Assembly (NCBI RefSeq): GCF_006345805.1
Contig: NC_043002.1
Location: 19,592,001 to 19,656,000, forward strand
Direction of reading: 5' to 3'
DNA from: Octopus sinensis
Lineage: Eukaryota
DNA: 64,000 bases
How positions within the stretch are numbered: position 1 is the first letter of the stretch; the number at the start of each line of letters is the position of its first letter. Positions 1-64,000 of the stretch are shown piece by piece. The notes beneath the pieces were generated by a model. It was not told where the DNA came from. It did not search any database and saw nothing but the letters and a program-made list of their open reading frames with translations. A program made the position numbers and the translations under genes.

Positions 1-2639
1 GGCTGACCAACAAAACCTCACACATTAGCAATGCATGAACATTGAACAAGACAAATGCATACTACATAAGCTCTTGAACCAGACATTCAGTTACTGGTGG
101 TTCCAATGTGACCATACCTGCAGAGTTTATCCCAAACAGGTAATGTGAAATACATCTAGTAACCACATGGCTATAAGTTCAAATCTAGATACTGTCACTG
201 TGTTGTACCTCCAAACAACAGAACCAGAACAGACAGAATTGTGCTTCCTTCACTCCAGTTATCCTGACTGAATAAAGGACAGCTTCCAATTGCTACTTTA
301 CAGACGAGTGGCCTGTGGTAGGAAGAAACGCATCCAACTGTAAAAACCATTACTCTACCAAAACACTCCACCCACCCATGCAAGTTTGGATAAGTGGATG
401 TAAGACAGTTAAAAATTTTTGTCTTTTTCAAATGTCTCATCTTTCAAAATATCTTTCTTCTCTTTTCCCTTGTATGAATGATTGAGGAAAGAAACCAAAC
501 CGTACTGGAATAAATATCTTTCAGTGCTTAGTTTTGTTCCTGTGTGTTTTTTTTTTGTTTTTTTTTTTACTTCAAGTTTTACTAAAGTTGATAATACCAA
601 CTTCATACAATCACCAAAATTTGAGGTATTGCGCTATTGTTAGAAATCATTATGTTCTGAGATCAAATAACATTGATATCAACTTTATCTTTTATACTTC
701 AGCGGTCAATTAAATACATTTTCTCTCTAATGTTGGGGTTGATTTAACTGACTATTTTCTCTCATAATTTTGTGGCATTGCACCTATACTAGAAATTTAT
801 TACCATTAGCATGCTGGACAAAATTCTTAGCAGGATTTTGTCTGTCTTTCTGTTCTGAATTTAAACTCCAAGGTTAACTTTGCCTTTCATCTTTTCAGGG
901 TCGATAAAATAAGTACCAGTCAAACACTGGGGTTGATACTGTCGACTAACTCCCTCCCACAAAAATTTCAGGCCCTGTGCCTTTAGTAGAAAGAATTATT
1001 ATTATGCAGAAATAATGTCAAGAGCTTCCTTTTGTAAATCAAGGATAAGACACATCTTTGAAACCTGAGATCTTTGTTAAGAAATATTCAGGCTTAGCAA
1101 AGATGTTCATAATTTTCAAAAAATGTTGAAGGTCTACAAAAATATCAAAGGTTATGTTGTTGTTATAATTTTCTAATTTTTTAAGAATTTGTTTGCTTTT
1201 ATTAGTATTTTTTTAAACCTCATGCTATGTTTATTTTTTTATTTTCTGTTGTTTTGTTTCTCATTCAACAGTTTATAATCACTGTTAATGTTATTGTTGT
1301 TTCATTAACATTTACAAATATTTCTAACTAAACTAACTGAAATTGTTTGCACACTGTCACCATTCACCTTCCACCATGTTCTGTATTCATACACACATGT
1401 GCATATATGTATGCATATATATATATACACACACACGTATGTATGTAAGTATGTATGCATGTATATGTGTTTGTATGTATGTATATATGTATATATATAT
1501 AATGCTAATATGTATAGCTATATGTGTATGTATTTATATTCCTCTGAAATGAGGGGCAAAGGCAAAGACAGATTTGTTTTTAAAAAAATCATGCACCACA
1601 TGTGATTAATAATTAATTCAATGAGCAGTCAGATGATGAAAACCTTTCCTATCGATAAGGAAACGAAACTAAAGAAGTCATAACATTTTGCAAGGAGGTA
1701 GGGGACATTTTTTAATTTTATTTTTTCAAGTCTTACAATTTATATTTTAAAATATATAATGAACTGTTTACATTTTCTGCAAGGCAGTTTCAATTCTAAA
1801 TTGAAACCAAATTCATTTGTACTCTAATGCCATTGAGCTTTGTAAGAGGTCTGGGTCTCACAGCTTCATTGTTACAACCCACCCTAGAACTATTTTCTTG
1901 TGCCTAAGATGTTATTATCAAAGAGAGATGGATTGGCAGTATTGGTAATGTGAATGACTTGCTTTATTTGGTTGCATTCCATTACATTCTGAGTTCAAAT
2001 CCCGGTGAGGTCAAATTTGTCTTTCCTCTTTCTGTGTTCAATAAAATTAGTACCAGTCATGTACTGGGGTCAGTTTAATCAACCTTGTTCCATCACACCA
2101 AAACCTTGTGCCAATATTTAAAATTATTATTTTTATTATTGTTGTTAAGGGTGGATTGGCAAAATTGTTAAAGCATCGGAAAAAATACTTGCAATATTTG
2201 TTCCAGCCCTCAAGTTCTGAGTTCAAATCCTGCCAAGATCAACTTTGCCTTTCATCTCTCCAGGAATGATAAAATAAGAAATCACTCAGCCACAATTTGT
2301 ATGTCAGACTTAACCACCTTTCTTCAAATTGCTGGCCTTGCACCTCAATTAGACATCCTTATTTTCTTTGAAATAATAATTATTGTTATCATTTTTAGGG
2401 CAGTAGATTGTCAGAATCAATAGAACTTGGGAAGAAAATACCTTGCAGTCCTTGTTCTGAGTCTTTTACATTCTCTATTCAAATCCTACCAAAATCAACT
2501 TAGCCTTTTATCCATTTGGGACTGATACTTTATCAATACAGTATCAGTCAAGTACTGGAGTTGATGGCATCAACTAACCTGCGCCTCTAGTCTTATGTGA
2601 AAAATTTTAATAATAATAATGATATCAATAATAGTTACT

Positions 2640-2985
2640 ATGTCATATAGTTGAGATAAGCTCGTAGTGAACAGTCTACAGCTCAACTTTGTATCCCAGC
2701 TGGAGCTTGCTAGCCTCGTCTGGCCCCTGTGCCAGTGGCACGTAAAAAGCACCATCCGATCGTGGCCGTTTGCCAGCCTCGTCTGGCACCTGTGCAGGTG
2801 GCACATAAAAAGCACCCACTACACTCTTAGAGTGGTTGGCGTTAGGAAGGGCATTCAGCTGTAGAAACATTGCCAGATCAGACTGGGCCTGGCGCAGCCT
2901 CCTGGCTTCCCAGACCCCAGTTGAACCGTCCAACCCATGCTAGCATGGAAAACGGACGTTAAACGATGATGATGATGATGATGGA
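2640..2985 (+). mobile_element. SINE or short LINE 3' end of the RTE-associated family
   Basis: Near-identical to the 3' UTR of the RTE LINEs (…aacccatgctagcatggaaaacggacgttaaacgatgatgat) and includes the ~55-bp internal repeats. Other copies: 9716-9980(-), 14018-14265(-), 17005-17140(-), 22011-22165(+), 24437-24595(-), 31385-31535(-), 33440-33665(+), 38480-38660(-), 60447-60635(-). Confidence 0.85.
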
Positions 2986-5450
2986 TATCTGCTAAGAAAT
3001 ATTAGCTACCTTTGTAGATATAAGTATTTAGATTTATAGGGAAAAGATGAGAAAGTGTTACATTCATGCCTTTCTCAGAAGCAATATTAGTAGCCTACAA
3101 AGGCAGCAAGCTTGCAGAATTATTAGTACATGGTACAAAATGCTCAGCAGCATTTCTTCCAACTCTTTACATTCTGAGTTCAAATCCTGCTGAGGTCAGC
3201 TTTGCTTTTTATCCTTTCAAGGTCAATGAAATAAAATACCTGTCAAGTGGGATCAATGTAATTAACTAGTCCCTCTCTTGAAGTTTGATGGTCATGTGCC
3301 AATATTAGAAAGAATATTGGTTGTCTACAAAGACAGGTGTAAGATTTTCAGTTTATAGAAAACAGGTCATAAGTTTCTGGAGGACATCAGCAATGCAAGA
3401 AGTGAAATGACTAAATCCAAAATTAAAACATGATGGCTTTCATAGTTGAATTAATTGGAAATAATGATTAAAAAAAAATTAACCCTTTTTCTACCCCAAG
3501 ATAAACTTTTATATGTTTATCCTAAAAACCTCTCATTTTTTTTTCATTTTTGTTTTCTCCCTCTCATTTGCATATTCCTTGCCTTTCTCCACTTCCTCAG
3601 TTTCTTACTTCCCTCTTTATTCCTTTCCTCTCTTAGATATTTGTTTGAAATATCTCTATAAGAGTTTCACTGAAACCATACATTACACAACATACACCAG
3701 GTGCATCAATTGAATTGTTTGTTTAAACCTGGTTTGAAACAATGACTTGTTCTTTCAAATCAATGTTGAATCCTGCTACGAGAAGTGACCGTTACAGGAA
3801 GACAGCATACTTTGTTCCTGTAACAGGTTGCCCAGTGTTTGTGTAGCAAGGTTATCTCTCTTGTTTAAGGTCTTGGCTTGTTTAACTTTCTCTAGCCTTT
3901 CTCTCTTTTATGCTCCCTCACTCCTTCCCTTCTGTCTCATCCTTTGTGCTGATTCATTTAACAATGCCAGAAATTCCTAGATACACTCTTCTACACAATT
4001 ACCTTGTTCTCAAAAGATATTTACCAGAAGAAAATATACTTTAAGCAATAGGGTACAAAATGTTCCCTTCTGTAATTTTTCTTTTGGAAAGGTCTTTTAA
4101 AATCGGATTAAAACTGATAAAAGTATGGAAATTTTGAAGAAATATTGGGAAATTATATTTTTAGCCATTCTCTGTTAAATATTTCTTGATTTTTTACAAT
4201 ATTATCTTCCAGTTTTAATCATTTATTAATTTTGCTGTTATCAAGATTATGCAATATTTTTCTGGTTATTGATTTTAACCAGTAAGATATCTAAAATATT
4301 GATTGCTTCAGATACTTGTCTATCACTTATGTATGTAAATATGTGTAATTTAAATTATGCATGAAAATGTGCATATAGACAAAAAGAGACAAACATATAT
4401 AGATAAACTAGTATCCGAAGCGATCACTATCAAATAGCAGGACACAATGATTTTGTCTCTATGAGAAGAAATACTACTAATTACAAAGTATTTTCTTCTT
4501 ACTTTGGTTGCTATGGTTTCAGTTAAACTTCATATTTTGTCCAGAGAGGTTCCTAGATTAAACTATCTGTGTGTCCTCTATGATAGTTTAATCTTCTCAG
4601 ATCAAGGGGTTAATTGAATTATATATGAAATAACCTTTCGTTCAATTTCTTCATATATGTGTGTATATATAAAGGTATAGTTATGTGCTTAGTTAGAAAC
4701 AAGTGTACATAGATAATCAGACATGTGTGCACAAACATTTAAATGTACAACCCACGTACGCATTAAATAAGATAGCACTTAACTTCATCACAATGTTTGA
4801 ATATTGCCTTATTTATTGAGTGCTTATTATATATCTATGAAAACACACACACATATCTATAAGCATATATCTCCATTCACACATTCCAGTATGAACTCAC
4901 ATGCAACCACATACTCAGAAACAGAGACATAATGCAACCCATTATAGGTTGATGTTGTCAATAGAACCAATTTGTTGCATTCTTAAATACTAATAGTGGC
5001 ACCTTAAGATGTTTTAAGAATCCCAGATGAATGAAAACTCTTTCAGAAATTTATCAGCCAACCTCCAAACAATGCTGATAGTTTCCCATATTAATATGAA
5101 GCCTCAACTTCAGAAAGATTACCATGTGTTGCCTCAACATTAATATTTTTCCCAAAGATATTAATTAGCAATGTAATTGAAGTATTACCAACTGAATTGA
5201 AATGACTCCTAGACTAGGCTCAACAAATCTGCCCCTGTATTATAACAGTTGGATTTTACATGACAAAGTAGAGTGTATAGTCAACTGAATCAACTGCAGT
5301 GTATAACTTGTATGTATTTTACTGGTATCTGATATAATGGACTAGATCCTACTAAAGATTCACCTGTTCTTAGTAATACCAATTTGTAGGAAAGACAGTG
5401 TGATGAACTAGACCGGATCCAGTATATTACTGGTACTTATTGTATTAAAA

Positions 5451-5670
5451 GGCGACAAGCTGGCAAAAACGTTAGCACACCGGGCAAAATGCTTAGCGGT
5501 TTTTTGTCTGCTGTTACGTTCTGAGTTCAAATTCCGCTGAGGTCGACTTTGCCTTTCATCCTTTCAGGGTCGATAAATTAAGTACCAGTTATGCACTGGG
5601 GTCGATATAATTGACTTAATCCGTTTGTCCCCTCTGTGTTTAGCCCCTTGTTGGTAGTAAAGAAATAGGT
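5451..5670 (+). mobile_element. tRNA-derived SINE with GTCGACTTTGCCTTTCATCCTTTC..GGTCGATAAATTAAGTACCAG central domain
   Basis: Has A/B-box-like heads (GGCAAAAACGTTAGC, GAGTTCAAATTCC). Related copies at about 820-1000, 1930-2130, 2145-2360, 2400-2600, 3105-3310, 24600-24740(-), 27250-27470, 27988-28405(-, tandem) and 58008-58235. Confidence 0.8.
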
Positions 5671-6608
5671 ACTTATTGTATTAATTTTGAATAGAACAAT
5701 AAGAATAACAGTTTCTTACTTTGGAACATGGTTGAACTGACTCTCTTCCCTAATACATGTCTGTCTTATAATATAGACGCTGGATAGATGAAGGGCAAAG
5801 TAAACTTCAGTAGGGTTTGAATTTAGAACTCAGGATGTATCTAAATTTTGTAAAGCATTTCGTCTGGTGCTCCACCTTTGTAAATAATAATATCTACAGG
5901 CATTGTTTTGTTTTTGTTTTGAAATACCTTACAAACATCAAAATAGGTTACGTACTCTCCTAAATTGGGATTTTTCAAGCTGCTTTTGAAGCAGCTGTGT
6001 CACTTATTTCAATGAATAATTACTGTAGAATATTTCCTATTTAAAATATTTAAATAGGATGATGTCTGACAAAAACTTGCATTATCACCTACCAGTTGTG
6101 TCCTCCTACTCCAATCTATAATGAAATCCTCAATTCAAAAAGCAACAACTTTTGATTAACTTGTATCAAAATGTAAAATATCTATCAATGAAAAACTTAA
6201 TTAAAACAAAAAAAAATAATTTCTATAAACTCTACTAATCAAATTATAATTGACTAAGCTTGCTTCATTCATCAAATTAATTTTTATTTTTTTATTATCC
6301 TAAAATGAAATTAAGTTGAGGCTGTTGAAATCTCACAATGTATTTTCTCCCTACAAAGCTTGAATGCAGTAAAGAAGCTTCCCTTCACACTCCCCTCTCT
6401 GTGGGAATTAGATATTAATGACAGGAATGTGATGCATAAGCAAATCCAAAGACCTTTCCACTTTTGGTAATGTGACTGCTTATTATAATTAGAATTAATT
6501 ATAATAGTAACATTCTAAACTGAAATTGTGACTAACATTAAAGTCATCATCTGTTCTAATAAAAATATTCATTTTTGTTTTTTTTTTTGGGGGGGGGGGG
6601 AATATTTT

Positions 6609-6640
<32 letters not shown>

Positions 6641-9600
6641 ATATATATATATATATATGTATATATAAAATGTTGCAGTTAGATGTGTGCGTGTGTGTGT
6701 GAGTTTTCCTTCATTAATTAACTTAAAATTTTTTAATTGTATTTCCTTCATTTGTCTTTCTGTTAACAAATACCATGTTGTTGTTGTTGTTCAAAAGGTC
6801 AATAAATATTAACCAAAATTAAAAGCATAAAAGTGAAATCTTCTGCTTAATTTATTTTAACCCCTAATCACTGTTTCTTTTGATTTTATATATTATTTTT
6901 GAACTGTTTCTGTGAGTCTTGTGTTATTTTATCCAATATTGTTGTGTAACCATGGAATGTTCAGGTAGATTGTCGGAAGCAGTCAAGTGAAATTCTACTT
7001 TTGCATAAGGCAAGAGACAGAGTCCATTTCTGGTGACATGGCAACAGATGTTGCAGGAGTGAAGCAGCACAAAATTACCTCTAGTTTATAATTCTCGTTA
7101 ATGAAGGTGGGAAGGGTGATGCTGAGAATCCTTGCTATAAAACTATTTTGTCAATTTAAGACCAGTTTTTTTTTTTGGTCTAATGAGATGTTTTTAAAAT
7201 TATTTATTCTATAAAGTAAAAGCAGTATCCTTGTGCCTTTTCGGGGTCTCTGTGACTCATGGAAGGCAAGGAGGAAACAATCTTCAAACTAGGGATCTTG
7301 CCTGAATGCTTACAACAGGGTGGGGTCTGCTAAAAGCACCAAAGAGTAGATATGTAAATAAGTGATTTCAGGCTAAAAGGTATAGTAGACTATTTCAATG
7401 AAGTGTGATAGTGTATGTCTGTTAAACCAGAATGGTGAATGTAAGAGAATCAAGAGAAACTGGAAAGGAAGAGACAAATATGGGTTTCACCTTACTTGCT
7501 CACTAAAACTGGATTTTCATTTAAGCATGCAAATTTGTACTTTTTTGTAAAATTAATTCTTAATTGCATGAAATTATCTTCAGCTTGTTTTTGAAGGTTA
7601 CAGTCACTACTAGGTTTATTTTCTTTCTCCAAGTATGATGCATATTTTAACTGAGAATTTTGTGTGTGATCCAGTATATCATCCCCACTTGATGTACCTA
7701 CAATTCATGCTACTGATCTGCTTGAGTTATTTCCCTTATATCTTTTAACATCAAGAGCTAATGGCCAAACTGTTTAAACCCTTTTCCTACTTGTGGAATC
7801 ATTGTTGGTTGATCAAACAGATTCAAGTTTATCTATATTTCAAGAACAATACTTAATAAAGTCCAAAAACAGATTTTCTCTTCAGCCTATAGATTAATAT
7901 TTTTGTAAAAGTAATTAATTTCTAGAACTGTTTCCTTTCCTTTGAGAGTTACTAACAATCGCTTAAAAGTTTTCGTTTTCTTTTTCCAACTAATAGGCAA
8001 ATTTGAATTGAGAATTTTTTTGCATGTGTCACATAATACATCTATATAGTCATAGCATGTCAAATATCACTAATTAACTTAGGGCAAAATCTGAGTACAA
8101 AGGGAATTAAAAGAAAGCAGTCAGATATATAAAAAGTCATTAGCTAATGTATATTGTAAGGAAGACGACTTTAGATATGTCTGTGAATGAAAATAGCAAT
8201 TTGGATTTATAAAAATGCAGGTTTGTTGTTTAGGCTCAGGTCAGTCTATCTTGATTCAGCAGACATCATCATCATTTAAAATCTATCTTCCATACCAGCA
8301 TTGGCTGATGGTTTGACATGATCCAAGCCAGAAAACCGCATCAAGCTTCAATGTCTATTTTGGCATGGTTGCTATGGTTGGATGCCCATCTCTAATTCCA
8401 ACCACTTAGAGTATACCAAGTACTTTATTCAGTGGCTGGTACTAATGAGATCACCAAGTAACAGACTAGACATGCACCCTCAATTGAGTAGGGGAGCAAT
8501 AGAGAGGTAGGTGGCTTTATGCCAGGTGTTGCAAGGACAGAACAGGTGTTTTGCTGTAGCAGAGATACATGCCTACCCCAACTGGAAAGAGGAAGAGATG
8601 GTGGCGACAAAGTGTCAGGGCATACCCTCATGGTACAAGAAGGTGAATATAAGAGAGAGTAAGAAGAGAAGATTAAGAAGGGTAGGTAAGTTTGTGAAAA
8701 TGTGAAAGGAGTGACAGATGGGGGATAGAGGTGATACAGTGAATGGTGAACAAAGGTGGAGGTATGGCTGATGGTGAATAGGAGTGGATCAAGGAGAGGA
8801 AGAGGTGTCGAAATGGAGAGCAGCAATACTGCAGTATTAAAGATTTGGTATGGCAGTCATAAGATGTAACTTCAGGAAAGAGATGTTCAGTTGAAAATAA
8901 AGTGGAAAGAGATGATATTGAGAATTCAGGACAGGTTGAATGAGAAAAGAAGTGATTCCAAGGAGAGAGAGAAATAAATGCTAGTACAAGAGGGAATGGA
9001 ATTACATCAGTTCTACTCTAATTATGGCAGCTGAGTGAGTAGTGACATAGTAAGAATGTTGACAGAAAAATGTATTAGTCATGACTCTTTTTTTTTTTTT
9101 TTTAATCTTTCAGGCATAATATTTCTGTCTACATTATCTAATGTGCTTTTAAGATAGTTTGCAGTGATTTGAAAGAGATTTTGCTGTTAGTTCTAGCAAG
9201 TCAACTGACCAGGAGGAGCCTCACTTACTGGCTTTAATTAAGATAAGTAATGTGAGAAAACTATTATTAGTAGCAGGTTGAAATACTAAATAGTGTCTCT
9301 CTCTCTCTCTGTTCTGTAGCTCTATGCATTGTTTTTGGGTTTTTTTTTTTGTTTTTCAGGCATAGTCTATCCTGGACAAAAGTAATGTGTTTTCCCTCTT
9401 TAAGACAACTAGTGCAAATCAAAGGAGATTTAGTTACTTTTTCTAGCAATTCAAATGACTAAGTTTAAATTCCCTCATTGTTGTAAACAAAAGACTTGAA
9501 ATGTCATGGTTAGATCAAACCTGAAGATAGGGTTAATAGATGAGGTGAAACAGAATTGACACTTTTGTAAACCTGATCAATCCACTGCATCAGGAAAGAA

Positions 9601-10014
9601 AATAGCTCCATATTTACTTGTATATATTATATGAGAAATTTGATACAAAACACCAAGGTCAAAATTGAAGGTGTGCAATATATTGAGACAGAAAAATAAA
9701 GATATATTCATTTTTTTTCATGTAACGCCTGGGTTTGATGGTTTGACTGAGGACTGGCAAACCAGATGGCTTCACAAGGCTCCAATCTGATCTGGCAGAG
9801 TTTCTACAGCTGGATGCCCTTCCTAACGCCAACCATTCTGAGAATGTAGTGCCTGCTTTTACGTGCCACCAGCGTGAGGGCCAGTCTGGCAGTACTGGCA
9901 ACAGCCATGCTCAAATGATGTTTTTTACATGCCACTTGCACAGGAGCCAGTCCAGTGGCACTGGCAACGACCGCACTCGAATAATAATTGTTAGATAGAA
10001 AATAGGAGCTTATA

Positions 10015-10160
10015 TTATAAGGTTGTCCCAAAAGTTCGTAGAAAGTCTTGGAAAATAATGGTCTTTATTTTGAGGAATAATTTTTGTTGTTTTTGTTAGT
10101 ACTTGGCGAGTAAAAATTCAATTTTCGCAAGTGTTTACGAACTTTTGGGACAACCTAATA
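10015..10160. mobile_element. Tc1/mariner-type MITE
   Basis: 21-bp perfect TIR AGGTTGTCCCAAAAGTTCGTA (10020-10040) / TACGAACTTTTGGGACAACCT (10136-10156), with TA-rich flanks. Confidence 0.85.
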
Positions 10161-11643
10161 TATTCAAGAATACAATGTACATGAGTAAAAGAAAATCAAA
10201 AGGATGTTAATGATTGTCACTCATTAGAGCTGTTAAATATAATGAACAAGGCAAAAACAAGAGATAACAAAATTTATTTATTTTTAATGGGATTACATAA
10301 ATGTTTCTTTATCAGAATCTTTACAGTTAAAAAAAAAGAAAAGAAAACTTGACACTCTTTGTATAAACATTTCGTTTGAATTACATTCAAGACACTTTTG
10401 GCAATGAGAGGGATTAGCTGAGAATTTTACAGGTCTTATGTTTTAAAATCAAATGCAGTGGGATGTGAAGTTTTGATTTTTTAATCCAGTGTCACATCAA
10501 GGTAAAGAAAGGAAGTTTCCCAATCCACTGCATTCAAACAACAAATTCAAAGTGGTTCCAATATGTATAAACTCAAATATTAGTACCAAATATAATTTTG
10601 AACTTCTAGAAATGTAAATGATGGAGTAATCTATCCCATGTTCTATTTAAATTTTCCTAATCCATTCATGAATTAGAACTTAACTAGGTAAGCCTCATTT
10701 AACTAGAAATGAAGGTCAGTGAGTGTGTATGCATGCAGGTGTAAGAGAGACAATTATATATGGATGCAGGCCTAGCTGTGGGGTCAAACAGTTCACTTCA
10801 CAACCATGTGTTATCAAACTTAACCCACAAAGTGATGTGCACTTCAGGCAAGTGTATTTTACCATAATTTGGAGTTCACTGATAATTTCAGAGACAAATT
10901 TGCTTAATAGAAACTGTGTGGAAGCCCATTGTGTACAGGTATGTATATATAAATATATACAATTTACTGGTGAAAATTTATCAGTAGATTTTTTAAATGA
11001 ATTCCATATGAAAATTTACAGCTTGTATGTCCAAATGAGAAGTTTACAAATGTGCCTGACTATCCTATAATATGATGTTTATATCCTATCATGAGTACTG
11101 CATGATGTCTAGAGCTAAGACATTTATCCCATTCAATCCTAGATATGTGGATAGGTATCGTGATGTGGCACTCATTGCTACAAATGACAGCAACACTGTA
11201 TATTGATTGAGGTGGTCTGTATTAGCAACAATTAATCAACAGGAAAGTTTAATGAGTGAGACAATTGCAGAATCTAATACTTTGGGCATTGCTTTCTATT
11301 TGAGTATGAAGAACAATGAGAGTTTTGTCAGATTGAAATACTGAGTTCCAAATCTCTCATGAAGAACCTTACAGCATCCCAGGCTAGAGAGAGAGAAGCA
11401 AAACCTTTTAAATAATGACTAAATTATGTATGTGAACTTCACTATGTATATAGGTATGTAAGATAATGTATGTTTGTATATTATTAACCACATCATGAAG
11501 ACTGGGTCTTTGAATTCATCTGTGCCACATTTCTGGCAACAGTTGCTAGATTTCACTCACATCCAAGACTTGCCTTTAAATGCAGTTAAAAGCCTTGAAA
11601 GATAAAAGGTTTTTGCTATTTCATTTGTGCCAGAATAAGAGTA

Positions 11644-11845
11644 CAGTAATCCCTCGCCGTGTAGTGGTTTATTATTTAAGCTTATGTTGATTGTTCCGTG
11701 GTGTTTTGCATTTATAATAAATATATACAAATTACAAAAATAATTTTAAAAATATATACAGTACAGTACTGTTTCTACTTGGCAGATTTTCAACTATCAT
11801 GGGGGCTTTTGGAACGTGACACCTGTGATAGTCATGGGATTACTG
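11644..11845. mobile_element. pogo/Tigger-like MITE
   Basis: TIR CAGTAATCCC ... GGGATTACTG, preceded by TA. Confidence 0.7.
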
Positions 11846-12466
11846 TGTTTTAAATGTTAAATTACCAGCTTTTATGTATGTGTAAGTAATGTACCTCAGT
11901 CAACAGGGTTACAAATGTACCCTTGATCATTTCATCATAATATAATAGTGATTCAAGAAAGAATACACTGCTAGAAATAGCAACCAAACTTCCCTAAAAT
12001 AATACCCTAATATTTTTAAAACAAACATGGGACACATTAGCTAATTAATTCTTAGATACACTATGTGAATAAAAGATGAAACAGTCAAAGTTTGAATGCC
12101 TTTTATCATTGCTAATCTGGGCCAAAATATCAACATAGCAAGGAAGCAGACTAGGTGAGAGAAAATTCAGGTTTCTTTTTCCCACCTTATCAAAAGAGAC
12201 ACTGCAGAACTGATGATAGGATATGAACTTCTTACCAGTAGCCTGGCATTTTACAAAATCAAAATAATTTTTGAGAGAGGATCGGAATGAATAATATAGT
12301 GTGTGTCTGAGGGGAAAGAATAACTATATGCATATTTATATTTGTATGTCTAAGTGTGACTAGTTGTTTATGTAGAGAAAATAAGACTGGAAGAGTATAA
12401 CAAGGTAAGTATGTGTGAGACAGATATTGCAACCAATGCTGCAGAATATATACATATAAACAGATC

Positions 12467-12472
12467 TTTATT
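12467..12472 (-). promoter_or_regulatory. Candidate SELENON polyadenylation signal AATAAA
   Basis: AATAAA on the minus strand about 150 nt downstream of the SECIS core. The motif is common in AT-rich DNA. Confidence 0.4.
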
Positions 12473-12603
12473 AAATTTATTTTAACTTGTTGAATATAAA
12501 ATTTCGCAACAGTAGAAAAATTAACCTCAATTTTCTATTGAAGGTGTACCTAAATATATGGCTAAGAGTTTGTTTCTCAGTTCAGTTGTGCACATCCAGT
12601 ATG

Positions 12604-12686
12604 TACCCACATTTCAGCATCAGGCACAAACTCACCACATAAGGTTTTACATTGGTGCCATCATTCAGGTATCAACTGAGTGTGCA
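12604..12686 (-). promoter_or_regulatory. SECIS element (type II) in SELENON 3' UTR
   Basis: AUGA-UGGCACCAAUGU-AAA-ACC(UUAUGU)GGU-GAGUUUGUGCC-UGAU. Has a UGAU/UGAU core, a GGCAC/GUGCC helix II, 12 nt from AUGA to AAA and an apical mini-stem. UCAGU/GCUGA can form helix I. Confidence 0.85.
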
Positions 12687-12861
12687 TAACTAAATACATG
12701 TGTGTGTATGCAGGTTTTGGAAGAAATCTAACAAGTCATATCACAGAACTTGCTTTAGTTCTTAGCCGAATTCTATATAAAAATATATATTTCATATAAT
12801 TAAAATAATAATAAAAAAACAGGACATAAATTTGTTAATCTGCAATTCCCGATTTTACAGG

Positions 12862-12952
12862 TTATATGTTTGGTCTCGTTTTGTACTTTAAACTATTTTG
12901 AAAACCTGTCTTCAAGAAATTTAAGTAAGACACGGTGGTTGGGTTTTGAAAC
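12862..12952 (-). CDS. SELENON: Selenoprotein N, terminal coding exon 8 (GFQNPTTVSYLNFLKTGFQNSLKYKTRPNI*)
   Basis: Not in the ORF track. Matches SelN C-terminus FEDPSTATYMQFLKEGL. Acceptor ctttctttatctccAG at 12953-12954, phase 2 fits exon 7. TAA at 12862-12864. Confidence 0.9.
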
Positions 12953-13109
12953 CTGGAGATAAAGAAAGAAAGAAAGATAAATTACTTAATAATTATTTTT
13001 CCATATAATTTCCTAATAGTTAAACATTTTACTATATATTGTAAAGGAATCACAAACAGTTAATGAATTTAAATACATACACACGCATATATATATATAT
13101 ATATATATG

Positions 13110-13490
13110 TATACTCTTTACATGTTTCAGTCATTTGACTGTGGCCATGCTGGAGCACCGCCTTTAGTTGAGCAAATCGACCCCGGGACTTATTCTTTGT
13201 AAGCCCAGTACTTATTCAATCGGCCTCTTTCGCCAAACCGCTAAGTGACGGGGACGTAAACACACCAGCATCGGTTGTCAGGCAATGCTAGGGGGACAAA
13301 CACAGACACACATACACATACATATATACGATGGGCTTCTTTCAGTTTCCGTCTACCAAATCCACTCACAAGGCATTGGTCGGCCCGGGGCTATAGCAGA
13401 AGACACTTGCCCAAGATGCCACGCAGTCGGACTGAACCCGGAACCATGTGGTTGGTTAGCAAGCTACTTATCACACAGCCACTCCTGCTG
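13110..13490 (-). mobile_element. tRNA-derived CORE-type SINE
   Basis: tRNA-like head GCAGGAGTGGCTGTGTG...GGGTTCAGTCC and CORE-like GGCATCTTGGGCAAGTGTCTT. A second full copy is at 42480-42850(-), with partial copies at 15520-15640, 19500-19650 and 28910-29130. Confidence 0.78.
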
Positions 13491-14471
13491 TGTATATATA
13501 TATATATATATATGTAAAGATGGATGTATAATGACTGAATTACAATTTCCTCATAGAATTTACTACATGTGCTCGCACACATTATTATTTGAAAGATTTT
13601 GTCCTTCTCTTGTCAAGAACTTGGTTGAGTACATCAAAGAAGTTTTGAGCTAAACATTTTAAGCAACAAATAGCAGTTCTGATATCCAAGGTCACATCAG
13701 ATAGTAGTATAAAAAAAACTTTTCTTGGAATATCTAACTGCAGCCTAAAATCCCTATCTTCACTAAAACTGCATCACAAAGGCATTTTTATTGTTAGTCA
13801 ATAAGACCCCCATTGCATATTTATCTTATAATTGAAGAATGGCATCACTGAATACAAGAGTTTACTGTTTCTGATTGTAAGAATGACAAAAGGGTGTCTG
13901 CCACTCAATACAGAATAAATAACTTAAGGGCTTCATTTGTAAGGATTTTTTTTTTGGTTCGCTTTCTCTCTGACATTTTATCTTTTGCTGACATTCATCA
14001 GTGAAAGATATATCTGCATATCATCATCGTTTAACATCCATTTTCCATGCTGGCATGGGTTGGGCGGTTCGACCGGGGTCTGGGAAGCCAAGAGGCTGCA
14101 CCAGGCTCCAGTCTGATCTGGCAGTGTTTCTACAGCTGGATGCCCTTCCTAACGCCAACCACTCCATGAGTGCAGTGGGTGCTTTTTACATGCCACCGGT
14201 ACAGGTGCCAGGGGAGGTTGGCAACGGCCACGATCAGTTGGTGTTTTTTACGTACCACCGGCATATATATATATAAATTCTGAGTTCCTATTCCTACCTA
14301 CCAAATTCTACTCATAAGCGTTACCCAACAGAGAGTGTAGCCTGGAGATAAGGGTGTTTCACTAGATTGAGTTGCTACTGCTCCACATTGAGAGGTCACA
14401 CCTTTGGTACTACAGACACATGGTTAGAATGCTGCAGAAAAGAATCACAAAATAAATTCTTGAAACCAGGA

Positions 14472-14963
14472 GACCATGACCAAGGTAGTTGGGCACCACA
14501 TGGTGTGGACCACGACCAAGGTAGTTGGGCACCACATGGTGTAGACCACGACCAAGGTAGTTGGGCACCACATGGTGTAGACCACGACCAAGGTAGTTGG
14601 CACCACATGGTGTAGACCACGACCAAGGTAGTTGGGCACCACATGGTGTAGACCACGACCAAGATAGTTGGGCACCACATGGTGTAGACCACGACCAAGG
14701 TAGTTGGGCACCACATGGTGTAGACCACGACCAAGGTAGTTGGGCACCACATGGTGTAGACCACGACCAAGGTAGTTGGGCACCACATGGTGTAGACCAC
14801 GACCAAGGTAGTTGGGCACCACATGGTGTAGACCACGACCAAGATAGTTGGGCACCACATGGTGTAGACCACGACCAAGATAGTTGGGCACCACATGGTG
14901 TAGACCACGACCAAGATAGTTGGGCACCACATGGTGTAGACCACGACCAAGATAGTTGGGCAC
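14472..14963. repeat. 36-bp minisatellite, 13 full units plus one partial, in SELENON intron 7
   Basis: Unit GACCACGACCAAGGTAGTTGGGCACCACATGGTGTA repeated head to tail without spacers. There is a G/A variant at AAG(G/A)T and one 1-nt deletion near 14600. Confidence 0.97.
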
Positions 14964-15883
14964 TACTTAAATACAGAGGGGTTAGGGTTACCTTTCTTTT
15001 ATATCATTACATAGATGCGTGCGTCAGGACCTCCGTATTTAAGAAGTACCATTAGCTGGATAATATCCATAGTCTCGGTTGTGTGTGGGAATCCAGTAAG
15101 AAATTTTAATAATGGTTGCTTCTGATAGGACTCTGTGGAGGAAGTGCCTGATGGCTCAACCTCCACAACCCTCCCAGGGATAGTGGACAGTAAAAACGGA
15201 TGGATGGTAATACTGACAAACACAAGACTACAGTTGAATATAGTTGCCCAAGGTGTTATGCATACAATTGATTTCCAAAACTACTCTTTCCCTGCTATGT
15301 TCTTCAATTTATAGATGTATACTGTAAGTAGGCTCATTTATTCAGGCCACAGTCATCAATTCCACTCCTAGTTCTACAACTTTATTGTAGGGCAGTATCA
15401 CTTTCTTCAACCTTTCTTTTTTCTCTAAGTGGAACTTGAAGAAACAGGGATTGGGTGAAGAGGAGAGTCTGTCCTGAGACCTATTCAAAAAAAAAAAATA
15501 GACACTCATAGTTGTGTAGGTAGGAAGTCTGTTTCATAACCATATGACCTTGGGTGCAATCCCACTGTATAGCACCTCATGAAAGCCTTGGGTCAGCCAA
15601 TACCTTGTGTATGGAATTTGGTAAGTAGAACTATACAGTATTTATGTGGTAGAGGACAGTGTCTGTATTTATGATGTGTCCTTTTATACATCTGTACTTA
15701 GAGATTGATAAATAACAGACAAAATTTAACTACTGAAGTTGATATACTTAAACGAACGAACGAATACTTACAAAATCCATGAAGACAATGCCCTGTCTAA
15801 TGAATGAAATCAGTAAGAAAATAACAGAAATGTAAGTGATTTATTGTACAAACAGTTGATAAAAAAGTTTTAAAATGCCATAC

Positions 15884-16047
15884 CCTGTATTCCAGAAGTC
15901 AGATGGAGCATCAAGGAGATCGTTGGCATTTACTTTATTCAAGATAGTGCCATTGGAGAGAGATACCATCATCATGACAGGAAATTTATAATTCTCAAGG
16001 AACATAGTTGCAACTTTAGCAGCCTCACCTTTGCCTTTCTTCAGATC
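15884..16047 (-). CDS. SELENON: Selenoprotein N, coding exon 7 (DLKKGKGEAAKVATMFLENYKFPVMMMVSLSNGTILNKVNANDLLDAPSDFWNT)
   Basis: Not in the ORF track. Matches SelN [30 protein letters not shown]. Acceptor acttcAG at 16048-16049, donor GG|GTATGG at 15883. 164 nt, phase 0/2. Confidence 0.92.
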
Positions 16048-17287
16048 CTGAAGTCAACAAATAAGAACAAAATAATTTTGATTAATCATCATCGTCATAA
16101 GGTGGATAACCTGTGTAGAGCAGTGGTCTCAATCTAACAAAAACCAGGCCCCATCCAAATTATTAGTGAAATTTCTGTCCCTCTTCCATTTTTGTTAACG
16201 AGAAGACAAAAATTAAACTTGTATCCATATAATTCTCTTTTCTTCACAATGGTAGTGGCTAATTTAAAAAGTTGAAATCCATCTAAAATTTATTAAACAT
16301 GGCAATTTGTCTGCCCAACTTTTCAATCCTCACAGCATCTACCCATCCACATTTCCTTGAGAAACACTGGAGTAGAGCAAAGCTCTATGGTCTGAATAAT
16401 GCGTTTAATCCACTGTCCAAACTTGTATTTCTACTCAGTCTCTTTACTAACAAGTAACTGCCTATTACTGTCTCCCTTTCCTATCAACCTCTCATCCTTA
16501 TCACTTTGTTTCTCCTTTCATACTCTCTCTTCCATTTCCCCTTTTAGTCACATTGCCTTAACCCTTTAACATTCAAATTACTCTGTCAAATGTAATGCTT
16601 ATTTATTCACATTGTTTTGAATTGTCTTATCTTATAGCTTTGAGATTTCTATGATTATTTTTAGAATGACATTGTAGGATAGGTGTGAGAGGCTGGATCC
16701 AGACAGTTTGAACATAAAACAGGAAGAATATATGAGCCTGATATAGTCAGTTTAAATGCTGAAGGGATGAACTCTCAAGTCTTTCAGAGGACAAAGCAAC
16801 TTCTCTAGTGCTGGTGTCATGATAAAAAGCACCCAGTACACTCTATACCAGTGTTTCTCAACCCTTTTACCCTTGCACAACCCATAAAATAAATTATATC
16901 TCAAGAAACCCCTGCACAAGAAAATCTATATACCATATCTAACATTTTTTCATCATAGTTCGTGTGATAAATATCATGTGTATATATATATATATATATA
17001 TATATCATCATCATCATCGTTTAACATCCGCTTTCCATGCTAGCATGGGCTGGACGATTTGACTGAGGTCTGGTGAACCAGATGGCTGCACCAGACTCCA
17101 ATCTGATCTGGCAGAGTTTCTACAGCAGGATGCCCTTCATATATATCATCATCATTATTCCTGCTACAAAGGTAAACATAGAAGTATGGTGATTTTTTTT
17201 TTACTACTAGCTGCAACTTCTGCCCAAAATTAACCTAAAACAAGCTTTCGACAAGCAGAGAAGGAACAGAAATTGGCAACAACTTAC

Positions 17288-17497
17288 CTCAAGATCAACA
17301 ACAAGGCAGGAAGTACTGATAAAGTGTTCCTTAAGGAAAGACATAACGGGCGAACTCTGGAGAGCAGTCTCTCGCAGGGTTCGCCCGGAACCTCAGCAAC
17401 TCTGATCATCTAGTACACCCCATAATATGATGGAGTGAACTAATTTCTGTACAGCCTGGGCCTTTTTAAAGGCTGAAGTAAAGTTGTAATAAGGGAC
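17288..17497 (-). CDS. SELENON: Selenoprotein N, coding exon 6 with in-frame Sec UGA (…[46 protein letters not shown])
   Basis: Homology continues in the same frame past TGA 17393-17395 (known SelN motif [26 protein letters not shown]). Acceptor ttttcAG at 17498-17499, donor GAG|GTAAGT at 17287. 210 nt, phase 0/0. Confidence 0.97.
17348..17386 (-). promoter_or_regulatory. Sec redefinition element (SRE) stem-loop
   Basis: GGGCGAACCCUGCGAGAG-ACUG-CUCUCCAGAGUUCGCCC: 8 bp, a C.A mismatch, 3 bp, a bulged C, 5 bp, then a 4-nt loop. Starts 6 nt after the UGA, as in vertebrate SELENON. Confidence 0.88.
17393..17395 (-). other. Selenocysteine codon (UGA, residue 501)
   Basis: In-frame TGA in the SCUG motif, 105 nt inside an exon, with conserved coding sequence on both sides. 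An SRE and a SECIS are present. Confidence 0.95.
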
Positions 17498-18801
17498 CTG
17501 AAAATATAATTCCGCGTTTAGTAGAAATTCAACATACAGGTACAATACACACAATATACATACAAAAAACACTATACACACACACACACTACACACACAA
17601 AATGGATGGCCATTGCTGGAACACTTTTTGTCATAGGTTTGCATAAGCAGGATTAAAATAGGGGCTAAATAATAATAATAATAAAGAATTTTTTATATGC
17701 TCACCTACATGTACAAACATATGCACACACAACTCAGAATATGTGTATTAACACAGAAACATCCTTTATATTGTGCACAATCATACATCACTTTTTGTAA
17801 TACACACATTGTATTATAATCTATGTCGTTTTTAGCCCAAGTTTATATTGTTTTTTTAGCCAAATTTTGGTTAACAAGAATCAAAAGTATTCCTACTGTA
17901 ACCATTCTATCTTTTTTTATTATGTTTCATTTATCTAATACAAGCTTAAAAACTGCACTTCACGCAGACTTTTAGTCTAACTCCTGCAGAGGGCTAATTG
18001 GGTCTGAGGCCCAAAACTAAAGAGAGCTAAAGAACATGACTATAATACATCTATAATGATTATATGCCCCAGTGGTGTTTGATCAGAAGTTAAGGACAGA
18101 TGAAAATTCAATTCTGGATTGCAATCATTCTATTGTTCCAGGCCCAAGTTGAATTCCAACTATTAGTCAATTTGTCCCAAAGTTTTCATCTTGACATAAA
18201 ATTAACAAAATTAATGTCATTTATCACACTCCTTCATCTCTGGCATCATCTGACAAATGCCAACCAAGAAAGCATGAATCAACCAAGCTTTACCTGCTAG
18301 AAATAGCAATCCAAATGCTTTTAAATCAAATCCTTATACTGGATGTTCAAGAACCAAATGAAGGGCAGATTTTCAATCCAGGGATCATCCTGATTCCAAA
18401 AAGGTATGATATTTCTATACGGAGCAAATGTAGTCTGAGATACAGGTGTCCCAGACAGACAGAATTCCACATTTATATAGATAGACTTTGATATCTTATA
18501 TTTTAAGATGATAGAGTATAATTTAAAGAAAATTTGACTGCTATTTCTATTATGTCGAGTGACTGTACAGAGGTTCTTATTGGTTCATTGGTCAAGCAAG
18601 CATGTAAAAGGCCCCTTCCTTATAATCTGCACAACTGCATTATGTAGGGTATATCATAAAACACTCACACTACATGACATAAATATGCACACACAATGTA
18701 TATAAACATACACATGGTCCGTTGCTTAGCAACAGTTCCAACAAACACACAATGCAAAAAGTCAAACAAAACAAATAAAATATTCTACTAAAGTAACCTA
18801 C

Positions 18802-19040
18802 TTCCTTAAAGGGAAACATTTTGACTTCCATACTTTTCATTGCTTCTTCCATGGAGATTTCTTCCGTCCATGAAATAGATGATATTTCTTGGTTGGTGAC
18901 CGCCTCATCAATACCTTCAAAATCAAGCTGGTTAGCGTGAACAGTAGATCTGCTGAGGGACTTCAGTTCCATTTTGGGTAGAAATCCAATGTTGACTTCC
19001 ATATTGACTTCATCAGCCACATTTGTCAGCCATTCCATGT
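18802..19040 (-). CDS. SELENON: Selenoprotein N, coding exon 5 (DMEWL...NMEVNIGFLPKMEL...ISWTEEISMEEA...MFPFKE)
   Basis: Matches SelN DMEWLY...NMEVDIGYIPQMEL...IKWQQELSWEEA...MYPFKK. Acceptor tttcAG at 19041-19042, donor GTAGGT at 18801. 239 nt, phase 1/0. Confidence 0.96.
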
Positions 19041-20082
19041 CTGAAAGACATACAGAGTTGTAAAACATGAAACGTTTGTATTGTGGGATGTTTTGCATGT
19101 ATGGGTATATAAGTTTGTGAAGGAGAGTATGTGTACATTTGTCTATGTATACATGGTGTGTTTGTGTGTGTGCAAGTATGTATAGGCATGCATGAGCATT
19201 TTTATGTGTGTATGCATGAGTACTTTCTAAATCCTATTGCATTATAAGATGCTGGCTTGAATATACCATCGTTGTCATCTCCATTGTTTTAACATCCACA
19301 TTTTCCATGCTTGCAGGAGTCAGATTTTTCCTATGGCTAGATGCCCTTCCTGTCACCAACTTTGGCTTGTGTCCAGGCAAGATAATACTTCACCAAGGCC
19401 TCACATGTGTTCTTGGAAGATTGGAAATGAAGGACTCTGCTTGAATGATAGTAACTCATAAGTATTCTATGATGTCAAGACAAGAACACACACACACACA
19501 CACATATGCAACAGGTTTCTTTCAGTTTCCATTTACCAAACCCACTCACAGGGTTTTATTGACCCAGCACCATAGTATAAGACACTTTCCATGCTGTGGG
19601 ACTGAATCCAAAACCACAAGGTCAAAAAGCAAACTCTTTATTCATACAGTCTTGAAACATTCTATCTTTCTTCAAGCTATATTCATAGAAGAATTTGAAG
19701 AACCCAGTACTAGGAGCATCTTATCCTTGCATATACTGATAGACTGTCTCAGCTTACAGTTGCTAATGACAGTTAGGTGTGGGGAGATAGCATAGGTGTT
19801 TTGGCTATGGGCACAGTGCAGTACTGGTGACAGGAAAAGAAACTATTTGAACTTTCAGCCAAGAAACCAATTTCCCCTTCAGTCTGGGTACCACTAATTC
19901 AAATGAGCAACACCCCATCAACAGGTTATACATTATTAGGGTTGTATAAATGTAGTTTATTCACACACCAGTCTTCAAATAGCATCATAAACACACAGAT
20001 ACACATACAGACAGACATATGCACACCAGGTATATAAACCACAACACAGCAATACAATATATTTTCACTTATTTCTACTAAC

Positions 20083-20234
20083 CAACATTGAGTTTATTGT
20101 GAGTTGGTACAGCAAGATTGAACTTCAGGAGAGATGTAGCATTTTTGTTGATGATGAGATTGCCAAAGAAATATGCTGGAGTGAACCAAAATGGAAGATT
20201 TGGTCGTTCATTCAGCTGGAACTCTGCATGTATT
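20083..20234 (-). CDS. SELENON: Selenoprotein N, coding exon 4 (RIHAEFQLNERPNLPFWFTPAYFFGNLIINKNATSLLKFNLAVPTHNKLNV)
   Basis: Strong match to SelN RIHAEFQLSEPP.FPFWFSPAQF. Acceptor catacAG at 20235-20236, donor GTTAGT at 20082. 152 nt, phase 2/1. Confidence 0.96.
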
Positions 20235-20332
20235 CTGTATGAATTAAAGATGGAAATGAGAAGAAAGAATATTTTAAATATGTAAACATGAAACTGAATA
20301 CTGAGGTTTTTGATATATACAATATTATACAT

Positions 20333-22010
20333 TCATCATCATCATCATCATCATCGTTTAGCGTCCGCTTTCCATGCTAGCATAGGTTGGACGGTTCAAC
20401 TGGGGTCTGTGAAGCCAGAAGGCTTCATCAGGCCCAGTCAGATCTGGCAGTGTTTCTACGGCTGGATGCCCTTCCTAACGCCAACCACTCCGTGAGTGTA
20501 GTGGGTGCTTTTTACGTGCCAGACAGAGCAGGCAAACGGCCATGAACGGATGGTGCTTTTTATGTGCCACCGGCACGGGGGCCAGGTGAGGCTGGCAACG
20601 GACACGAACGGATGGTGCTTTTTATGTGCCACCGGCACGAGGCCAGTCGGGGCGGCGCTGGCAACGGTTGCAAACGGATGGTTCTCTTACATGTCACCGG
20701 CACTGGTAACACATCTGCAATTTCCATTGATCGGTTTCGATTCTGATCCTCACTTGCCTCAACAGGTCTTCACAAGTAGAGTTTTGTGTCCCAAGAAGGG
20801 AAGGTATGCATATGTAGGCTGCCTCCATCCCATGTAGAAGGCCACAGGTTATGGACTCACTTGTCCTGCCGGGTCTTCTCGCGCACAGCACACTTCCAGA
20901 GGTCTCAGTCATTTCCTCAGTGAGACCTAAAGTTCGAAGGTCGTGCTTCACCACCTCGTCCCAGATTTTCCTGGGTTTGCCTCTTCTTAGGTCCAGCTTT
21001 TCTCTCAAGGTACTTACACTCTGCCGAGTATGAGAACTGACATTACACATCCATCGGAGCATACTGGCTTCATTTCTTGCGAGCTTACGCATATCCTCAG
21101 CAGTCACGGCCCATGTTTCACTGCCATGTAGCATGGCTGTTCGTACACATGCATCATACAGTCTAACTTTTACTCTGAGCGAGAGGCCCTTTGTCACCAG
21201 CAGAGGTAAGAGCTCTCTGAACTTTGCCCAAGCTATTCTTACTCTAGCAGTTACACTTTCAGCACACCCGCCCCCGCTGCTGACTTGGTCACCTAGGTAA
21301 CGGAAACTATCAACTATTTCTAGTTTTTCTCCCTGGAAAGTGACAGAAGTTGGTCTCAGAGCATTTTCAGTGTTTATTGTTCCTCAGCATCTGCCACATA
21401 CAAAAACCATCTTCCTAGTTAGCCTTCCTTTGACATTGCTGCACCTCTTATGTGTCCATAGCTTACACTTGGTGCATCTTATAGAGTTTCTACCTACACC
21501 TTTTCTACAGATCGAGCAGGGCCATCTACCTGAAGGCGTTTGTGATTTGTCTACCTTCCTACTGATTACGACTTTGGTTTTAGCTAGATTGACTCTAAGG
21601 CCCTTCGATTCTAATCCTTGTTTCCACACCTGAAACTTCTCCTCCAGTTCTGATAGCGACTCAGCAATTAGAGCAAGGTCATCAGCATAGAGGAGCTCCC
21701 AAGGGCATCCTGTCTTGAATTCCTCCGTTATTGCCTGGAGGACTATGATAAATAGGAGGGGGCTGAGGACTGAGCCTTGATGGACCCCTACCTCTACCCG
21801 GAATTCTTCACTGTACTCGTTGCCAACCCTTACCTTACTAGCAGCGTCCCTATACATGGCTTGCACAGCTCTCACTAACCATTCATCTATCCCTAGTTTC
21901 CTCATTGACCACCAGATAAGGGATCGAGGGACCCTGTTGAAGGCTTTCTCCATGTCAACAAAAGCCAGGTACAGTGGCTTATCTTTGGCTAGGTATTTCT
22001 CCTGCAGCTG
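20333..22010 (-). mobile_element. 5'-truncated RTE-type LINE (RT to 3' UTR, (GAT)n tail)
   Basis: RT motifs YLAFVDMEKAF, GVHQGSVLSPLLF, LLYADDLAL and the C-terminal RGKPRKIW. 3' UTR has ~55-bp internal repeats and the tail lies at 20333-20356. Confidence 0.92.
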
Positions 22011-22194
22011 CCACGGAGTGGTTGGTGTTAGGAAGAGCATCCAGCTGTAGAAACACTGCTTGATTAGACTGGCACCTGGTGCAGCCTCCTGGCTTCCCAG
22101 ACCCCGGTCAAACCGTCCAACCCATGCTAACATGGAAAACAGACGTTAAACGATGATGATCATCATCATGATCATGTATGTCGTCTGGGGAACT

Positions 22195-22630
22195 AAAAGG
22201 TGAAAGGTGGAAATTTGTCTTATGAAGAAAGGCTGAAGACGCTCGACCTTTATTCTCTAGAAAAACGACAACGTCGTGGTGATCTCATTCTTGCTCACAA
22301 CATCATAAGCGGAAAGTGTAACCTCTCAAAAGAGCTGTTCTTCACTCCTGCTCCAGAGCGTCGGCTGCGGGGTCATTCCGAAAAGCTCTATCTGCAACAA
22401 TTTCATCTCAATCGAAGGAGAGGGGCTTTCTCCATCCAGGTTGCAGATCTGTGGAATAAGCTGCCAGACGAGATGGTGAAGATGCCGACGACCGCTCGGT
22501 TCAAAGTCTCCCTTGACCACAAGTGGCCTGAACTCTTTACATGAACACTACGCTGTACATAACTCCATGTCCCCCTACATGGCCTTGCTTTTTGCTTTTT
22601 GAGCCAAAAAATTAACTAACTAACTAACTT
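22195..22630 (+). mobile_element. CR1/L2-group LINE 3' fragment
   Basis: LSYEERLKTLDLYSLEKRQRRGDLI...RLRGHSEKL...FSIQVADLWNKLP is typical of a CR1 ORF2 C-terminus. Ends in a (CTAA)n tail near 22610-22628. Confidence 0.85.
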
Positions 22631-23255
22631 TAAGTTGCAAATGTAAAGTTTCAGCTCTTTATAAGAATCTAATTGTATATATATTTCTCTGTCTTAGTCA
22701 GTTGTTTCGTATACACACCCATACCTAGCACAGAACAATCTCATGAGAAGATTAGCGCTAGGTATTGCCATAATGACTAGTAATGATGGGAAACATGACA
22801 TCTTGTTCCCATATACTGTTACTTCAATATCCATGTGTACATGGCATTTACCGTCACTTTTTATACAATCTTGATTATGATTTGCATAATCACAGTGATT
22901 ATAAATACTCTGAAAACATGTAATTGTCATGGGAACGTCTGAGTATCAGACAGTCCATCTAAGCTCTGATCCAAGCAGACTTGATGGGCAGGTGTCTTGA
23001 TGTTAAATCCAAGACACTCCTGTTGATGGTTCTAGAGTAGACAGGAAATACTGAGAGTTTTGGTGAGAAAAGGTAGTTTATAATATCAACCCAAGTACAT
23101 GAGTGGTACTTATTTCAATAACCCTGAAAGAATGAAATGCAAAATCAGCCTCGGCTAAATTTGAATTCAGTATGTGAAAGGCTCTAACTAAATACTATAA
23201 GATGTTCTAAAGGGCTATAACTAAATACTAAGGCACTTTGTCACATGTTCTAAAA

Positions 23256-24193
23256 CAGCATTTCTTAAACTTTTTCATTCATGACCCCATTTTTCATCAC
23301 AAGATTTTTCACAACCCTAGGTATTAAATATGCATTTGTGAAATCTATGATATAAATTGAACATGGGCGATCGTTATATTCTGTCTTGTCTTCAGGTTCA
23401 CAGCAAAACGGCTGGGTGGATTCGCATGAAAAATGGCACACATGTGGCGACAGGTGCATAGACTGGAATGCGGTTTGTATTTTTTTCCTAGCCCCCATAA
23501 TTACAGAGAAAATCGACTAAAACTTTTTCTAATGGAATTCCCGTTTGTTCGACCATTAAAACAGCCAGTTGCTCATACAGCCAGCATATACCATTTCGCT
23601 AGCAGCAAGGGGAGTACAGGATGACAGTCAGCTAAAAATTTCACTATGCTGTCTCTCTTCTTTCACCTCTTTGTGAGGTTAATAATCTTAATCTTTAGTT
23701 ACAGTTTCTCATTAAAACTACATAATAGGCAGAATTGTCGGATTAAGACAGTAGGGTGTTTTGAGGGAGATTTGGCTGCTATTTCTACCAGATCTAGCTA
23801 CCATGTAGAGGTCTGAACTTAATTTTCATTCACATATTTGCATTTCAAAAATTTAATATAATCTTTTCCATCAATCAACTATTGTAAAAATTTTACATGA
23901 TGACCTCACATTTTCTATGTATGTGTGTGTACCTTAAAAGACGTCAATCATCATGACACATACCTTCACTCACTCTATCTCTCTTTCTCACCCTCTTTCT
24001 CTCTCACATACACAAGCACAAGCATGCACACATGCACACATACATGTCCATCCAAACAGACCGGGTGAAACTGGGCTTAGCTGCTAGTAACATATAAACT
24101 GAAATTCAAGTGTTTGAATTTAATCTTCGTGACACCAGCATTTCACTTCGCGACCCCCAAATTGGGTCGTGACCCATAGTTTAAAAAGCACTG
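23256..24193. mobile_element. Non-autonomous hAT (Charlie-like) element
   Basis: Imperfect TIRs CAGCATTTCTTAAACT / AGTTTAAAAAGCACTG and an exact 8-bp TSD TTCTAAAA (23248-23255, 24194-24201). Confidence 0.85.
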
Positions 24194-26824
24194 TTCTAAA
24201 ATTCTGATAATAACAAAACAAAGAAAAATAATAATGATAGCTATTGGTTTCAAATTTTGGCACATGGCCAGCAATTCCATAGGAAGGGGTCAGTTAGTTT
24301 CATCAACCCCAGTGCTTGATTGGTACTTATTGTATCAACCGCTCGGTGGAGTTTCAACTCAGAATGCAAAGCTGGAAGAAATGCTGCTAAGCATTTTGTC
24401 TAGAGCAGTAACAATTCTGCTAGCTCGCTCCTTCTATCATCATCATCATCATTATTTAACGTCCGTTCTTCATGCTAGCATGGGTTGGACGGTTCGACCG
24501 GAGATCTGGGAAGCCAGAAGGCTGCACCAGGCTCCAGTCTGATCTGGCAGTGTTTCTACAGCTGAATGCCCTTCCTAACGCCAACCACTCAGTGAGTGTA
24601 GATATTAATTTCAAATTTTGGCACAAGGCCAGCAATTGCAAGAAAGGGAGTAAGTCAATTACATCGACCCAAGTGCTCAGCTGGCACTTATTTTATCGAC
24701 CCCCACCAAAAGGATGAAAGGTAAAATTGACATCAGCGCAGGCGTGTTGCTAGACTTTGGTACCTGGGGGTGCTTCAGAATATTCTGGGTAGGCACAAAT
24801 TTGTATTGCAGGAAGATTTTTGTAAATTGTATTTTCTAAATCTGAGGGTGCACCAATAGTGAGGGAGCAGTGCAGTCTAGTGCCCCCCCTCCCCCCACCT
24901 CCTTAGTGACAGGCATGCCTTGGTGGGATTTGAACTCAGAACATACAGATGGACGAAATGCCACTAAGAATTTGGCCCAGAGTGTTAATTAATGATTCTG
25001 TCAGTTTGTCACTTTAGTAGTGATAGATATTGAGAAATAAAATCTCAATGAAAATCTGAGCGGCTGATTAATCTGAATAGATTAACACAGATTAGGAGAC
25101 AAATCATGACTTATTTCAGATTATCAAACAGATCATGTACAACTATGACTACAAAAATTATTACTTAAATCTCTGTGGTTTATGCCTGATGATAAGAAAG
25201 ACACATTTTATGTTTAACCCATAAAACGCTGGGATTTGCACTTACATAGCATGGACTGCTGAGCACATTTTATGACAATGAGGCTACTATGCACACATAA
25301 AAAAGCAAAAAATAGTTAAAATATCTTCTTAGTATATAATGGTAGCAAGTTCTACATCATCTGAAAAGTCATTAGTTGAACAATTAGTCCTCTTGCATTC
25401 TGGGGCAGTGGGAGGGTACCAGAGCCTTCAAGTGACATTAGACCCCAACAAATGCCCATAAGTTAAATGCATCTATCTGAGCCATGATTGTGGCCTGTTG
25501 ACCTGTGCTTGACAGCCACGATCTTGGCCCATCATGCTTTATGTATTAACATATATCAGTAAAATAACGTTGGACTGAACCTGTGATTTCTAAGCAATCT
25601 TTAACTTGTAACATTTACTTCTTGTAACTCTTATCCTTTGTGATAAAGGCATAAACATCACAACCTCTTTTCTCCAGCATAAATTTGGAGGTTATGCAAT
25701 GAATACAGGTTTTCCTAATGAGTCCTATCTTCTATCTTTCACTTGTTTCAGCCACTGGACAGTGGCCATACTGGGGCACTACCTTGAAGGGTTTAATTGA
25801 ACAAACAAAGCCCAGTACTTATTTTGGGGGTACGTTATGGGGTAACAATTGAATAAATAAGCATTGCATTTGACAGAATAATCTTATCACAAAGAAGCAC
25901 ACTTGTTGGCTTGCACTTGAACAGGTTTCTGTTTAGCCCCAAGCTGACTATGACTGAGCAGATCTGTAATCGAAGGTATTCCAACCATGACCAACCCTGC
26001 TTTTTATTTCCAAGCAGAGTGTACTCCTGATTATATTATCCATCAAATTATTGTTTAAAACAATAGAGTGTGATTTAAAAGAGATTTGACTACTGTTTCT
26101 GGAAAGCCAGGCAACAATGAAGAGGCTCCATTGAACAGGTTGAGCAAGTACAAAGAATTTCTGTAATTAGCTTATGCAATCTCTTTAGAAAAATTGTTGC
26201 TGTTATAAAAGTTTCTCTGCTGACTCCTATAATAATTATTTGAGTGATAACGATGATGATGATGATGGTGATGGTAATGAGTGAGGTGTTCCAGCAGAAG
26301 TGACAGGGCACCAAGCTTGATATCTAACCTTATTCAATTTTTTTCTTTCTAAACCAACTTCATTCAAGAAATTTTAAATGATTACAACTCATTTGTTATT
26401 CTTTAATGGCTTAAGTTAGAGAAATAAGGACTACTCCCATAACCCTTTTCTGAGACAGGTGGAAGGAAGAGATGAAGTTATCCTTAGACCAAAAACATGG
26501 CCCAGATCCTAGCGATAGGGCGGTCCCTGTTAAAGACACCACATATGAAGTGTAGTGTTAAATCCGGCAATGGATTAAATCTACCACCCAAGACCAGCAA
26601 TGGCTCTGATGACTTCCACAGCTTTCATAGGGAAACTTTCACTCACATGCATGATTACACCAAGGCTCTCATAGATGATATGTGCGCAAACAAATTTCTC
26701 AACCACCTAGTCATGCCTTCATTTACAGCATAGGACTGAGTCAATCAGTTAAATGTGGTCTTCTGCCAAAATAGCAATTTAAATATATTTCAAAGAACAT
26801 GAGATGTTACATGTTATCTCTTAC

Positions 26825-27186
26825 CTAAAAGCTATGTCCACAAACTCAGAATTGTATGCTCTAACGCAAGCCACAGCTCCTTGTGGTTCAAAACGCGACA
26901 GGAGAAATGGGCGTGGGTGAAACATAGAAAGGAGACTGTGAAAAATAGCTTGGTTGTCTTTGAATAGAGATGGAAAATATCTGTTGCTGCTTGGCATCTG
27001 TCCAGTGATGTACTGGAATCTACTGCCCTCCCACAGTGTGTAGACTTTACCCACAGAGTTCATGAAATCTGGGTTGGTTGGCAGAAAAGGTTTGAAGTGT
27101 TTAGCAGAATATATCATGAGATTCTTCGCTGGTTTTTTCCATTCTTTGAGTCCAGAAAAACACTTCTGAGTTTCCATAATCTGTTC
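26825..27186 (-). CDS. SELENON: Selenoprotein N, coding exon 3
   Basis: Translates CFSGLKEW...HFKPFLP...SNRYFP...IFHSLLSMFHPRPFLLSRFEPQGAVACVRA, the hallmark SelN segment. Acceptor T-tract AG at 27187-27188, donor GTAAGA at 26824. 362 nt, phase 0/2. Confidence 0.96.
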
Positions 27187-28645
27187 CTAAATTAAAAAAA
27201 AAAAAAAGGGGAAATAATAATCATACTTTCAAATATTGACACAAAACAAGGCAGCAAGCTGGCAGAATTGTTAGCATGCTGGGAAAAACACTTAGCAGCA
27301 TTTCAGCTGTCCTAATATTCTGAGTTCAAATTCCCCCAGGGTCAAATTTGCCAGTTGTCTTTTCAGGGTTGGTAAAGTAAGTACAAGTTGAACACTGGGG
27401 TCGATTTAATTGACTCAGCTCCACCTCCAATCCTGCTGGCCTTGTGCCTAAATTTGAAACCGATATTGACACAAAACCATATATCTTTAACATAAGTGGT
27501 TTATAGCATTTAATTGATTCTTAGAACTTGAAAAATCAATAGGCAAAATTGTAATTATCTTTCGAATCACTACTTACAATTATTTATTTATCCCACATGT
27601 TAATTTGAATAAAAAGAAGCACTTAATTGAAGTTTCCATAATCAAAGGTATCATTTAATGAGTAATCAGCCCTATTCATTTTGGTGAGAGGGGATAGATG
27701 ACAATATCAACTACAATACTTAACTGGTTCTTTTGACAAGATTCATGTTACAATGAGTCAAGATATTTTAATCAATAATTATTCCATGTATGGGGAGAAG
27801 AAATAATCATAGCTTAATGATCAAGAAAGGTGGGGAAGATAATCCTGAAATGTTAACTGATTAAAAATAGAATGTAAGCAATGCAATGGAGAGCAAATCT
27901 AATCTTTGCCTTAGAATGGTAATTTGTTTTGGTTTTGTTAGATCACCTCAGAATTAGAATTAGCATAGGCAACTTCCAATGACTGACACCTATTTCTTTA
28001 CTACCCACAAGGGGCTAAACACAGAGAGGACAAACAAGGACAGACAAATGGATTAAGTCGATTATATCGACCCTAGTGCGTAACTGGTACTTATTTAATT
28101 GACCCCAAAAGGATGAAGGGCAAAGTCGACCTCGGCAGAATTTGAACTCAGAACATAGCAGCAGACAAAATACCTATTTCTTTATTACCCACAAGGGGCT
28201 AAACATAGAGGGGACAACCAAGGACAGACAAACGGATTAAGTCGATTATCAACCCCAGTGCGTAACTGGTACTTATTTAATCGACCCCGAAAGGAGGAAA
28301 GGTAAAGTCGACCTCGGCGGAATTCGAACTCAGAACGTAGCAGCAGACGAAATACCACTAAGCATTTCGCCCGGCGTGGTAACGTTTCTGCCAGCTCATC
28401 GCCAATAACAGAATGTGTGTATCTGTGTGTGGTGCATGTGAGAGAAAGAGAGAGTGAATGTATGTATGTGTAAAAGAATATTATGTATCATGTGTGTGTA
28501 ACTGGTTTACATGTAGAAAGAGTGTATCTAAGAACAACTAATTAAAAGGTGAGATAATTGTTTCAAAAACGTAAGCATTATTCAGATATTCAAGCCCCTC
28601 ATGCAATACCTGTATGCAGACATCTACAAACTGAAAGATACTTAC

Positions 28646-28756
28646 ACCTTCCTCAATAATCTTCTTCATGGTAGAAGGTGTAAGAGGAACAAAGCTGGCC
28701 TCCACCACTAATGCTTCATCATCAACATCAAACTGGAAATTATACTCGATTGGAAC
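28646..28756 (-). CDS. SELENON: Selenoprotein N, coding exon 2 (VPIEYNFQFDVDDEALVVEASFVPLTPSTMKKIIEEG)
   Basis: Not in the ORF track. Polypyrimidine acceptor ttccttctccAG at 28757-28758 and donor GTAAGT at 28645. 111 nt, phase 0/0. Resembles SELENON EETLTIEARFQPLLPETMTK. Confidence 0.9.
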
Positions 28757-29699
28757 CTGGAGAAGGAAACAGAGAAACAGAAACCAAAATCAAAGAGTGC
28801 AAGAATGTTGCATTAGCAACAGGGTAACTTGTGGTCAAACATGATAAGCCCCTGCACAGTATACAATTACAGAATATCAAGTTTATATGAGTAATTGGGG
28901 TTTTTTTTTATCTTTTACTTGTTTCAATCATTGGACCGCAGCCATGCTGGAGCATAGCCTTGAAAAGTTTACTCAAGCAAATCCACTCCAATTTTTATTT
29001 TCTTTTTGAGCCTGGTAACTACTCTATCAGTCTTTTTTATTGATCTACTAAGTTATGGGGATGTAAACAAACCAACAAAGGTCATCAAGTGGTGGTGGGG
29101 GCAATAACAAACACAAAGACACACACACATATATATATATATATAAGAATTTTTTGCATAGTGAGATAAAAAAAAACAAAGCTGTGTAGATATTAGAACG
29201 TTTATAGATAGGTCTTACAGCTGTTTCCAGGATATTTATTAATTATATCCCTTCATCGGAGATGGTAGGAGAGGATGGTTAAGTAATAATTAATTTAGAT
29301 AGGATGCAAAATAGAGAGTGAGGTGGAGGAATGAAAACAGATGTGAGATATGTAGGGATATGAATTTGTAGATCCATTTATTAGGCAGAATGGTATATAT
29401 GTAAGATTCCAATACCTTATGAGAAAAAATATATATATATAATGGGTTTCTTTCAGTTTCCATCTACCAAATTCATCACAAGGCTTTGGTTAGTGACAAG
29501 AAATAGGTTCTCTACAAAACTGTCAAGCACCAAAGACAGTAGGTAGGGAAAGGGGAAACACCAGCACCCTGGGCTAAAGATGGTCTTCACCCACATATGT
29601 TGTTGTTATCTGTTTGGTGGGATATGAAAGGTTTGGTCCTCTTTGAACTTTTAAACCCAAACCAAACAATAACAAAGGAGATCTACTGAAAGCAGCACT

Positions 29700-30100
29700 A
29701 GAAGAAAAATGACCATCATTGGTTTCAAGACGAAAGGTGTTCTTCCATCAGGATAATGCTCAGCTACATACAACGAGGATGACATTCTAAAGTCTGGAGT
29801 ACTTTGAATGGGAAACGATGCCCCACCCACAATATTCGCTGAACATTGCCCCATTCGATTATCATTTATTCTGCAGTCTTCAAAATCATTTGGACAGAAA
29901 ATATATGAATTCTGTAGACGAGGTCAGAACAGTACTGGAGGAGTAGTTTCCGTTATGTCCAAGTGAATTTTGGAAGAAGGGCCTTGCAAGTCTACTAGAT
30001 AGATGGAAGAGCATTGTAGAGAATGAAAGAGAGTATATTTTAGAGTTTGTTTATCTTAATTTTGAAAAAAAAACCACATTATTTATGGGATGGCCCAATA
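29700..30100 (+). pseudogene. Mariner transposase C-terminal remnant with 3' TIR
   Basis: RRKVFFHQDNAQLH and WETMPHPQYSLNIAPFDYHLFCSLQNHL...GLASLLDRWKSIVENEREYI (degenerate HDNARPH / PHPPYSPDLAPSDYHLF). Ends CATTATTTATGGGATGGCCCAATA. Confidence 0.8.
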
Positions 30101-31563
30101 CTTGTCACTATCTACAGTCTTTTAGTTGTTCTAGTCATTCAATTGTGACCAACCTCAGGTAGCATCTTGAAGGGCTTAGTCAAACAAACTGACTGCAGTA
30201 CTTATTTTGTTACAATAAATTTATTGTTTCTCCTGCCAATTTCATGCACATTGAAATATATACTTGTTCACAGATTGAGAGAAAAATAACACCAAAGATA
30301 TTTAAATAGCAACATTTAGAGATAGTCACAAAATCCATAGTTTGATGGTGTCATTTTTAATTAATGTAAAAAAATATGTTTTAAAGTATTTTAATCATTT
30401 CTCAACCCATAATCAAAACAATGAAAGCAGGATTAACCGGTTTCAATAGCCAGTTTCACATACCCACAGACTGATGTTGTTGTTGTTTAGTAAGCCTCTC
30501 CTTACCCCTATTCAGCCAATCAGATATCTAGGAGCACAGAAATAGTCAGTCAAACGCATATCATTATCATTTTACACCTGCTTCCTATACAAGCACGGAT
30601 TGAACAGGTAATCAGTCTATGGGAACCATTGCTCCAATAGACCGGTGCTCATACATGTCATTTTGGCTTAGTTTCTACAGCCAGATGCCCTTCCAATTGC
30701 CAAACATTTACAGGGTATATGAGGAGCATTTTCTCATGGTATCAACACTAGAGGAACACTTAAGGGACCTCACAGCCCTATGCTTTCTCTGCTCATTTGC
30801 AACCACTTTACAGTGAGTACTAAGTGCTCTTTTTATGGCACCAGCACTAGAGGGGTTGTCTCACTCTCCAATCACTGAGCAGGAAGCACAGTGTGGAAAA
30901 GTATGAGTTGTGGTACCAACACAGGAAGTGGAGAATACACAGTAATCTAAGACATGAAGACTGCAGAGGGGAGTAGGAGAGAGACAAAAGGAGAGGGTGA
31001 TGACAACAGAAAGGTCAGAGTAAGTGTAGTAAATAATGTTAAGTATATACATTTGTACAGGTGGACAAAAAGAATAGAAAAGAAGTAGTGACAGCAGAAG
31101 AACCAGAATGGATAAATGAAAGGAGTAAGAGTATGATGGAAGGGCATATATTATATATTCTTTTACTTGTTTCAGTCATTTGACAAATAGACAAATATAA
31201 GCCAATAAAAAGCACAAAAAGACTGTTAACTTCACTTTAACATTTATTATATGATGTCAAAATTCTTATCATACCAACTGTGACCCAGTCAATGACACAG
31301 TTCCAAACTATAAATGTTTAAGTGAAGTTGATAGTCTTTGTGTGTTTTTGAATGGCTAATATATTTTCCATGCTGTAATTGTTATTTCATCATCAGCATC
31401 ATTTAACGTCCGTTTTTCCATGCTGGCATGGGTTGAATGGTTCGACAGAAGTTCGCTAAGCAGAAGACTGCACCAGGATTCATTGTCTGTTTTAGCAGGG
31501 TTTTTACAGCTGGAGGCCTTTCCTAACACCAACTTATATATATATATATATATGTATATATAT

Positions 31564-33403
31564 AGTATCAAATTGTTGGATCAGGTGATGAAAGTTACGG
31601 AGAGGGTCATAGCCCAACTAATTAGGGAGAGAGTCTAGATGGGATGCAGTTTGGTTTTGTGACAGGGAGAAGCACCACTGATGCTATATTTCTAGTAAAG
31701 CAGCTGCAGGAGAAAGACATAGCTAAAGATAAACTTCTTTACTTGGCGTTTGTTGACTTGGAGAAAACCTTTGACAGAGTTCCCTGATCCCTTATCTGGT
31801 GGTCAATGTAGAAACTAAGGATAGACGAGTAGTTGGTGAGAGCTGTACAAGCCAAGTACAGGGACACTACAAGTAAGGTGAGGGTTGGCAATGAGTACAG
31901 TGAAGAATTCAGGTACATGTAGGGGTTCACCACGGATCAGTCCTTAGCTCCCTCTTGTTCATCATAGTCCTCCAGGCAATAAGAGAGGAATTTAAGACAG
32001 GCTACCCCCAAGAGCTCCTCTATGTGGATGACATTGTTCTTATAACTAAATCACTACCAGAACTAGAGAAGAAGTTCTAGGTATGGAAACAAGGTCTAGA
32101 ATTGAAGGGCCTAGCAAAAACCAAAGTCTTAGTAAGTAGGAAGGTAGACAAATCACAAATCCCTTCAGGTAGATGGCCCTGCTCAATCTATAGAAAAAGC
32201 ACAGGTAGAAACTCCATAAGATGTACCCAGTATAAGCTTTGGACACATAAAATGTGCAGCAATATCAGAGAAAGGTTAACAAGGGAAATAGCTTTTGTGT
32301 GTGGAAGATGCACAAGTACAATAAACAACGAAACTACAAAAAATAGACTCCAACAACTACCAGTTGGGTAATCTAGAGGTAGTAGATAACTTCCATTATG
32401 TAGGTGAGCAAGTTAATAGCAGAGGTGGATGCTCACAGAGAATAGCTGTGAAAATAAGAATAGGCTGGACAAAGTTCAGGAGCTCCCACTTCTGCTGACA
32501 ACAAAGGGCCTCTCCCTCAGAGTGAAAGGTAAATTGTATGATATCTGTGTGTGAACAGCTATGCTACATGGCAGTGATACATGGGCTGTGACAGCCAAGG
32601 ACATGCATAGGCTTGAAAGAAATGATGCCAGTATGCTTTGCTGGATGTGCAATGTCAGTGTGCATGTTCAACAGAGTATAAGCATCTTGAGAGAAAAGTT
32701 GGACATAAGAGGCATCAGATGTGGTGCACAAGAGAGACAACTGCACTGGTATGGTCATGTGATGCATATGGACAAGGACAGCTGTGTAAAGAAGTGCTGA
32801 TCTCTAACTGTGGAGGGAACCCATAGAGGTAGACCCAGGAAGACATGGGATGAAGTGGTGAAACATGATCTTCGAACTTCGGGCCTCACAGAGGCAATGA
32901 CTAATGACTGAGATCTTTGGTGATATGCTGTGCTTGAGAAGACCTGTCAAGCCAAGTGAAATCATAGTCATGGCTGATGCTGGTGTCATGTAACTGGTAC
33001 CTGTGCTGGTGGCTCATAAAAAGCATCTTTTGAGTGTTGGGTCTCACAGAGGCAAAGTAGCAGATGCTGGTGGCACATGAAAAACTCCTTTCAAGTGTTG
33101 TAACTTACAGAGGCAATGACCAAGACCTTTGGCATTCTGTTGTGCTTGAGAAGAAGACCCATCAAGCCAAGTGAAATTGCAGTCATGGCAGATACCAGTG
33201 TCACACAAATGGCACCCATGCTGGTGGCACGTAAAAGCACCCGTTACACTATCAGAATGGTTGGCATTAGGAAGGACATCCAGCTATAGAAACCATGCCA
33301 AATCAGACTGGAGTCTGGTGCTGCCCCTCAGCTTGCCAGCCCTGGTCAAATAGTCCAACCCATGCTAGCATGGACAATGGACACTAAATGATGATGATGA
33401 TGA
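31564..33403 (+). mobile_element. Degenerate RTE-type LINE (same family, multiple stops and frameshifts)
   Basis: IKLLDQVMKVTERVIAQLIRERV, LAKTKVLVSRKVDKSQIPSGRWPCSI and MLHGSDTWAVTA fragments. (GAT)n tail near 33390. Confidence 0.9.
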
Positions 33404-34374
33404 TATTTATATTACATATACATGCAGGTGGCATGTCCATGCAGGTGGCACATCCGTGCAGATAGCATGTAAAAAGCCGTACAGGTGGCACGTATAAAGC
33501 ACCCACTACACTCTCGGATTTGTTGGTGTTAGGAAGGGCATCAAGCTGCAGAAACTCTGCCGGATCAAGACTGGAGCCTGGTGCAGCCATCTGGTTGCCA
33601 GCCCTCAGTCAAAACCGTTCAACCCATGCTAGCATGGAAAACGGATGTTAAACAATGATGATGATGCACATATACACACACACATTCATACATAGACATG
33701 AATGTATATAAAGCATATGTACATATGTATACATGTGCATGTATTACAGACATGACTGTATTCAAGTTTGACTTTTTTTTATCAAGGATTTTTTATATTT
33801 ATTTATTTGTCCTTTATGTTCAGTTTGAAACAATGGTGTTCCTAAAATTTGTCTGTTTCAAGATTTTCATAATCCCACCAGTGTTAATGAACAAATGGAT
33901 TTAGAAGAAAATATTAAGCTAAAGTTTTATTTTTGTAAATTAGGCATGAGGCTATTCATATCCGCCTTTTTTTTTTACTTAATTCAAACTTTAGATGAAA
34001 AGATGAAGGTAAAGTCAAACTAGGCTGGATTTGAACTCAAAACGAAAGAGTCATAACTAAATATCACATGATCTAACAATTCTGCCATCTCATAATAATT
34101 CTAATAATTATCAGATTAAATAATGAGGTATTCAAATTTACAATAAACATTAACATATTTTGTTTGTTTCTGTTAGCATCAAATCAGCTGTGAATCGGTA
34201 GATCTACAATCAAGACATTCCAACCATGGCTACTTCATTTTCTTTTCAGTTGATAAAGTGTGATTTGAGGGAGAATTAGCTGCTATTAAAAACTCTCAGT
34301 TTCTTTTATTGGTGTGAGTATATTCAAGTAGAAATATATTCATACATTACAAGTGTATGTGTGCATGCACAGCA

Positions 34375-34412
<38 letters not shown>

Positions 34413-34792
34413 GCTTTTACACATGTTCCCAGCCACTCTCACCTATACAGAAAAAACAAAGAAATGCCCTACTTTCTTTTTAAAACAACTTGTTTTCCTT
34501 CTCAGCTACCTGAAACAGTTACTATTCATTATTAACAAGCAACACCAAAAATTACACACCCTCTATAATTTTCTTAAAACCTAAGGCAACTCCTAAATAT
34601 TTACACAATAGAATGAACAAAAGTCACATTTACAATATGACTTTTTCCCACTAAGTTATCATTACAAGAACAGAAACATTGTTTGGAACTGCAACAATGG
34701 ATTTCTACAAATGGTGGGGTAATAGTATTAAGATATTGTTGGCAGTAGCTGATAGAACCAGTAGACCTGGACAAAATGCCTTGTGGTGTTTC

Positions 34793-36396
34793 ATCATCAT
34801 CATCATCATCATCATCGTTTAGCGTCCGTTTTCCATGCTAGCATGGGTTGGACGGTTCAACTGGGGTCTGTGAAGCCAGAAGGCTTTATCAGGCCCAGTC
34901 AGATCTGGCAGTGTTTCTACGGCTGGATGCCCTTCCTAATGCCAACCACTCCGTAAGTGTAGTGGGTGCTTTTTACGTGTCACCCGCACAGGTGCCAGAC
35001 AGAGCTGGCAAACGGCCACGAACGGATGGTGCTTTTTATGTGCCACCGGCACGGGGGCCAGGTGAGGCTGGCAACGGACACGAACGGATGGTGCTTTTTA
35101 CGTGCCACCGGCATGAGGCCAGTCGGGGCGGTGCTCTTACATGCCACCGGCACTGGTAACACATCTGCAATTTCCATTGATCGATTTCGATTCTGATCCT
35201 CACTTGCCTCAACAGGTCTTCACAAGTAGAGTTTTGTGTCCCAAGAAGGGAAGGTATGCATACGTAGGCTGGCTCCATCCCATGTAGAAGGCCACAGGTT
35301 ATGGACTCACTTGTCCTGCCGGGTCTTCTCGCACACAGCACACTTCCAGAGGTCTCGGTCTCTAGTCATTTCCTCAGTGAGACCTAAAGTTTGAAGGTCG
35401 TGCTTCACCACCTCGTCCCAGATTTTCCTGGGTCTGCCTCTTCCGCAGGTTCCCTCAACCACTAGGGTGTGGCACTTTTTCACACAACTGTCTTCATCCA
35501 TTCTCGCCACATGACCATACCAGCGCAAACGTCTCTCTTGCACACCACAACTGATGCTTCTTAGGTCCAGCTTTTCTCTCAAGGTACTTACAATCTGCCA
35601 AGGGCATCCTGTCTTGAATTCCTCCGTTATTGCCTGGAGGACTATGATAAATAGGAGGGGGCTGAGGACTGAGCCTTGGTGGACCCCTACCTCTACCCGG
35701 AATTCTTCACTGTACTCGTTGCCAACCCTTACCTTACTAGCAGCGTCCCTATACATGGCCCGCACAGCTCTCACTAACCATTCATCTATCCCTAGTTTCC
35801 TCATTGACCACCAGATAAGGGATCGGGGGACCCTGTCGAAGGCTTTCTCCATGTCAACAAAAGCCAGGTACAGGGGCTTATCTTTGGCTAGGTATTTCTC
35901 CTGCAGCTGCCTTACCAGGAATATAGCATCAGTGGTACTTTTCCCTGGCACAAACCCAAACTGCATCTCATCTAAACTAACTCTCTCTCTAATTAGTTGG
36001 GCTATGACCCTCTCCGTAACCTTCATCACCTGATCCAACAGCTTGATACCTCTGTAGTTATTTGTATCTAGGGCGTCACCTTTACCTTTGTAGCAGTTGA
36101 CTATTATGCTGCTACACCAGTCATTGGGTATGACTCCTTTGTGTATCACCTGATTAACTATACGGGTGACTAGGCTATAGCCGACACTACCAGACATTTT
36201 GAGCATCTCTGCAGTGATTCCTGATGGGCCTGGGGCTTTCCCTGTCTTCATGCTTCTAATTGCCTTAGCTACCACGGAACTATCAACTCGGATAGCTGGT
36301 CCCTCTGTTGGGTCAACATTCGGCAGACTCTCTTTATCCCATTCATTTTCTTTATTCAGCAACCTTTCATAGTGGCGTTTCCAAACCTCTCTCTTT
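34793..36396 (-). mobile_element. RTE-type LINE, 5'-truncated with internal in-frame deletion
   Basis: 351-aa ORF (KAPGPSGITAEML, NYRGIKLLD, GFVPGKSTTDAIF, GVHQGSVLSPLLF) that lacks the YADD region. Same 3' UTR as the 20333-22010 copy. Confidence 0.93.
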
Positions 36397-36416
36397 GTTT
36401 AGTTACATCAATTTAA

Positions 36417-36844
36417 CCCTTTAGCATTCAGATGTAATGTTTATTTATTCACACTGTTTTGGATTAACCCTTTCGTTACCATATATATTTTGAGATGCTC
36501 TGTTTCTTTCAATTAATTTTAAATAAAACAAAGTATTTAGTAAAATAACTTAGTTATCATTCAGCTAGGGTTAAGAGCATAAATTGTGACTAAAGTTTGA
36601 TGGAAGATTTTAATTCAAAACTTATAAAAACAAAGCATTTGTACTAGAGCCAGAGGCAGTTCAGCCAGGTTGGTATTGAAAGGGTTAATCATGCATCATC
36701 TTGTAGCGTCAAGATTTTGATGATGTGGTTGTTTATTTTTACAATGACATTGTAGAGTAAGTGTGAGAAGCCTGATATGACCAGTTTGAACATAAAACAG
36801 GTAGAATATTTGGGATGGATATAACTGGTTTAAGTACTAAAGGG
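36417..36844. mobile_element. Nested piggyBac-like MITEs
   Basis: Inner element 36468-36684 is TTAA-CCCTTTCGTTACC...GGTATTGAAAGGG-TTAA. Outer element is TTAA-CCCTTTAGCA...TACTAAAGGG. An uninterrupted relative of the outer element is at 16562-16766. Confidence 0.75.
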
Positions 36845-39691
36845 CTAAAGTTTGAATTTAAATCACAGAAATTAATTTTGCCTTGTTTTCATAGGCCTCA
36901 CAAAATAAGTATAACTCAATAGATTTAATCCTTCAACCAGTTTAACACCACTATATGGATTTTGGTTATCTTTATCAAATTCCACCAGATTGCAAATATT
37001 TGGTTCAGGGCTCCAGCAAGTCAAAGGATAATCTTAGAGTTATAGTTCTTCACCTCTCCCTCCAGAAGTCTTGGAAGTGGATGAGTGCCACAAAATACTC
37101 ATGGCTGCTACATGCTCATCTCCTCTGAATAAACCAACAAAACGAATTTAATCAGCCATGATTCCGTTGAAATACTTAATCTTGTGACTATTTTAGAAAA
37201 CATACTATTGTTGCAATGTTGGCAAAGGTTGACAGCAGAATCAGTAGAGCTGCTAAACAAAATCTCCAGTGGTATTTAGATAGTTACATTCCTTTATCCC
37301 ATCAAGGATGTTTTGGGCTTTCATCCTTCTGGAGTCTATAAAATAGTTACTAGAGGCAATTCAATCAACCAACCTGCTTCTGTCACTCATAAAAATATAT
37401 TTGTGGCATTGAATCTAATTTAGAAAATATTACTGCTTTAATGACAAACCTATAATGGTGAATGGTAGATCAGTAAAGCACTGGGGAAAATGCCATAGAG
37501 TATTTACTTAAGACTCTTTACCATGCTGTGTTCAAGTCCCACAAAACTCAACTTTCTGTTCATCTCTCTAGGAGTAAGTACTATGGCAAGATCTAGGACT
37601 CATAGGGCCAGTTACTCATTTCTGTGGTCATAACATTTCCAACACCTGTCTATCACAGGGTTACTAATTTTTAGCTGGACTGAAGCAATATGAAATGAAG
37701 CATTTTGCTTGAGAACGCAATGCAGTGCTCAGTCCAGGAACTGAAACCATGATCTTGAGAGCGCAACACTGTAACCATTAGTTCATCTACCTTCATACTA
37801 TAAGCACAAGTTATTTATTGACTACACCCTTACTCTATATGTAGGTAGTGGGTAGTGATTTTCTTCACTACTTCAGGGAGTGACAACCCTGTCTGACATG
37901 AGTCCCAGGCTCAGCTAGCTCCAGCTGACAGTACCCGGTATGGGACCCTATCCAGGGTTACGGAAGGAGACAACCTTCAAAGAAATCCGGAGTGGAGCCC
38001 CGTAGGCAGGTTAGTGTTCGACTCAACACTCTTCTGGCAGCTCCTGCAACCAAGCTAGTGCCAAACGTAATGCTCTGCACTCCTTTGGACTACGTCAGCA
38101 AGGTCGAGGAAGGAATCCTGACGATTGGGCTACCTAGGATTTTCTTACATCTAGCCCAGGCCTGCGCAAAACTGGAGAGGACATGAAATGTAAAAACCAG
38201 ACTGGATTAATTTATGTGCAACTCCATTGTCTCCCAAGACAAAAGGATGCCAACAACTCTAAATATTTTGTATCCTTATTAGGTGATATCCTTATTGAGT
38301 AAGTGTAAGTTTCTATCTAAAGTCTATTGAATAATTTCTATTCCCAATTCTTTACTGCTCACTCATTGAATTCATGAGAAAGGTATGAAATCTACCCCAT
38401 TTAATTTTGCATCTCCCACATAAATGAAATTTTAATCAGCATTATTATCATAGAAATAATACCAAATCACATTTTCATCATTACCATCACTATTAACATC
38501 TGTTTTCCATGCTGGTATGTGTTGGGTGGTTTGACAGGAGCTGGAAAACCAGAACACTGCACCAAACTCTATTTGCTTGCTTTGGCATAGTTTCTACAGC
38601 TAGATACTCTTCCCGACTTAAACCACTTTACAGACTGCTTTTTAGGTAGCACCAGCAAGGTCACCAAATAATTTGCAAGGCAAGATCCTTCAACTGATCA
38701 TCTAAAAATACACACACACATCGGATAGGAGGAACTAAGGATTTTTTAACTGCTAGCCACACACAGTAATCATGGCTAGAAGGTCTTTCATGATATATCT
38801 ATCACTAGTAAAGCAGCAAAGAAGGCTATACATGGTCGCTGGAACTGCTAGAACTAGCAGCCAAATTTTCTTCAGACTCCACTACCTTAAAAAAAAGTAA
38901 TAATACATTAAAGAGAGTATTCCAAGATGAGCTATGCCTGAAAACTAGATGGTATATTCATAGCTGAAATATCTTTGACTCTAAGTCAACTGTGCCCAGA
39001 ATAAACAACAACAAATGTAATCTGTATTAAGATTTGAACACATATCTATGCCCCTTAATCTCACAACAGTTTCAAAGTTAACACTCATATTTCTGTTGTT
39101 TTAATCCTCAGATCAAATTTGAAATAAGTTTCAGTTAATTACTCTTCATTATCAACAATATTACCGTCACATACACACACACGTAAACTACAAGGTTAAA
39201 AAATCTTTCTAATATAGGCACAAACTAGAAATTATAGGAGGGTGGTAGTTGATTATATTGTCTCCAGTATTTGATCGATATTTATTTTATCGATCCTAAA
39301 AAAAAAAAAAAGGAGAAGTTGGGCTAGACGTGATTTGAACTCACATTGTAAAGATCCAGAAAAAGTACCGCAAAACATTTTGTTTGATGCTAAGGCTTTT
39401 TATATATAACCCACAACCTGATGATTAAGAGATTAGTATCACGTTTAATGATGCTACTGAATTTAGAGATAAGTGCAACTTTTATCAACCTTGGATATTT
39501 GAGAAGACATCATTATTACCGGCAGTTGATTAAATATCTAAATGTCTTACTTAGATTCGTCGTTAAAGTTGTATCGTGCCTAGCCATGTTCTTTGTGTGT
39601 TTGAATGAGACAAAGTGTGTGTGTATGTGTGTGTACTGAGAGCTCAATTAAGTGTACGTGATGCATAGGGAGGGTATAATATTCTACTTAC

Positions 39692-40225
39692 CCTGACGTC
39701 AATTAATCTATGGGTAATCGGAATAAATTCATTTAAAGACAAATAACCGTCTTCATCAAAGTCATATTGGTCGAACAACGTCAGTCCCGCCTCGCCTACG
39801 CTGCCCAGAAGTTCTTGCTTGGCATTTTCGTAGTTCAATTTCTCAATTGATTTCTTGTACAAAATAGCAACTACAGCAACAATGATGCTCAACCAAAACA
39901 ACCAGGATTTCATATACTTCATGCAGTTAAAAAATTTCATTTTTATTTTTGAATCGCCAGTTTTTTTGCCTTTCTTATTTTGCATTCGTTGGTCTTTCGT
40001 GACATCATTGCGGTTCGAACTCGAGTTGGTATTTACATCTCTAGAAAAGTTATCGGAATTCCGATGAGAAGAAGAAGCAGCTTCCTTTGATTTCTTCGGT
40101 GAACTCTTGTTTGTCTGTCGGTTCCTTGATTCAGGATATTTAGGACTCGGTGGAATCGTCTTATTGCCTAACTTGGCAGGAGACCGCGTAACGACGGAAC
40201 CAGAAGGCCCCGTCGTACTGGCCAT
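39692..40225 (-). CDS. SELENON: Selenoprotein N, coding exon 1 (aa 1-178: long basic N-terminus, TM helix, EF-hand)
   Basis: ATG at 40225. The ORF-track start at 40258 is a GTG. Translation has a TM segment WLFWLSIIVAVVAILY, then ELLGSVGEAGLTLFDQYDFDEDGYLSLNEFIPITHRL, resembling SELENON [35 protein letters not shown] (recalled). Donor AGG|GTAAGT at 39691, phase 0. Confidence 0.9.
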
Positions 40226-40400
40226 CGTTAACTTCGCCAATACACTCAACTGGCGCACCTCTTACATTATATACTCACGCCAAGTATCGGAATTTTTAAC
40301 ACTGCGAAATAACAGCATAATAATTAGAAATAAATAAACAAATTAAAACGGTGACTAGGAAGATACAGTGGAGGTTAAAGTGGGGGCGGAGACAGTGGGG
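40226..40400 (-). promoter_or_regulatory. SELENON 5' UTR / proximal promoter region
   Basis: Lies directly upstream of the ATG. Exon 1 and its flank are visibly CpG-rich relative to the window and are bounded by a purine tract at about 40380-40510. TSS not determinable. Confidence 0.35.
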
Positions 40401-41189
40401 AGAGAGAGAAGGGGGAAAAGAAGACAGAGTGAGTGAGAAAACAAGAGAAAGAAAAGGATAAAACTAGAGAAAAGGAAGAAGATGAGTGTTAGAGAGAATA
40501 ACTGATAACATAGAGAGAGGAAATGATATTTCTCATTTCCTCTCTCTCTATGTTATGGCAAATGCAATGGGCAAATAACTCTAACAACAAAATTTTGGCT
40601 TACTTCTCTCTATGTGATATAATAACAATGAAATTATTGTAGACAGTGCTCAGGTGCACATATGTCGTTACTAAGGCCAAATAACGCCCTGATCGAGTAG
40701 ACTTATGATCGAAAGCATTCTAGCTGTGACTATCCCATCTCGTTTCCCAGAAACAATGCACCCTGAACTATATCATCTAGGCGGTACGTTGCTAGTTAGG
40801 AGATTTAGCTGCTATTTCTAGTAGTTCGAGCGTCCAAGCCGCCTCTGATTTATTTATGTGGTTTGTCATTTATGCATAAGTACACGTAACGAAGTATGTA
40901 TGCGCTTAAATATGAATATACATACATGCATATCCCATGGGGGGTTGCATTTACAACCCCTATCTCAATTTGTATATATATATATATATATAATTATATA
41001 TATATATATATATCAAAAATAAGCAACAAGAATGAATCCGGTAATTTAGTACAATTGTTTCATACTACAACATTTTATTAAAAGCTGTAAATATTACAGC
41101 AGATTTAAGATGCCGAGTTATCTTCAGCTAATTTTATATAGGTTTTCCAATAAAGTTCTCAGATCAATTAATAACATGAATCTAAATTG

Positions 41190-41232
<43 letters not shown>

Positions 41233-41956
41233 CAAACGGTTGGAGGATGCCCGAGAACCTACCAGACACACACAGACAGACAGAACGGATTTTATATAAT
41301 ATATATACATATATATATATATATCCTATTGCGCTCAAATTTGATACGTACATACCGACGGTATCAAGGCGTGTATAAGTCTTGAAAAAATTACAAAAAT
41401 CAATTCCAGGTTGGAATGCTATCGATACTACGCGTACGCGAGTAAAATGCACTTGCAGTTTGCGCAAAAAATGCCGGCTGGCTTGAAATAATGCCACAAA
41501 ATGCAGTATATTTGAGAGACCGAAAAAGTTAGATGCAAAAGAGATATTTTCTCCAAACTTGGCATGAAGGAAGGAAAGACTATTTGGTTTCGCAAGAAGT
41601 TTTTTTTTTTTTTTGCTTTAACTTCGTTTAACAAAACCAAAAATTTTATTGAAATAAAGGCATACTTAATTATTTTTTAATGAAAAGAAAACACTGATGT
41701 TTGTGTTCTCCAAGTCAACAGCCTTATCATTACTGGTACTTTAAACTCTTCGGTTGCATATTTGTGTGAATAAAATAGTTTTTCTTTGGAAAAAAGTCTA
41801 TCTTTATTTCTTCTTTTGCTGGTGTCTCAAATGTAGGTTAAATCCGTGTTTCTCAAGGGGGAGGCCTATGGGATGATCGGACAAGTTGTTTTGAGAAAAT
41901 TTGGTTTAAATATTTGACAACTGAGCACCGTCCATTAGATGAGGGGCGTTTTGCAC

Positions 41957-41957
<1 letters not shown>

Positions 41958-41993
<36 letters not shown>

Positions 41994-42142
41994 TATATAT
42001 ATAGTATATAGATAGATATATATAGATAGATAGATAGAGAAGATAGATAGATAGAGAGATAGATAGATAGATAGATAGATAGATATAGATAGATAGATAG
42101 ATAGATAGATAGACAGACAGATAGACAGACAGACAGACAGAC
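41958..42142. repeat. (TA)n-(GATA)n-(GACA)n compound microsatellite
   Basis: Seen directly. Confidence 0.95.
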
Positions 42143-42442
42143 AAATAGGTAGATAATGAGAAGTTTTGTTCACTTGTGACCTAAACGAATAGGTACGCTG
42201 ACTCAATGTTATGGTTGGTCGTCCTCTAGGTTCCAAGCTCACAGGTGAGGCTGGATCTAGGGATCTGCATTAGGGTTCCGTTATAGCAGGTATATATTGT
42301 ATTAGAGAAAAAAAGCAACCAAAGCAGAACGAGCATCTCAAGTGATTTAGAATAATTTAATTAAGGTGAGATTTACCTTACCTTAATTAAATTATTCTAA
42401 ATTACTTGAGATACTCGTTCTGCCTTGGTTTTGCTTTTACCT

Positions 42443-42485
<43 letters not shown>

Positions 42486-42887
42486 TTGTACTTGTTTCAG
42501 TCGTTTGACTGCGGCCATGCTGGAGCACCGCCTTTACTCGAGCAAATCGACTTATTCTTTGGAAGCTTAGTCTATCGGTCTCTTTTGCCGAATCGCTAAG
42601 TAATGGGGATGTAAACACACCAGCATCGGTTGTCAAGCGATGTTGGTGGGGGGGGACAAACACAGACACACACATATATATATATATATATACATATATA
42701 TACGACGAGCTTCTTTCAGTTTCCGTCTACCAAATCCACTCACAAGGCTTTGGTCGGCCCGAGGCTATAGTAGAAGACACTTGCCCAAGGTGTCACGCAG
42801 TGGGACTGAACCCAGAACTATGTGGTTGGTAAGCAAGCTACTTACCACAATAATAATAATAATAATAAATGCCCTGATGCAGTACCA

Positions 42888-43450
42888 GGCAGTGGCTCTC
42901 GTGGCTTCTGATCTTAACTGATTGGAAGTGTTATCATGTACATTGTTTTGTCTTGGTATAAAAGATGGGCTACAGCAAATATTCTGCTCAATACCACAGA
43001 TTTGCTTGTCAGTTGTTTGACCTTAACCAGTTGAGCATGTCCCTTGGTGGCTGACGATATGTGCATCTCTGATCACGAGCAGAAGTAGTGGGGGAGCATC
43101 ATAGCCATGTGTTGAGAGGGATTCTTTGGGGTTTGAATAATTCACCTCTGGAAACATGGGTGTTTCGTTCAACGTCCTTAAACAACCCTTATTCAGGGAC
43201 CTTTTGAGCGGGATGGGTTACTCGATCTGAAGAAAATTCTAACTGGGCTCCACCTGCAAGGTTATGTGCTGTTTATCTTGATATGAGATCACCATGTCGC
43301 GCACATATGGTTGTGATGCATGTGCCTGGTGTACCCTTATCAGACAGGTAGTCATGATGGGTATACTGGGCTTCGTATATTTTACCCCAGTGTCACTTTG
43401 ATGGCATGCTCTGCTCGCTCACTCAATAATAATAATAATAATAATAATAG
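42888..43450 (+). mobile_element. Probable non-LTR retroelement 3' UTR flanked by (AAT)n
   Basis: Non-coding block of higher GC with (AAT)n on both sides. No ORF, family not determinable. Confidence 0.35.
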
Positions 43451-44425
43451 TTGTTGTTGTTGGTATCCTTTTTGTCTCGGGAGATAATGGAGTTGCGCAT
43501 AAAATAATCTAGTCCGGCTTTTACATTTCATGTCCTAATACATTTCCTGTTGTGGCTGTGTAGTCCTATCTTGGACAAACACTCCCTTTGGCAGGTGCCG
43601 CAAATGTAGCGAAGACTTTGCCTGGCTGGTTGTAATGTCATAGTTTCTTGTTGACGTCTTTTCTTGTCTTTTCATTTCTCCTCTCTCCCTCTGTCACTCC
43701 TTTGTGTTCCCTCTTTTACGGTACGTCGCCAATCTGCATGGTTGCTGGCAACTGCTTCCCATTTGTTAATATTGATGCCACAGGCCTTCATGTCCCTTTT
43801 GCAAACATCCTTGTATCGTAAGGACGGTCTTCCCACAGACCTAGTGCCCCTAGCAAGCTCTCCGTAGAGTATGTCCTTGGGGATTCTGCCATCTTCCATA
43901 CGGCTAACATGTCCAAGCCATCTCATACGTCTTTGTGTGAGGCGTGCAATCATGCTTGGTATTCCTGCTTGCTTGAGGACATCTTTGTTGGTGACATGAC
44001 TCTGCCATTTGATGCCAGGGATTTTCCGGAGGCAGCGCAGGTGAAAGATATTTAGGCGACGCTCTTGGCGTGTGTACGGCGTCCAAGTTTCACTTCCATG
44101 CTAAGTACACATGCCTGGTAAATCTTCATTTTTGTGGTCTTGGTCAGCTTGTTGTTGTCCCATGCCCGTTTGGAGAGTTTGGCCATCACAGCAGCAGCCT
44201 TGCCAATGCGTATGTTGAGCTCGGCATCAGGGGATAGGTTGTAGGTGACGGTAGAGCAAGATAGGTAAACTGCTCCACCTCCTGTAGTCTGTGGTCTCCA
44301 ATATGTATGTTTGGGATGTCCGATGTAGCTTGATCCATGATGTTGGTCTTCTTGAGGCTGATAACTAAGCCAAAGTCGCTACATGCTTGCTCAAAACAGT
44401 TGATGAACCTTTGCAGGGCTTTATC
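43440..44425 (-). mobile_element. RTE-BovB-like LINE 3' fragment
   Basis: GLVISLKKTNIM, LLYGSETW, FHLRCLRKILGIKWQ and LTQRRMRWLGHVSRMEDGRIPKDILYGEL..G.R..GRP motifs, with a frameshift. Tail is (CAA)/(ATT)n. Confidence 0.88.
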
Positions 44426-44488
44426 AGGGTAATAAAGATTTTCGAAATTTATACTACTAGTGGCCTAGCGTGTAGACAAATTAGTCAT

Positions 44489-44540
<52 letters not shown>

Positions 44541-44649
44541 AATATATATATATATATAATTTTAATCCAAACGGGAAAACAAAAAAACAACAACAATGGA
44601 ACAATTACAGTATTATTATTAATAGGCGCTCAGGAAATGGAAGCAGGAA

Positions 44650-44690
44650 GGTATGACGTTTCGAGCGGAGCTCTTCGTCGGAAACATAAA
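44650..44690 (-). ncRNA. Hammerhead-ribozyme-like motif in Penelope terminal repeat
   Basis: CCGACGA-A-GAGC(UCC)GCUC-GAAACGUC. U4C core variant with a minimal helix III. Confidence 0.5.
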
Positions 44691-45419
44691 GAAGAAAAGA
44701 GAGAGGAAAGAAAGATCCCAAAGCGGGCAACAGGGAGAGAGAAAAAAAAAACGACTGGTGTTTACGAGTTACACATGGTGAAAGGCGGAAGTTTACGATA
44801 ACAAGAGCAAAGTAGGTTTTTAAAGCCAAAAGAGTGGAGACAAGGTTGGTAACGCAACAGATGTGTGTGTATGTGGAGTGTGTGCGTGTGCGTGTGTGTA
44901 TGTGTGTGTGTGAGCGAGATAAAAAAACAAAAAATATATGTATGTGTTAGTGTGTGCGTCTGTGTGTAGGCGTGTGAGGTAGGGCGAGACAATGGTAGGC
45001 AAGCAGACAGTGGTCAGTAGTAAGAAAAAGAAGGAAAGAGGAAGGGAGGGAGGGGAAGGGGTGGGGGCGTATGTAGCGTGCCAGCGTGTGTTGAGTAGTA
45101 GTGTGTGTGTGTGTCCAGTGTCGTGGTAGTATTAATGGCGAGTAGATTGAATGTGTGTAAGAGTAATGTATATATTTAAGCAATGTATGTATATGTGTGC
45201 GCGCGTGTGTAACAAAAAAGGGGGGGTTAAGGAAAAAGGACTACAGCTGAGGGGAAGATGGAAGAGTGGTCCCGCGGAGACGGGCGTGGGGAAACCCAAC
45301 GACAAGCGACGGTCCCAGGAACGAGCGGGAGGTCTCGTCGGGTCCAAGAGCGAGGTGCATGCGGCGCGTATGCGTGCGCGAACCGGCGCAAGCGCGTGTG
45401 TGCGCGCGCCTGCGACTAT

Positions 45420-47540
45420 GCGCGTAAGTATGTATGTGTGTGGATGTGTGAGTGTGTCTGTGTGTATGTCTGGGTGTCAGTGTGTCCGATGAATGTATGT
45501 GAGTATGTGTGTATATATGTGTGCATAGATGTATGTCCGTGTGTGTGTGTGTATGTGTATGAGTGTGTATGTATGTACGTGTGGGTGTGTGGAAGTGTGT
45601 GTATGTGCATGTGTGTGCGCGTGCATACAGGTGTGTGAGTGAGTGTGTGTGTGTGTATGTATGTGTGAGTGTGTATGTATGTGTGTGTAGGATGCATGTA
45701 TGTGTATGGGTGTATGTATGTGTGTGTGTGTGTATGTATGTATGTTACGTGCGTGGTGTGTGTGTATGCTGTAGGTGTGCGCGTATGCATGCATGCATGT
45801 GCGTATGTGTGTGTGTGTTGCATGTGTGTGGGTATATATGTATGTGCGTATATGTGTGTGTATGTGCGTACATGTGTGTGTGTGTAATGCATGTGTGTGT
45901 AGTAGGTGTGTGGCGTGTGTGTATATAGTATGTATGTAAGTATGTATGGGTGTGTCCGTGTATGTGTGTGTATGTATGTGTGTGTATGTAGGTGTGTGGG
46001 CGTGTGTATATGTGTGTGTATGTGCGTACATGTGTGTGTGTGTATGCATGTGTGTGTATGTAGGTGTGTAGGCGTGTGTGTATAGGTGTATGTATGTAAG
46101 TATGTATGGGTGTGTCCGTGTATGTGTGTGTATGTATGTGTGTGTATGTAGGTGTGTATATGTGTGTGTATGTAGGTGTGTGGGCGTGTGTATATAGGTG
46201 TATGTATGTATGTCTGGGTGTGTCCGTGCATGTTTGTGTGTGTGTGTATGCATGTGTATGTAGGTGTGTGTGTACGTGTGTAATGTATGTGTGTATGCGT
46301 GCGTGTGTGTATGTAGGTGCGTGTGTATGTGTGTGGGAGTGTAGGTGTGTGTGTGCGTGTGCGTGTTTATGTTGGTGTGTGCGTATGTGAGTGTGAGTGT
46401 ATGGGTGTTTGTCATGCATGTGTGTGCGCGTGCAGGTGAGTGTGTGTGTAAGTATGTGTGTGTGTATGTTTGTGTGAGTGTGTATGTGTGTATGTCTGTG
46501 TGTATGTATGTGCGTATAGGAGTATGTAGGTATGTGTGTGTGTATGTGTATGGGTGTATGTATGTATGTATGTGTGTGTGCATGTGTATAAGTATATGTG
46601 TGTGTGCGTATGTGTGTGTATGTGTGTGTGTTTATGTATGTGTGTATGTATGTGTGTAGGCGCGTGTGTGTAGATGTATGTATGTATGGGTGTGTGTCTG
46701 TGTGTGTTTGTGTGTGTGTGTAGGTAGGTGTGTGTGTCTGAGTGAGGGTATGGCTGTGTAGGTGTGTGTGTGTGTGTATGTGTACGTGTGCGTGTGTATG
46801 CGTGTGAGTGTGAGTGTATGGGTGTATGTCTGAAGTAGGTATGTGTGTGTATGTATGTATGTGTGTGTGTGTGCGGGTATGTGTGTGTGTGTGTGTATGT
46901 GTGTGTGTGAGTAGGTGTGCGTGTATGTATGTGGGTAGGGATGCATGCGAGTGTGTGGGTATGTATGCATACATACGCACGCGCACATCCGAAGCAAGCC
47001 CACACACACGAAGCGCGCTCACGCACACAACGCACAAGCAGTACAACGCAAGCCCAAGGGGCCGACCAAGCCCCCAGCGCGCCAAGGCGCGCGAGCGCAA
47101 AAGCCCTCGAACGCCCCGCTACGCGGGAACCGAGGATCCATCAGCCAAAACCGGAAAGCAGAAAAGAGGGGGGGCTGCCTGGATGCAAAAGGGGTATGTG
47201 TGTGTGCATTCAGTGTAAGGGTGTGCATGTGTGGGTATGTACGTATGTGTGTGCCTACATGTATGTGTGCATGTGTGTGTATGTGAAGTATGTACGTGCG
47301 GTGTGTGTGTGTGAGTGTGTGTGTATGTATGTGCGTATGTATGTGTGTATGTATGTGTGTATGTATGTCTGTGTGTGTGTGTGTGTAAGTATGTATGTGT
47401 GTGTGTATGTATGTATGTGTGTGTGTATGTGCATGTTGGTTTGTATGTTAGTGTGTGCATGTATGTCTATAAGTGTGTGTGATTAAATGTGTGAATGTAT
47501 GTACGTAGATGGGTCTACGTATGTGTGTGTGTGAACAGGC
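45420..47540. repeat. Compound (GT)/(AT)/(GTAT) low-complexity microsatellite block
   Basis: Long imperfect dinucleotide repeats. Source of the spurious H/T/Y and V/C/M ORFs. Confidence 0.95.
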
Positions 47541-47589
47541 GTGTGGGAGGTAGGTGGGTGGGTGGGTGTGGGTGGTGTATCCGGGAAAA

Positions 47590-48410
47590 AAAATGGATCT
47601 CAAGAGGAGGGGGCTGTGTTAAGTCCGTGTGGGGTGGTAGTTTGTAGGGTGAAGATGTAGCGTTGCTCCAAGTGGAGCCTGGAAAGTGGGCGACCATTGT
47701 GGGGGGCGAGACCAAACACTGAGATGTCATCTAGGGAATGGCCGGCCGAGCGGAAGTGGCGTGCGACGGGAGAAAAAGAGTGTAGGCGAACGTCCCTCAA
47801 GTGTTCAGTGAAACGGTCGGACAACCGGCGTCCCGTCTGTCCTACATACAGCATCCCGCATAGGTTGCATTTAATGCAGTAAATAAGGCCAGACGAGGTG
47901 CACGTAAAAGAGTGCCTAATGCGTACAGTATGCTGGTTGGAGCCGGTGACAGCGGTGGTGTTGGTGATGAAGGGGCACGTGTTGCAGCGGGATCTAGAGC
48001 AAGGGAATGATCCGTGTGGGGCTGAGGGGGAAGGAGAGAGGGTGCTGTGGACCAGGAGGTCACGCAGATTGCGGGCTCGTTTGAAAGAGGACAGGGGTGG
48101 GTTAGGGAAAATGGGGCAGGTGGTGGGATCAAGCTGGAGGCGACGGAAGGCACGTAGTATCTTGCGACGAAGGGGTAGGGTAGAGGGGTGGAAAAGGAGG
48201 GGGAAGGGGTGCGGTTGGGGTGGGGGGGGCGCGGGGGGGAAGGAGACAGGGCGGTAGTGCGGTCGATGCGACGGGCGCGGGTGAGGGCATCAGAGAGGAG
48301 TATGGGTGGGTAACCTCGGAGTCTGAACATGCAGGCCAGGTATTGAGATTGGGTCTCGAAATCCTGGTCGCGGCTGCACAAACGTCGGAGGCGGAGGAAC
48401 TGGGAGTTAT
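47590..48410 (-). mobile_element. Penelope-like element, RT thumb + linker Zn-finger + GIY-YIG endonuclease (Neptune-like)
   Basis: SQFLRLRRLCS...F..RGYP, then after one frameshift in the G-runs near 48210-48240: FKRARNLRDLLVHS, PCSRSRCNTC, LIYCIKCNLCGMLYVGQTGRRLSDRFTEH, LEQRYIFTLQT..PHGLN. Confidence 0.9.
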
Positions 48411-48474
<64 letters not shown>

Positions 48475-48565
48475 AGAGTTTACGAAAAAAAAAAACAAAA
48501 GACGAAGACAGGTGGTGTACAAAACAAACAGATGTATTAGTATAACGCTCAGGAATAGAAAAAGT

Positions 48566-48601
48566 CTTTTACGTTTCGAGCCTACGCTCTTCTACAGAAA
48601 G
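48566..48601 (-). ncRNA. Hammerhead-ribozyme-like motif in Penelope terminal repeat
   Basis: CUUU-CUGUAGA-A-GAGC(GUAG)GCUC-GAAACGUA-AAAG. Helix I is CUUU/AAAG and the core has an A6U variant. Confidence 0.5.
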
Positions 48602-48673
48602 GGACACAGAAAAAACAAGGAGAGAAAAAAATGTGTGTAGTGGCTAACGATCTATCATGGCGATATACATACA

Positions 48674-48709
<36 letters not shown>

Positions 48710-48734
48710 TATAATATATATATATATATTTATA

Positions 48735-48949
48735 TAATTTATTATAAGAAGGAGCTTCTACAGGACTAGTACTGTTTCATTCAAGAGAAATCTTCAGGAA
48801 GCTATTTAACAAATTGTATTAGCATTTATACATTTAGGCAGGTTTAAAGGAGTGGTGGTGGGGACTTTTTTGGGGGTAGGCATAGCACAAAATATCATAC
48901 TTGGGGGAGTGGTCAAGGAGTCAGTGGTAAGTTAGATGAAAGAATAGAT

Positions 48950-48983
<34 letters not shown>

Positions 48984-49569
48984 AAATAAAAAAAAAAATA
49001 AAAAATAAAAAAAATAATAAAAATATAATAAAAAAAAAAAAATAAAAAATAAATAAATAAAAAATAAAAAATAAAAAATAAAAAATAAAAAATAAAATGG
49101 TGCACATACATACATAAACACATATACATACACACACACATACGTACACATGTGTGCCTATACATACCTACACATACACACATACATAATATATATATAT
49201 ATATATATTATATATATAATATATATATATATATATACACAATCAAATACAGGCCCATTCCCTAATTTTAATTTTATTATCTTCATTTATTACTTTTGTT
49301 ATCTTTGATCGCTAGGGCTAAGGATCCTGGCGATGGCAGCATGTCCAATTGTCTGTCTACTAGAAGGCAAGTACTCGTTCCCGCACGCACACTCATTAGC
49401 ACGTACATACACCCATTCGTACACTCATACACATACACGTACGCACGCGTTATATTCATACATACAAACATCTACATACGTTCACGTATATACACATACG
49501 TACTCGTACCTACAGATTCATGTCTACACTTTAGGAGGCTAGTCTATATATATACACCAATAAATATAC

Positions 49570-49602
<33 letters not shown>

Positions 49603-49679
49603 CACATATACACATACACACACACACACACATATATATACTCCTACATACAGATACATACCCATATATATATACATAT

Positions 49680-49752
<73 letters not shown>

Positions 49753-49992
49753 TATACATACATACACACACACACATATATATACACACACATACATACA
49801 CATATATATACATACACAAACATATATACACACATATATATATATACATATATACACACATACATACACACACCTACATACATATACACACAAACACATA
49901 CATACGTAAACATACATACATACATCCATACATCCATACTTACATGCATTTATACGCATACATACACCCCCATCTATATATAATATATATAT

Positions 49993-50034
<42 letters not shown>

Positions 50035-50314
50035 TCACACATACATATACAAATATACGCCCACACATACATACATACACGTATACGCATACACGCACAT
50101 ACACATATACATGCGTACCCATACACGTGCACACACGCACATGCATCCATATATATACACACACACACATATATATACACGTGTGCAAGCATACATACAT
50201 ACTCATACACGCACACATACTTACATATACATATATGCACACACTTACACACATATATACATACACATATACATGCATACATACATATATGCATACATAC
50301 ACACACGCGCACTC

Positions 50315-50353
<39 letters not shown>

Positions 50354-50576
50354 CATACACACATATATATATATATACATATATATACACAAACATATAT
50401 ATACACATATACACATACACATACATGCACACCTACACACACATACACATACACATACATACATATATATATATATATATACACATATATACACATATAC
50501 ACATACATATATACACACATACATACATATACATACACACACACATACATACATACACGGATACACATACCCATAC

Positions 50577-50608
<32 letters not shown>

Positions 50609-50828
50609 GTATACACATGCATATACTTATATCTCTACATACTCACATATAAACATATATATATATACACACACACATACATATATATACATGTACACAC
50701 ACATACACATATACATACATATATACACATACACACATACATATATATATATATATACACATACATATATATATACATACATATATACATACATATATAT
50801 ACATATACATATACCCCCACATATATAC

Positions 50829-50865
<37 letters not shown>

Positions 50866-51924
50866 TACATATACACATATACATGTATACATACGCAATA
50901 ATGATACACATATATATACACATACACACACACAGACAGATGCATATACATACATATATATATATATAAATTACATATCTATATAAATACATACATAATA
51001 CACATATACCTTTTCTCCTAAGACCTTTCACATATTGTATGTGCACGCTTGTATATGTGTATCGTATGTATGTATATATGTATAGAAATGCATGGGTACA
51101 GTAGGAATATACGCATGTATTATGTGTGTGTGGGTGTATGTATGCATGTAAAAAAATTATATATGTATAGTTTGCATATGTGAATATATATATATATATA
51201 TATATGTATGTGCTTGTATGTGTGTGGTGTGTGTATATATGTATATGTGTTTGTATGTATATGTGTATATACGTGTAAATGTATGTGTTTTTATGTGTAT
51301 GTATGTAAAAATATTATATATATTTAGGGCTTAGTAAAATAAAATAAATTACTTTGCCACATACTAAACTTTCTAGAAATAGCAGCCAATAAAGGTTTTT
51401 AGCCTCTTCCACTACTTAGAGAATTTTTTTCCCTCTAACATTGTTTACTCAAAATAATAAGGGTCCCTTTACATACTGAATTCTTGGTGAATTTGATTAA
51501 TAACTAATTAACTTCACCCTCCCCTGTTGATATATATATGATGTATATGTGTACATGTATGTATATATATGTGTGTGTGTGTATGTGTGTATGTATGTAT
51601 TTGTACATGTGTGTGTGTATATGTATGTGCGCGCGTGTGTGTGTATGTATGTGTATGTATATTTGTATATGTATGTGCATGTGTATGTATGTGTGTATAT
51701 ATATGTATATGTATGTATATATATGTATATATATATATATGTATATATATGTGTATGTATATGTATGTATATATGTGTGTGTATATGTGTATTATGTATG
51801 TATTTATATAGATATGTAATTTATATATATATATATGTATGTATATGCATCTGTCTGTGTGTGTGTATGTGTATATATATGTGTATCATTATTGCGTATG
51901 TATACATGTATATGTGTATATGTA

Positions 51925-51961
<37 letters not shown>

Positions 51962-52030
51962 GTATATATGTGGGGGTATATGTATATGTATATATATGTA
52001 TGTATATATGTATGTATATATATGTATGTG

Positions 52031-52061
<31 letters not shown>

Positions 52062-52183
52062 ATGTGTATATATGTATGTATATGTGTATGTGTGTGTACA
52101 TGTATATATATGTATGTGTGTGTGTATATATATATATGTTTATATGTGAGTATGTAGAGATATAAGTATATGCATGTGTATAC

Positions 52184-52219
<36 letters not shown>

Positions 52220-52444
52220 GTATGGGTATGTGTATCCGTGTATGTATGTATGTGTGTGTGTATGTATATGTATGTATGTGTGTATATATGTATGTGTATA
52301 TGTGTATATATGTGTATATATATATATATATGTATGTATGTGTATGTGTATGTGTGTGTAGGTGTGCATGTATGTGTATGTGTATATGTGTATATATATG
52401 TTTGTGTATATATATGTATATATATATATGTGTATGTATGTATG

Positions 52445-52475
<31 letters not shown>

Positions 52476-52755
52476 GAGTGTGCGTGTGTGTAGGTATGCA
52501 TATATGTATGTATGCATGTATATGTGTATGTATATATGTGTGTAAGTGTGTGCATATATGTATATGTAAGTATGTGTTGTGCGTGTATGAGTATGTATGT
52601 ATGCTTGCACACGTGTATATGTGTGTGTGTGTGTGTATATATGGATGCATGTGCGTGTGTGCACGTGTATGGGTACGCATGTATATGTGTATGTGCGTGT
52701 ATGCGTATACGTGTATGTATGTATGTGTGGGCGTATATTTGTATATGTAATGTGA

Positions 52756-52813
<58 letters not shown>

Positions 52814-53033
52814 GATGGGGGTGTATGTATGCGTATAAATGCATGTAAGTATGGATGTATGGATGTATGTATGTATGTTTACGTATGTATGTGTTTGTGT
52901 GTATATGTATGTAGTGTGTGTATGTATGTGTGTTATATATGTATATATATATTGTGGTATATATGTTTGTGTATGTATATATATGTGTATGTATGTGTGT
53001 GTATATATATGTGTGTGTGTGTATGTATGTATA

Positions 53034-53102
<69 letters not shown>

Positions 53103-53179
53103 ATATGTATATATATATGGGTATGTATCTGTATGTAGGAGTATATATATGTGTGTGTGTGTGTGTATGTGTATATGTG

Positions 53180-53212
<33 letters not shown>

Positions 53213-53539
53213 GTATATTTATTGGTGTATATATATAGACTAGCCTCCTAAGTGTAGACATGAATCTGTAGGTATGAGTACGTATGTGTATATACGTGAA
53301 CGTATGTAGATGTTTGTATGTATGAATATAACGCGTGCGTACGTGTATGTGTATGAGTGTACGAATGGGTGTATGTACGTGCTAATGAGTGTGCGTGCGG
53401 GAACGAGTACTTGCCTTCTAGTAGACAGACAATTGGACATGCTGCCATCGCCAGGATCCTTAGCCCTAGCGATCAAAGATAACAAAAGTAATAAATGAAG
53501 ATAATAAAATTAAAATTAGGGAATGGGCCTGTATTTGAT

Positions 53540-53602
<63 letters not shown>

Positions 53603-54063
53603 GTGTATGTGTAGGTATGTATAGGCACACATGTGTACGTATGTGTGTGTGTATGTATATGTGTTTATGTATGTATGTGCACACATTTTATTTTTTATTT
53701 TTTTATTTTTTTATTTTTTATTTTTTTATTTTATTTTATTTTTTTTTTATTTTATTTTTTTTTATATTTTATTTTTTTTTTTTTTATTTTTATTATTTTT
53801 TTTTTTTATTTATTATTTTTTATTTTTTATTTTATTTTTTTTTTTATCTATTCTTTCATCTAACTTACCACTGACTCCTTGACCACTCCCCCAAGTATGA
53901 TATTTTGTGCTATGCCTACCCCCAAAAAGTCCCCCACCACCACTCCTTTAAACCTGCCTAAATGTATAAATGCTAATACAATTCTTGTTAAATAGCTTCC
54001 TGAAGATTTCTCTTGAATGAAACAGTACTAGTCCTGTAGAAGCTCCTTCTATATAATAAATTA
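48735..54063. repeat. Large inverted duplication (arms about 48735-51009 and 51781-54063, ~770-bp spacer)
   Basis: Unique segments (e.g. 48741-48950 vs 53835-54050, 49240-49540 vs 53240-53530) and the intervening microsatellite patterns are mirror images with only small indels. Confidence 0.92.
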
Positions 54064-54518
54064 ATTTTACTCTGCTATGTATTGAGTACCTTACTTACTG
54101 TGGTTAACCCCGGATCAACCCGGGACCTACATATATATTTATATATATATATACATACATACATACATACATACATACATACATACATACATACATACAT
54201 GTTTGTATGAGTTAGAGGTTAAGCAACCATCTAAGGGATAGTAAATATTCAGTATACTACTGGATGTATACCTACGTATTTATATCCAAGTGCTTACTAA
54301 TGCAGGGGCAATATCGCAGTTGAATATTAGGTGTACGTGGGGGTTAAACAGAAATTTACCCAGGATTTATAAGGCAAATAAGAAAATGGAGAGGATAAAC
54401 AATCAATAAACATCAGCCTGTAAACATTCAATTATATTTATTTATTAATTGATTGCAGTCATATGTATAAGTGATCCAAGTAAACGAATGAAATAATCAA
54501 ATAAATAAGTAAATGAAT

Positions 54519-54613
54519 TCTTCTTCTTCTTCTTCTTCTTCTTCTTCTTCTTCTTCTTCTTCTTCTTCTTTCTTCTCTTCTTCTCTTCTTCTTCTTCTTT
54601 CTTCTTCTTCTTC

Positions 54614-54682
<69 letters not shown>
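54519..54682. repeat. (CTT)n-(ATT)n trinucleotide microsatellite
   Basis: Seen directly. Confidence 0.95.
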
Positions 54683-54970
54683 TCAGTAGTTTTATTTTTT
54701 ATAGCGTGCTTTCACTTCACTACCGAGCGCAGCTCTGTGTGCCTTGGGTATGTGCTGTGACTTGTTGTGATGCTCCGATGGTTATTGTATGGAAAGTGTT
54801 CCGCGTAGGATGTGTGCAGTGCCTAGTAGTGCAATTTTCTGTATGTTATATGTGTTTGTAAGTCCTGGTGTTTTTGTTATGTATTTGTCTGAATATTTTT
54901 TTATCATGCCTAATGCACCTACTATGATAGGAATTGTTTCTGTTTTCAGGTTCCACATTCTAGTTACCTC
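54683..54970 (-). mobile_element. R4/Dong-like (RLE) non-LTR retrotransposon 3' fragment, copy 1
   Basis: EVTRMWNLKTETIPIIVGALG...IQKIALLGTAHILRGTLSIQ* plus 3' UTR. Both ends abut (TAA)n. Confidence 0.75.
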
Positions 54971-55005
54971 ATTATTATTATTATTAATATTATTATTATT
55001 ATTAA

Positions 55006-55054
<49 letters not shown>

Positions 55055-55061
55055 TACTTTT

Positions 55062-55215
55062 ATTTTTTATAGCGTGCTTTCACTTCACTACCGAGCGCAG
55101 CTCTGTGTGCCTTGGGTATGTACTGTGATTTGTTGTGATGCTCTGATGGTTATTGTATGGAAAGTGTTCTGCGTAGGATGTGTGCAGTGCCTAGTAGTGC
55201 AATTTTCTGTATGTT
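55062..55215 (-). mobile_element. R4/Dong-like 3' fragment, copy 2 (shorter 5' truncation)
   Basis: IQKIALLGTAHILRRTLSIQ* with a near-identical 3' UTR, embedded in (TAA)n. Confidence 0.75.
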
Positions 55216-55241
55216 ATTATTATTATTATTATTATTATTAA

Positions 55242-55329
<88 letters not shown>

Positions 55330-55335
<6 letters not shown>

Positions 55336-55585
55336 CCTTTCTGTCCCTTGTGGAGCATAGGACCTCAACAGTTGTTTTCCGCTTTTTGCTGTCATTGGCG
55401 TGTTTCTTGGCTGCTTCCCATGTCAGGCTGGTGGTCCTGAGCTCGTCCAAAATGCTCCACTTCCATGTCTGCTTCGGACGTCCTCGCTTCATTTTTCCCC
55501 CTGCGGGTTCCAGTCAAGTGCTTGTCGTGTCACATTTGAGGGTTCTTTCCGCAGTGTGTGTCCGATCCAGCTCCATTTCCTATTT
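55330..55585 (-). mobile_element. RTE-like LINE extreme 3' fragment
   Basis: [34 protein letters not shown]...VEVLCSTRDRKD* followed by a (TAA)n tail. Confidence 0.6.
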
Positions 55586-56090
55586 ATATATTTATTAACT
55601 TATTACGAAGGAAGTAAATAAATAGATAAATTTAAAAAAAACGAATAAGAATAAATGATTGTACAAATACTAAACTCTTACAGCCATGGGCTTGCCCAAT
55701 CTTCTAAGTTTTCCACATCACGCCAGTGATATAGAGGGACATCACAAAGGTTGACCAAACATTGGACAATGGTTGAGCCCCAAGGCTTCGTCAGAGAGAC
55801 CAAATGTTAGGAAACTAACATGTAGGGGAAGTAAGTTAAAATAATAAAGTAAAATAAAATAAACAAAAATAACAATAATAATGAGTTTTATTTTTGTGTG
55901 GAGAGAAAGGAGGAGGGGGAGGGAGGAGTGAGAGAGAGAGTGAGACAAAGAGAGAAGGAGGGAGAAGTGAGAAAGCATGAGTGAGACAAAGAGAGAGAGA
56001 GTGAGTGAATGGGTGTGAGGTTTACCCAAACTTTGAATGCTGATGAGAGAGAGAGAAAGAATGGTGTAACAATATAGAATTATATATATA

Positions 56091-56480
56091 CTAGCAGTAT
56101 CGCTCGGCGTTGCTCGGGTTTGTAAGGGAAATAACTATATAAGCATTTTTAGAGATGTAAAGTATAAGAGCCATCTCAATATGGCTAACCACAAAGGGGG
56201 GTGTTACTGTAGCTTTTTATGTTCTGAGATTTAATAAATTTTTAGAGAATCACTTCCCTTATATATGCCAAAAATGCATTAAAATGGGAAAAATTGATGG
56301 TAAATTTTTTTTAAATCGTAGATTCATCGTAGATGCGTGCTAATACCCAGAAGGGCTCGATATGAATGACGACTATAAAATACCCGGTTTTGGTTAAACT
56401 GCACCGCAAAATGTGGGAGTAGTTAGGAATCTAAATTGTAGGAGACAGACAGCACAGAACCTCTCTTTTATATATAAAGA
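56091..56480 (-). mobile_element. Non-autonomous Helitron
   Basis: 5' A|TCTTTATATATAAAAG and 3' CCCGAGCAACGCCGAG hairpin then CTAG|T. Inserted in an AT dinucleotide. Confidence 0.75.
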
Positions 56481-57249
56481 TTATATATCATCATTCAAAA
56501 TTTGGGTAAACCTCGTCACCCACTCACTCTCTCTCTTTCTTTCTTTCTCTCTCTCTCTCTCTTTGTCTCACTCACTCTCTGTCTTCCCCTCTCTCTCTCT
56601 CCACACAAAAATGAAACTCATTTCGGTGCCAAAAACTGGAAATTTATTTTGCAATCTGGGATTATTATATCCAGTGATTTTAAGAGTTAGGAAAAAGATA
56701 TTCTTGTTCTAATATTGGCAAATGAATGCCCCTTAATATTATACTTTTAGGTACTAGTCGCGTAGACTGGACCCGGTTTGCGCACACGCGCAGACGAACT
56801 AGCCAGTCGTAGGTAGTCGATCCTACAGCGACTTGCGTATGCAAATGAGCTGATTGGCGCAACACTGCAAAAACTAAGTTAATAGCGAGCCCCTACTGAA
56901 GCTTAGGAAATATTTTTCAACGATATACGGTGTATATTATTTTAAAGACAATTGCGTTTTTTTTTCCGTTACAAAACAATTAGAAGCATTGAAAAACATT
57001 TTTTTTTTCAAAGTAGACCACTACAGGCGACAATTCACTTGTGTTTACTTTGAATAGCTACGGCAAACTGCAGCATGAAAATTCAAAAAAATTTTTTTTT
57101 TAATTGGCTAAACCCCTCCCCAACAAGGTAACTGATTTTACAGGAAAATCGGTTACTGGTGACAAGCCAACAACGTGGGGTCAGAATTTAGTTGCCTTGT
57201 ATGAAATGGTTCACTGCGTTAACTTATGAGGCTCCTGGCAACGACCAAG

Positions 57250-57976
57250 TCTCTTCAATGTAAAGAGGAACCAACACCACCGGAGAAAGCAACAATAAAA
57301 GAAATTAGAACTTTAGTTAATGAATACCAGGACTCCTTTACAGATAAGGAGAAAGACTATCTATGCAACTCACGAACCAAAGAAAGCAATTTTTTATGGA
57401 TTACCTAAAATTCATAAAAGCTCTGAAATACAGAGAGCCATAAAGGAACAGAGGAACCACTATATAAGAATACAAAGGCCTGCAGACCTCCCAATGAGAC
57501 CAATAGTGGCAGGACCCCATGCACCAACACAACAACTAAGCCACTTCGTAGATATACTCCTCAAACCTTTATGCCCACAGATACCAAGCTACATAAGGGA
57601 TGACATAGACTTCCTCACACACATTCCAAATACAGTCCCGAAAAACACCATACTTGCAAGCTTTGATGTCACAAATCTAAACACAAACATACCACACACC
57701 CTAGGTCTAGAAGCTATAAAACAATCAATAGAAAAATACAGAGAACTTATAGACGAACGCTTCAAGACAAACTTTATCACCCAAGCCATCCAACTAATAC
57801 TCGAAGAAAATACATTCTCATTCAACAACAAGACATACCGACAGATAAAAGGCACGGCTATGGGTACAAAATTCGCACCTTCATATGCCAACCTGGTGAT
57901 GGGTTTCCTGGAGAACAAACTATATGATGAAATAGGGAAAGTCTTCGAACACGACTTCAGAGAAGACATCAAGAAA
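57250..57976 (+). mobile_element. Penelope-like element reverse transcriptase fragment
   Basis: FYGLPKIHK, PMRPIVAG, ASFDVTNLNTNIP and YRQIKGTAMGTKFAPSYANL. Truncated before the YxDD motif and followed by a SINE. Confidence 0.9.
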
Positions 57977-59685
57977 AAGGCTACATTATATTTAAGAGTA
58001 TATTTAGGCGGCGAGCTGGCAGAAATGTTAGCACGCCGGGCGAAATCCGTAGCCATATTTCCTCTGCCGCTACGTTCTGAGTTCAAATTCTGCCGAGGTC
58101 GACTTTGCCTTTCATTCTTCGGGGTCGATAAATTAAGTACCAGTTACGCACTGGGGTCGATGTAATCGACTTAATCCGCTTGTCTGTCCTTGTTTGTCCC
58201 CTCTGTGTTTAGCCCCTTGTGGGTAGTAAAGAAATATATATTTAGGAGTAAATCGTTCTTGCAGTTGAAGTTTGAAACATATTCAGCGTGGCAGGTCTTC
58301 TTTTTCAAAGAAATTTTTCTTCAACATTGACCCAATTATGGCTGAGGTTGCTGATAAAATATCTGGATAATTTTTGGTGTTTAGCAATCAATATTCTTTT
58401 CTCTGTTGGATTCCAAGTCAATTTTTCTCTGTTGGATTCCAAGTCAATTTTTTCACACACTAATGTCTAATTTGATAATTTTCAAGTTTCAAAACATGAT
58501 GTCTAAAATGGGATAAAATGAATAGCGTTTAATTTCAATAATTTTTTTCTCTTGGTGAGTATATGTATCACGAAGAGGACACTTCAGCAGATTGTGAAGA
58601 AGCTATAGATAATATTTAATGTTTGATTTTTTTTTATTTTTAAATTTAATCATGTTCCATTAATTTCACGTGCCATTTCCCCTGATCCTCTTTCTTTTGA
58701 CCTAGATATTTATTTATTTATCTATTTTTGGTATTTCCGATCTTTCCTATGTCTAGGGAATGTATATTGATGCATATGAGTCTGTTTTCTGAAGAACTGA
58801 AGCGGCAAATTTATCATATCTTAGCTTACTCATTTTGCCCCCACCAAATTCGGCTTTTACATGCACAAACAGAATGGTGATAATTTTCAGAAATAATGAT
58901 CAGATTATGTTATAATGCTTTTATTTTATATTACTTTTTTTTTATATCAAAATAAATTCTGTTTGTTACAATTTCCAATAATTCAGTGAAAAGGAATATT
59001 TTGCAAAAGGAAAAGAAAATGTTTTAAAAGTTCAATGCAACATCATGTGGATCAATTGGTCGTACACCACAAGGTTCAACGGAACCTACTGAAGCAAGCC
59101 AGCTTGCTCGTGGAATTGGAACAGCCAAGCACCCTCACAGGTATCACCTGACACCTCAGTGAGTGGAGCTGCCTATGATGACAAAAACTTCGCAGTCAGC
59201 AGCCCAGACCTTCCAAACGTCTCAAACACCACAAGCTGGAAAAAATAGTTCATTGACAGGTCTTTAGGATTTTGTTCAGTTTAGGATTTTGTATTTTTTA
59301 AAATATATAACCACTGGGCCATTGCGCCTCCACACACACACAAATTATATATACATATATAGATGTCGAAAGACACCTGTTGTTATGTCCTGTTATTATT
59401 TATTTTATTGTATTTGTGTAACATTCTCTGTTTTTTTTTTCCATCCTTGTTTTCATATACATTCGCTGCTTTCTTCCAAGGAATCTAGTGCTCTTAGTTA
59501 GTTTTTTCCTTGGGGCTGGCCAGATTGGAGCAATCTTGAGTATAACCAGTCGAAATTACAAAGGTAATCGGAAACTTGACTGAGGAAAGAAAACTTTGAA
59601 TGACCCGTCCGTGTTTTTTCTTGTCCCTTTTTTGTATCATCTAGCTGTCTGGATGCTTTGCGTTCTTGTCCCATTTTTTGTATTC

Positions 59686-59724
<39 letters not shown>

Positions 59725-60029
59725 TATATATATATATATATATTTATGCGCCCTATTCAAGCCTAGCCAGGTTCATGGGCCCGGTTTCTGTGGCATATGG
59801 ACGGGACGCCAGTCCATCGCAGCGTTACTCAAGAAACAGGAAGACAGAGTGAGAGAAAGTTGGAGCAAAAGAGTACAACAGGGGTCACCACCACCCCCTG
59901 CCGGAGCATCGTGGAGCTTTAGGTGTTTTCGCTCAATAAAGACACAAAACGCCTGGTTTGGGAATCGAAACCGCGATCCTCCGACCGCGAGTCCGCTGCC
60001 CTAACCACTGGGCCATTGCGCCTACACAC

Positions 60030-60321
<292 letters not shown>

Positions 60322-60410
60322 CATTTTATAATTCGCCTTAAATGGTCCCTTTACATACTGAATACTTGGGGAAATTGATTAATAATTAATTAATTTTACC
60401 CTCAATGTTG

Positions 60411-60448
<38 letters not shown>

Positions 60449-60695
60449 CATCATCATCATCATCATCGTTTAACGTCCGCTTTCCATGCTAGCATGGGTT
60501 GGACGGTTCAACTGGGGTCTGGCAAGCCTGAAGGCTGCACCATGCCAGTCAGATCTGGCAGTGTTTCTACAGCTGGATGCCCTTCCTAACGCCAACCACT
60601 CCGAGAGTGTAGTGGGTGATTTTATGTGCCACCGACATATATATATATATACACACATATATATATACACACATACATACATACATACATACATA

Positions 60696-61024
60696 GGATC
60701 TTTTCACTTTGACCGGCAGATTTTTAAAATAATTTCTTTGTAACTCATAAATAACAGTGACAAATTCATATGACACCGCAAATAATTATTGTTGACACAC
60801 TACGGCAGAAAGTGTATTCACCTCAATAGACGTCATTGATTGGTTGAAATTGCCGAAATGCAAGAAATTAAACAACAAATAGCTTACAAACTACAGAATT
60901 TTCTCAAGAAAGTAAAGACAAAAAGATGTTTTATTTTGACACATTCTACCAGTATACGAAGTTTAAAAGTGTTTAGTTACAAAGAAATTATTTTAAAAAT
61001 CTGCCTGTCAAAGCGAAAAGATCC
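60696..61024. mobile_element. MITE with GGATCTTTTC termini
   Basis: About 50-bp imperfect TIRs (GGATCTTTTCACTTTGACCGGCAGATTTTTAAAATAATTTCTTTGTAACT). Same family as 63007-63830. Confidence 0.75.
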
Positions 61025-61167
61025 CAGTTTGGCAATGAACCTGATAGAATGAATACCAGATTAATTAAAAATAAAAACTGGAGTTGATTTGTTTAACAAA
61101 ACCCGTCCAATAACTGAAGCAAATAAAGGGTAAAAGATTATTCTTTTTCATTTATTTTATTAAGTTA

Positions 61168-62558
61168 CTAGCATTATGACCCGTCGTTGCCGGGTCATAG
61201 TGCTAGTGCATGTATATATGTGTACATATTACATGTACATCTATATATATATATCTACACATGAAATACAAAATACAAAGTTATATCTTGATATCGCTAG
61301 TGATAACAATACTCAAAATATATAACAGACTGGAATTGTAGGCCCGTCTCTTGCAATTTCGATCAATTGTATCTTGTCCTCCCTCTTGAATAGAAGTGTG
61401 GTTACAATCCAGCCTACCTCTACTTCTGGGGGGACATTTTTATCCGGGACGTCCTACGTCCCAGATATAAATGTAAAAATAAAATATTACCACTTTGCAA
61501 GGTTCGAGTCGAGTACTCCCTTGCACGCTCCGTTGACTCGTACCTTGCTTCTATTGTGGCGAATTTACCGCCTCTAGTTAGATATCTTTCATAGTCGCAC
61601 CAAGACACTTTTCGATGGTGCTTTCCTCCATGTGTTCAAATCTTTTTTTCTCTCTACATTGTATACTTTATAAAGTCTTTTCTTTAATTTAATTTATTAT
61701 TTCGTTTGGTGGTGTTATCCTAGATTCACCGTCTTTGTCGGTGATCAATCTGTATTTCTTCCATTTTAATTTCAATGAGTTCGCGCCCACCGACGGCTGC
61801 AGCAAAATTCATTTTTGGACTTTCTTCTATCGAAGGCATTCTAACAAAAATGCTTCCGTGTAAACGGTGAAAATATTGTCAATTTCCCCAAACAGGGACA
61901 CAATTCAATTTTTAAACAATAACCAAAGCTCCTTCTCCCAAAGGGGGAGGGTTACAGTTTACAATTATTTAACAAATGCAACACAACAATGTTTCCTTTA
62001 CGAGGAACCAACAAACGTGATAACAATAGTTAAACAGTAATAACAATAACAACAAACCTTACGATGAATCAGAAAGCAGTAAGCAGTTGAAGCTTTAGTC
62101 CTTTATGTATTAGAAATAAACCAACAGCAGTACTCTGTGGAAGCGGCTGTTCGAGAAAACAGATATTACATACAGCCAAACTTCATATAGATACTTAATG
62201 CTAGCTAATTAGCAGATAATCTAATGTAAAAGCACAGCTCCATCTGGACTATTCCATTTCTGCACGCTAATTTTATTTTTAATTTATTCCCATTCATGTG
62301 AAACCACTTATTCAAGTTCAAGTCATTGATGCAATTTTATACCAATTGCTATTTTTACTTTTGTTATGTTACGATTATATTATACTTTAGTTTGATTTTA
62401 ATTATTACTTACTACATATAATTCAATTTTGCCCAAGACACTCCCCGGACCCTAAGTAAGGCATGTGTAAAATTTGAATGAAATTGGTTGTGTAGTTCTA
62501 AAGTTTTAGGGAAACACACAGACAGACAGACACACATTCTCAGTTTTATATATATAGA
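61168..62558 (-). mobile_element. Non-autonomous Helitron (~1.4 kb)
   Basis: 5' A|TCTATATATATAAAACTGAGAATGTGTGTCTGTC, and a 3' palindrome ACTAGCATTATGACCCG-TCGTTGC-CGGGTCATAGTGCTAGT ending CTAG|T. The pairing of these two ends is inferred. Confidence 0.6.
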
Positions 62559-63006
62559 TTATGCTTCAAGTCAGTTCTCATCAGCAGGGCTATGATAAAA
62601 GAGGTTCCTGACGAGCCCATCCTATCCCTTTTTTTTCTATAGATATAATGTAATTAGGATTACTCTTAGATTTTAGAACTAGCATTTTTACTTAGGATTA
62701 CGTTATCAAATAAATCCTTTCCTTGGTACTACTAGCGAATACTGGTCCCGGTGCGCGCACACGCGCAGTCACGCGTCCGCGCTAGCTAATCGTAAGTAGT
62801 TGATTCTACAACGACTTGCGCGTATGCAAATGAGTTGATTTGCGCATGCGCAATACATACTTGTATCACACGTGCACGATAAATGTTTGCGAACAAAATA
62901 AAATAATTTTTTACAGAATAAAATAAAAGAATTTTTTAAAGAAAGTAAATAAATTATTTCTTAAAACAATGTATATGATTTTTTTACACAAATCAAATAA
63001 AAAGCG

Positions 63007-63830
63007 GATCTTTTCCTTTTGAACGGCAGTTTTCAACACAATTTCTAGTTAACTAAACACTTTTAAACTTCGTATACTGGTAGAATGTGTCAAAATAAAA
63101 CATTTTTTTTCTCTTGGCTTTCTTGAGAAAATTGTAATTTGTAAGTTTAACGTAGTTTAATTTTTCGAATTTTAACCAATCCTATGCTCTCTTTTGAACT
63201 AAAATCATTTGCTGCGTCTAAAACTGAGACAACATCCTGTCACTAACCCTAACCCTAAATTTTAGCCTTTCGTTTTTTTTCTTAATTGTTAAATTAATTT
63301 AATTGTTACGCGTGTGTCTAAAATTATTCGTTTTGTTTTTGCTTTCGTTTCTTTTTCTTAATTGTTAAATTAAAATTATTTTCCATTTCTTTCGGTTTTT
63401 TTTTCTTAATTGTTATCCTTAAATTAATTTAACAATTAAGAAAAAAAAAAACGAAAGGCTAAAACGAAAGTAAAAACTCAAAACAAAAACAAAACGAATA
63501 ATTTTAGACACACGGGTAACAATTAAATTAATTTAACAATAAAAAAAAAAAATGAAAGGCTAAAATTTAGGGTTAGGGTTAGAGTTAGGGTTAGTGACAG
63601 GATGTTGTCTCAGTTTTAGACGCAGCAAATGATTTTAGCTCAATAGAGGTCATTGATTGGTTAAAATTCGAAAAATTAAACTACGTTAAACTTACAAATT
63701 ACAATTTTCTCAAAAAAGCCAAGAGAAAAATGTTTTATTTTGACATTCTACCAGTATACGAAGTTTAAAAGTGTTTAGTTAACTAGAAATTGTGTTGAAA
63801 ACTGCAGATCAGTTCAAAAGGAAAAGATCC
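63007..63830. mobile_element. Foldback element with ~350-bp arms containing telomeric hexamers
   Basis: Arms are reverse complements from GGATCTTTTCCTTTTGAAC inward. CTAACCCTAACCCTAA lies at about 63242-63258 and TTAGGGTTAGGGTTAGAGTTAGGGTTAG at about 63567-63594. Confidence 0.85.
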
Positions 63831-64000
63831 CCCTTTCCTATTTATCAAGACAGCAGAGTATTATCTCAGATAGATTTGACTGCTATTTCTAGCAGATTGA
63901 GTGACTATATGGAGGCTTCGATATTCCCTTTTATTTAATTATTTGTGTTTCGTTTAACCAACGGTTTCCAAACTCAGCTGTTCTTGGAGTGGATGAATAG

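What the first reader, a model, noticed from the sequence alone, without database searches (positions are those of the whole stretch)
12862..40225. Hidden complete selenoprotein N gene whose 'stop codon' is selenocysteine
Seen: eight minus-strand exons with GT-AG boundaries splice in frame to 620 codons plus stop. The ORF track ends at TGA 17393-17395, but homology ([12 protein letters not shown]) continues for 35 more codons in the same exon and through two further exons that the track misses. Established: SelN is an ER membrane selenoprotein with an EF-hand and an SCUG redox motif. Inference: automated annotation probably truncates or mis-splices this gene at the UGA.
Basis: partly seen in the sequence, partly recalled or inferred. 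Interest (0 to 1): 0.75.

Follow-up and report, generated by a model that had tools for sequence, protein, structure and literature searches.

The report
Octopus selenoprotein N gene, complete
This is the octopus copy of the well-known selenoprotein N gene, whose in-frame TGA encodes selenocysteine; it is an ordinary gene, but public octopus annotations cut it in two at that codon.

Summary
The observation and the interpretation both hold. Eight minus-strand exons (40225 to 12862), all with GT-AG boundaries, splice to 620 codons plus TAA. The only in-frame stop is TGA at codon 501 (17395-17393), inside [12 protein letters not shown].

The spliced protein matches named selenoprotein N proteins at E about 1e-115. 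Six distinct orthologous mRNAs and the Argonauta hians genome all keep this TGA, followed by 114-127 conserved codons. Identity after the TGA is about the same as before it.

Both recoding signals are present:
- **Hairpin after the UGA:** it starts 6 nt downstream, folds at -33.1 kcal/mol (z -5.6), and its 8-bp lower stem pairs in 7 of 7 species with compensatory changes.
- **SECIS element:** it lies 190-250 nt after the stop at 12672-12611. The Rfam score is below threshold (21.5 bits), but it is the only such hit in 32 kb. It is conserved in O. vulgaris and Argonauta with compensatory changes.

The window is about 97% identical to the O. vulgaris genome. Public records for O. vulgaris and O. 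bimaculoides give a 500-aa product that ends exactly at the UGA. O. vulgaris and Argonauta annotate the C-terminus as a separate "hypothetical protein".

This is a known gene family, a known mechanism and a known annotation failure, so interest is low.

The parts
39692..40225 (-). Exon 1 (CDS, 534 nt, codons 1-178). It starts at ATG 40225 and encodes a low-complexity N-terminal extension of about 100 aa, the transmembrane helix and the EF-hand. The donor is AGG|GTAAGT.
   Evidence: One search gives the splice model. One search shows a gapless match to the first 500 aa of the O. vulgaris and O. bimaculoides products. One search shows 98.1% nt identity to O. vulgaris, making it the fastest-evolving exon.
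39851..39913 (-). Predicted single transmembrane helix, residues about 105-125 (MKSWLFWLSIIVAVVAILY...).
   Evidence: It has the highest Kyte-Doolittle 19-residue window in the protein, 1.96. It aligns with the hydrophobic N-terminal segment of the orthologues.
39722..39778 (-). EF-hand, residues 150-168. The loop is D155-F-D157-E-D159-G160-Y-L162-S-L-N-E166.
   Evidence: Pfam EF-hand_6 scores 19.1 bits, below the cut-off of 25. Loop positions 1, 5 and 12 are invariant and position 3 is nearly invariant across 30 SelN proteins.
28646..28756 (-). Exon 2 (111 nt, phase 0/0).
   Evidence: colinear with cephalopod mRNAs.
26825..27186 (-). Exon 3 (362 nt). It contains the SMFHPRPF motif.
   Evidence: It is 100% identical to O. 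vulgaris.
20083..20234 (-). Exon 4 (152 nt). It contains IHAEFQLNE...PFWFTP.
18802..19040 (-). Exon 5 (239 nt). It contains DMEWL...NMEVNIGF.
17288..17497 (-). Exon 6 (210 nt). It carries the Sec codon, with 34 codons before it and 35 after it in the same exon.
   Evidence: It is 100% identical to O. vulgaris. The Argonauta orthologous exon has TGA at the same place.
17393..17395 (-). TGA, codon 501, read as selenocysteine within SC-U-G.
   Evidence: It is the only in-frame stop. The same column holds TGA in 6 distinct orthologous mRNAs and in Argonauta.
17347..17387 (-). Selenocysteine codon redefinition element (SRE), a hairpin inside the coding sequence. Its conserved stem starts 6 nt after the UGA.
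   Evidence: The minimum free energy is -33.1 kcal/mol with z=-5.58, and 0 of 200 shuffles fold as well. The 8-bp lower stem is paired in 7 of 7 sequences, with GC/CG and AU/GC compensatory changes.
15884..16047 (-). Exon 7 (164 nt). It contains YKFPVMMMVSLSNGT...NAND.
   Evidence: There is 1 synonymous difference from O. vulgaris.
12862..12952 (-). Exon 8 coding part (91 nt), including the TAA stop at 12864-12862.
   Evidence: It is 100% identical to O. vulgaris.
12611..12672 (-). SECIS element core: AUGA, a 9-10 bp helix II, an AAA apical motif and UGAU. It lies 190-250 nt after the stop codon.
   Evidence: Rfam SECIS_1 scores 21.5 bits against a gathering score of 35. It is the only SECIS_1 hit in window 1-32000 on both strands. 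The same element occurs in O. vulgaris with a 2-nt change in the loop only and in Argonauta at 21.0 bits. There is a compensatory CG to UA change in helix II.
12582..12693 (-). Extended SECIS structure: helix I plus a long outer stem of about 17 bp that encloses the core.
   Evidence: RNAalifold consensus on Octopus, O. vulgaris and Argonauta, with a compensatory CG to UA change in helix I. It lies within the only stretch of the roughly 1.06 kb after the stop (12861-11800) that aligns to Argonauta (window about 12815-12581, 72% identity, E=8e-33). The first 300 nt of the 3'UTR have 0 substitutions against O. vulgaris.
12467..12481 (-). Two overlapping-range AATAAA hexamers, probable poly(A) signals, about 380-395 nt after the stop.
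   Evidence: This is a pattern match only; use as the poly(A) site is inferred.

Best explanation
The region holds the intact octopus orthologue of SELENON (selenoprotein N, SEPN1). The species is an Octopus very close to O. vulgaris. The eight exons encode a 620-residue protein made up of:
- a cytosolic N-terminal tail;
- one transmembrane helix;
- a luminal EF-hand;
- a large conserved luminal region that ends in a thioredoxin-like domain.

The redox motif Ser-Cys-Sec-Gly of that domain uses the TGA at 17395-17393 as a selenocysteine codon. Two mRNA structures direct the decoding. The SRE hairpin starts 6 nt after the UGA and favours recoding locally. A SECIS element in a short 3'UTR recruits SBP2, eEFSec and Sec-tRNA.

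Shown here: the gene model, the orthology, conservation of the TGA and of the downstream reading frame, and conservation with covariation of both RNA elements. Inferred from what is known of the family: actual Sec insertion, ER localisation, and the calcium-sensing redox function (protection and activation of SERCA). The current public two-gene models, 500 aa plus 103 aa, are annotation artefacts of reading UGA as stop.
For: - **Gene model:** 8 exons, all GT-AG, 620 codons, one in-frame TGA.
- **Orthology:** named selenoprotein N proteins match at E=1e-115 to 1e-127, with 39-45% identity over 76-89% of the query.
- **The same gene in Octopus:** the first 500 codons equal O. vulgaris 'selenoprotein N-like isoform X2' except for 6 substitutions, and the last 103 residues are identical to CAI9724857.1.
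- **TGA kept in orthologues:** six distinct spliced mRNA contigs and the Argonauta genome carry TGA at the homologous position, followed by 114-127 codons to TAA or TAG.
- **Selection after the TGA:** identity is 42-54% after the UGA and 41-53% before it; pN is 0.28-0.36 against pS of 0.66-0.87.
- **SRE:** -33.1 kcal/mol, z=-5.58; the 8-bp stem is paired in 7 of 7 sequences, with 2 covarying pairs.
- **SECIS:** 21.5 bits with the canonical AUGA/AAA/UGAU motifs, on the sense strand, 190 nt after the stop. The reported E=1.1 covers 4227 families, so it is about 3e-4 for this one family. It is the only such hit in 32 kb.
- **SECIS in orthologues:** homologous hits in Argonauta (21.0 bits) and in other SelN mRNAs (19.2-30.6 bits, all in sense-strand 3'UTRs). 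Two compensatory pairs occur among octopods.
- **Fold:** a model of the sea-urchin orthologue places the motif between strand 1 and helix 1 of a thioredoxin-like fold. Its top PDB matches are DsbH, DsbD-gamma and ERp19. A product that stopped at the UGA would therefore lack almost the whole domain.
Against: - No transcript or protein data exist for this species. Junctions and expression rest on colinearity with mRNAs of other cephalopods and on independent gene calls.
- The SECIS scores below Rfam's gathering threshold, and an unconstrained single-sequence fold does not give the SECIS shape (z=-0.15).
- The internal loop is asymmetric, with about 10 nt on its 3' side.
- The Pfam EF-hand hit is below the cut-off.
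- The Sec machinery (tRNA-Sec, SBP2, eEFSec) is not in the window, and no tRNA was found.
- The start codon is uncertain. ATG 40225 is the first in frame, but Met81 and Met96 are possible, and squid-like orthologues lack the extension.
Confidence: 0.94

Rival explanations
1. The TGA is a true stop. On this reading the locus holds two genes, as the public annotations show: a 500-aa truncated SelN-like protein, and an independent 103-aa protein translated from Met518.
For: This is how O. vulgaris, O. bimaculoides and Argonauta hians are annotated. There is an in-frame ATG 17 codons after the TGA.
Against: The 16 codons between the TGA and that ATG ([16 protein letters not shown]) are the most conserved part of the region, and they are in frame in the same exon. 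The SRE and SECIS are present and covary. The thioredoxin-like fold spans the UGA. Every orthologue keeps TGA rather than any other stop codon.
Confidence: 0.02
2. The UGA is read through, but not as selenocysteine. One route is near-cognate Trp or Cys insertion. In a cephalopod, another route is A-to-I editing of UGA to UGG.
For: Cephalopods edit mRNA extensively (general knowledge). A stable hairpin lies beside the codon. The SRE is reported to stimulate read-through of UGA and UAG on its own (PMC2248747).
Against: A conserved SECIS sits in the 3'UTR. The same UGA, SRE and SECIS arrangement occurs in bivalve-like and annelid-like orthologues and in vertebrates, where Sec insertion is established (PMC12839072). 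The UGA lies 6 nt outside the duplex.
Confidence: 0.02
3. The gene is a recently inactivated or unexpressed copy in this species. It would then be a pseudogene that still looks intact.
For: No expression data exist for this genome. The introns are full of retroelement fragments and repeats.
Against: There are no frameshifts or extra stops. Exons 2-8 differ from O. vulgaris at 4 of about 1330 positions, against about 0.7-2% in introns. The C-terminal 103 aa are identical. The first 300 nt of the 3'UTR have no substitutions. All splice sites are intact.
Confidence: 0.02

Closest known systems
Vertebrate SELENON / SEPN1 (human selenoprotein N, 590 aa, Sec458 in SCUG)
   Same: The architecture matches: N-terminal transmembrane helix, EF-hand, conserved luminal region, and SCUG in a thioredoxin-like domain. 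There is a single UGA followed by an SRE hairpin, and a SECIS in the 3'UTR. Identity is 39-45% over about 80% of the length (PMC12839072).
   Different: The octopus gene has 8 coding exons. The human gene has 13 by my recollection, which was not checked here. The octopus protein has an S/K/N-rich N-terminal extension of about 100 aa that vertebrates and squid-like orthologues lack. Its 3'UTR is very short, with the SECIS about 190 nt from the stop. Function has not been tested in any mollusc, as far as my searches found.
O. vulgaris CAI9724856.1 'selenoprotein N-like isoform X2' plus CAI9724857.1 'Hypothetical predicted protein'; O. bimaculoides A0A0L8HM81
   Same: This is the same gene. There are 6 of 500 substitutions in the N-terminal part and 0 of 103 in the C-terminal part. 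The locus is about 96-99% identical at nucleotide level.
   Different: The public models stop at the UGA and split the gene in two. The model here joins them through Sec501 into one 620-aa protein.
Other eukaryotic selenoprotein genes with an SRE next to the UGA (the subset described by Howard and co-workers, cited in PMC2248747 and PMC12839072)
   Same: A stable hairpin lies a few nucleotides 3' of the UGA inside the coding sequence. It is conserved at the RNA level, with compensatory changes that also change amino acids (G to A and P to R in columns 17/53).
   Different: Nothing unusual; this is the SelN SRE itself.
Thioredoxin-fold oxidoreductases (DsbH, DsbD-gamma, ERp18/ERp19, AGR2/3)
   Same: They share the fold of the C-terminal domain, and the redox motif sits after strand 1 (on the sea-urchin orthologue).
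   Different: The motif is C-U-G instead of C-x-x-C. Sequence identity is only 9-19%, and no PDB relative is found by sequence.

Membership tests
SELENON (selenoprotein N) | Full-length sequence orthology to named SelN proteins | tested here: met
   390 hits. Named SelN proteins from fish, mammals, coelacanth and bivalves match at E=1e-100 to 1e-127; 113 invariant columns shared with 29 SelN proteins.
SELENON (selenoprotein N) | In-frame UGA within the S-C-U-G redox motif, conserved in orthologues | tested here: met
   (codon 501...[17 protein letters not shown]). TGA in the same column in 6 distinct orthologous mRNAs and in Argonauta.
SELENON (selenoprotein N) | Coding sequence continues under purifying selection after the UGA | tested here: met
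   identity is 42-54% after the UGA and 41-53% before it, with pN well below pS. E=4.5e-44 to the Argonauta C-terminal fragment.
SELENON (selenoprotein N) | SECIS element in the 3'UTR on the sense strand | tested here: met
   SECIS_1 at 21.5 bits, below the gathering score of 35, with AUGA/AAA/UGAU; the only such hit in 32 kb; the homologous element in Argonauta and O. vulgaris has 2 compensatory pairs. Caveat: the score is sub-threshold and the evidence is structural only.
SELENON (selenoprotein N) | SRE hairpin immediately 3' of the UGA | tested here: met
   (z=-5.58); the 8-bp stem is paired in 7 of 7 sequences, with compensatory changes at 2 pairs and a 6-nt spacer.
SELENON (selenoprotein N) | EF-hand calcium-binding loop N-terminal to the conserved region | tested here: inconclusive
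   Pfam EF-hand_6 at 19.1 bits against a cut-off of 25. The loop DFDEDGYLSLNE has the canonical residues at positions 1, 3, 5, 6, 8 and 12, and D, D and E are invariant in 30 SelN proteins. Calcium binding was not tested.
SELENON (selenoprotein N) | Single N-terminal transmembrane helix (type II ER membrane protein) | tested here: met
   hydropathy peak of 1.96 at residues 105-123, aligned with the hydrophobic segment of the orthologues. Topology and ER residence are inferred.
SELENON (selenoprotein N) | Thioredoxin-like fold with Sec at the active-site position | tested here: inconclusive
The model has pLDDT 70.7. The C-terminal domain scores 80-95, but the motif loop is below 50. Foldseek hits thioredoxin-fold proteins at E=3e-4 and above, with TM 0.5-0.7 normalised on the target.
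SELENON (selenoprotein N) | Selenium actually incorporated; redox and calcium-sensing function | not testable with these tools
   This needs 75Se labelling, mass spectrometry and functional assays.

The most novel reading that the evidence does not exclude
In octopus, the UGA of SelN could be subject to two competing recoding routes. One is SECIS-directed selenocysteine insertion. The other is cephalopod A-to-I editing of UGA to UGG, which would give a Trp form. Selenium supply or the editing level would then set the ratio of an active Sec enzyme to an inactive full-length protein. Nothing here supports this reading; it is simply not excluded without RNA-seq.
Probability: 0.02. Interest if true: 0.55.

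Novelty: already known. Interest (0 to 1): 0.2.

Why it matters
The practical value is curation. The public Octopus and Argonauta protein sets contain a SelN that lacks nearly all of its catalytic thioredoxin-like domain, plus a spurious "hypothetical protein". Anyone counting selenoproteins, building orthogroups or studying ER redox and calcium control in cephalopod muscle would be misled.

The corrected 620-aa model, together with the SRE and SECIS coordinates, repairs this. It also adds an octopod data point for SECIS and SRE evolution. It does not reveal a new kind of gene or mechanism. [quoted passage not shown]

Tried and rejected
- **Rfam at gathering thresholds, whole window:** no hit. 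The SECIS appears only with the E-value threshold. This seems usual for invertebrate SelN SECIS elements, because the orthologues score 19-31 bits.
- **Protein search with the 70-aa Sec exon alone:** nothing found. The full-length query worked.
- **Unconstrained single-sequence folding of the SECIS:** it gives a different structure with z=-0.15, so it is uninformative. Non-Watson-Crick GA pairs are not modelled. Alignment folding was used instead.
- **My own SECIS pattern scan:** it found 7 loose matches in 128 kb, so it has low specificity and serves only as support.
- **Divergence from O. vulgaris in the CDS after the UGA:** 1 difference in 360 nt, against about 1.3% in introns. This is only marginally significant (about P=0.05 by my Poisson estimate), so I relied on more distant orthologues.
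- **SECIS in two orthologue contigs:** none was detected in L008 or L011. L008's contig holds only 551 nt after its stop codon and may end before its SECIS.
- **O. bimaculoides genomic locus:** not on record.
- **Structure prediction of the spliced window protein:** I did not try to get round this. Within the tool's stated rules I modelled a database orthologue instead, and I report that result as a proxy only.
- **PDB sequence search:** no relatives.
- **Bacterial promoter and terminator scan:** irrelevant to a eukaryotic gene.
- **Literature searches for octopus or cephalopod SelN:** nothing specific was found.


Full report

Yes. Reading the minus strand around 17393-17395 gives ...[49 protein letters not shown], followed by GTAAGT. 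The mechanical ORF list ends at 17393.

I located the eight exons from open minus-strand segments and fixed each boundary on the sequence. I then spliced them by script. The exons are 40225-39692, 28756-28646, 27186-26825, 20234-20083, 19040-18802, 17497-17288, 16047-15884 and 12952-12862. Every intron is GT...AG and the phases agree. The sum is 1863 nt, which is 620 codons plus TAA. The only internal stop is TGA at codon 501, and 35 codons follow it in exon 6. All numbers in the finding are reproduced.

**2. What is it?**

The spliced protein hits 390 database proteins.
- The best hit is O. vulgaris "selenoprotein N-like isoform X2", with 99% identity. It covers only 81% of the query because that record is 500 aa long.
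- Next come sea-urchin, fish, mammalian, coelacanth and bivalve proteins named selenoprotein N, at E=1e-100 to 1e-127.

The window DNA is about 96-99% identical to O. vulgaris chromosome OX597819.1, introns included. The source is therefore an Octopus very close to O. vulgaris. The first 500 codons differ from O. vulgaris at 6 residues, all in the N-terminal 104 aa. They differ from O. bimaculoides at 40 residues.

**3. Is the TGA a selenocysteine codon?**

Four independent lines say yes.

(a) Conservation of the codon and of the frame. Assembled mRNA contigs from public RNA-seq and metatranscriptome runs give six distinct orthologues. Two look like other cephalopods (53% identity); the rest look bivalve-like or annelid-like. 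All carry TGA at the homologous position, and 114-127 further conserved codons follow, ending in TAA or TAG. The Argonauta hians genome has [32 protein letters not shown] in the orthologous exon. Identity of the window protein to these orthologues is 42-54% after the UGA and 41-53% before it. Non-synonymous differences (0.28-0.36) lie far below synonymous ones (0.66-0.87). None of the seven splice junctions introduces a gap against the spliced cephalopod mRNAs.

(b) The SRE. The 41 nt at 17387-17347 fold into a hairpin of -33.1 kcal/mol. The z-score is -5.58, and 0 of 200 shuffles fold as well. In an alignment of seven species, the 8-bp lower stem is paired in all seven. There are GC/CG exchanges in three sequences and AU/GC/GU exchanges at a second pair. 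The stem starts 6 nt after the UGA. Some of these compensatory changes alter the protein (GSG to GSA, SSP to SSR), which shows selection on the RNA. This matches the element described for SEPN1 (PMC12839072, PMC2248747).

(c) The SECIS. Rfam's SECIS_1 model matches 12672-12611 on the sense strand, 190-250 nt after the stop. The match has AUGA, a helix II of 9-10 bp, AAA and UGAU. The score is 21.5 bits, below the gathering score of 35. The reported E=1.1 is corrected for 4227 families. For the one family that was expected in advance, it corresponds to about 3e-4 in the 8.8 kb searched; this is my arithmetic from the tool's definition. It is the only SECIS_1 match in window 1-32000 on either strand.

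Orthologues score similarly, always in the sense-strand 3'UTR: 30.6, 24.9 and 19.2 bits in three mRNAs, and 21.0 bits in Argonauta. In O. vulgaris the element is identical apart from a 2-nt deletion in the apical loop.

The window stretch about 12815-12581, which contains the SECIS and ends about 280 nt after the stop, is the only part of the roughly 1.06 kb after the stop (12861-11800) that aligns to Argonauta (72% identity, E=8e-33). RNAalifold on the three octopods gives helix I, an internal loop holding AUGA and UGAU, helix II and an apical AAA. It also gives a long outer stem. There is one CG to UA compensatory pair in helix I and one in helix II. The first 300 nt of the 3'UTR have no substitutions against O. 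vulgaris, compared with 2-2.7% further downstream. AATAAA hexamers follow at 12481 and 12472.

(d) Protein logic. A structure model of the sea-urchin orthologue has mean pLDDT 70.7, with 80-95 in the C-terminal domain but below 50 in the motif loop. It places the motif between the first strand and first helix of a thioredoxin-like fold. Its best PDB matches are DsbH-type domains, DsbD-gamma, ERp19/ERp18 and AGR2/3. A protein ending at the UGA would keep only the first strand of that domain. This is a proxy result, because the tool did not accept the spliced window protein.

**4. Other family features**

A hydropathy peak at residues 105-123 marks the single transmembrane helix. The loop DFDEDGYLSLNE at 155-166 has all the canonical EF-hand positions, and its D, D and E are invariant among 30 SelN proteins. 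However, Pfam scores it below the cut-off. Octopus has an S/K/N-rich N-terminal extension of about 100 aa that the squid-like orthologues lack. It evolves faster than the rest of the protein, so the true start codon is uncertain.

**5. The annotation claim**

This claim was verified. O. vulgaris CAI9724856.1 and O. bimaculoides A0A0L8HM81 are both exactly 500 aa and end at DDQSC. The window's last 103 residues are, letter for letter, O. vulgaris CAI9724857.1 "Hypothetical predicted protein", which is called as a separate gene 49 nt downstream. Argonauta hians has the same split, 479 aa plus 104 aa. Models from Mactra, Mytilus, Solemya, Owenia and Porites skip or mis-splice the Sec region. No full-length octopus SelN appeared among the database hits. 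These are the error classes "Stop codon", "Downstream" and "Skipped" catalogued for vertebrates in PMC12822975. The general problem has been known since at least Selenoprofiles (PMC2958745).

**6. Rivals**

- **A true stop with two genes.** This is contradicted by the in-frame conservation of the 16 codons between the TGA and the next ATG, by the SRE and SECIS, and by the fold spanning the codon.
- **Non-Sec read-through or UGA-to-UGG editing.** This is not excluded without RNA or protein data. It is unnecessary, because the same signals occur in lineages where Sec insertion is established.
- **A silent pseudogene.** This is unlikely, given the intact frame and splice sites and the low exon divergence.

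**7. Verdict**

The locus is the octopus SELENON orthologue, complete with Sec codon, SRE and SECIS. The family, the mechanism and the annotation failure are all already known, and the gene already carries the name "selenoprotein N-like". The contribution is a corrected gene model, not a discovery. Interest is 0.2.

Noticed in passing
window 10018-10160: A 143-bp MITE-like element with terminal inverted repeats of about 26 nt (TAAGGTTGTCCCAAAAGTTCGTA...), flanked by a TA duplication. The orthologous O. vulgaris site (L007 about 41074-41077) is empty and has a single TA. This is therefore a lineage-specific or polymorphic Tc1/mariner-type MITE insertion. It gives weak Rfam mir-548 hits on both strands.
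   Followed up: partly
window 14471-14963 (SelN intron 7): A 36-bp tandem repeat of 13.7 copies with 98% matches. O. vulgaris appears to have fewer copies, because offset BLAST alignments all map to L007 36411-36727.
   Followed up: partly
window 35310-36398, 21387-22145 and 20697-21383 (minus strand, SelN introns 1 and 3): Open reading frames with reverse-transcriptase domains (Pfam RVT_1, E about 1e-21), one with a PHD-like zinc finger. They are fragments of non-LTR retroelements in the same orientation as the gene. Short SINE-like units (translated ...RLASVFHASMGWTV...) recur many times in both orientations.
   Followed up: partly
window 50213-51009 and 51781-52577; also 45431-46933 and 49566-53222: An inverted duplication of 797 nt at 85% complementarity inside kilobase-scale TG/TA/ATAC microsatellite blocks. 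These blocks explain the extreme GC and AT skews at 44-54 kb.
   Followed up: partly
L015 (Argonauta hians BAAFZT010000090.1), genes at 1-9952 and 10001-13221: The Argonauta annotation splits SelN at the UGA in the same way as Octopus, into a 479-aa product and a 104-aa 'hypothetical protein'. Its SECIS is at L015 13410-13475.
   Followed up: yes
alignment A1 columns 17/53 (window 17385 and 17349): Compensatory GC/CG changes in the SRE stem coincide with amino-acid changes (GSG to GSA, SSP to SSR) in annelid-like orthologues. RNA structure appears to constrain the protein sequence next to the active site.
   Followed up: partly
window 57320-58165 (+): A 281-aa ORF with a retroelement-like look (…GLPKIHK…RPIVAGP…) but no Pfam hit at E<=0.001. 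It is probably a degraded mobile-element fragment.
   Followed up: partly

Follow-up and report, generated by a model that had tools for sequence, protein, structure and literature searches.

A stem-loop 6 nt downstream of the selenocysteine codon of octopus SELENON, a probable orthologue of the Sec redefinition element

The coding sequence of the octopus selenoprotein N gene (SELENON) contains a stem-loop that starts 6 nt 3' of the Sec UGA codon, and we consider this hairpin, with a probability of nearly nine in ten, to be an orthologue of the SELENON Sec redefinition element (SRE). It lies on the minus strand of a 64,000-nt stretch of the Octopus sinensis genome (contig NC_043002.1, positions 19,592,001 to 19,656,000; hereafter the window), and its plus-strand coordinates, read from the sequence, therefore run downward. 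The vertebrate SELENON (SEPN1) SRE goes back to Howard et al. (2005, 2007) and Maiti et al. (2009), whose work is outlined in PMC8704476 and PMC6844570; EvoFold arrived at it independently from an alignment of eight vertebrates (PMC1440920). The SRE is thus already known as a kind of element; new here are its reach to Cnidaria and the amino acids that track the wobble base of the opposite arm, which together represent a modest extension.

The octopus SELENON gene and its hairpin

Exons were mapped using the tblastn program with a human SELENON sequence, which served as a lead only, and splice sites were read from the DNA. This search placed seven SELENON exons on the minus strand, from 39823 down to 15910. 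In a protein search, the assembled N-terminal part (385 aa) matched 'selenoprotein N-like isoform X2 [Octopus vulgaris]' with 100% identity. The upstream part of the gene, placed by similarity, consists of an EF-hand exon at 39704-39823 and of coding exons at 28661-28729, 26824-27162, 20084-20239 and 18790-19041 (all minus strand). The exon with the Sec codon and the SRE (VPYYNFT...DDQSC-U-GSGRTL...VVDLE) occupies 17288..17497 (minus strand; tblastn, with splice sites cag/GTC ... GAG/gtaagt). Two further coding exons complete the gene on the minus strand: the penultimate one (DLKKGKGEAAKV...DFWNTG) at 15884..16047, placed by tblastn and splice sites, and the last one (FQNPTTVSYLNFLKTGFQNSLKYKTRPNI) at 12862..12952, which carries the stop codon TAA at 12862-12864 and matches the recorded product. 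The spliced 103-aa C-terminal product has an exact match in the O. vulgaris assembly GCA_951406725.2 (OX597819.1:114348952-114356308); the look-up of this product matched that genome record only, with no octopus transcript contig among the matches. Judged by this similarity, the gene carrying the octopus hairpin is SELENON.

A SECIS-like element with AUGA, apical AAA and the UGAU core was detected in the 3'UTR by Rfam SECIS_1 (12611..12672, minus strand), about 190 nt past the SELENON stop codon and about 550 nt downstream of the UGA in the mRNA. Its score of 21.5 bits is under the gathering score of 35, with the conserved motifs aligned at high posterior probability. As for current annotation, that of GCA_951406725.2 cuts SELENON (window 12862-39823, L066) at the UGA into a 500-aa and a 103-aa model. 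Most SELENON proteins in the databases likewise end ...DDQSC, because gene callers read the UGA as a stop.

Several repeats were also observed in the window. A 36-nt tandem repeat (13.7 copies, 98% identity; window 14471-14963) lies in the intron between the last two SELENON coding exons. Long, degenerate microsatellite blocks (TGTG, ATAC, TATATG, AT) occupy window positions 45431-46933, 49566-51002, 51531-53222 and 60032-60319, and they account for the extreme GC- and AT-skew at 44-54 kb of the composition profile. In addition, a near-perfect inverted repeat at window 10016-10160, with about 27 nt per arm and arms 91 nt apart, resembles the remnant of a MITE-type transposon; on both strands it gives a mir-548-like match below threshold.

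Read on the minus strand, the RNA of the hairpin region is 5'-UGC UGA GGU UCC GGG CGA ACC CUG CGA GAG ACU GCU CUC CAG AGU UCG CCC GUU-3'. The Sec codon UGA (17395..17393), recognised from the sequence and the tblastn exon, is in frame in the context UGC UGA GGU, and the 6-nt spacer GGUUCC (17392..17387), which encodes Gly-Ser, separates it from the stem. The SRE stem-loop comprises 39 nt (17386..17348, minus strand) and was delimited by its fold, a synonymous-recoding null, covariation and a covariance-model match. In the predicted fold, the lower stem joins GGGCGAAC (17386..17379) to GUUCGCCC (17355..17348). Above it follow a mid-stem mismatch of C17378 opposite A17356 (pair 9/31), a middle stem of CUG (17377..17375) with CAG (17359..17357), a bulged C (17374), an upper stem of GAGAG (17373..17369) with CUCUC (17364..17360) and the loop ACUG (17368..17365), all on the minus strand. 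The three stems together contain 8 + 3 + 5 = 16 bp, and an extra basal C-G pair (17387 with 17347) is predicted by RNAfold. An earlier note on this DNA had described a 16-bp stem 6 nt past the UGA with one C.A mismatch, a bulge and an ACUG loop, and the coordinates obtained here match that description exactly. The minimum free energy (MFE) of the 66-nt context is -31.9 kcal/mol, compared with -18.7 +/- 3.1 for dinucleotide shuffles (z = -4.2), none of the 200 shuffles being as stable.

Conservation, codon choice and covariation of the hairpin

We compared 36 distinct SELENON Sec-exon sequences from genomes, Logan transcript contigs and JGI metagenome contigs. For loci whose proteins end at ...DDQSC, the DNA past the UGA was fetched. 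Homologues from named genomes are those of Lottia gigantea (L058) and Branchiostoma lanceolatum (L059). The transcripts comprise two clusters nearest to octopus, probably from other cephalopods (L052-57), as well as urchin-like (L060), pectinid-like (L061), mytilid-like (L062) and further bivalve-like (L063) sequences and, for vertebrates, a mammal-like (L064) and a cichlid-like (L065) one. The JGI metagenome contigs were scanned once with the back-translated pattern TGYTGHGGNWSNGGNMGNACNYTNMGNGA, which left the synonymous positions of the 5' arm free and did not touch the 3' arm. A total of 51 loci (L001-L051) were obtained, among which 34 are true SELENON Sec exons (26 distinct). No Cys form of SELENON occurs among these 34 matches, all of which carry TGA, though the pattern admitted TGT and TGC. 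One of the scan loci (L027) is cnidarian, since it clusters at at least 90% identity with Clytia hemisphaerica proteins. Most of the comparison sequences carry no organism label; their independence is argued from the named anchors, and the statistics given below are not tree-aware.

The same hairpin, starting 6 nt past the UGA, is present in 34 of the 36 distinct sequences, with folding energies of -22 to -36 kcal/mol. The other two (L040 and L013) are very divergent SELENON-like sequences that also fold 6 nt past the UGA, with a different geometry. The former (2837-2899, plus strand) forms a 30-nt hairpin in which the 5' arm GGGCGGA is as elsewhere and the 3' arm UCUGCCC is 9 nt nearer, in a different codon register (V-L-P versus S-S-P); a protein search for relatives of this divergent protein matched L040 itself only. 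The latter (469-531, plus strand; 72% G+C) forms a longer hairpin stem. In six further mollusc or mollusc-like sequences, 11 of the 12 pairs of the lower stem are retained, with MFEs of -28 to -35 kcal/mol. Third-position variation that breaks the stem in other molluscs, which the earlier note had named as evidence that would speak against an SRE, was found in none of these six. The comparison shows the SRE to be common to cnidarians and bilaterians, beyond the vertebrates. In the literature naming the element we found no discussion of an invertebrate SELENON SRE, the taxa of the original phylogenetic analysis lying outside that scope.

With the vertebrate SELENON SRE, represented by the mammal-like and the cichlid-like transcripts, the octopus hairpin aligns without gaps. 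The gene and the codons (G-R-T-L-R-E-x-x-L-x-S-S-P) are the same, as are the 6-nt spacer, the 39-nt span and the presence of one mid-stem mismatch. The octopus lower stem is identical in sequence to that of the cichlid-like transcript, whereas two 3'-arm bases and one 5'-arm base differ from the mammal-like one. The mismatch is found at 9/31 in octopus but at 10/30 in vertebrates, where octopus has C-G and vertebrates have C.A. Pair 12/28 is G-C in octopus versus C-G in fish and mammal, a true double change. The upper stem of octopus is shifted in register by one base, with the bulged C and a 4-nt loop, compared with a 5-nt loop in vertebrates. The compensatory changes relative to vertebrates that had been proposed for this hairpin are therefore real in substance, as seen in the double change at pair 12/28 and in the re-paired upper stem. 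The mammal-like transcript differs from the human sequence given in the earlier note solely in AGC CCG versus AGU UCG.

Conservation of this kind could in principle arise if the hairpin were a by-product of a highly conserved peptide and the RNA itself were unselected. The peptide is indeed strongly conserved, and codon positions 1 and 2 alone yield about 6 of the 12 lower-stem pairs. When the sequence was recoded synonymously with uniform codons so as to keep the octopus peptide, however, the recodings reached -13.7 +/- 3.5 compared with -33.1 for the native sequence (z = -5.6; 0/1000), and with octopus SELENON codon usage 0/2000 reached the native MFE, so that none of 3000 recodings in all was as stable as the native hairpin. 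Likewise, 33/35 aligned sequences form between 10 and 12 of the 12 pairs in the lower stem, against an expectation of about 6.2 if the protein sequence alone is considered. Codon choice is near-fixed inside the stem only: Gly+3 is GGG in 29/32 and Thr+5 is ACU in 26/32 sequences, and the 3'-arm residues Ser+13, Ser+14 and Pro+15 are encoded by AGU (28/29), UCG (19/19) and CCC (24/28), respectively. By contrast, the codons of flanking Gly, Ser and Leu residues vary freely; for example, four codons are in use at Gly-8 (entropy 1.8 bits), as at Ser-2. Furthermore, amino acid replacements at codons +13, +14 and +15 follow synonymous changes in the opposite arm. We regard an origin as a mere by-product of the peptide as scarcely credible.

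The covariation set consisted of the 12-bp lower stem and three RNAalifold pairs, and was complemented by per-sequence folding. A fully symmetric 17-bp consensus had been considered and was dropped for its poor fit in the upper stem (for example, pair 29/35 forms in only 5/35 sequences); a fixed consensus under-describes this part because the upper-stem register shifts between lineages. In the 33-sequence alignment without octopus, 94.3% of cells pair, compared with 88.2% after column shuffling (0/500 shuffles reach the observed value), and sliding the register by 1 to 3 columns leaves a pairing of at most 54%.

In pair 6/34 (alignment columns 18/46), the Arg+4 wobble base meets the base that opens codon +14. 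The two are paired in 33/33 canonical sequences (A-U 12, G-C 8, G-U 8, C-G 2, U-G 2, U-A 1), with all four Watson-Crick types and both wobbles represented, and their covariation is significant by permutation (P < 5e-5). Residue +14 tracks the Arg codon: CGA occurs with UCG (Ser), CCG (Pro) is always opposite CGG, CGC or CGU occurs with GCG (Ala), and CGU with ACG (Thr). Four states of this pair were observed within molluscs (A-U in octopus; G-U in the cephalopod-like pair; G-C in Lottia and in the pectinid-like and mytilid-like transcripts; U-A in the bivalve-like L063) and two within vertebrates (mammal-like G-C, cichlid-like A-U), which means that the switches are repeated events. In addition, pair 9/31 flips from U-A to A-U together with a Ser to Cys replacement (L004, L014), and pair 3/37 is found as G-C, as C-G (GGC/GCC in L042 and L012) and as A-U (L039). 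Selection on RNA structure over and above coding, as the earlier note had suggested, is strongly supported across the 33 to 35 sequences by the recoding nulls, codon fixation and covariation.

A covariance model built from 33 non-octopus sequences has one strong match in the window, at 17336-17398 on the minus strand (77.1 bits, E about 1e-17). The next match, at 24 bits, is the reverse strand of the same stem, and all others are below 10 bits. No Rfam family matched 17336-17398 even at E <= 10, and none matched ten homologous loci at gathering scores. Rfam 15 seems to have no family for the SELENON SRE.

Which molecule has been selected can also be read from the alignment. G-U pairs are common in several of its columns, and because such frequent wobbles would be A.C mismatches in the antisense, the selected molecule is the sense RNA. 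We dropped a plus-strand reading of the octopus hairpin: no ORF runs that way, the 24-bit reverse hit reflects the symmetry of the stem, and the G-U pairs of the relatives fit the minus-strand RNA only. Introns provide further information. In B. lanceolatum (L059, 17084-17558), an intron of about 470 nt starts 1 nt past the UGA (TGA G/gtaac), and the SRE is located in the next exon. Two other sequences, L012 (minus strand, starting at the match 820-848) and L035, have the SRE loop interrupted by a 51-nt intron (ACA G/gttaaa...tttag/TT CTC); after splicing, the arms GGCCGAACUUU and AAAGUUCGGCC pair with -23.5 kcal/mol and a GGC/GCC base. Thus, it takes splicing to create the 6-nt spacing of Branchiostoma and to make the stem-loop of L012 and L035 a compact 39 nt, and the conserved geometry belongs to the mature mRNA. 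Overall, the comparison shows that the RNA structure itself, as part of the sense strand of mature mRNA, is under purifying selection throughout eumetazoans. The SRE identification first put forward from the octopus DNA is borne out with regard to the SELENON orthologue, the SCUG motif context, the start at 6 nt, the homology to vertebrates and the covariation.

Putative role in UGA recoding

Functional tests concern the human SRE only, whereas the octopus element is known by its sequence. The stem, loop and spacer of the human SRE inhibit termination and stimulate Sec insertion (PMC8704476, PMC6844570), and with no SECIS present the element still favours readthrough at other stop codons (PMC6844570). 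SRE mutations found in patients lower recoding as well as SELENON mRNA and protein levels (PMC8704476, PMC6844570, PMC3541580). From the human element we infer a role of the octopus SRE in UGA recoding. While the UGA occupies the A site of the ribosome, the hairpin base would be positioned at the mRNA entry channel, where it would disfavour termination. This would give better odds of Sec insertion by the SECIS, SECISBP2, eEFSec and Sec-tRNA machinery recruited by the 3'UTR SECIS, and the hairpin would probably also keep the mRNA from being handled as a transcript with a premature stop. SREs might act either sterically at the ribosome or through the binding of a factor.

The RNA structure might instead be selected mainly for a role other than UGA redefinition, such as pausing the ribosome to allow folding or insertion into the membrane, influencing how stable the mRNA is or where it is localised, or defining the exon. 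The strength of the hairpin suffices to slow a ribosome regardless of the upstream codon, and the functional data come from the human element. Such a role, however, would have to accommodate a start fixed 6 nt past the UGA in all lineages and a UGA that is kept in every homologue found. The spacer and the flanking UGC UGA GGU are conserved too, even at synonymous sites: the preceding codon is UGC in 32/32 sequences, never UGU, and the following Gly is GGU in 27/32. A role at the pre-mRNA or DNA level is excluded by the intron positions, and human mutagenesis connects both termination and Sec insertion with the stem, the loop and the spacer (PMC8704476). We therefore consider a main role outside recoding unlikely and retain UGA redefinition as the preferred reading.

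A separate idea is that the octopus stem is also an ADAR substrate, in which A17356, opposite C17378, would be converted to inosine, closing the sole mismatch of the SRE and recoding a conserved Ser to Gly. An A.C mismatch within a duplex is a favoured context for ADAR, and cephalopods recode heavily. Gly also seems to be tolerated at this codon, as the cephalopod-like sequences L056 (1830-1892) and L057 read GGU where octopus has AGU; the G in these two may be either genomic or an edited A. On the other hand, the 5' neighbour G is disfavoured, and with 16 to 17 bp the duplex is short. Unrelated taxa, too, have a mismatch at 9/31 (C.A in L006 and L009; A.A in the mytilid-like transcript and in Branchiostoma), and so the octopus mismatch can be explained without editing. 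In vertebrates the mismatch is at 10/30 instead, and its occurrence at one or the other position across taxa indicates that a mid-stem weak point is a general feature. Editing of A17356 thus appears very improbable. If it did take place, however improbably, the efficiency of Sec insertion into SELENON would be tunable by RNA editing, and a close relative with the GGU codon would represent a hard-wired version of the edited state.

Related recoding signals and significance

Stem-loops and pseudoknots that stimulate stop-codon readthrough from the 3' side lie about 6 to 9 nt past the stop codon. Such signals resemble the SRE in their comparable spacing and stability, but they lead to the insertion of a standard amino acid via near-cognate tRNAs rather than of selenocysteine. 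The bacterial SECIS is similar to the octopus hairpin in being an in-frame hairpin just 3' of the Sec codon. It is, however, essential and directly recruits the elongation factor (SelB), whereas octopus has a SECIS-like element within its 3'UTR, and the SRE of human is auxiliary. Mariotti et al. speculate that the bacterial SECIS and the SRE are related by descent (PMC4561486). The SREs of SELENOT, SEPHS2 and SELENOP (SRE1) and the hymenopteran readthrough element (HRE) are likewise coding stem-loops within about 10 nt of a recoded UGA, and they stimulate recoding without being essential for it (PMC5727441, PMC4561486). Going by their descriptions, these elements are set apart from the octopus SRE by unrelated sequence and by their location in other genes, and some of them overlap the UGA.

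The octopus SRE reveals no new mechanism. The element is nevertheless among the few functional RNA structures known within animal coding sequence, and mutations of the human SRE cause SELENON-related myopathy. The comparison yields a natural mutagenesis table, which lists the pairs that may change and how they do so, together with a ready alignment and model for a family absent from Rfam. The SRE can also be used as a marker of the Sec exon where annotation splits SELENON, as in the O. vulgaris assembly. For SELENON itself, the SRE limits which codons are used and, at positions +13 to +15, has an influence even on the amino acid.
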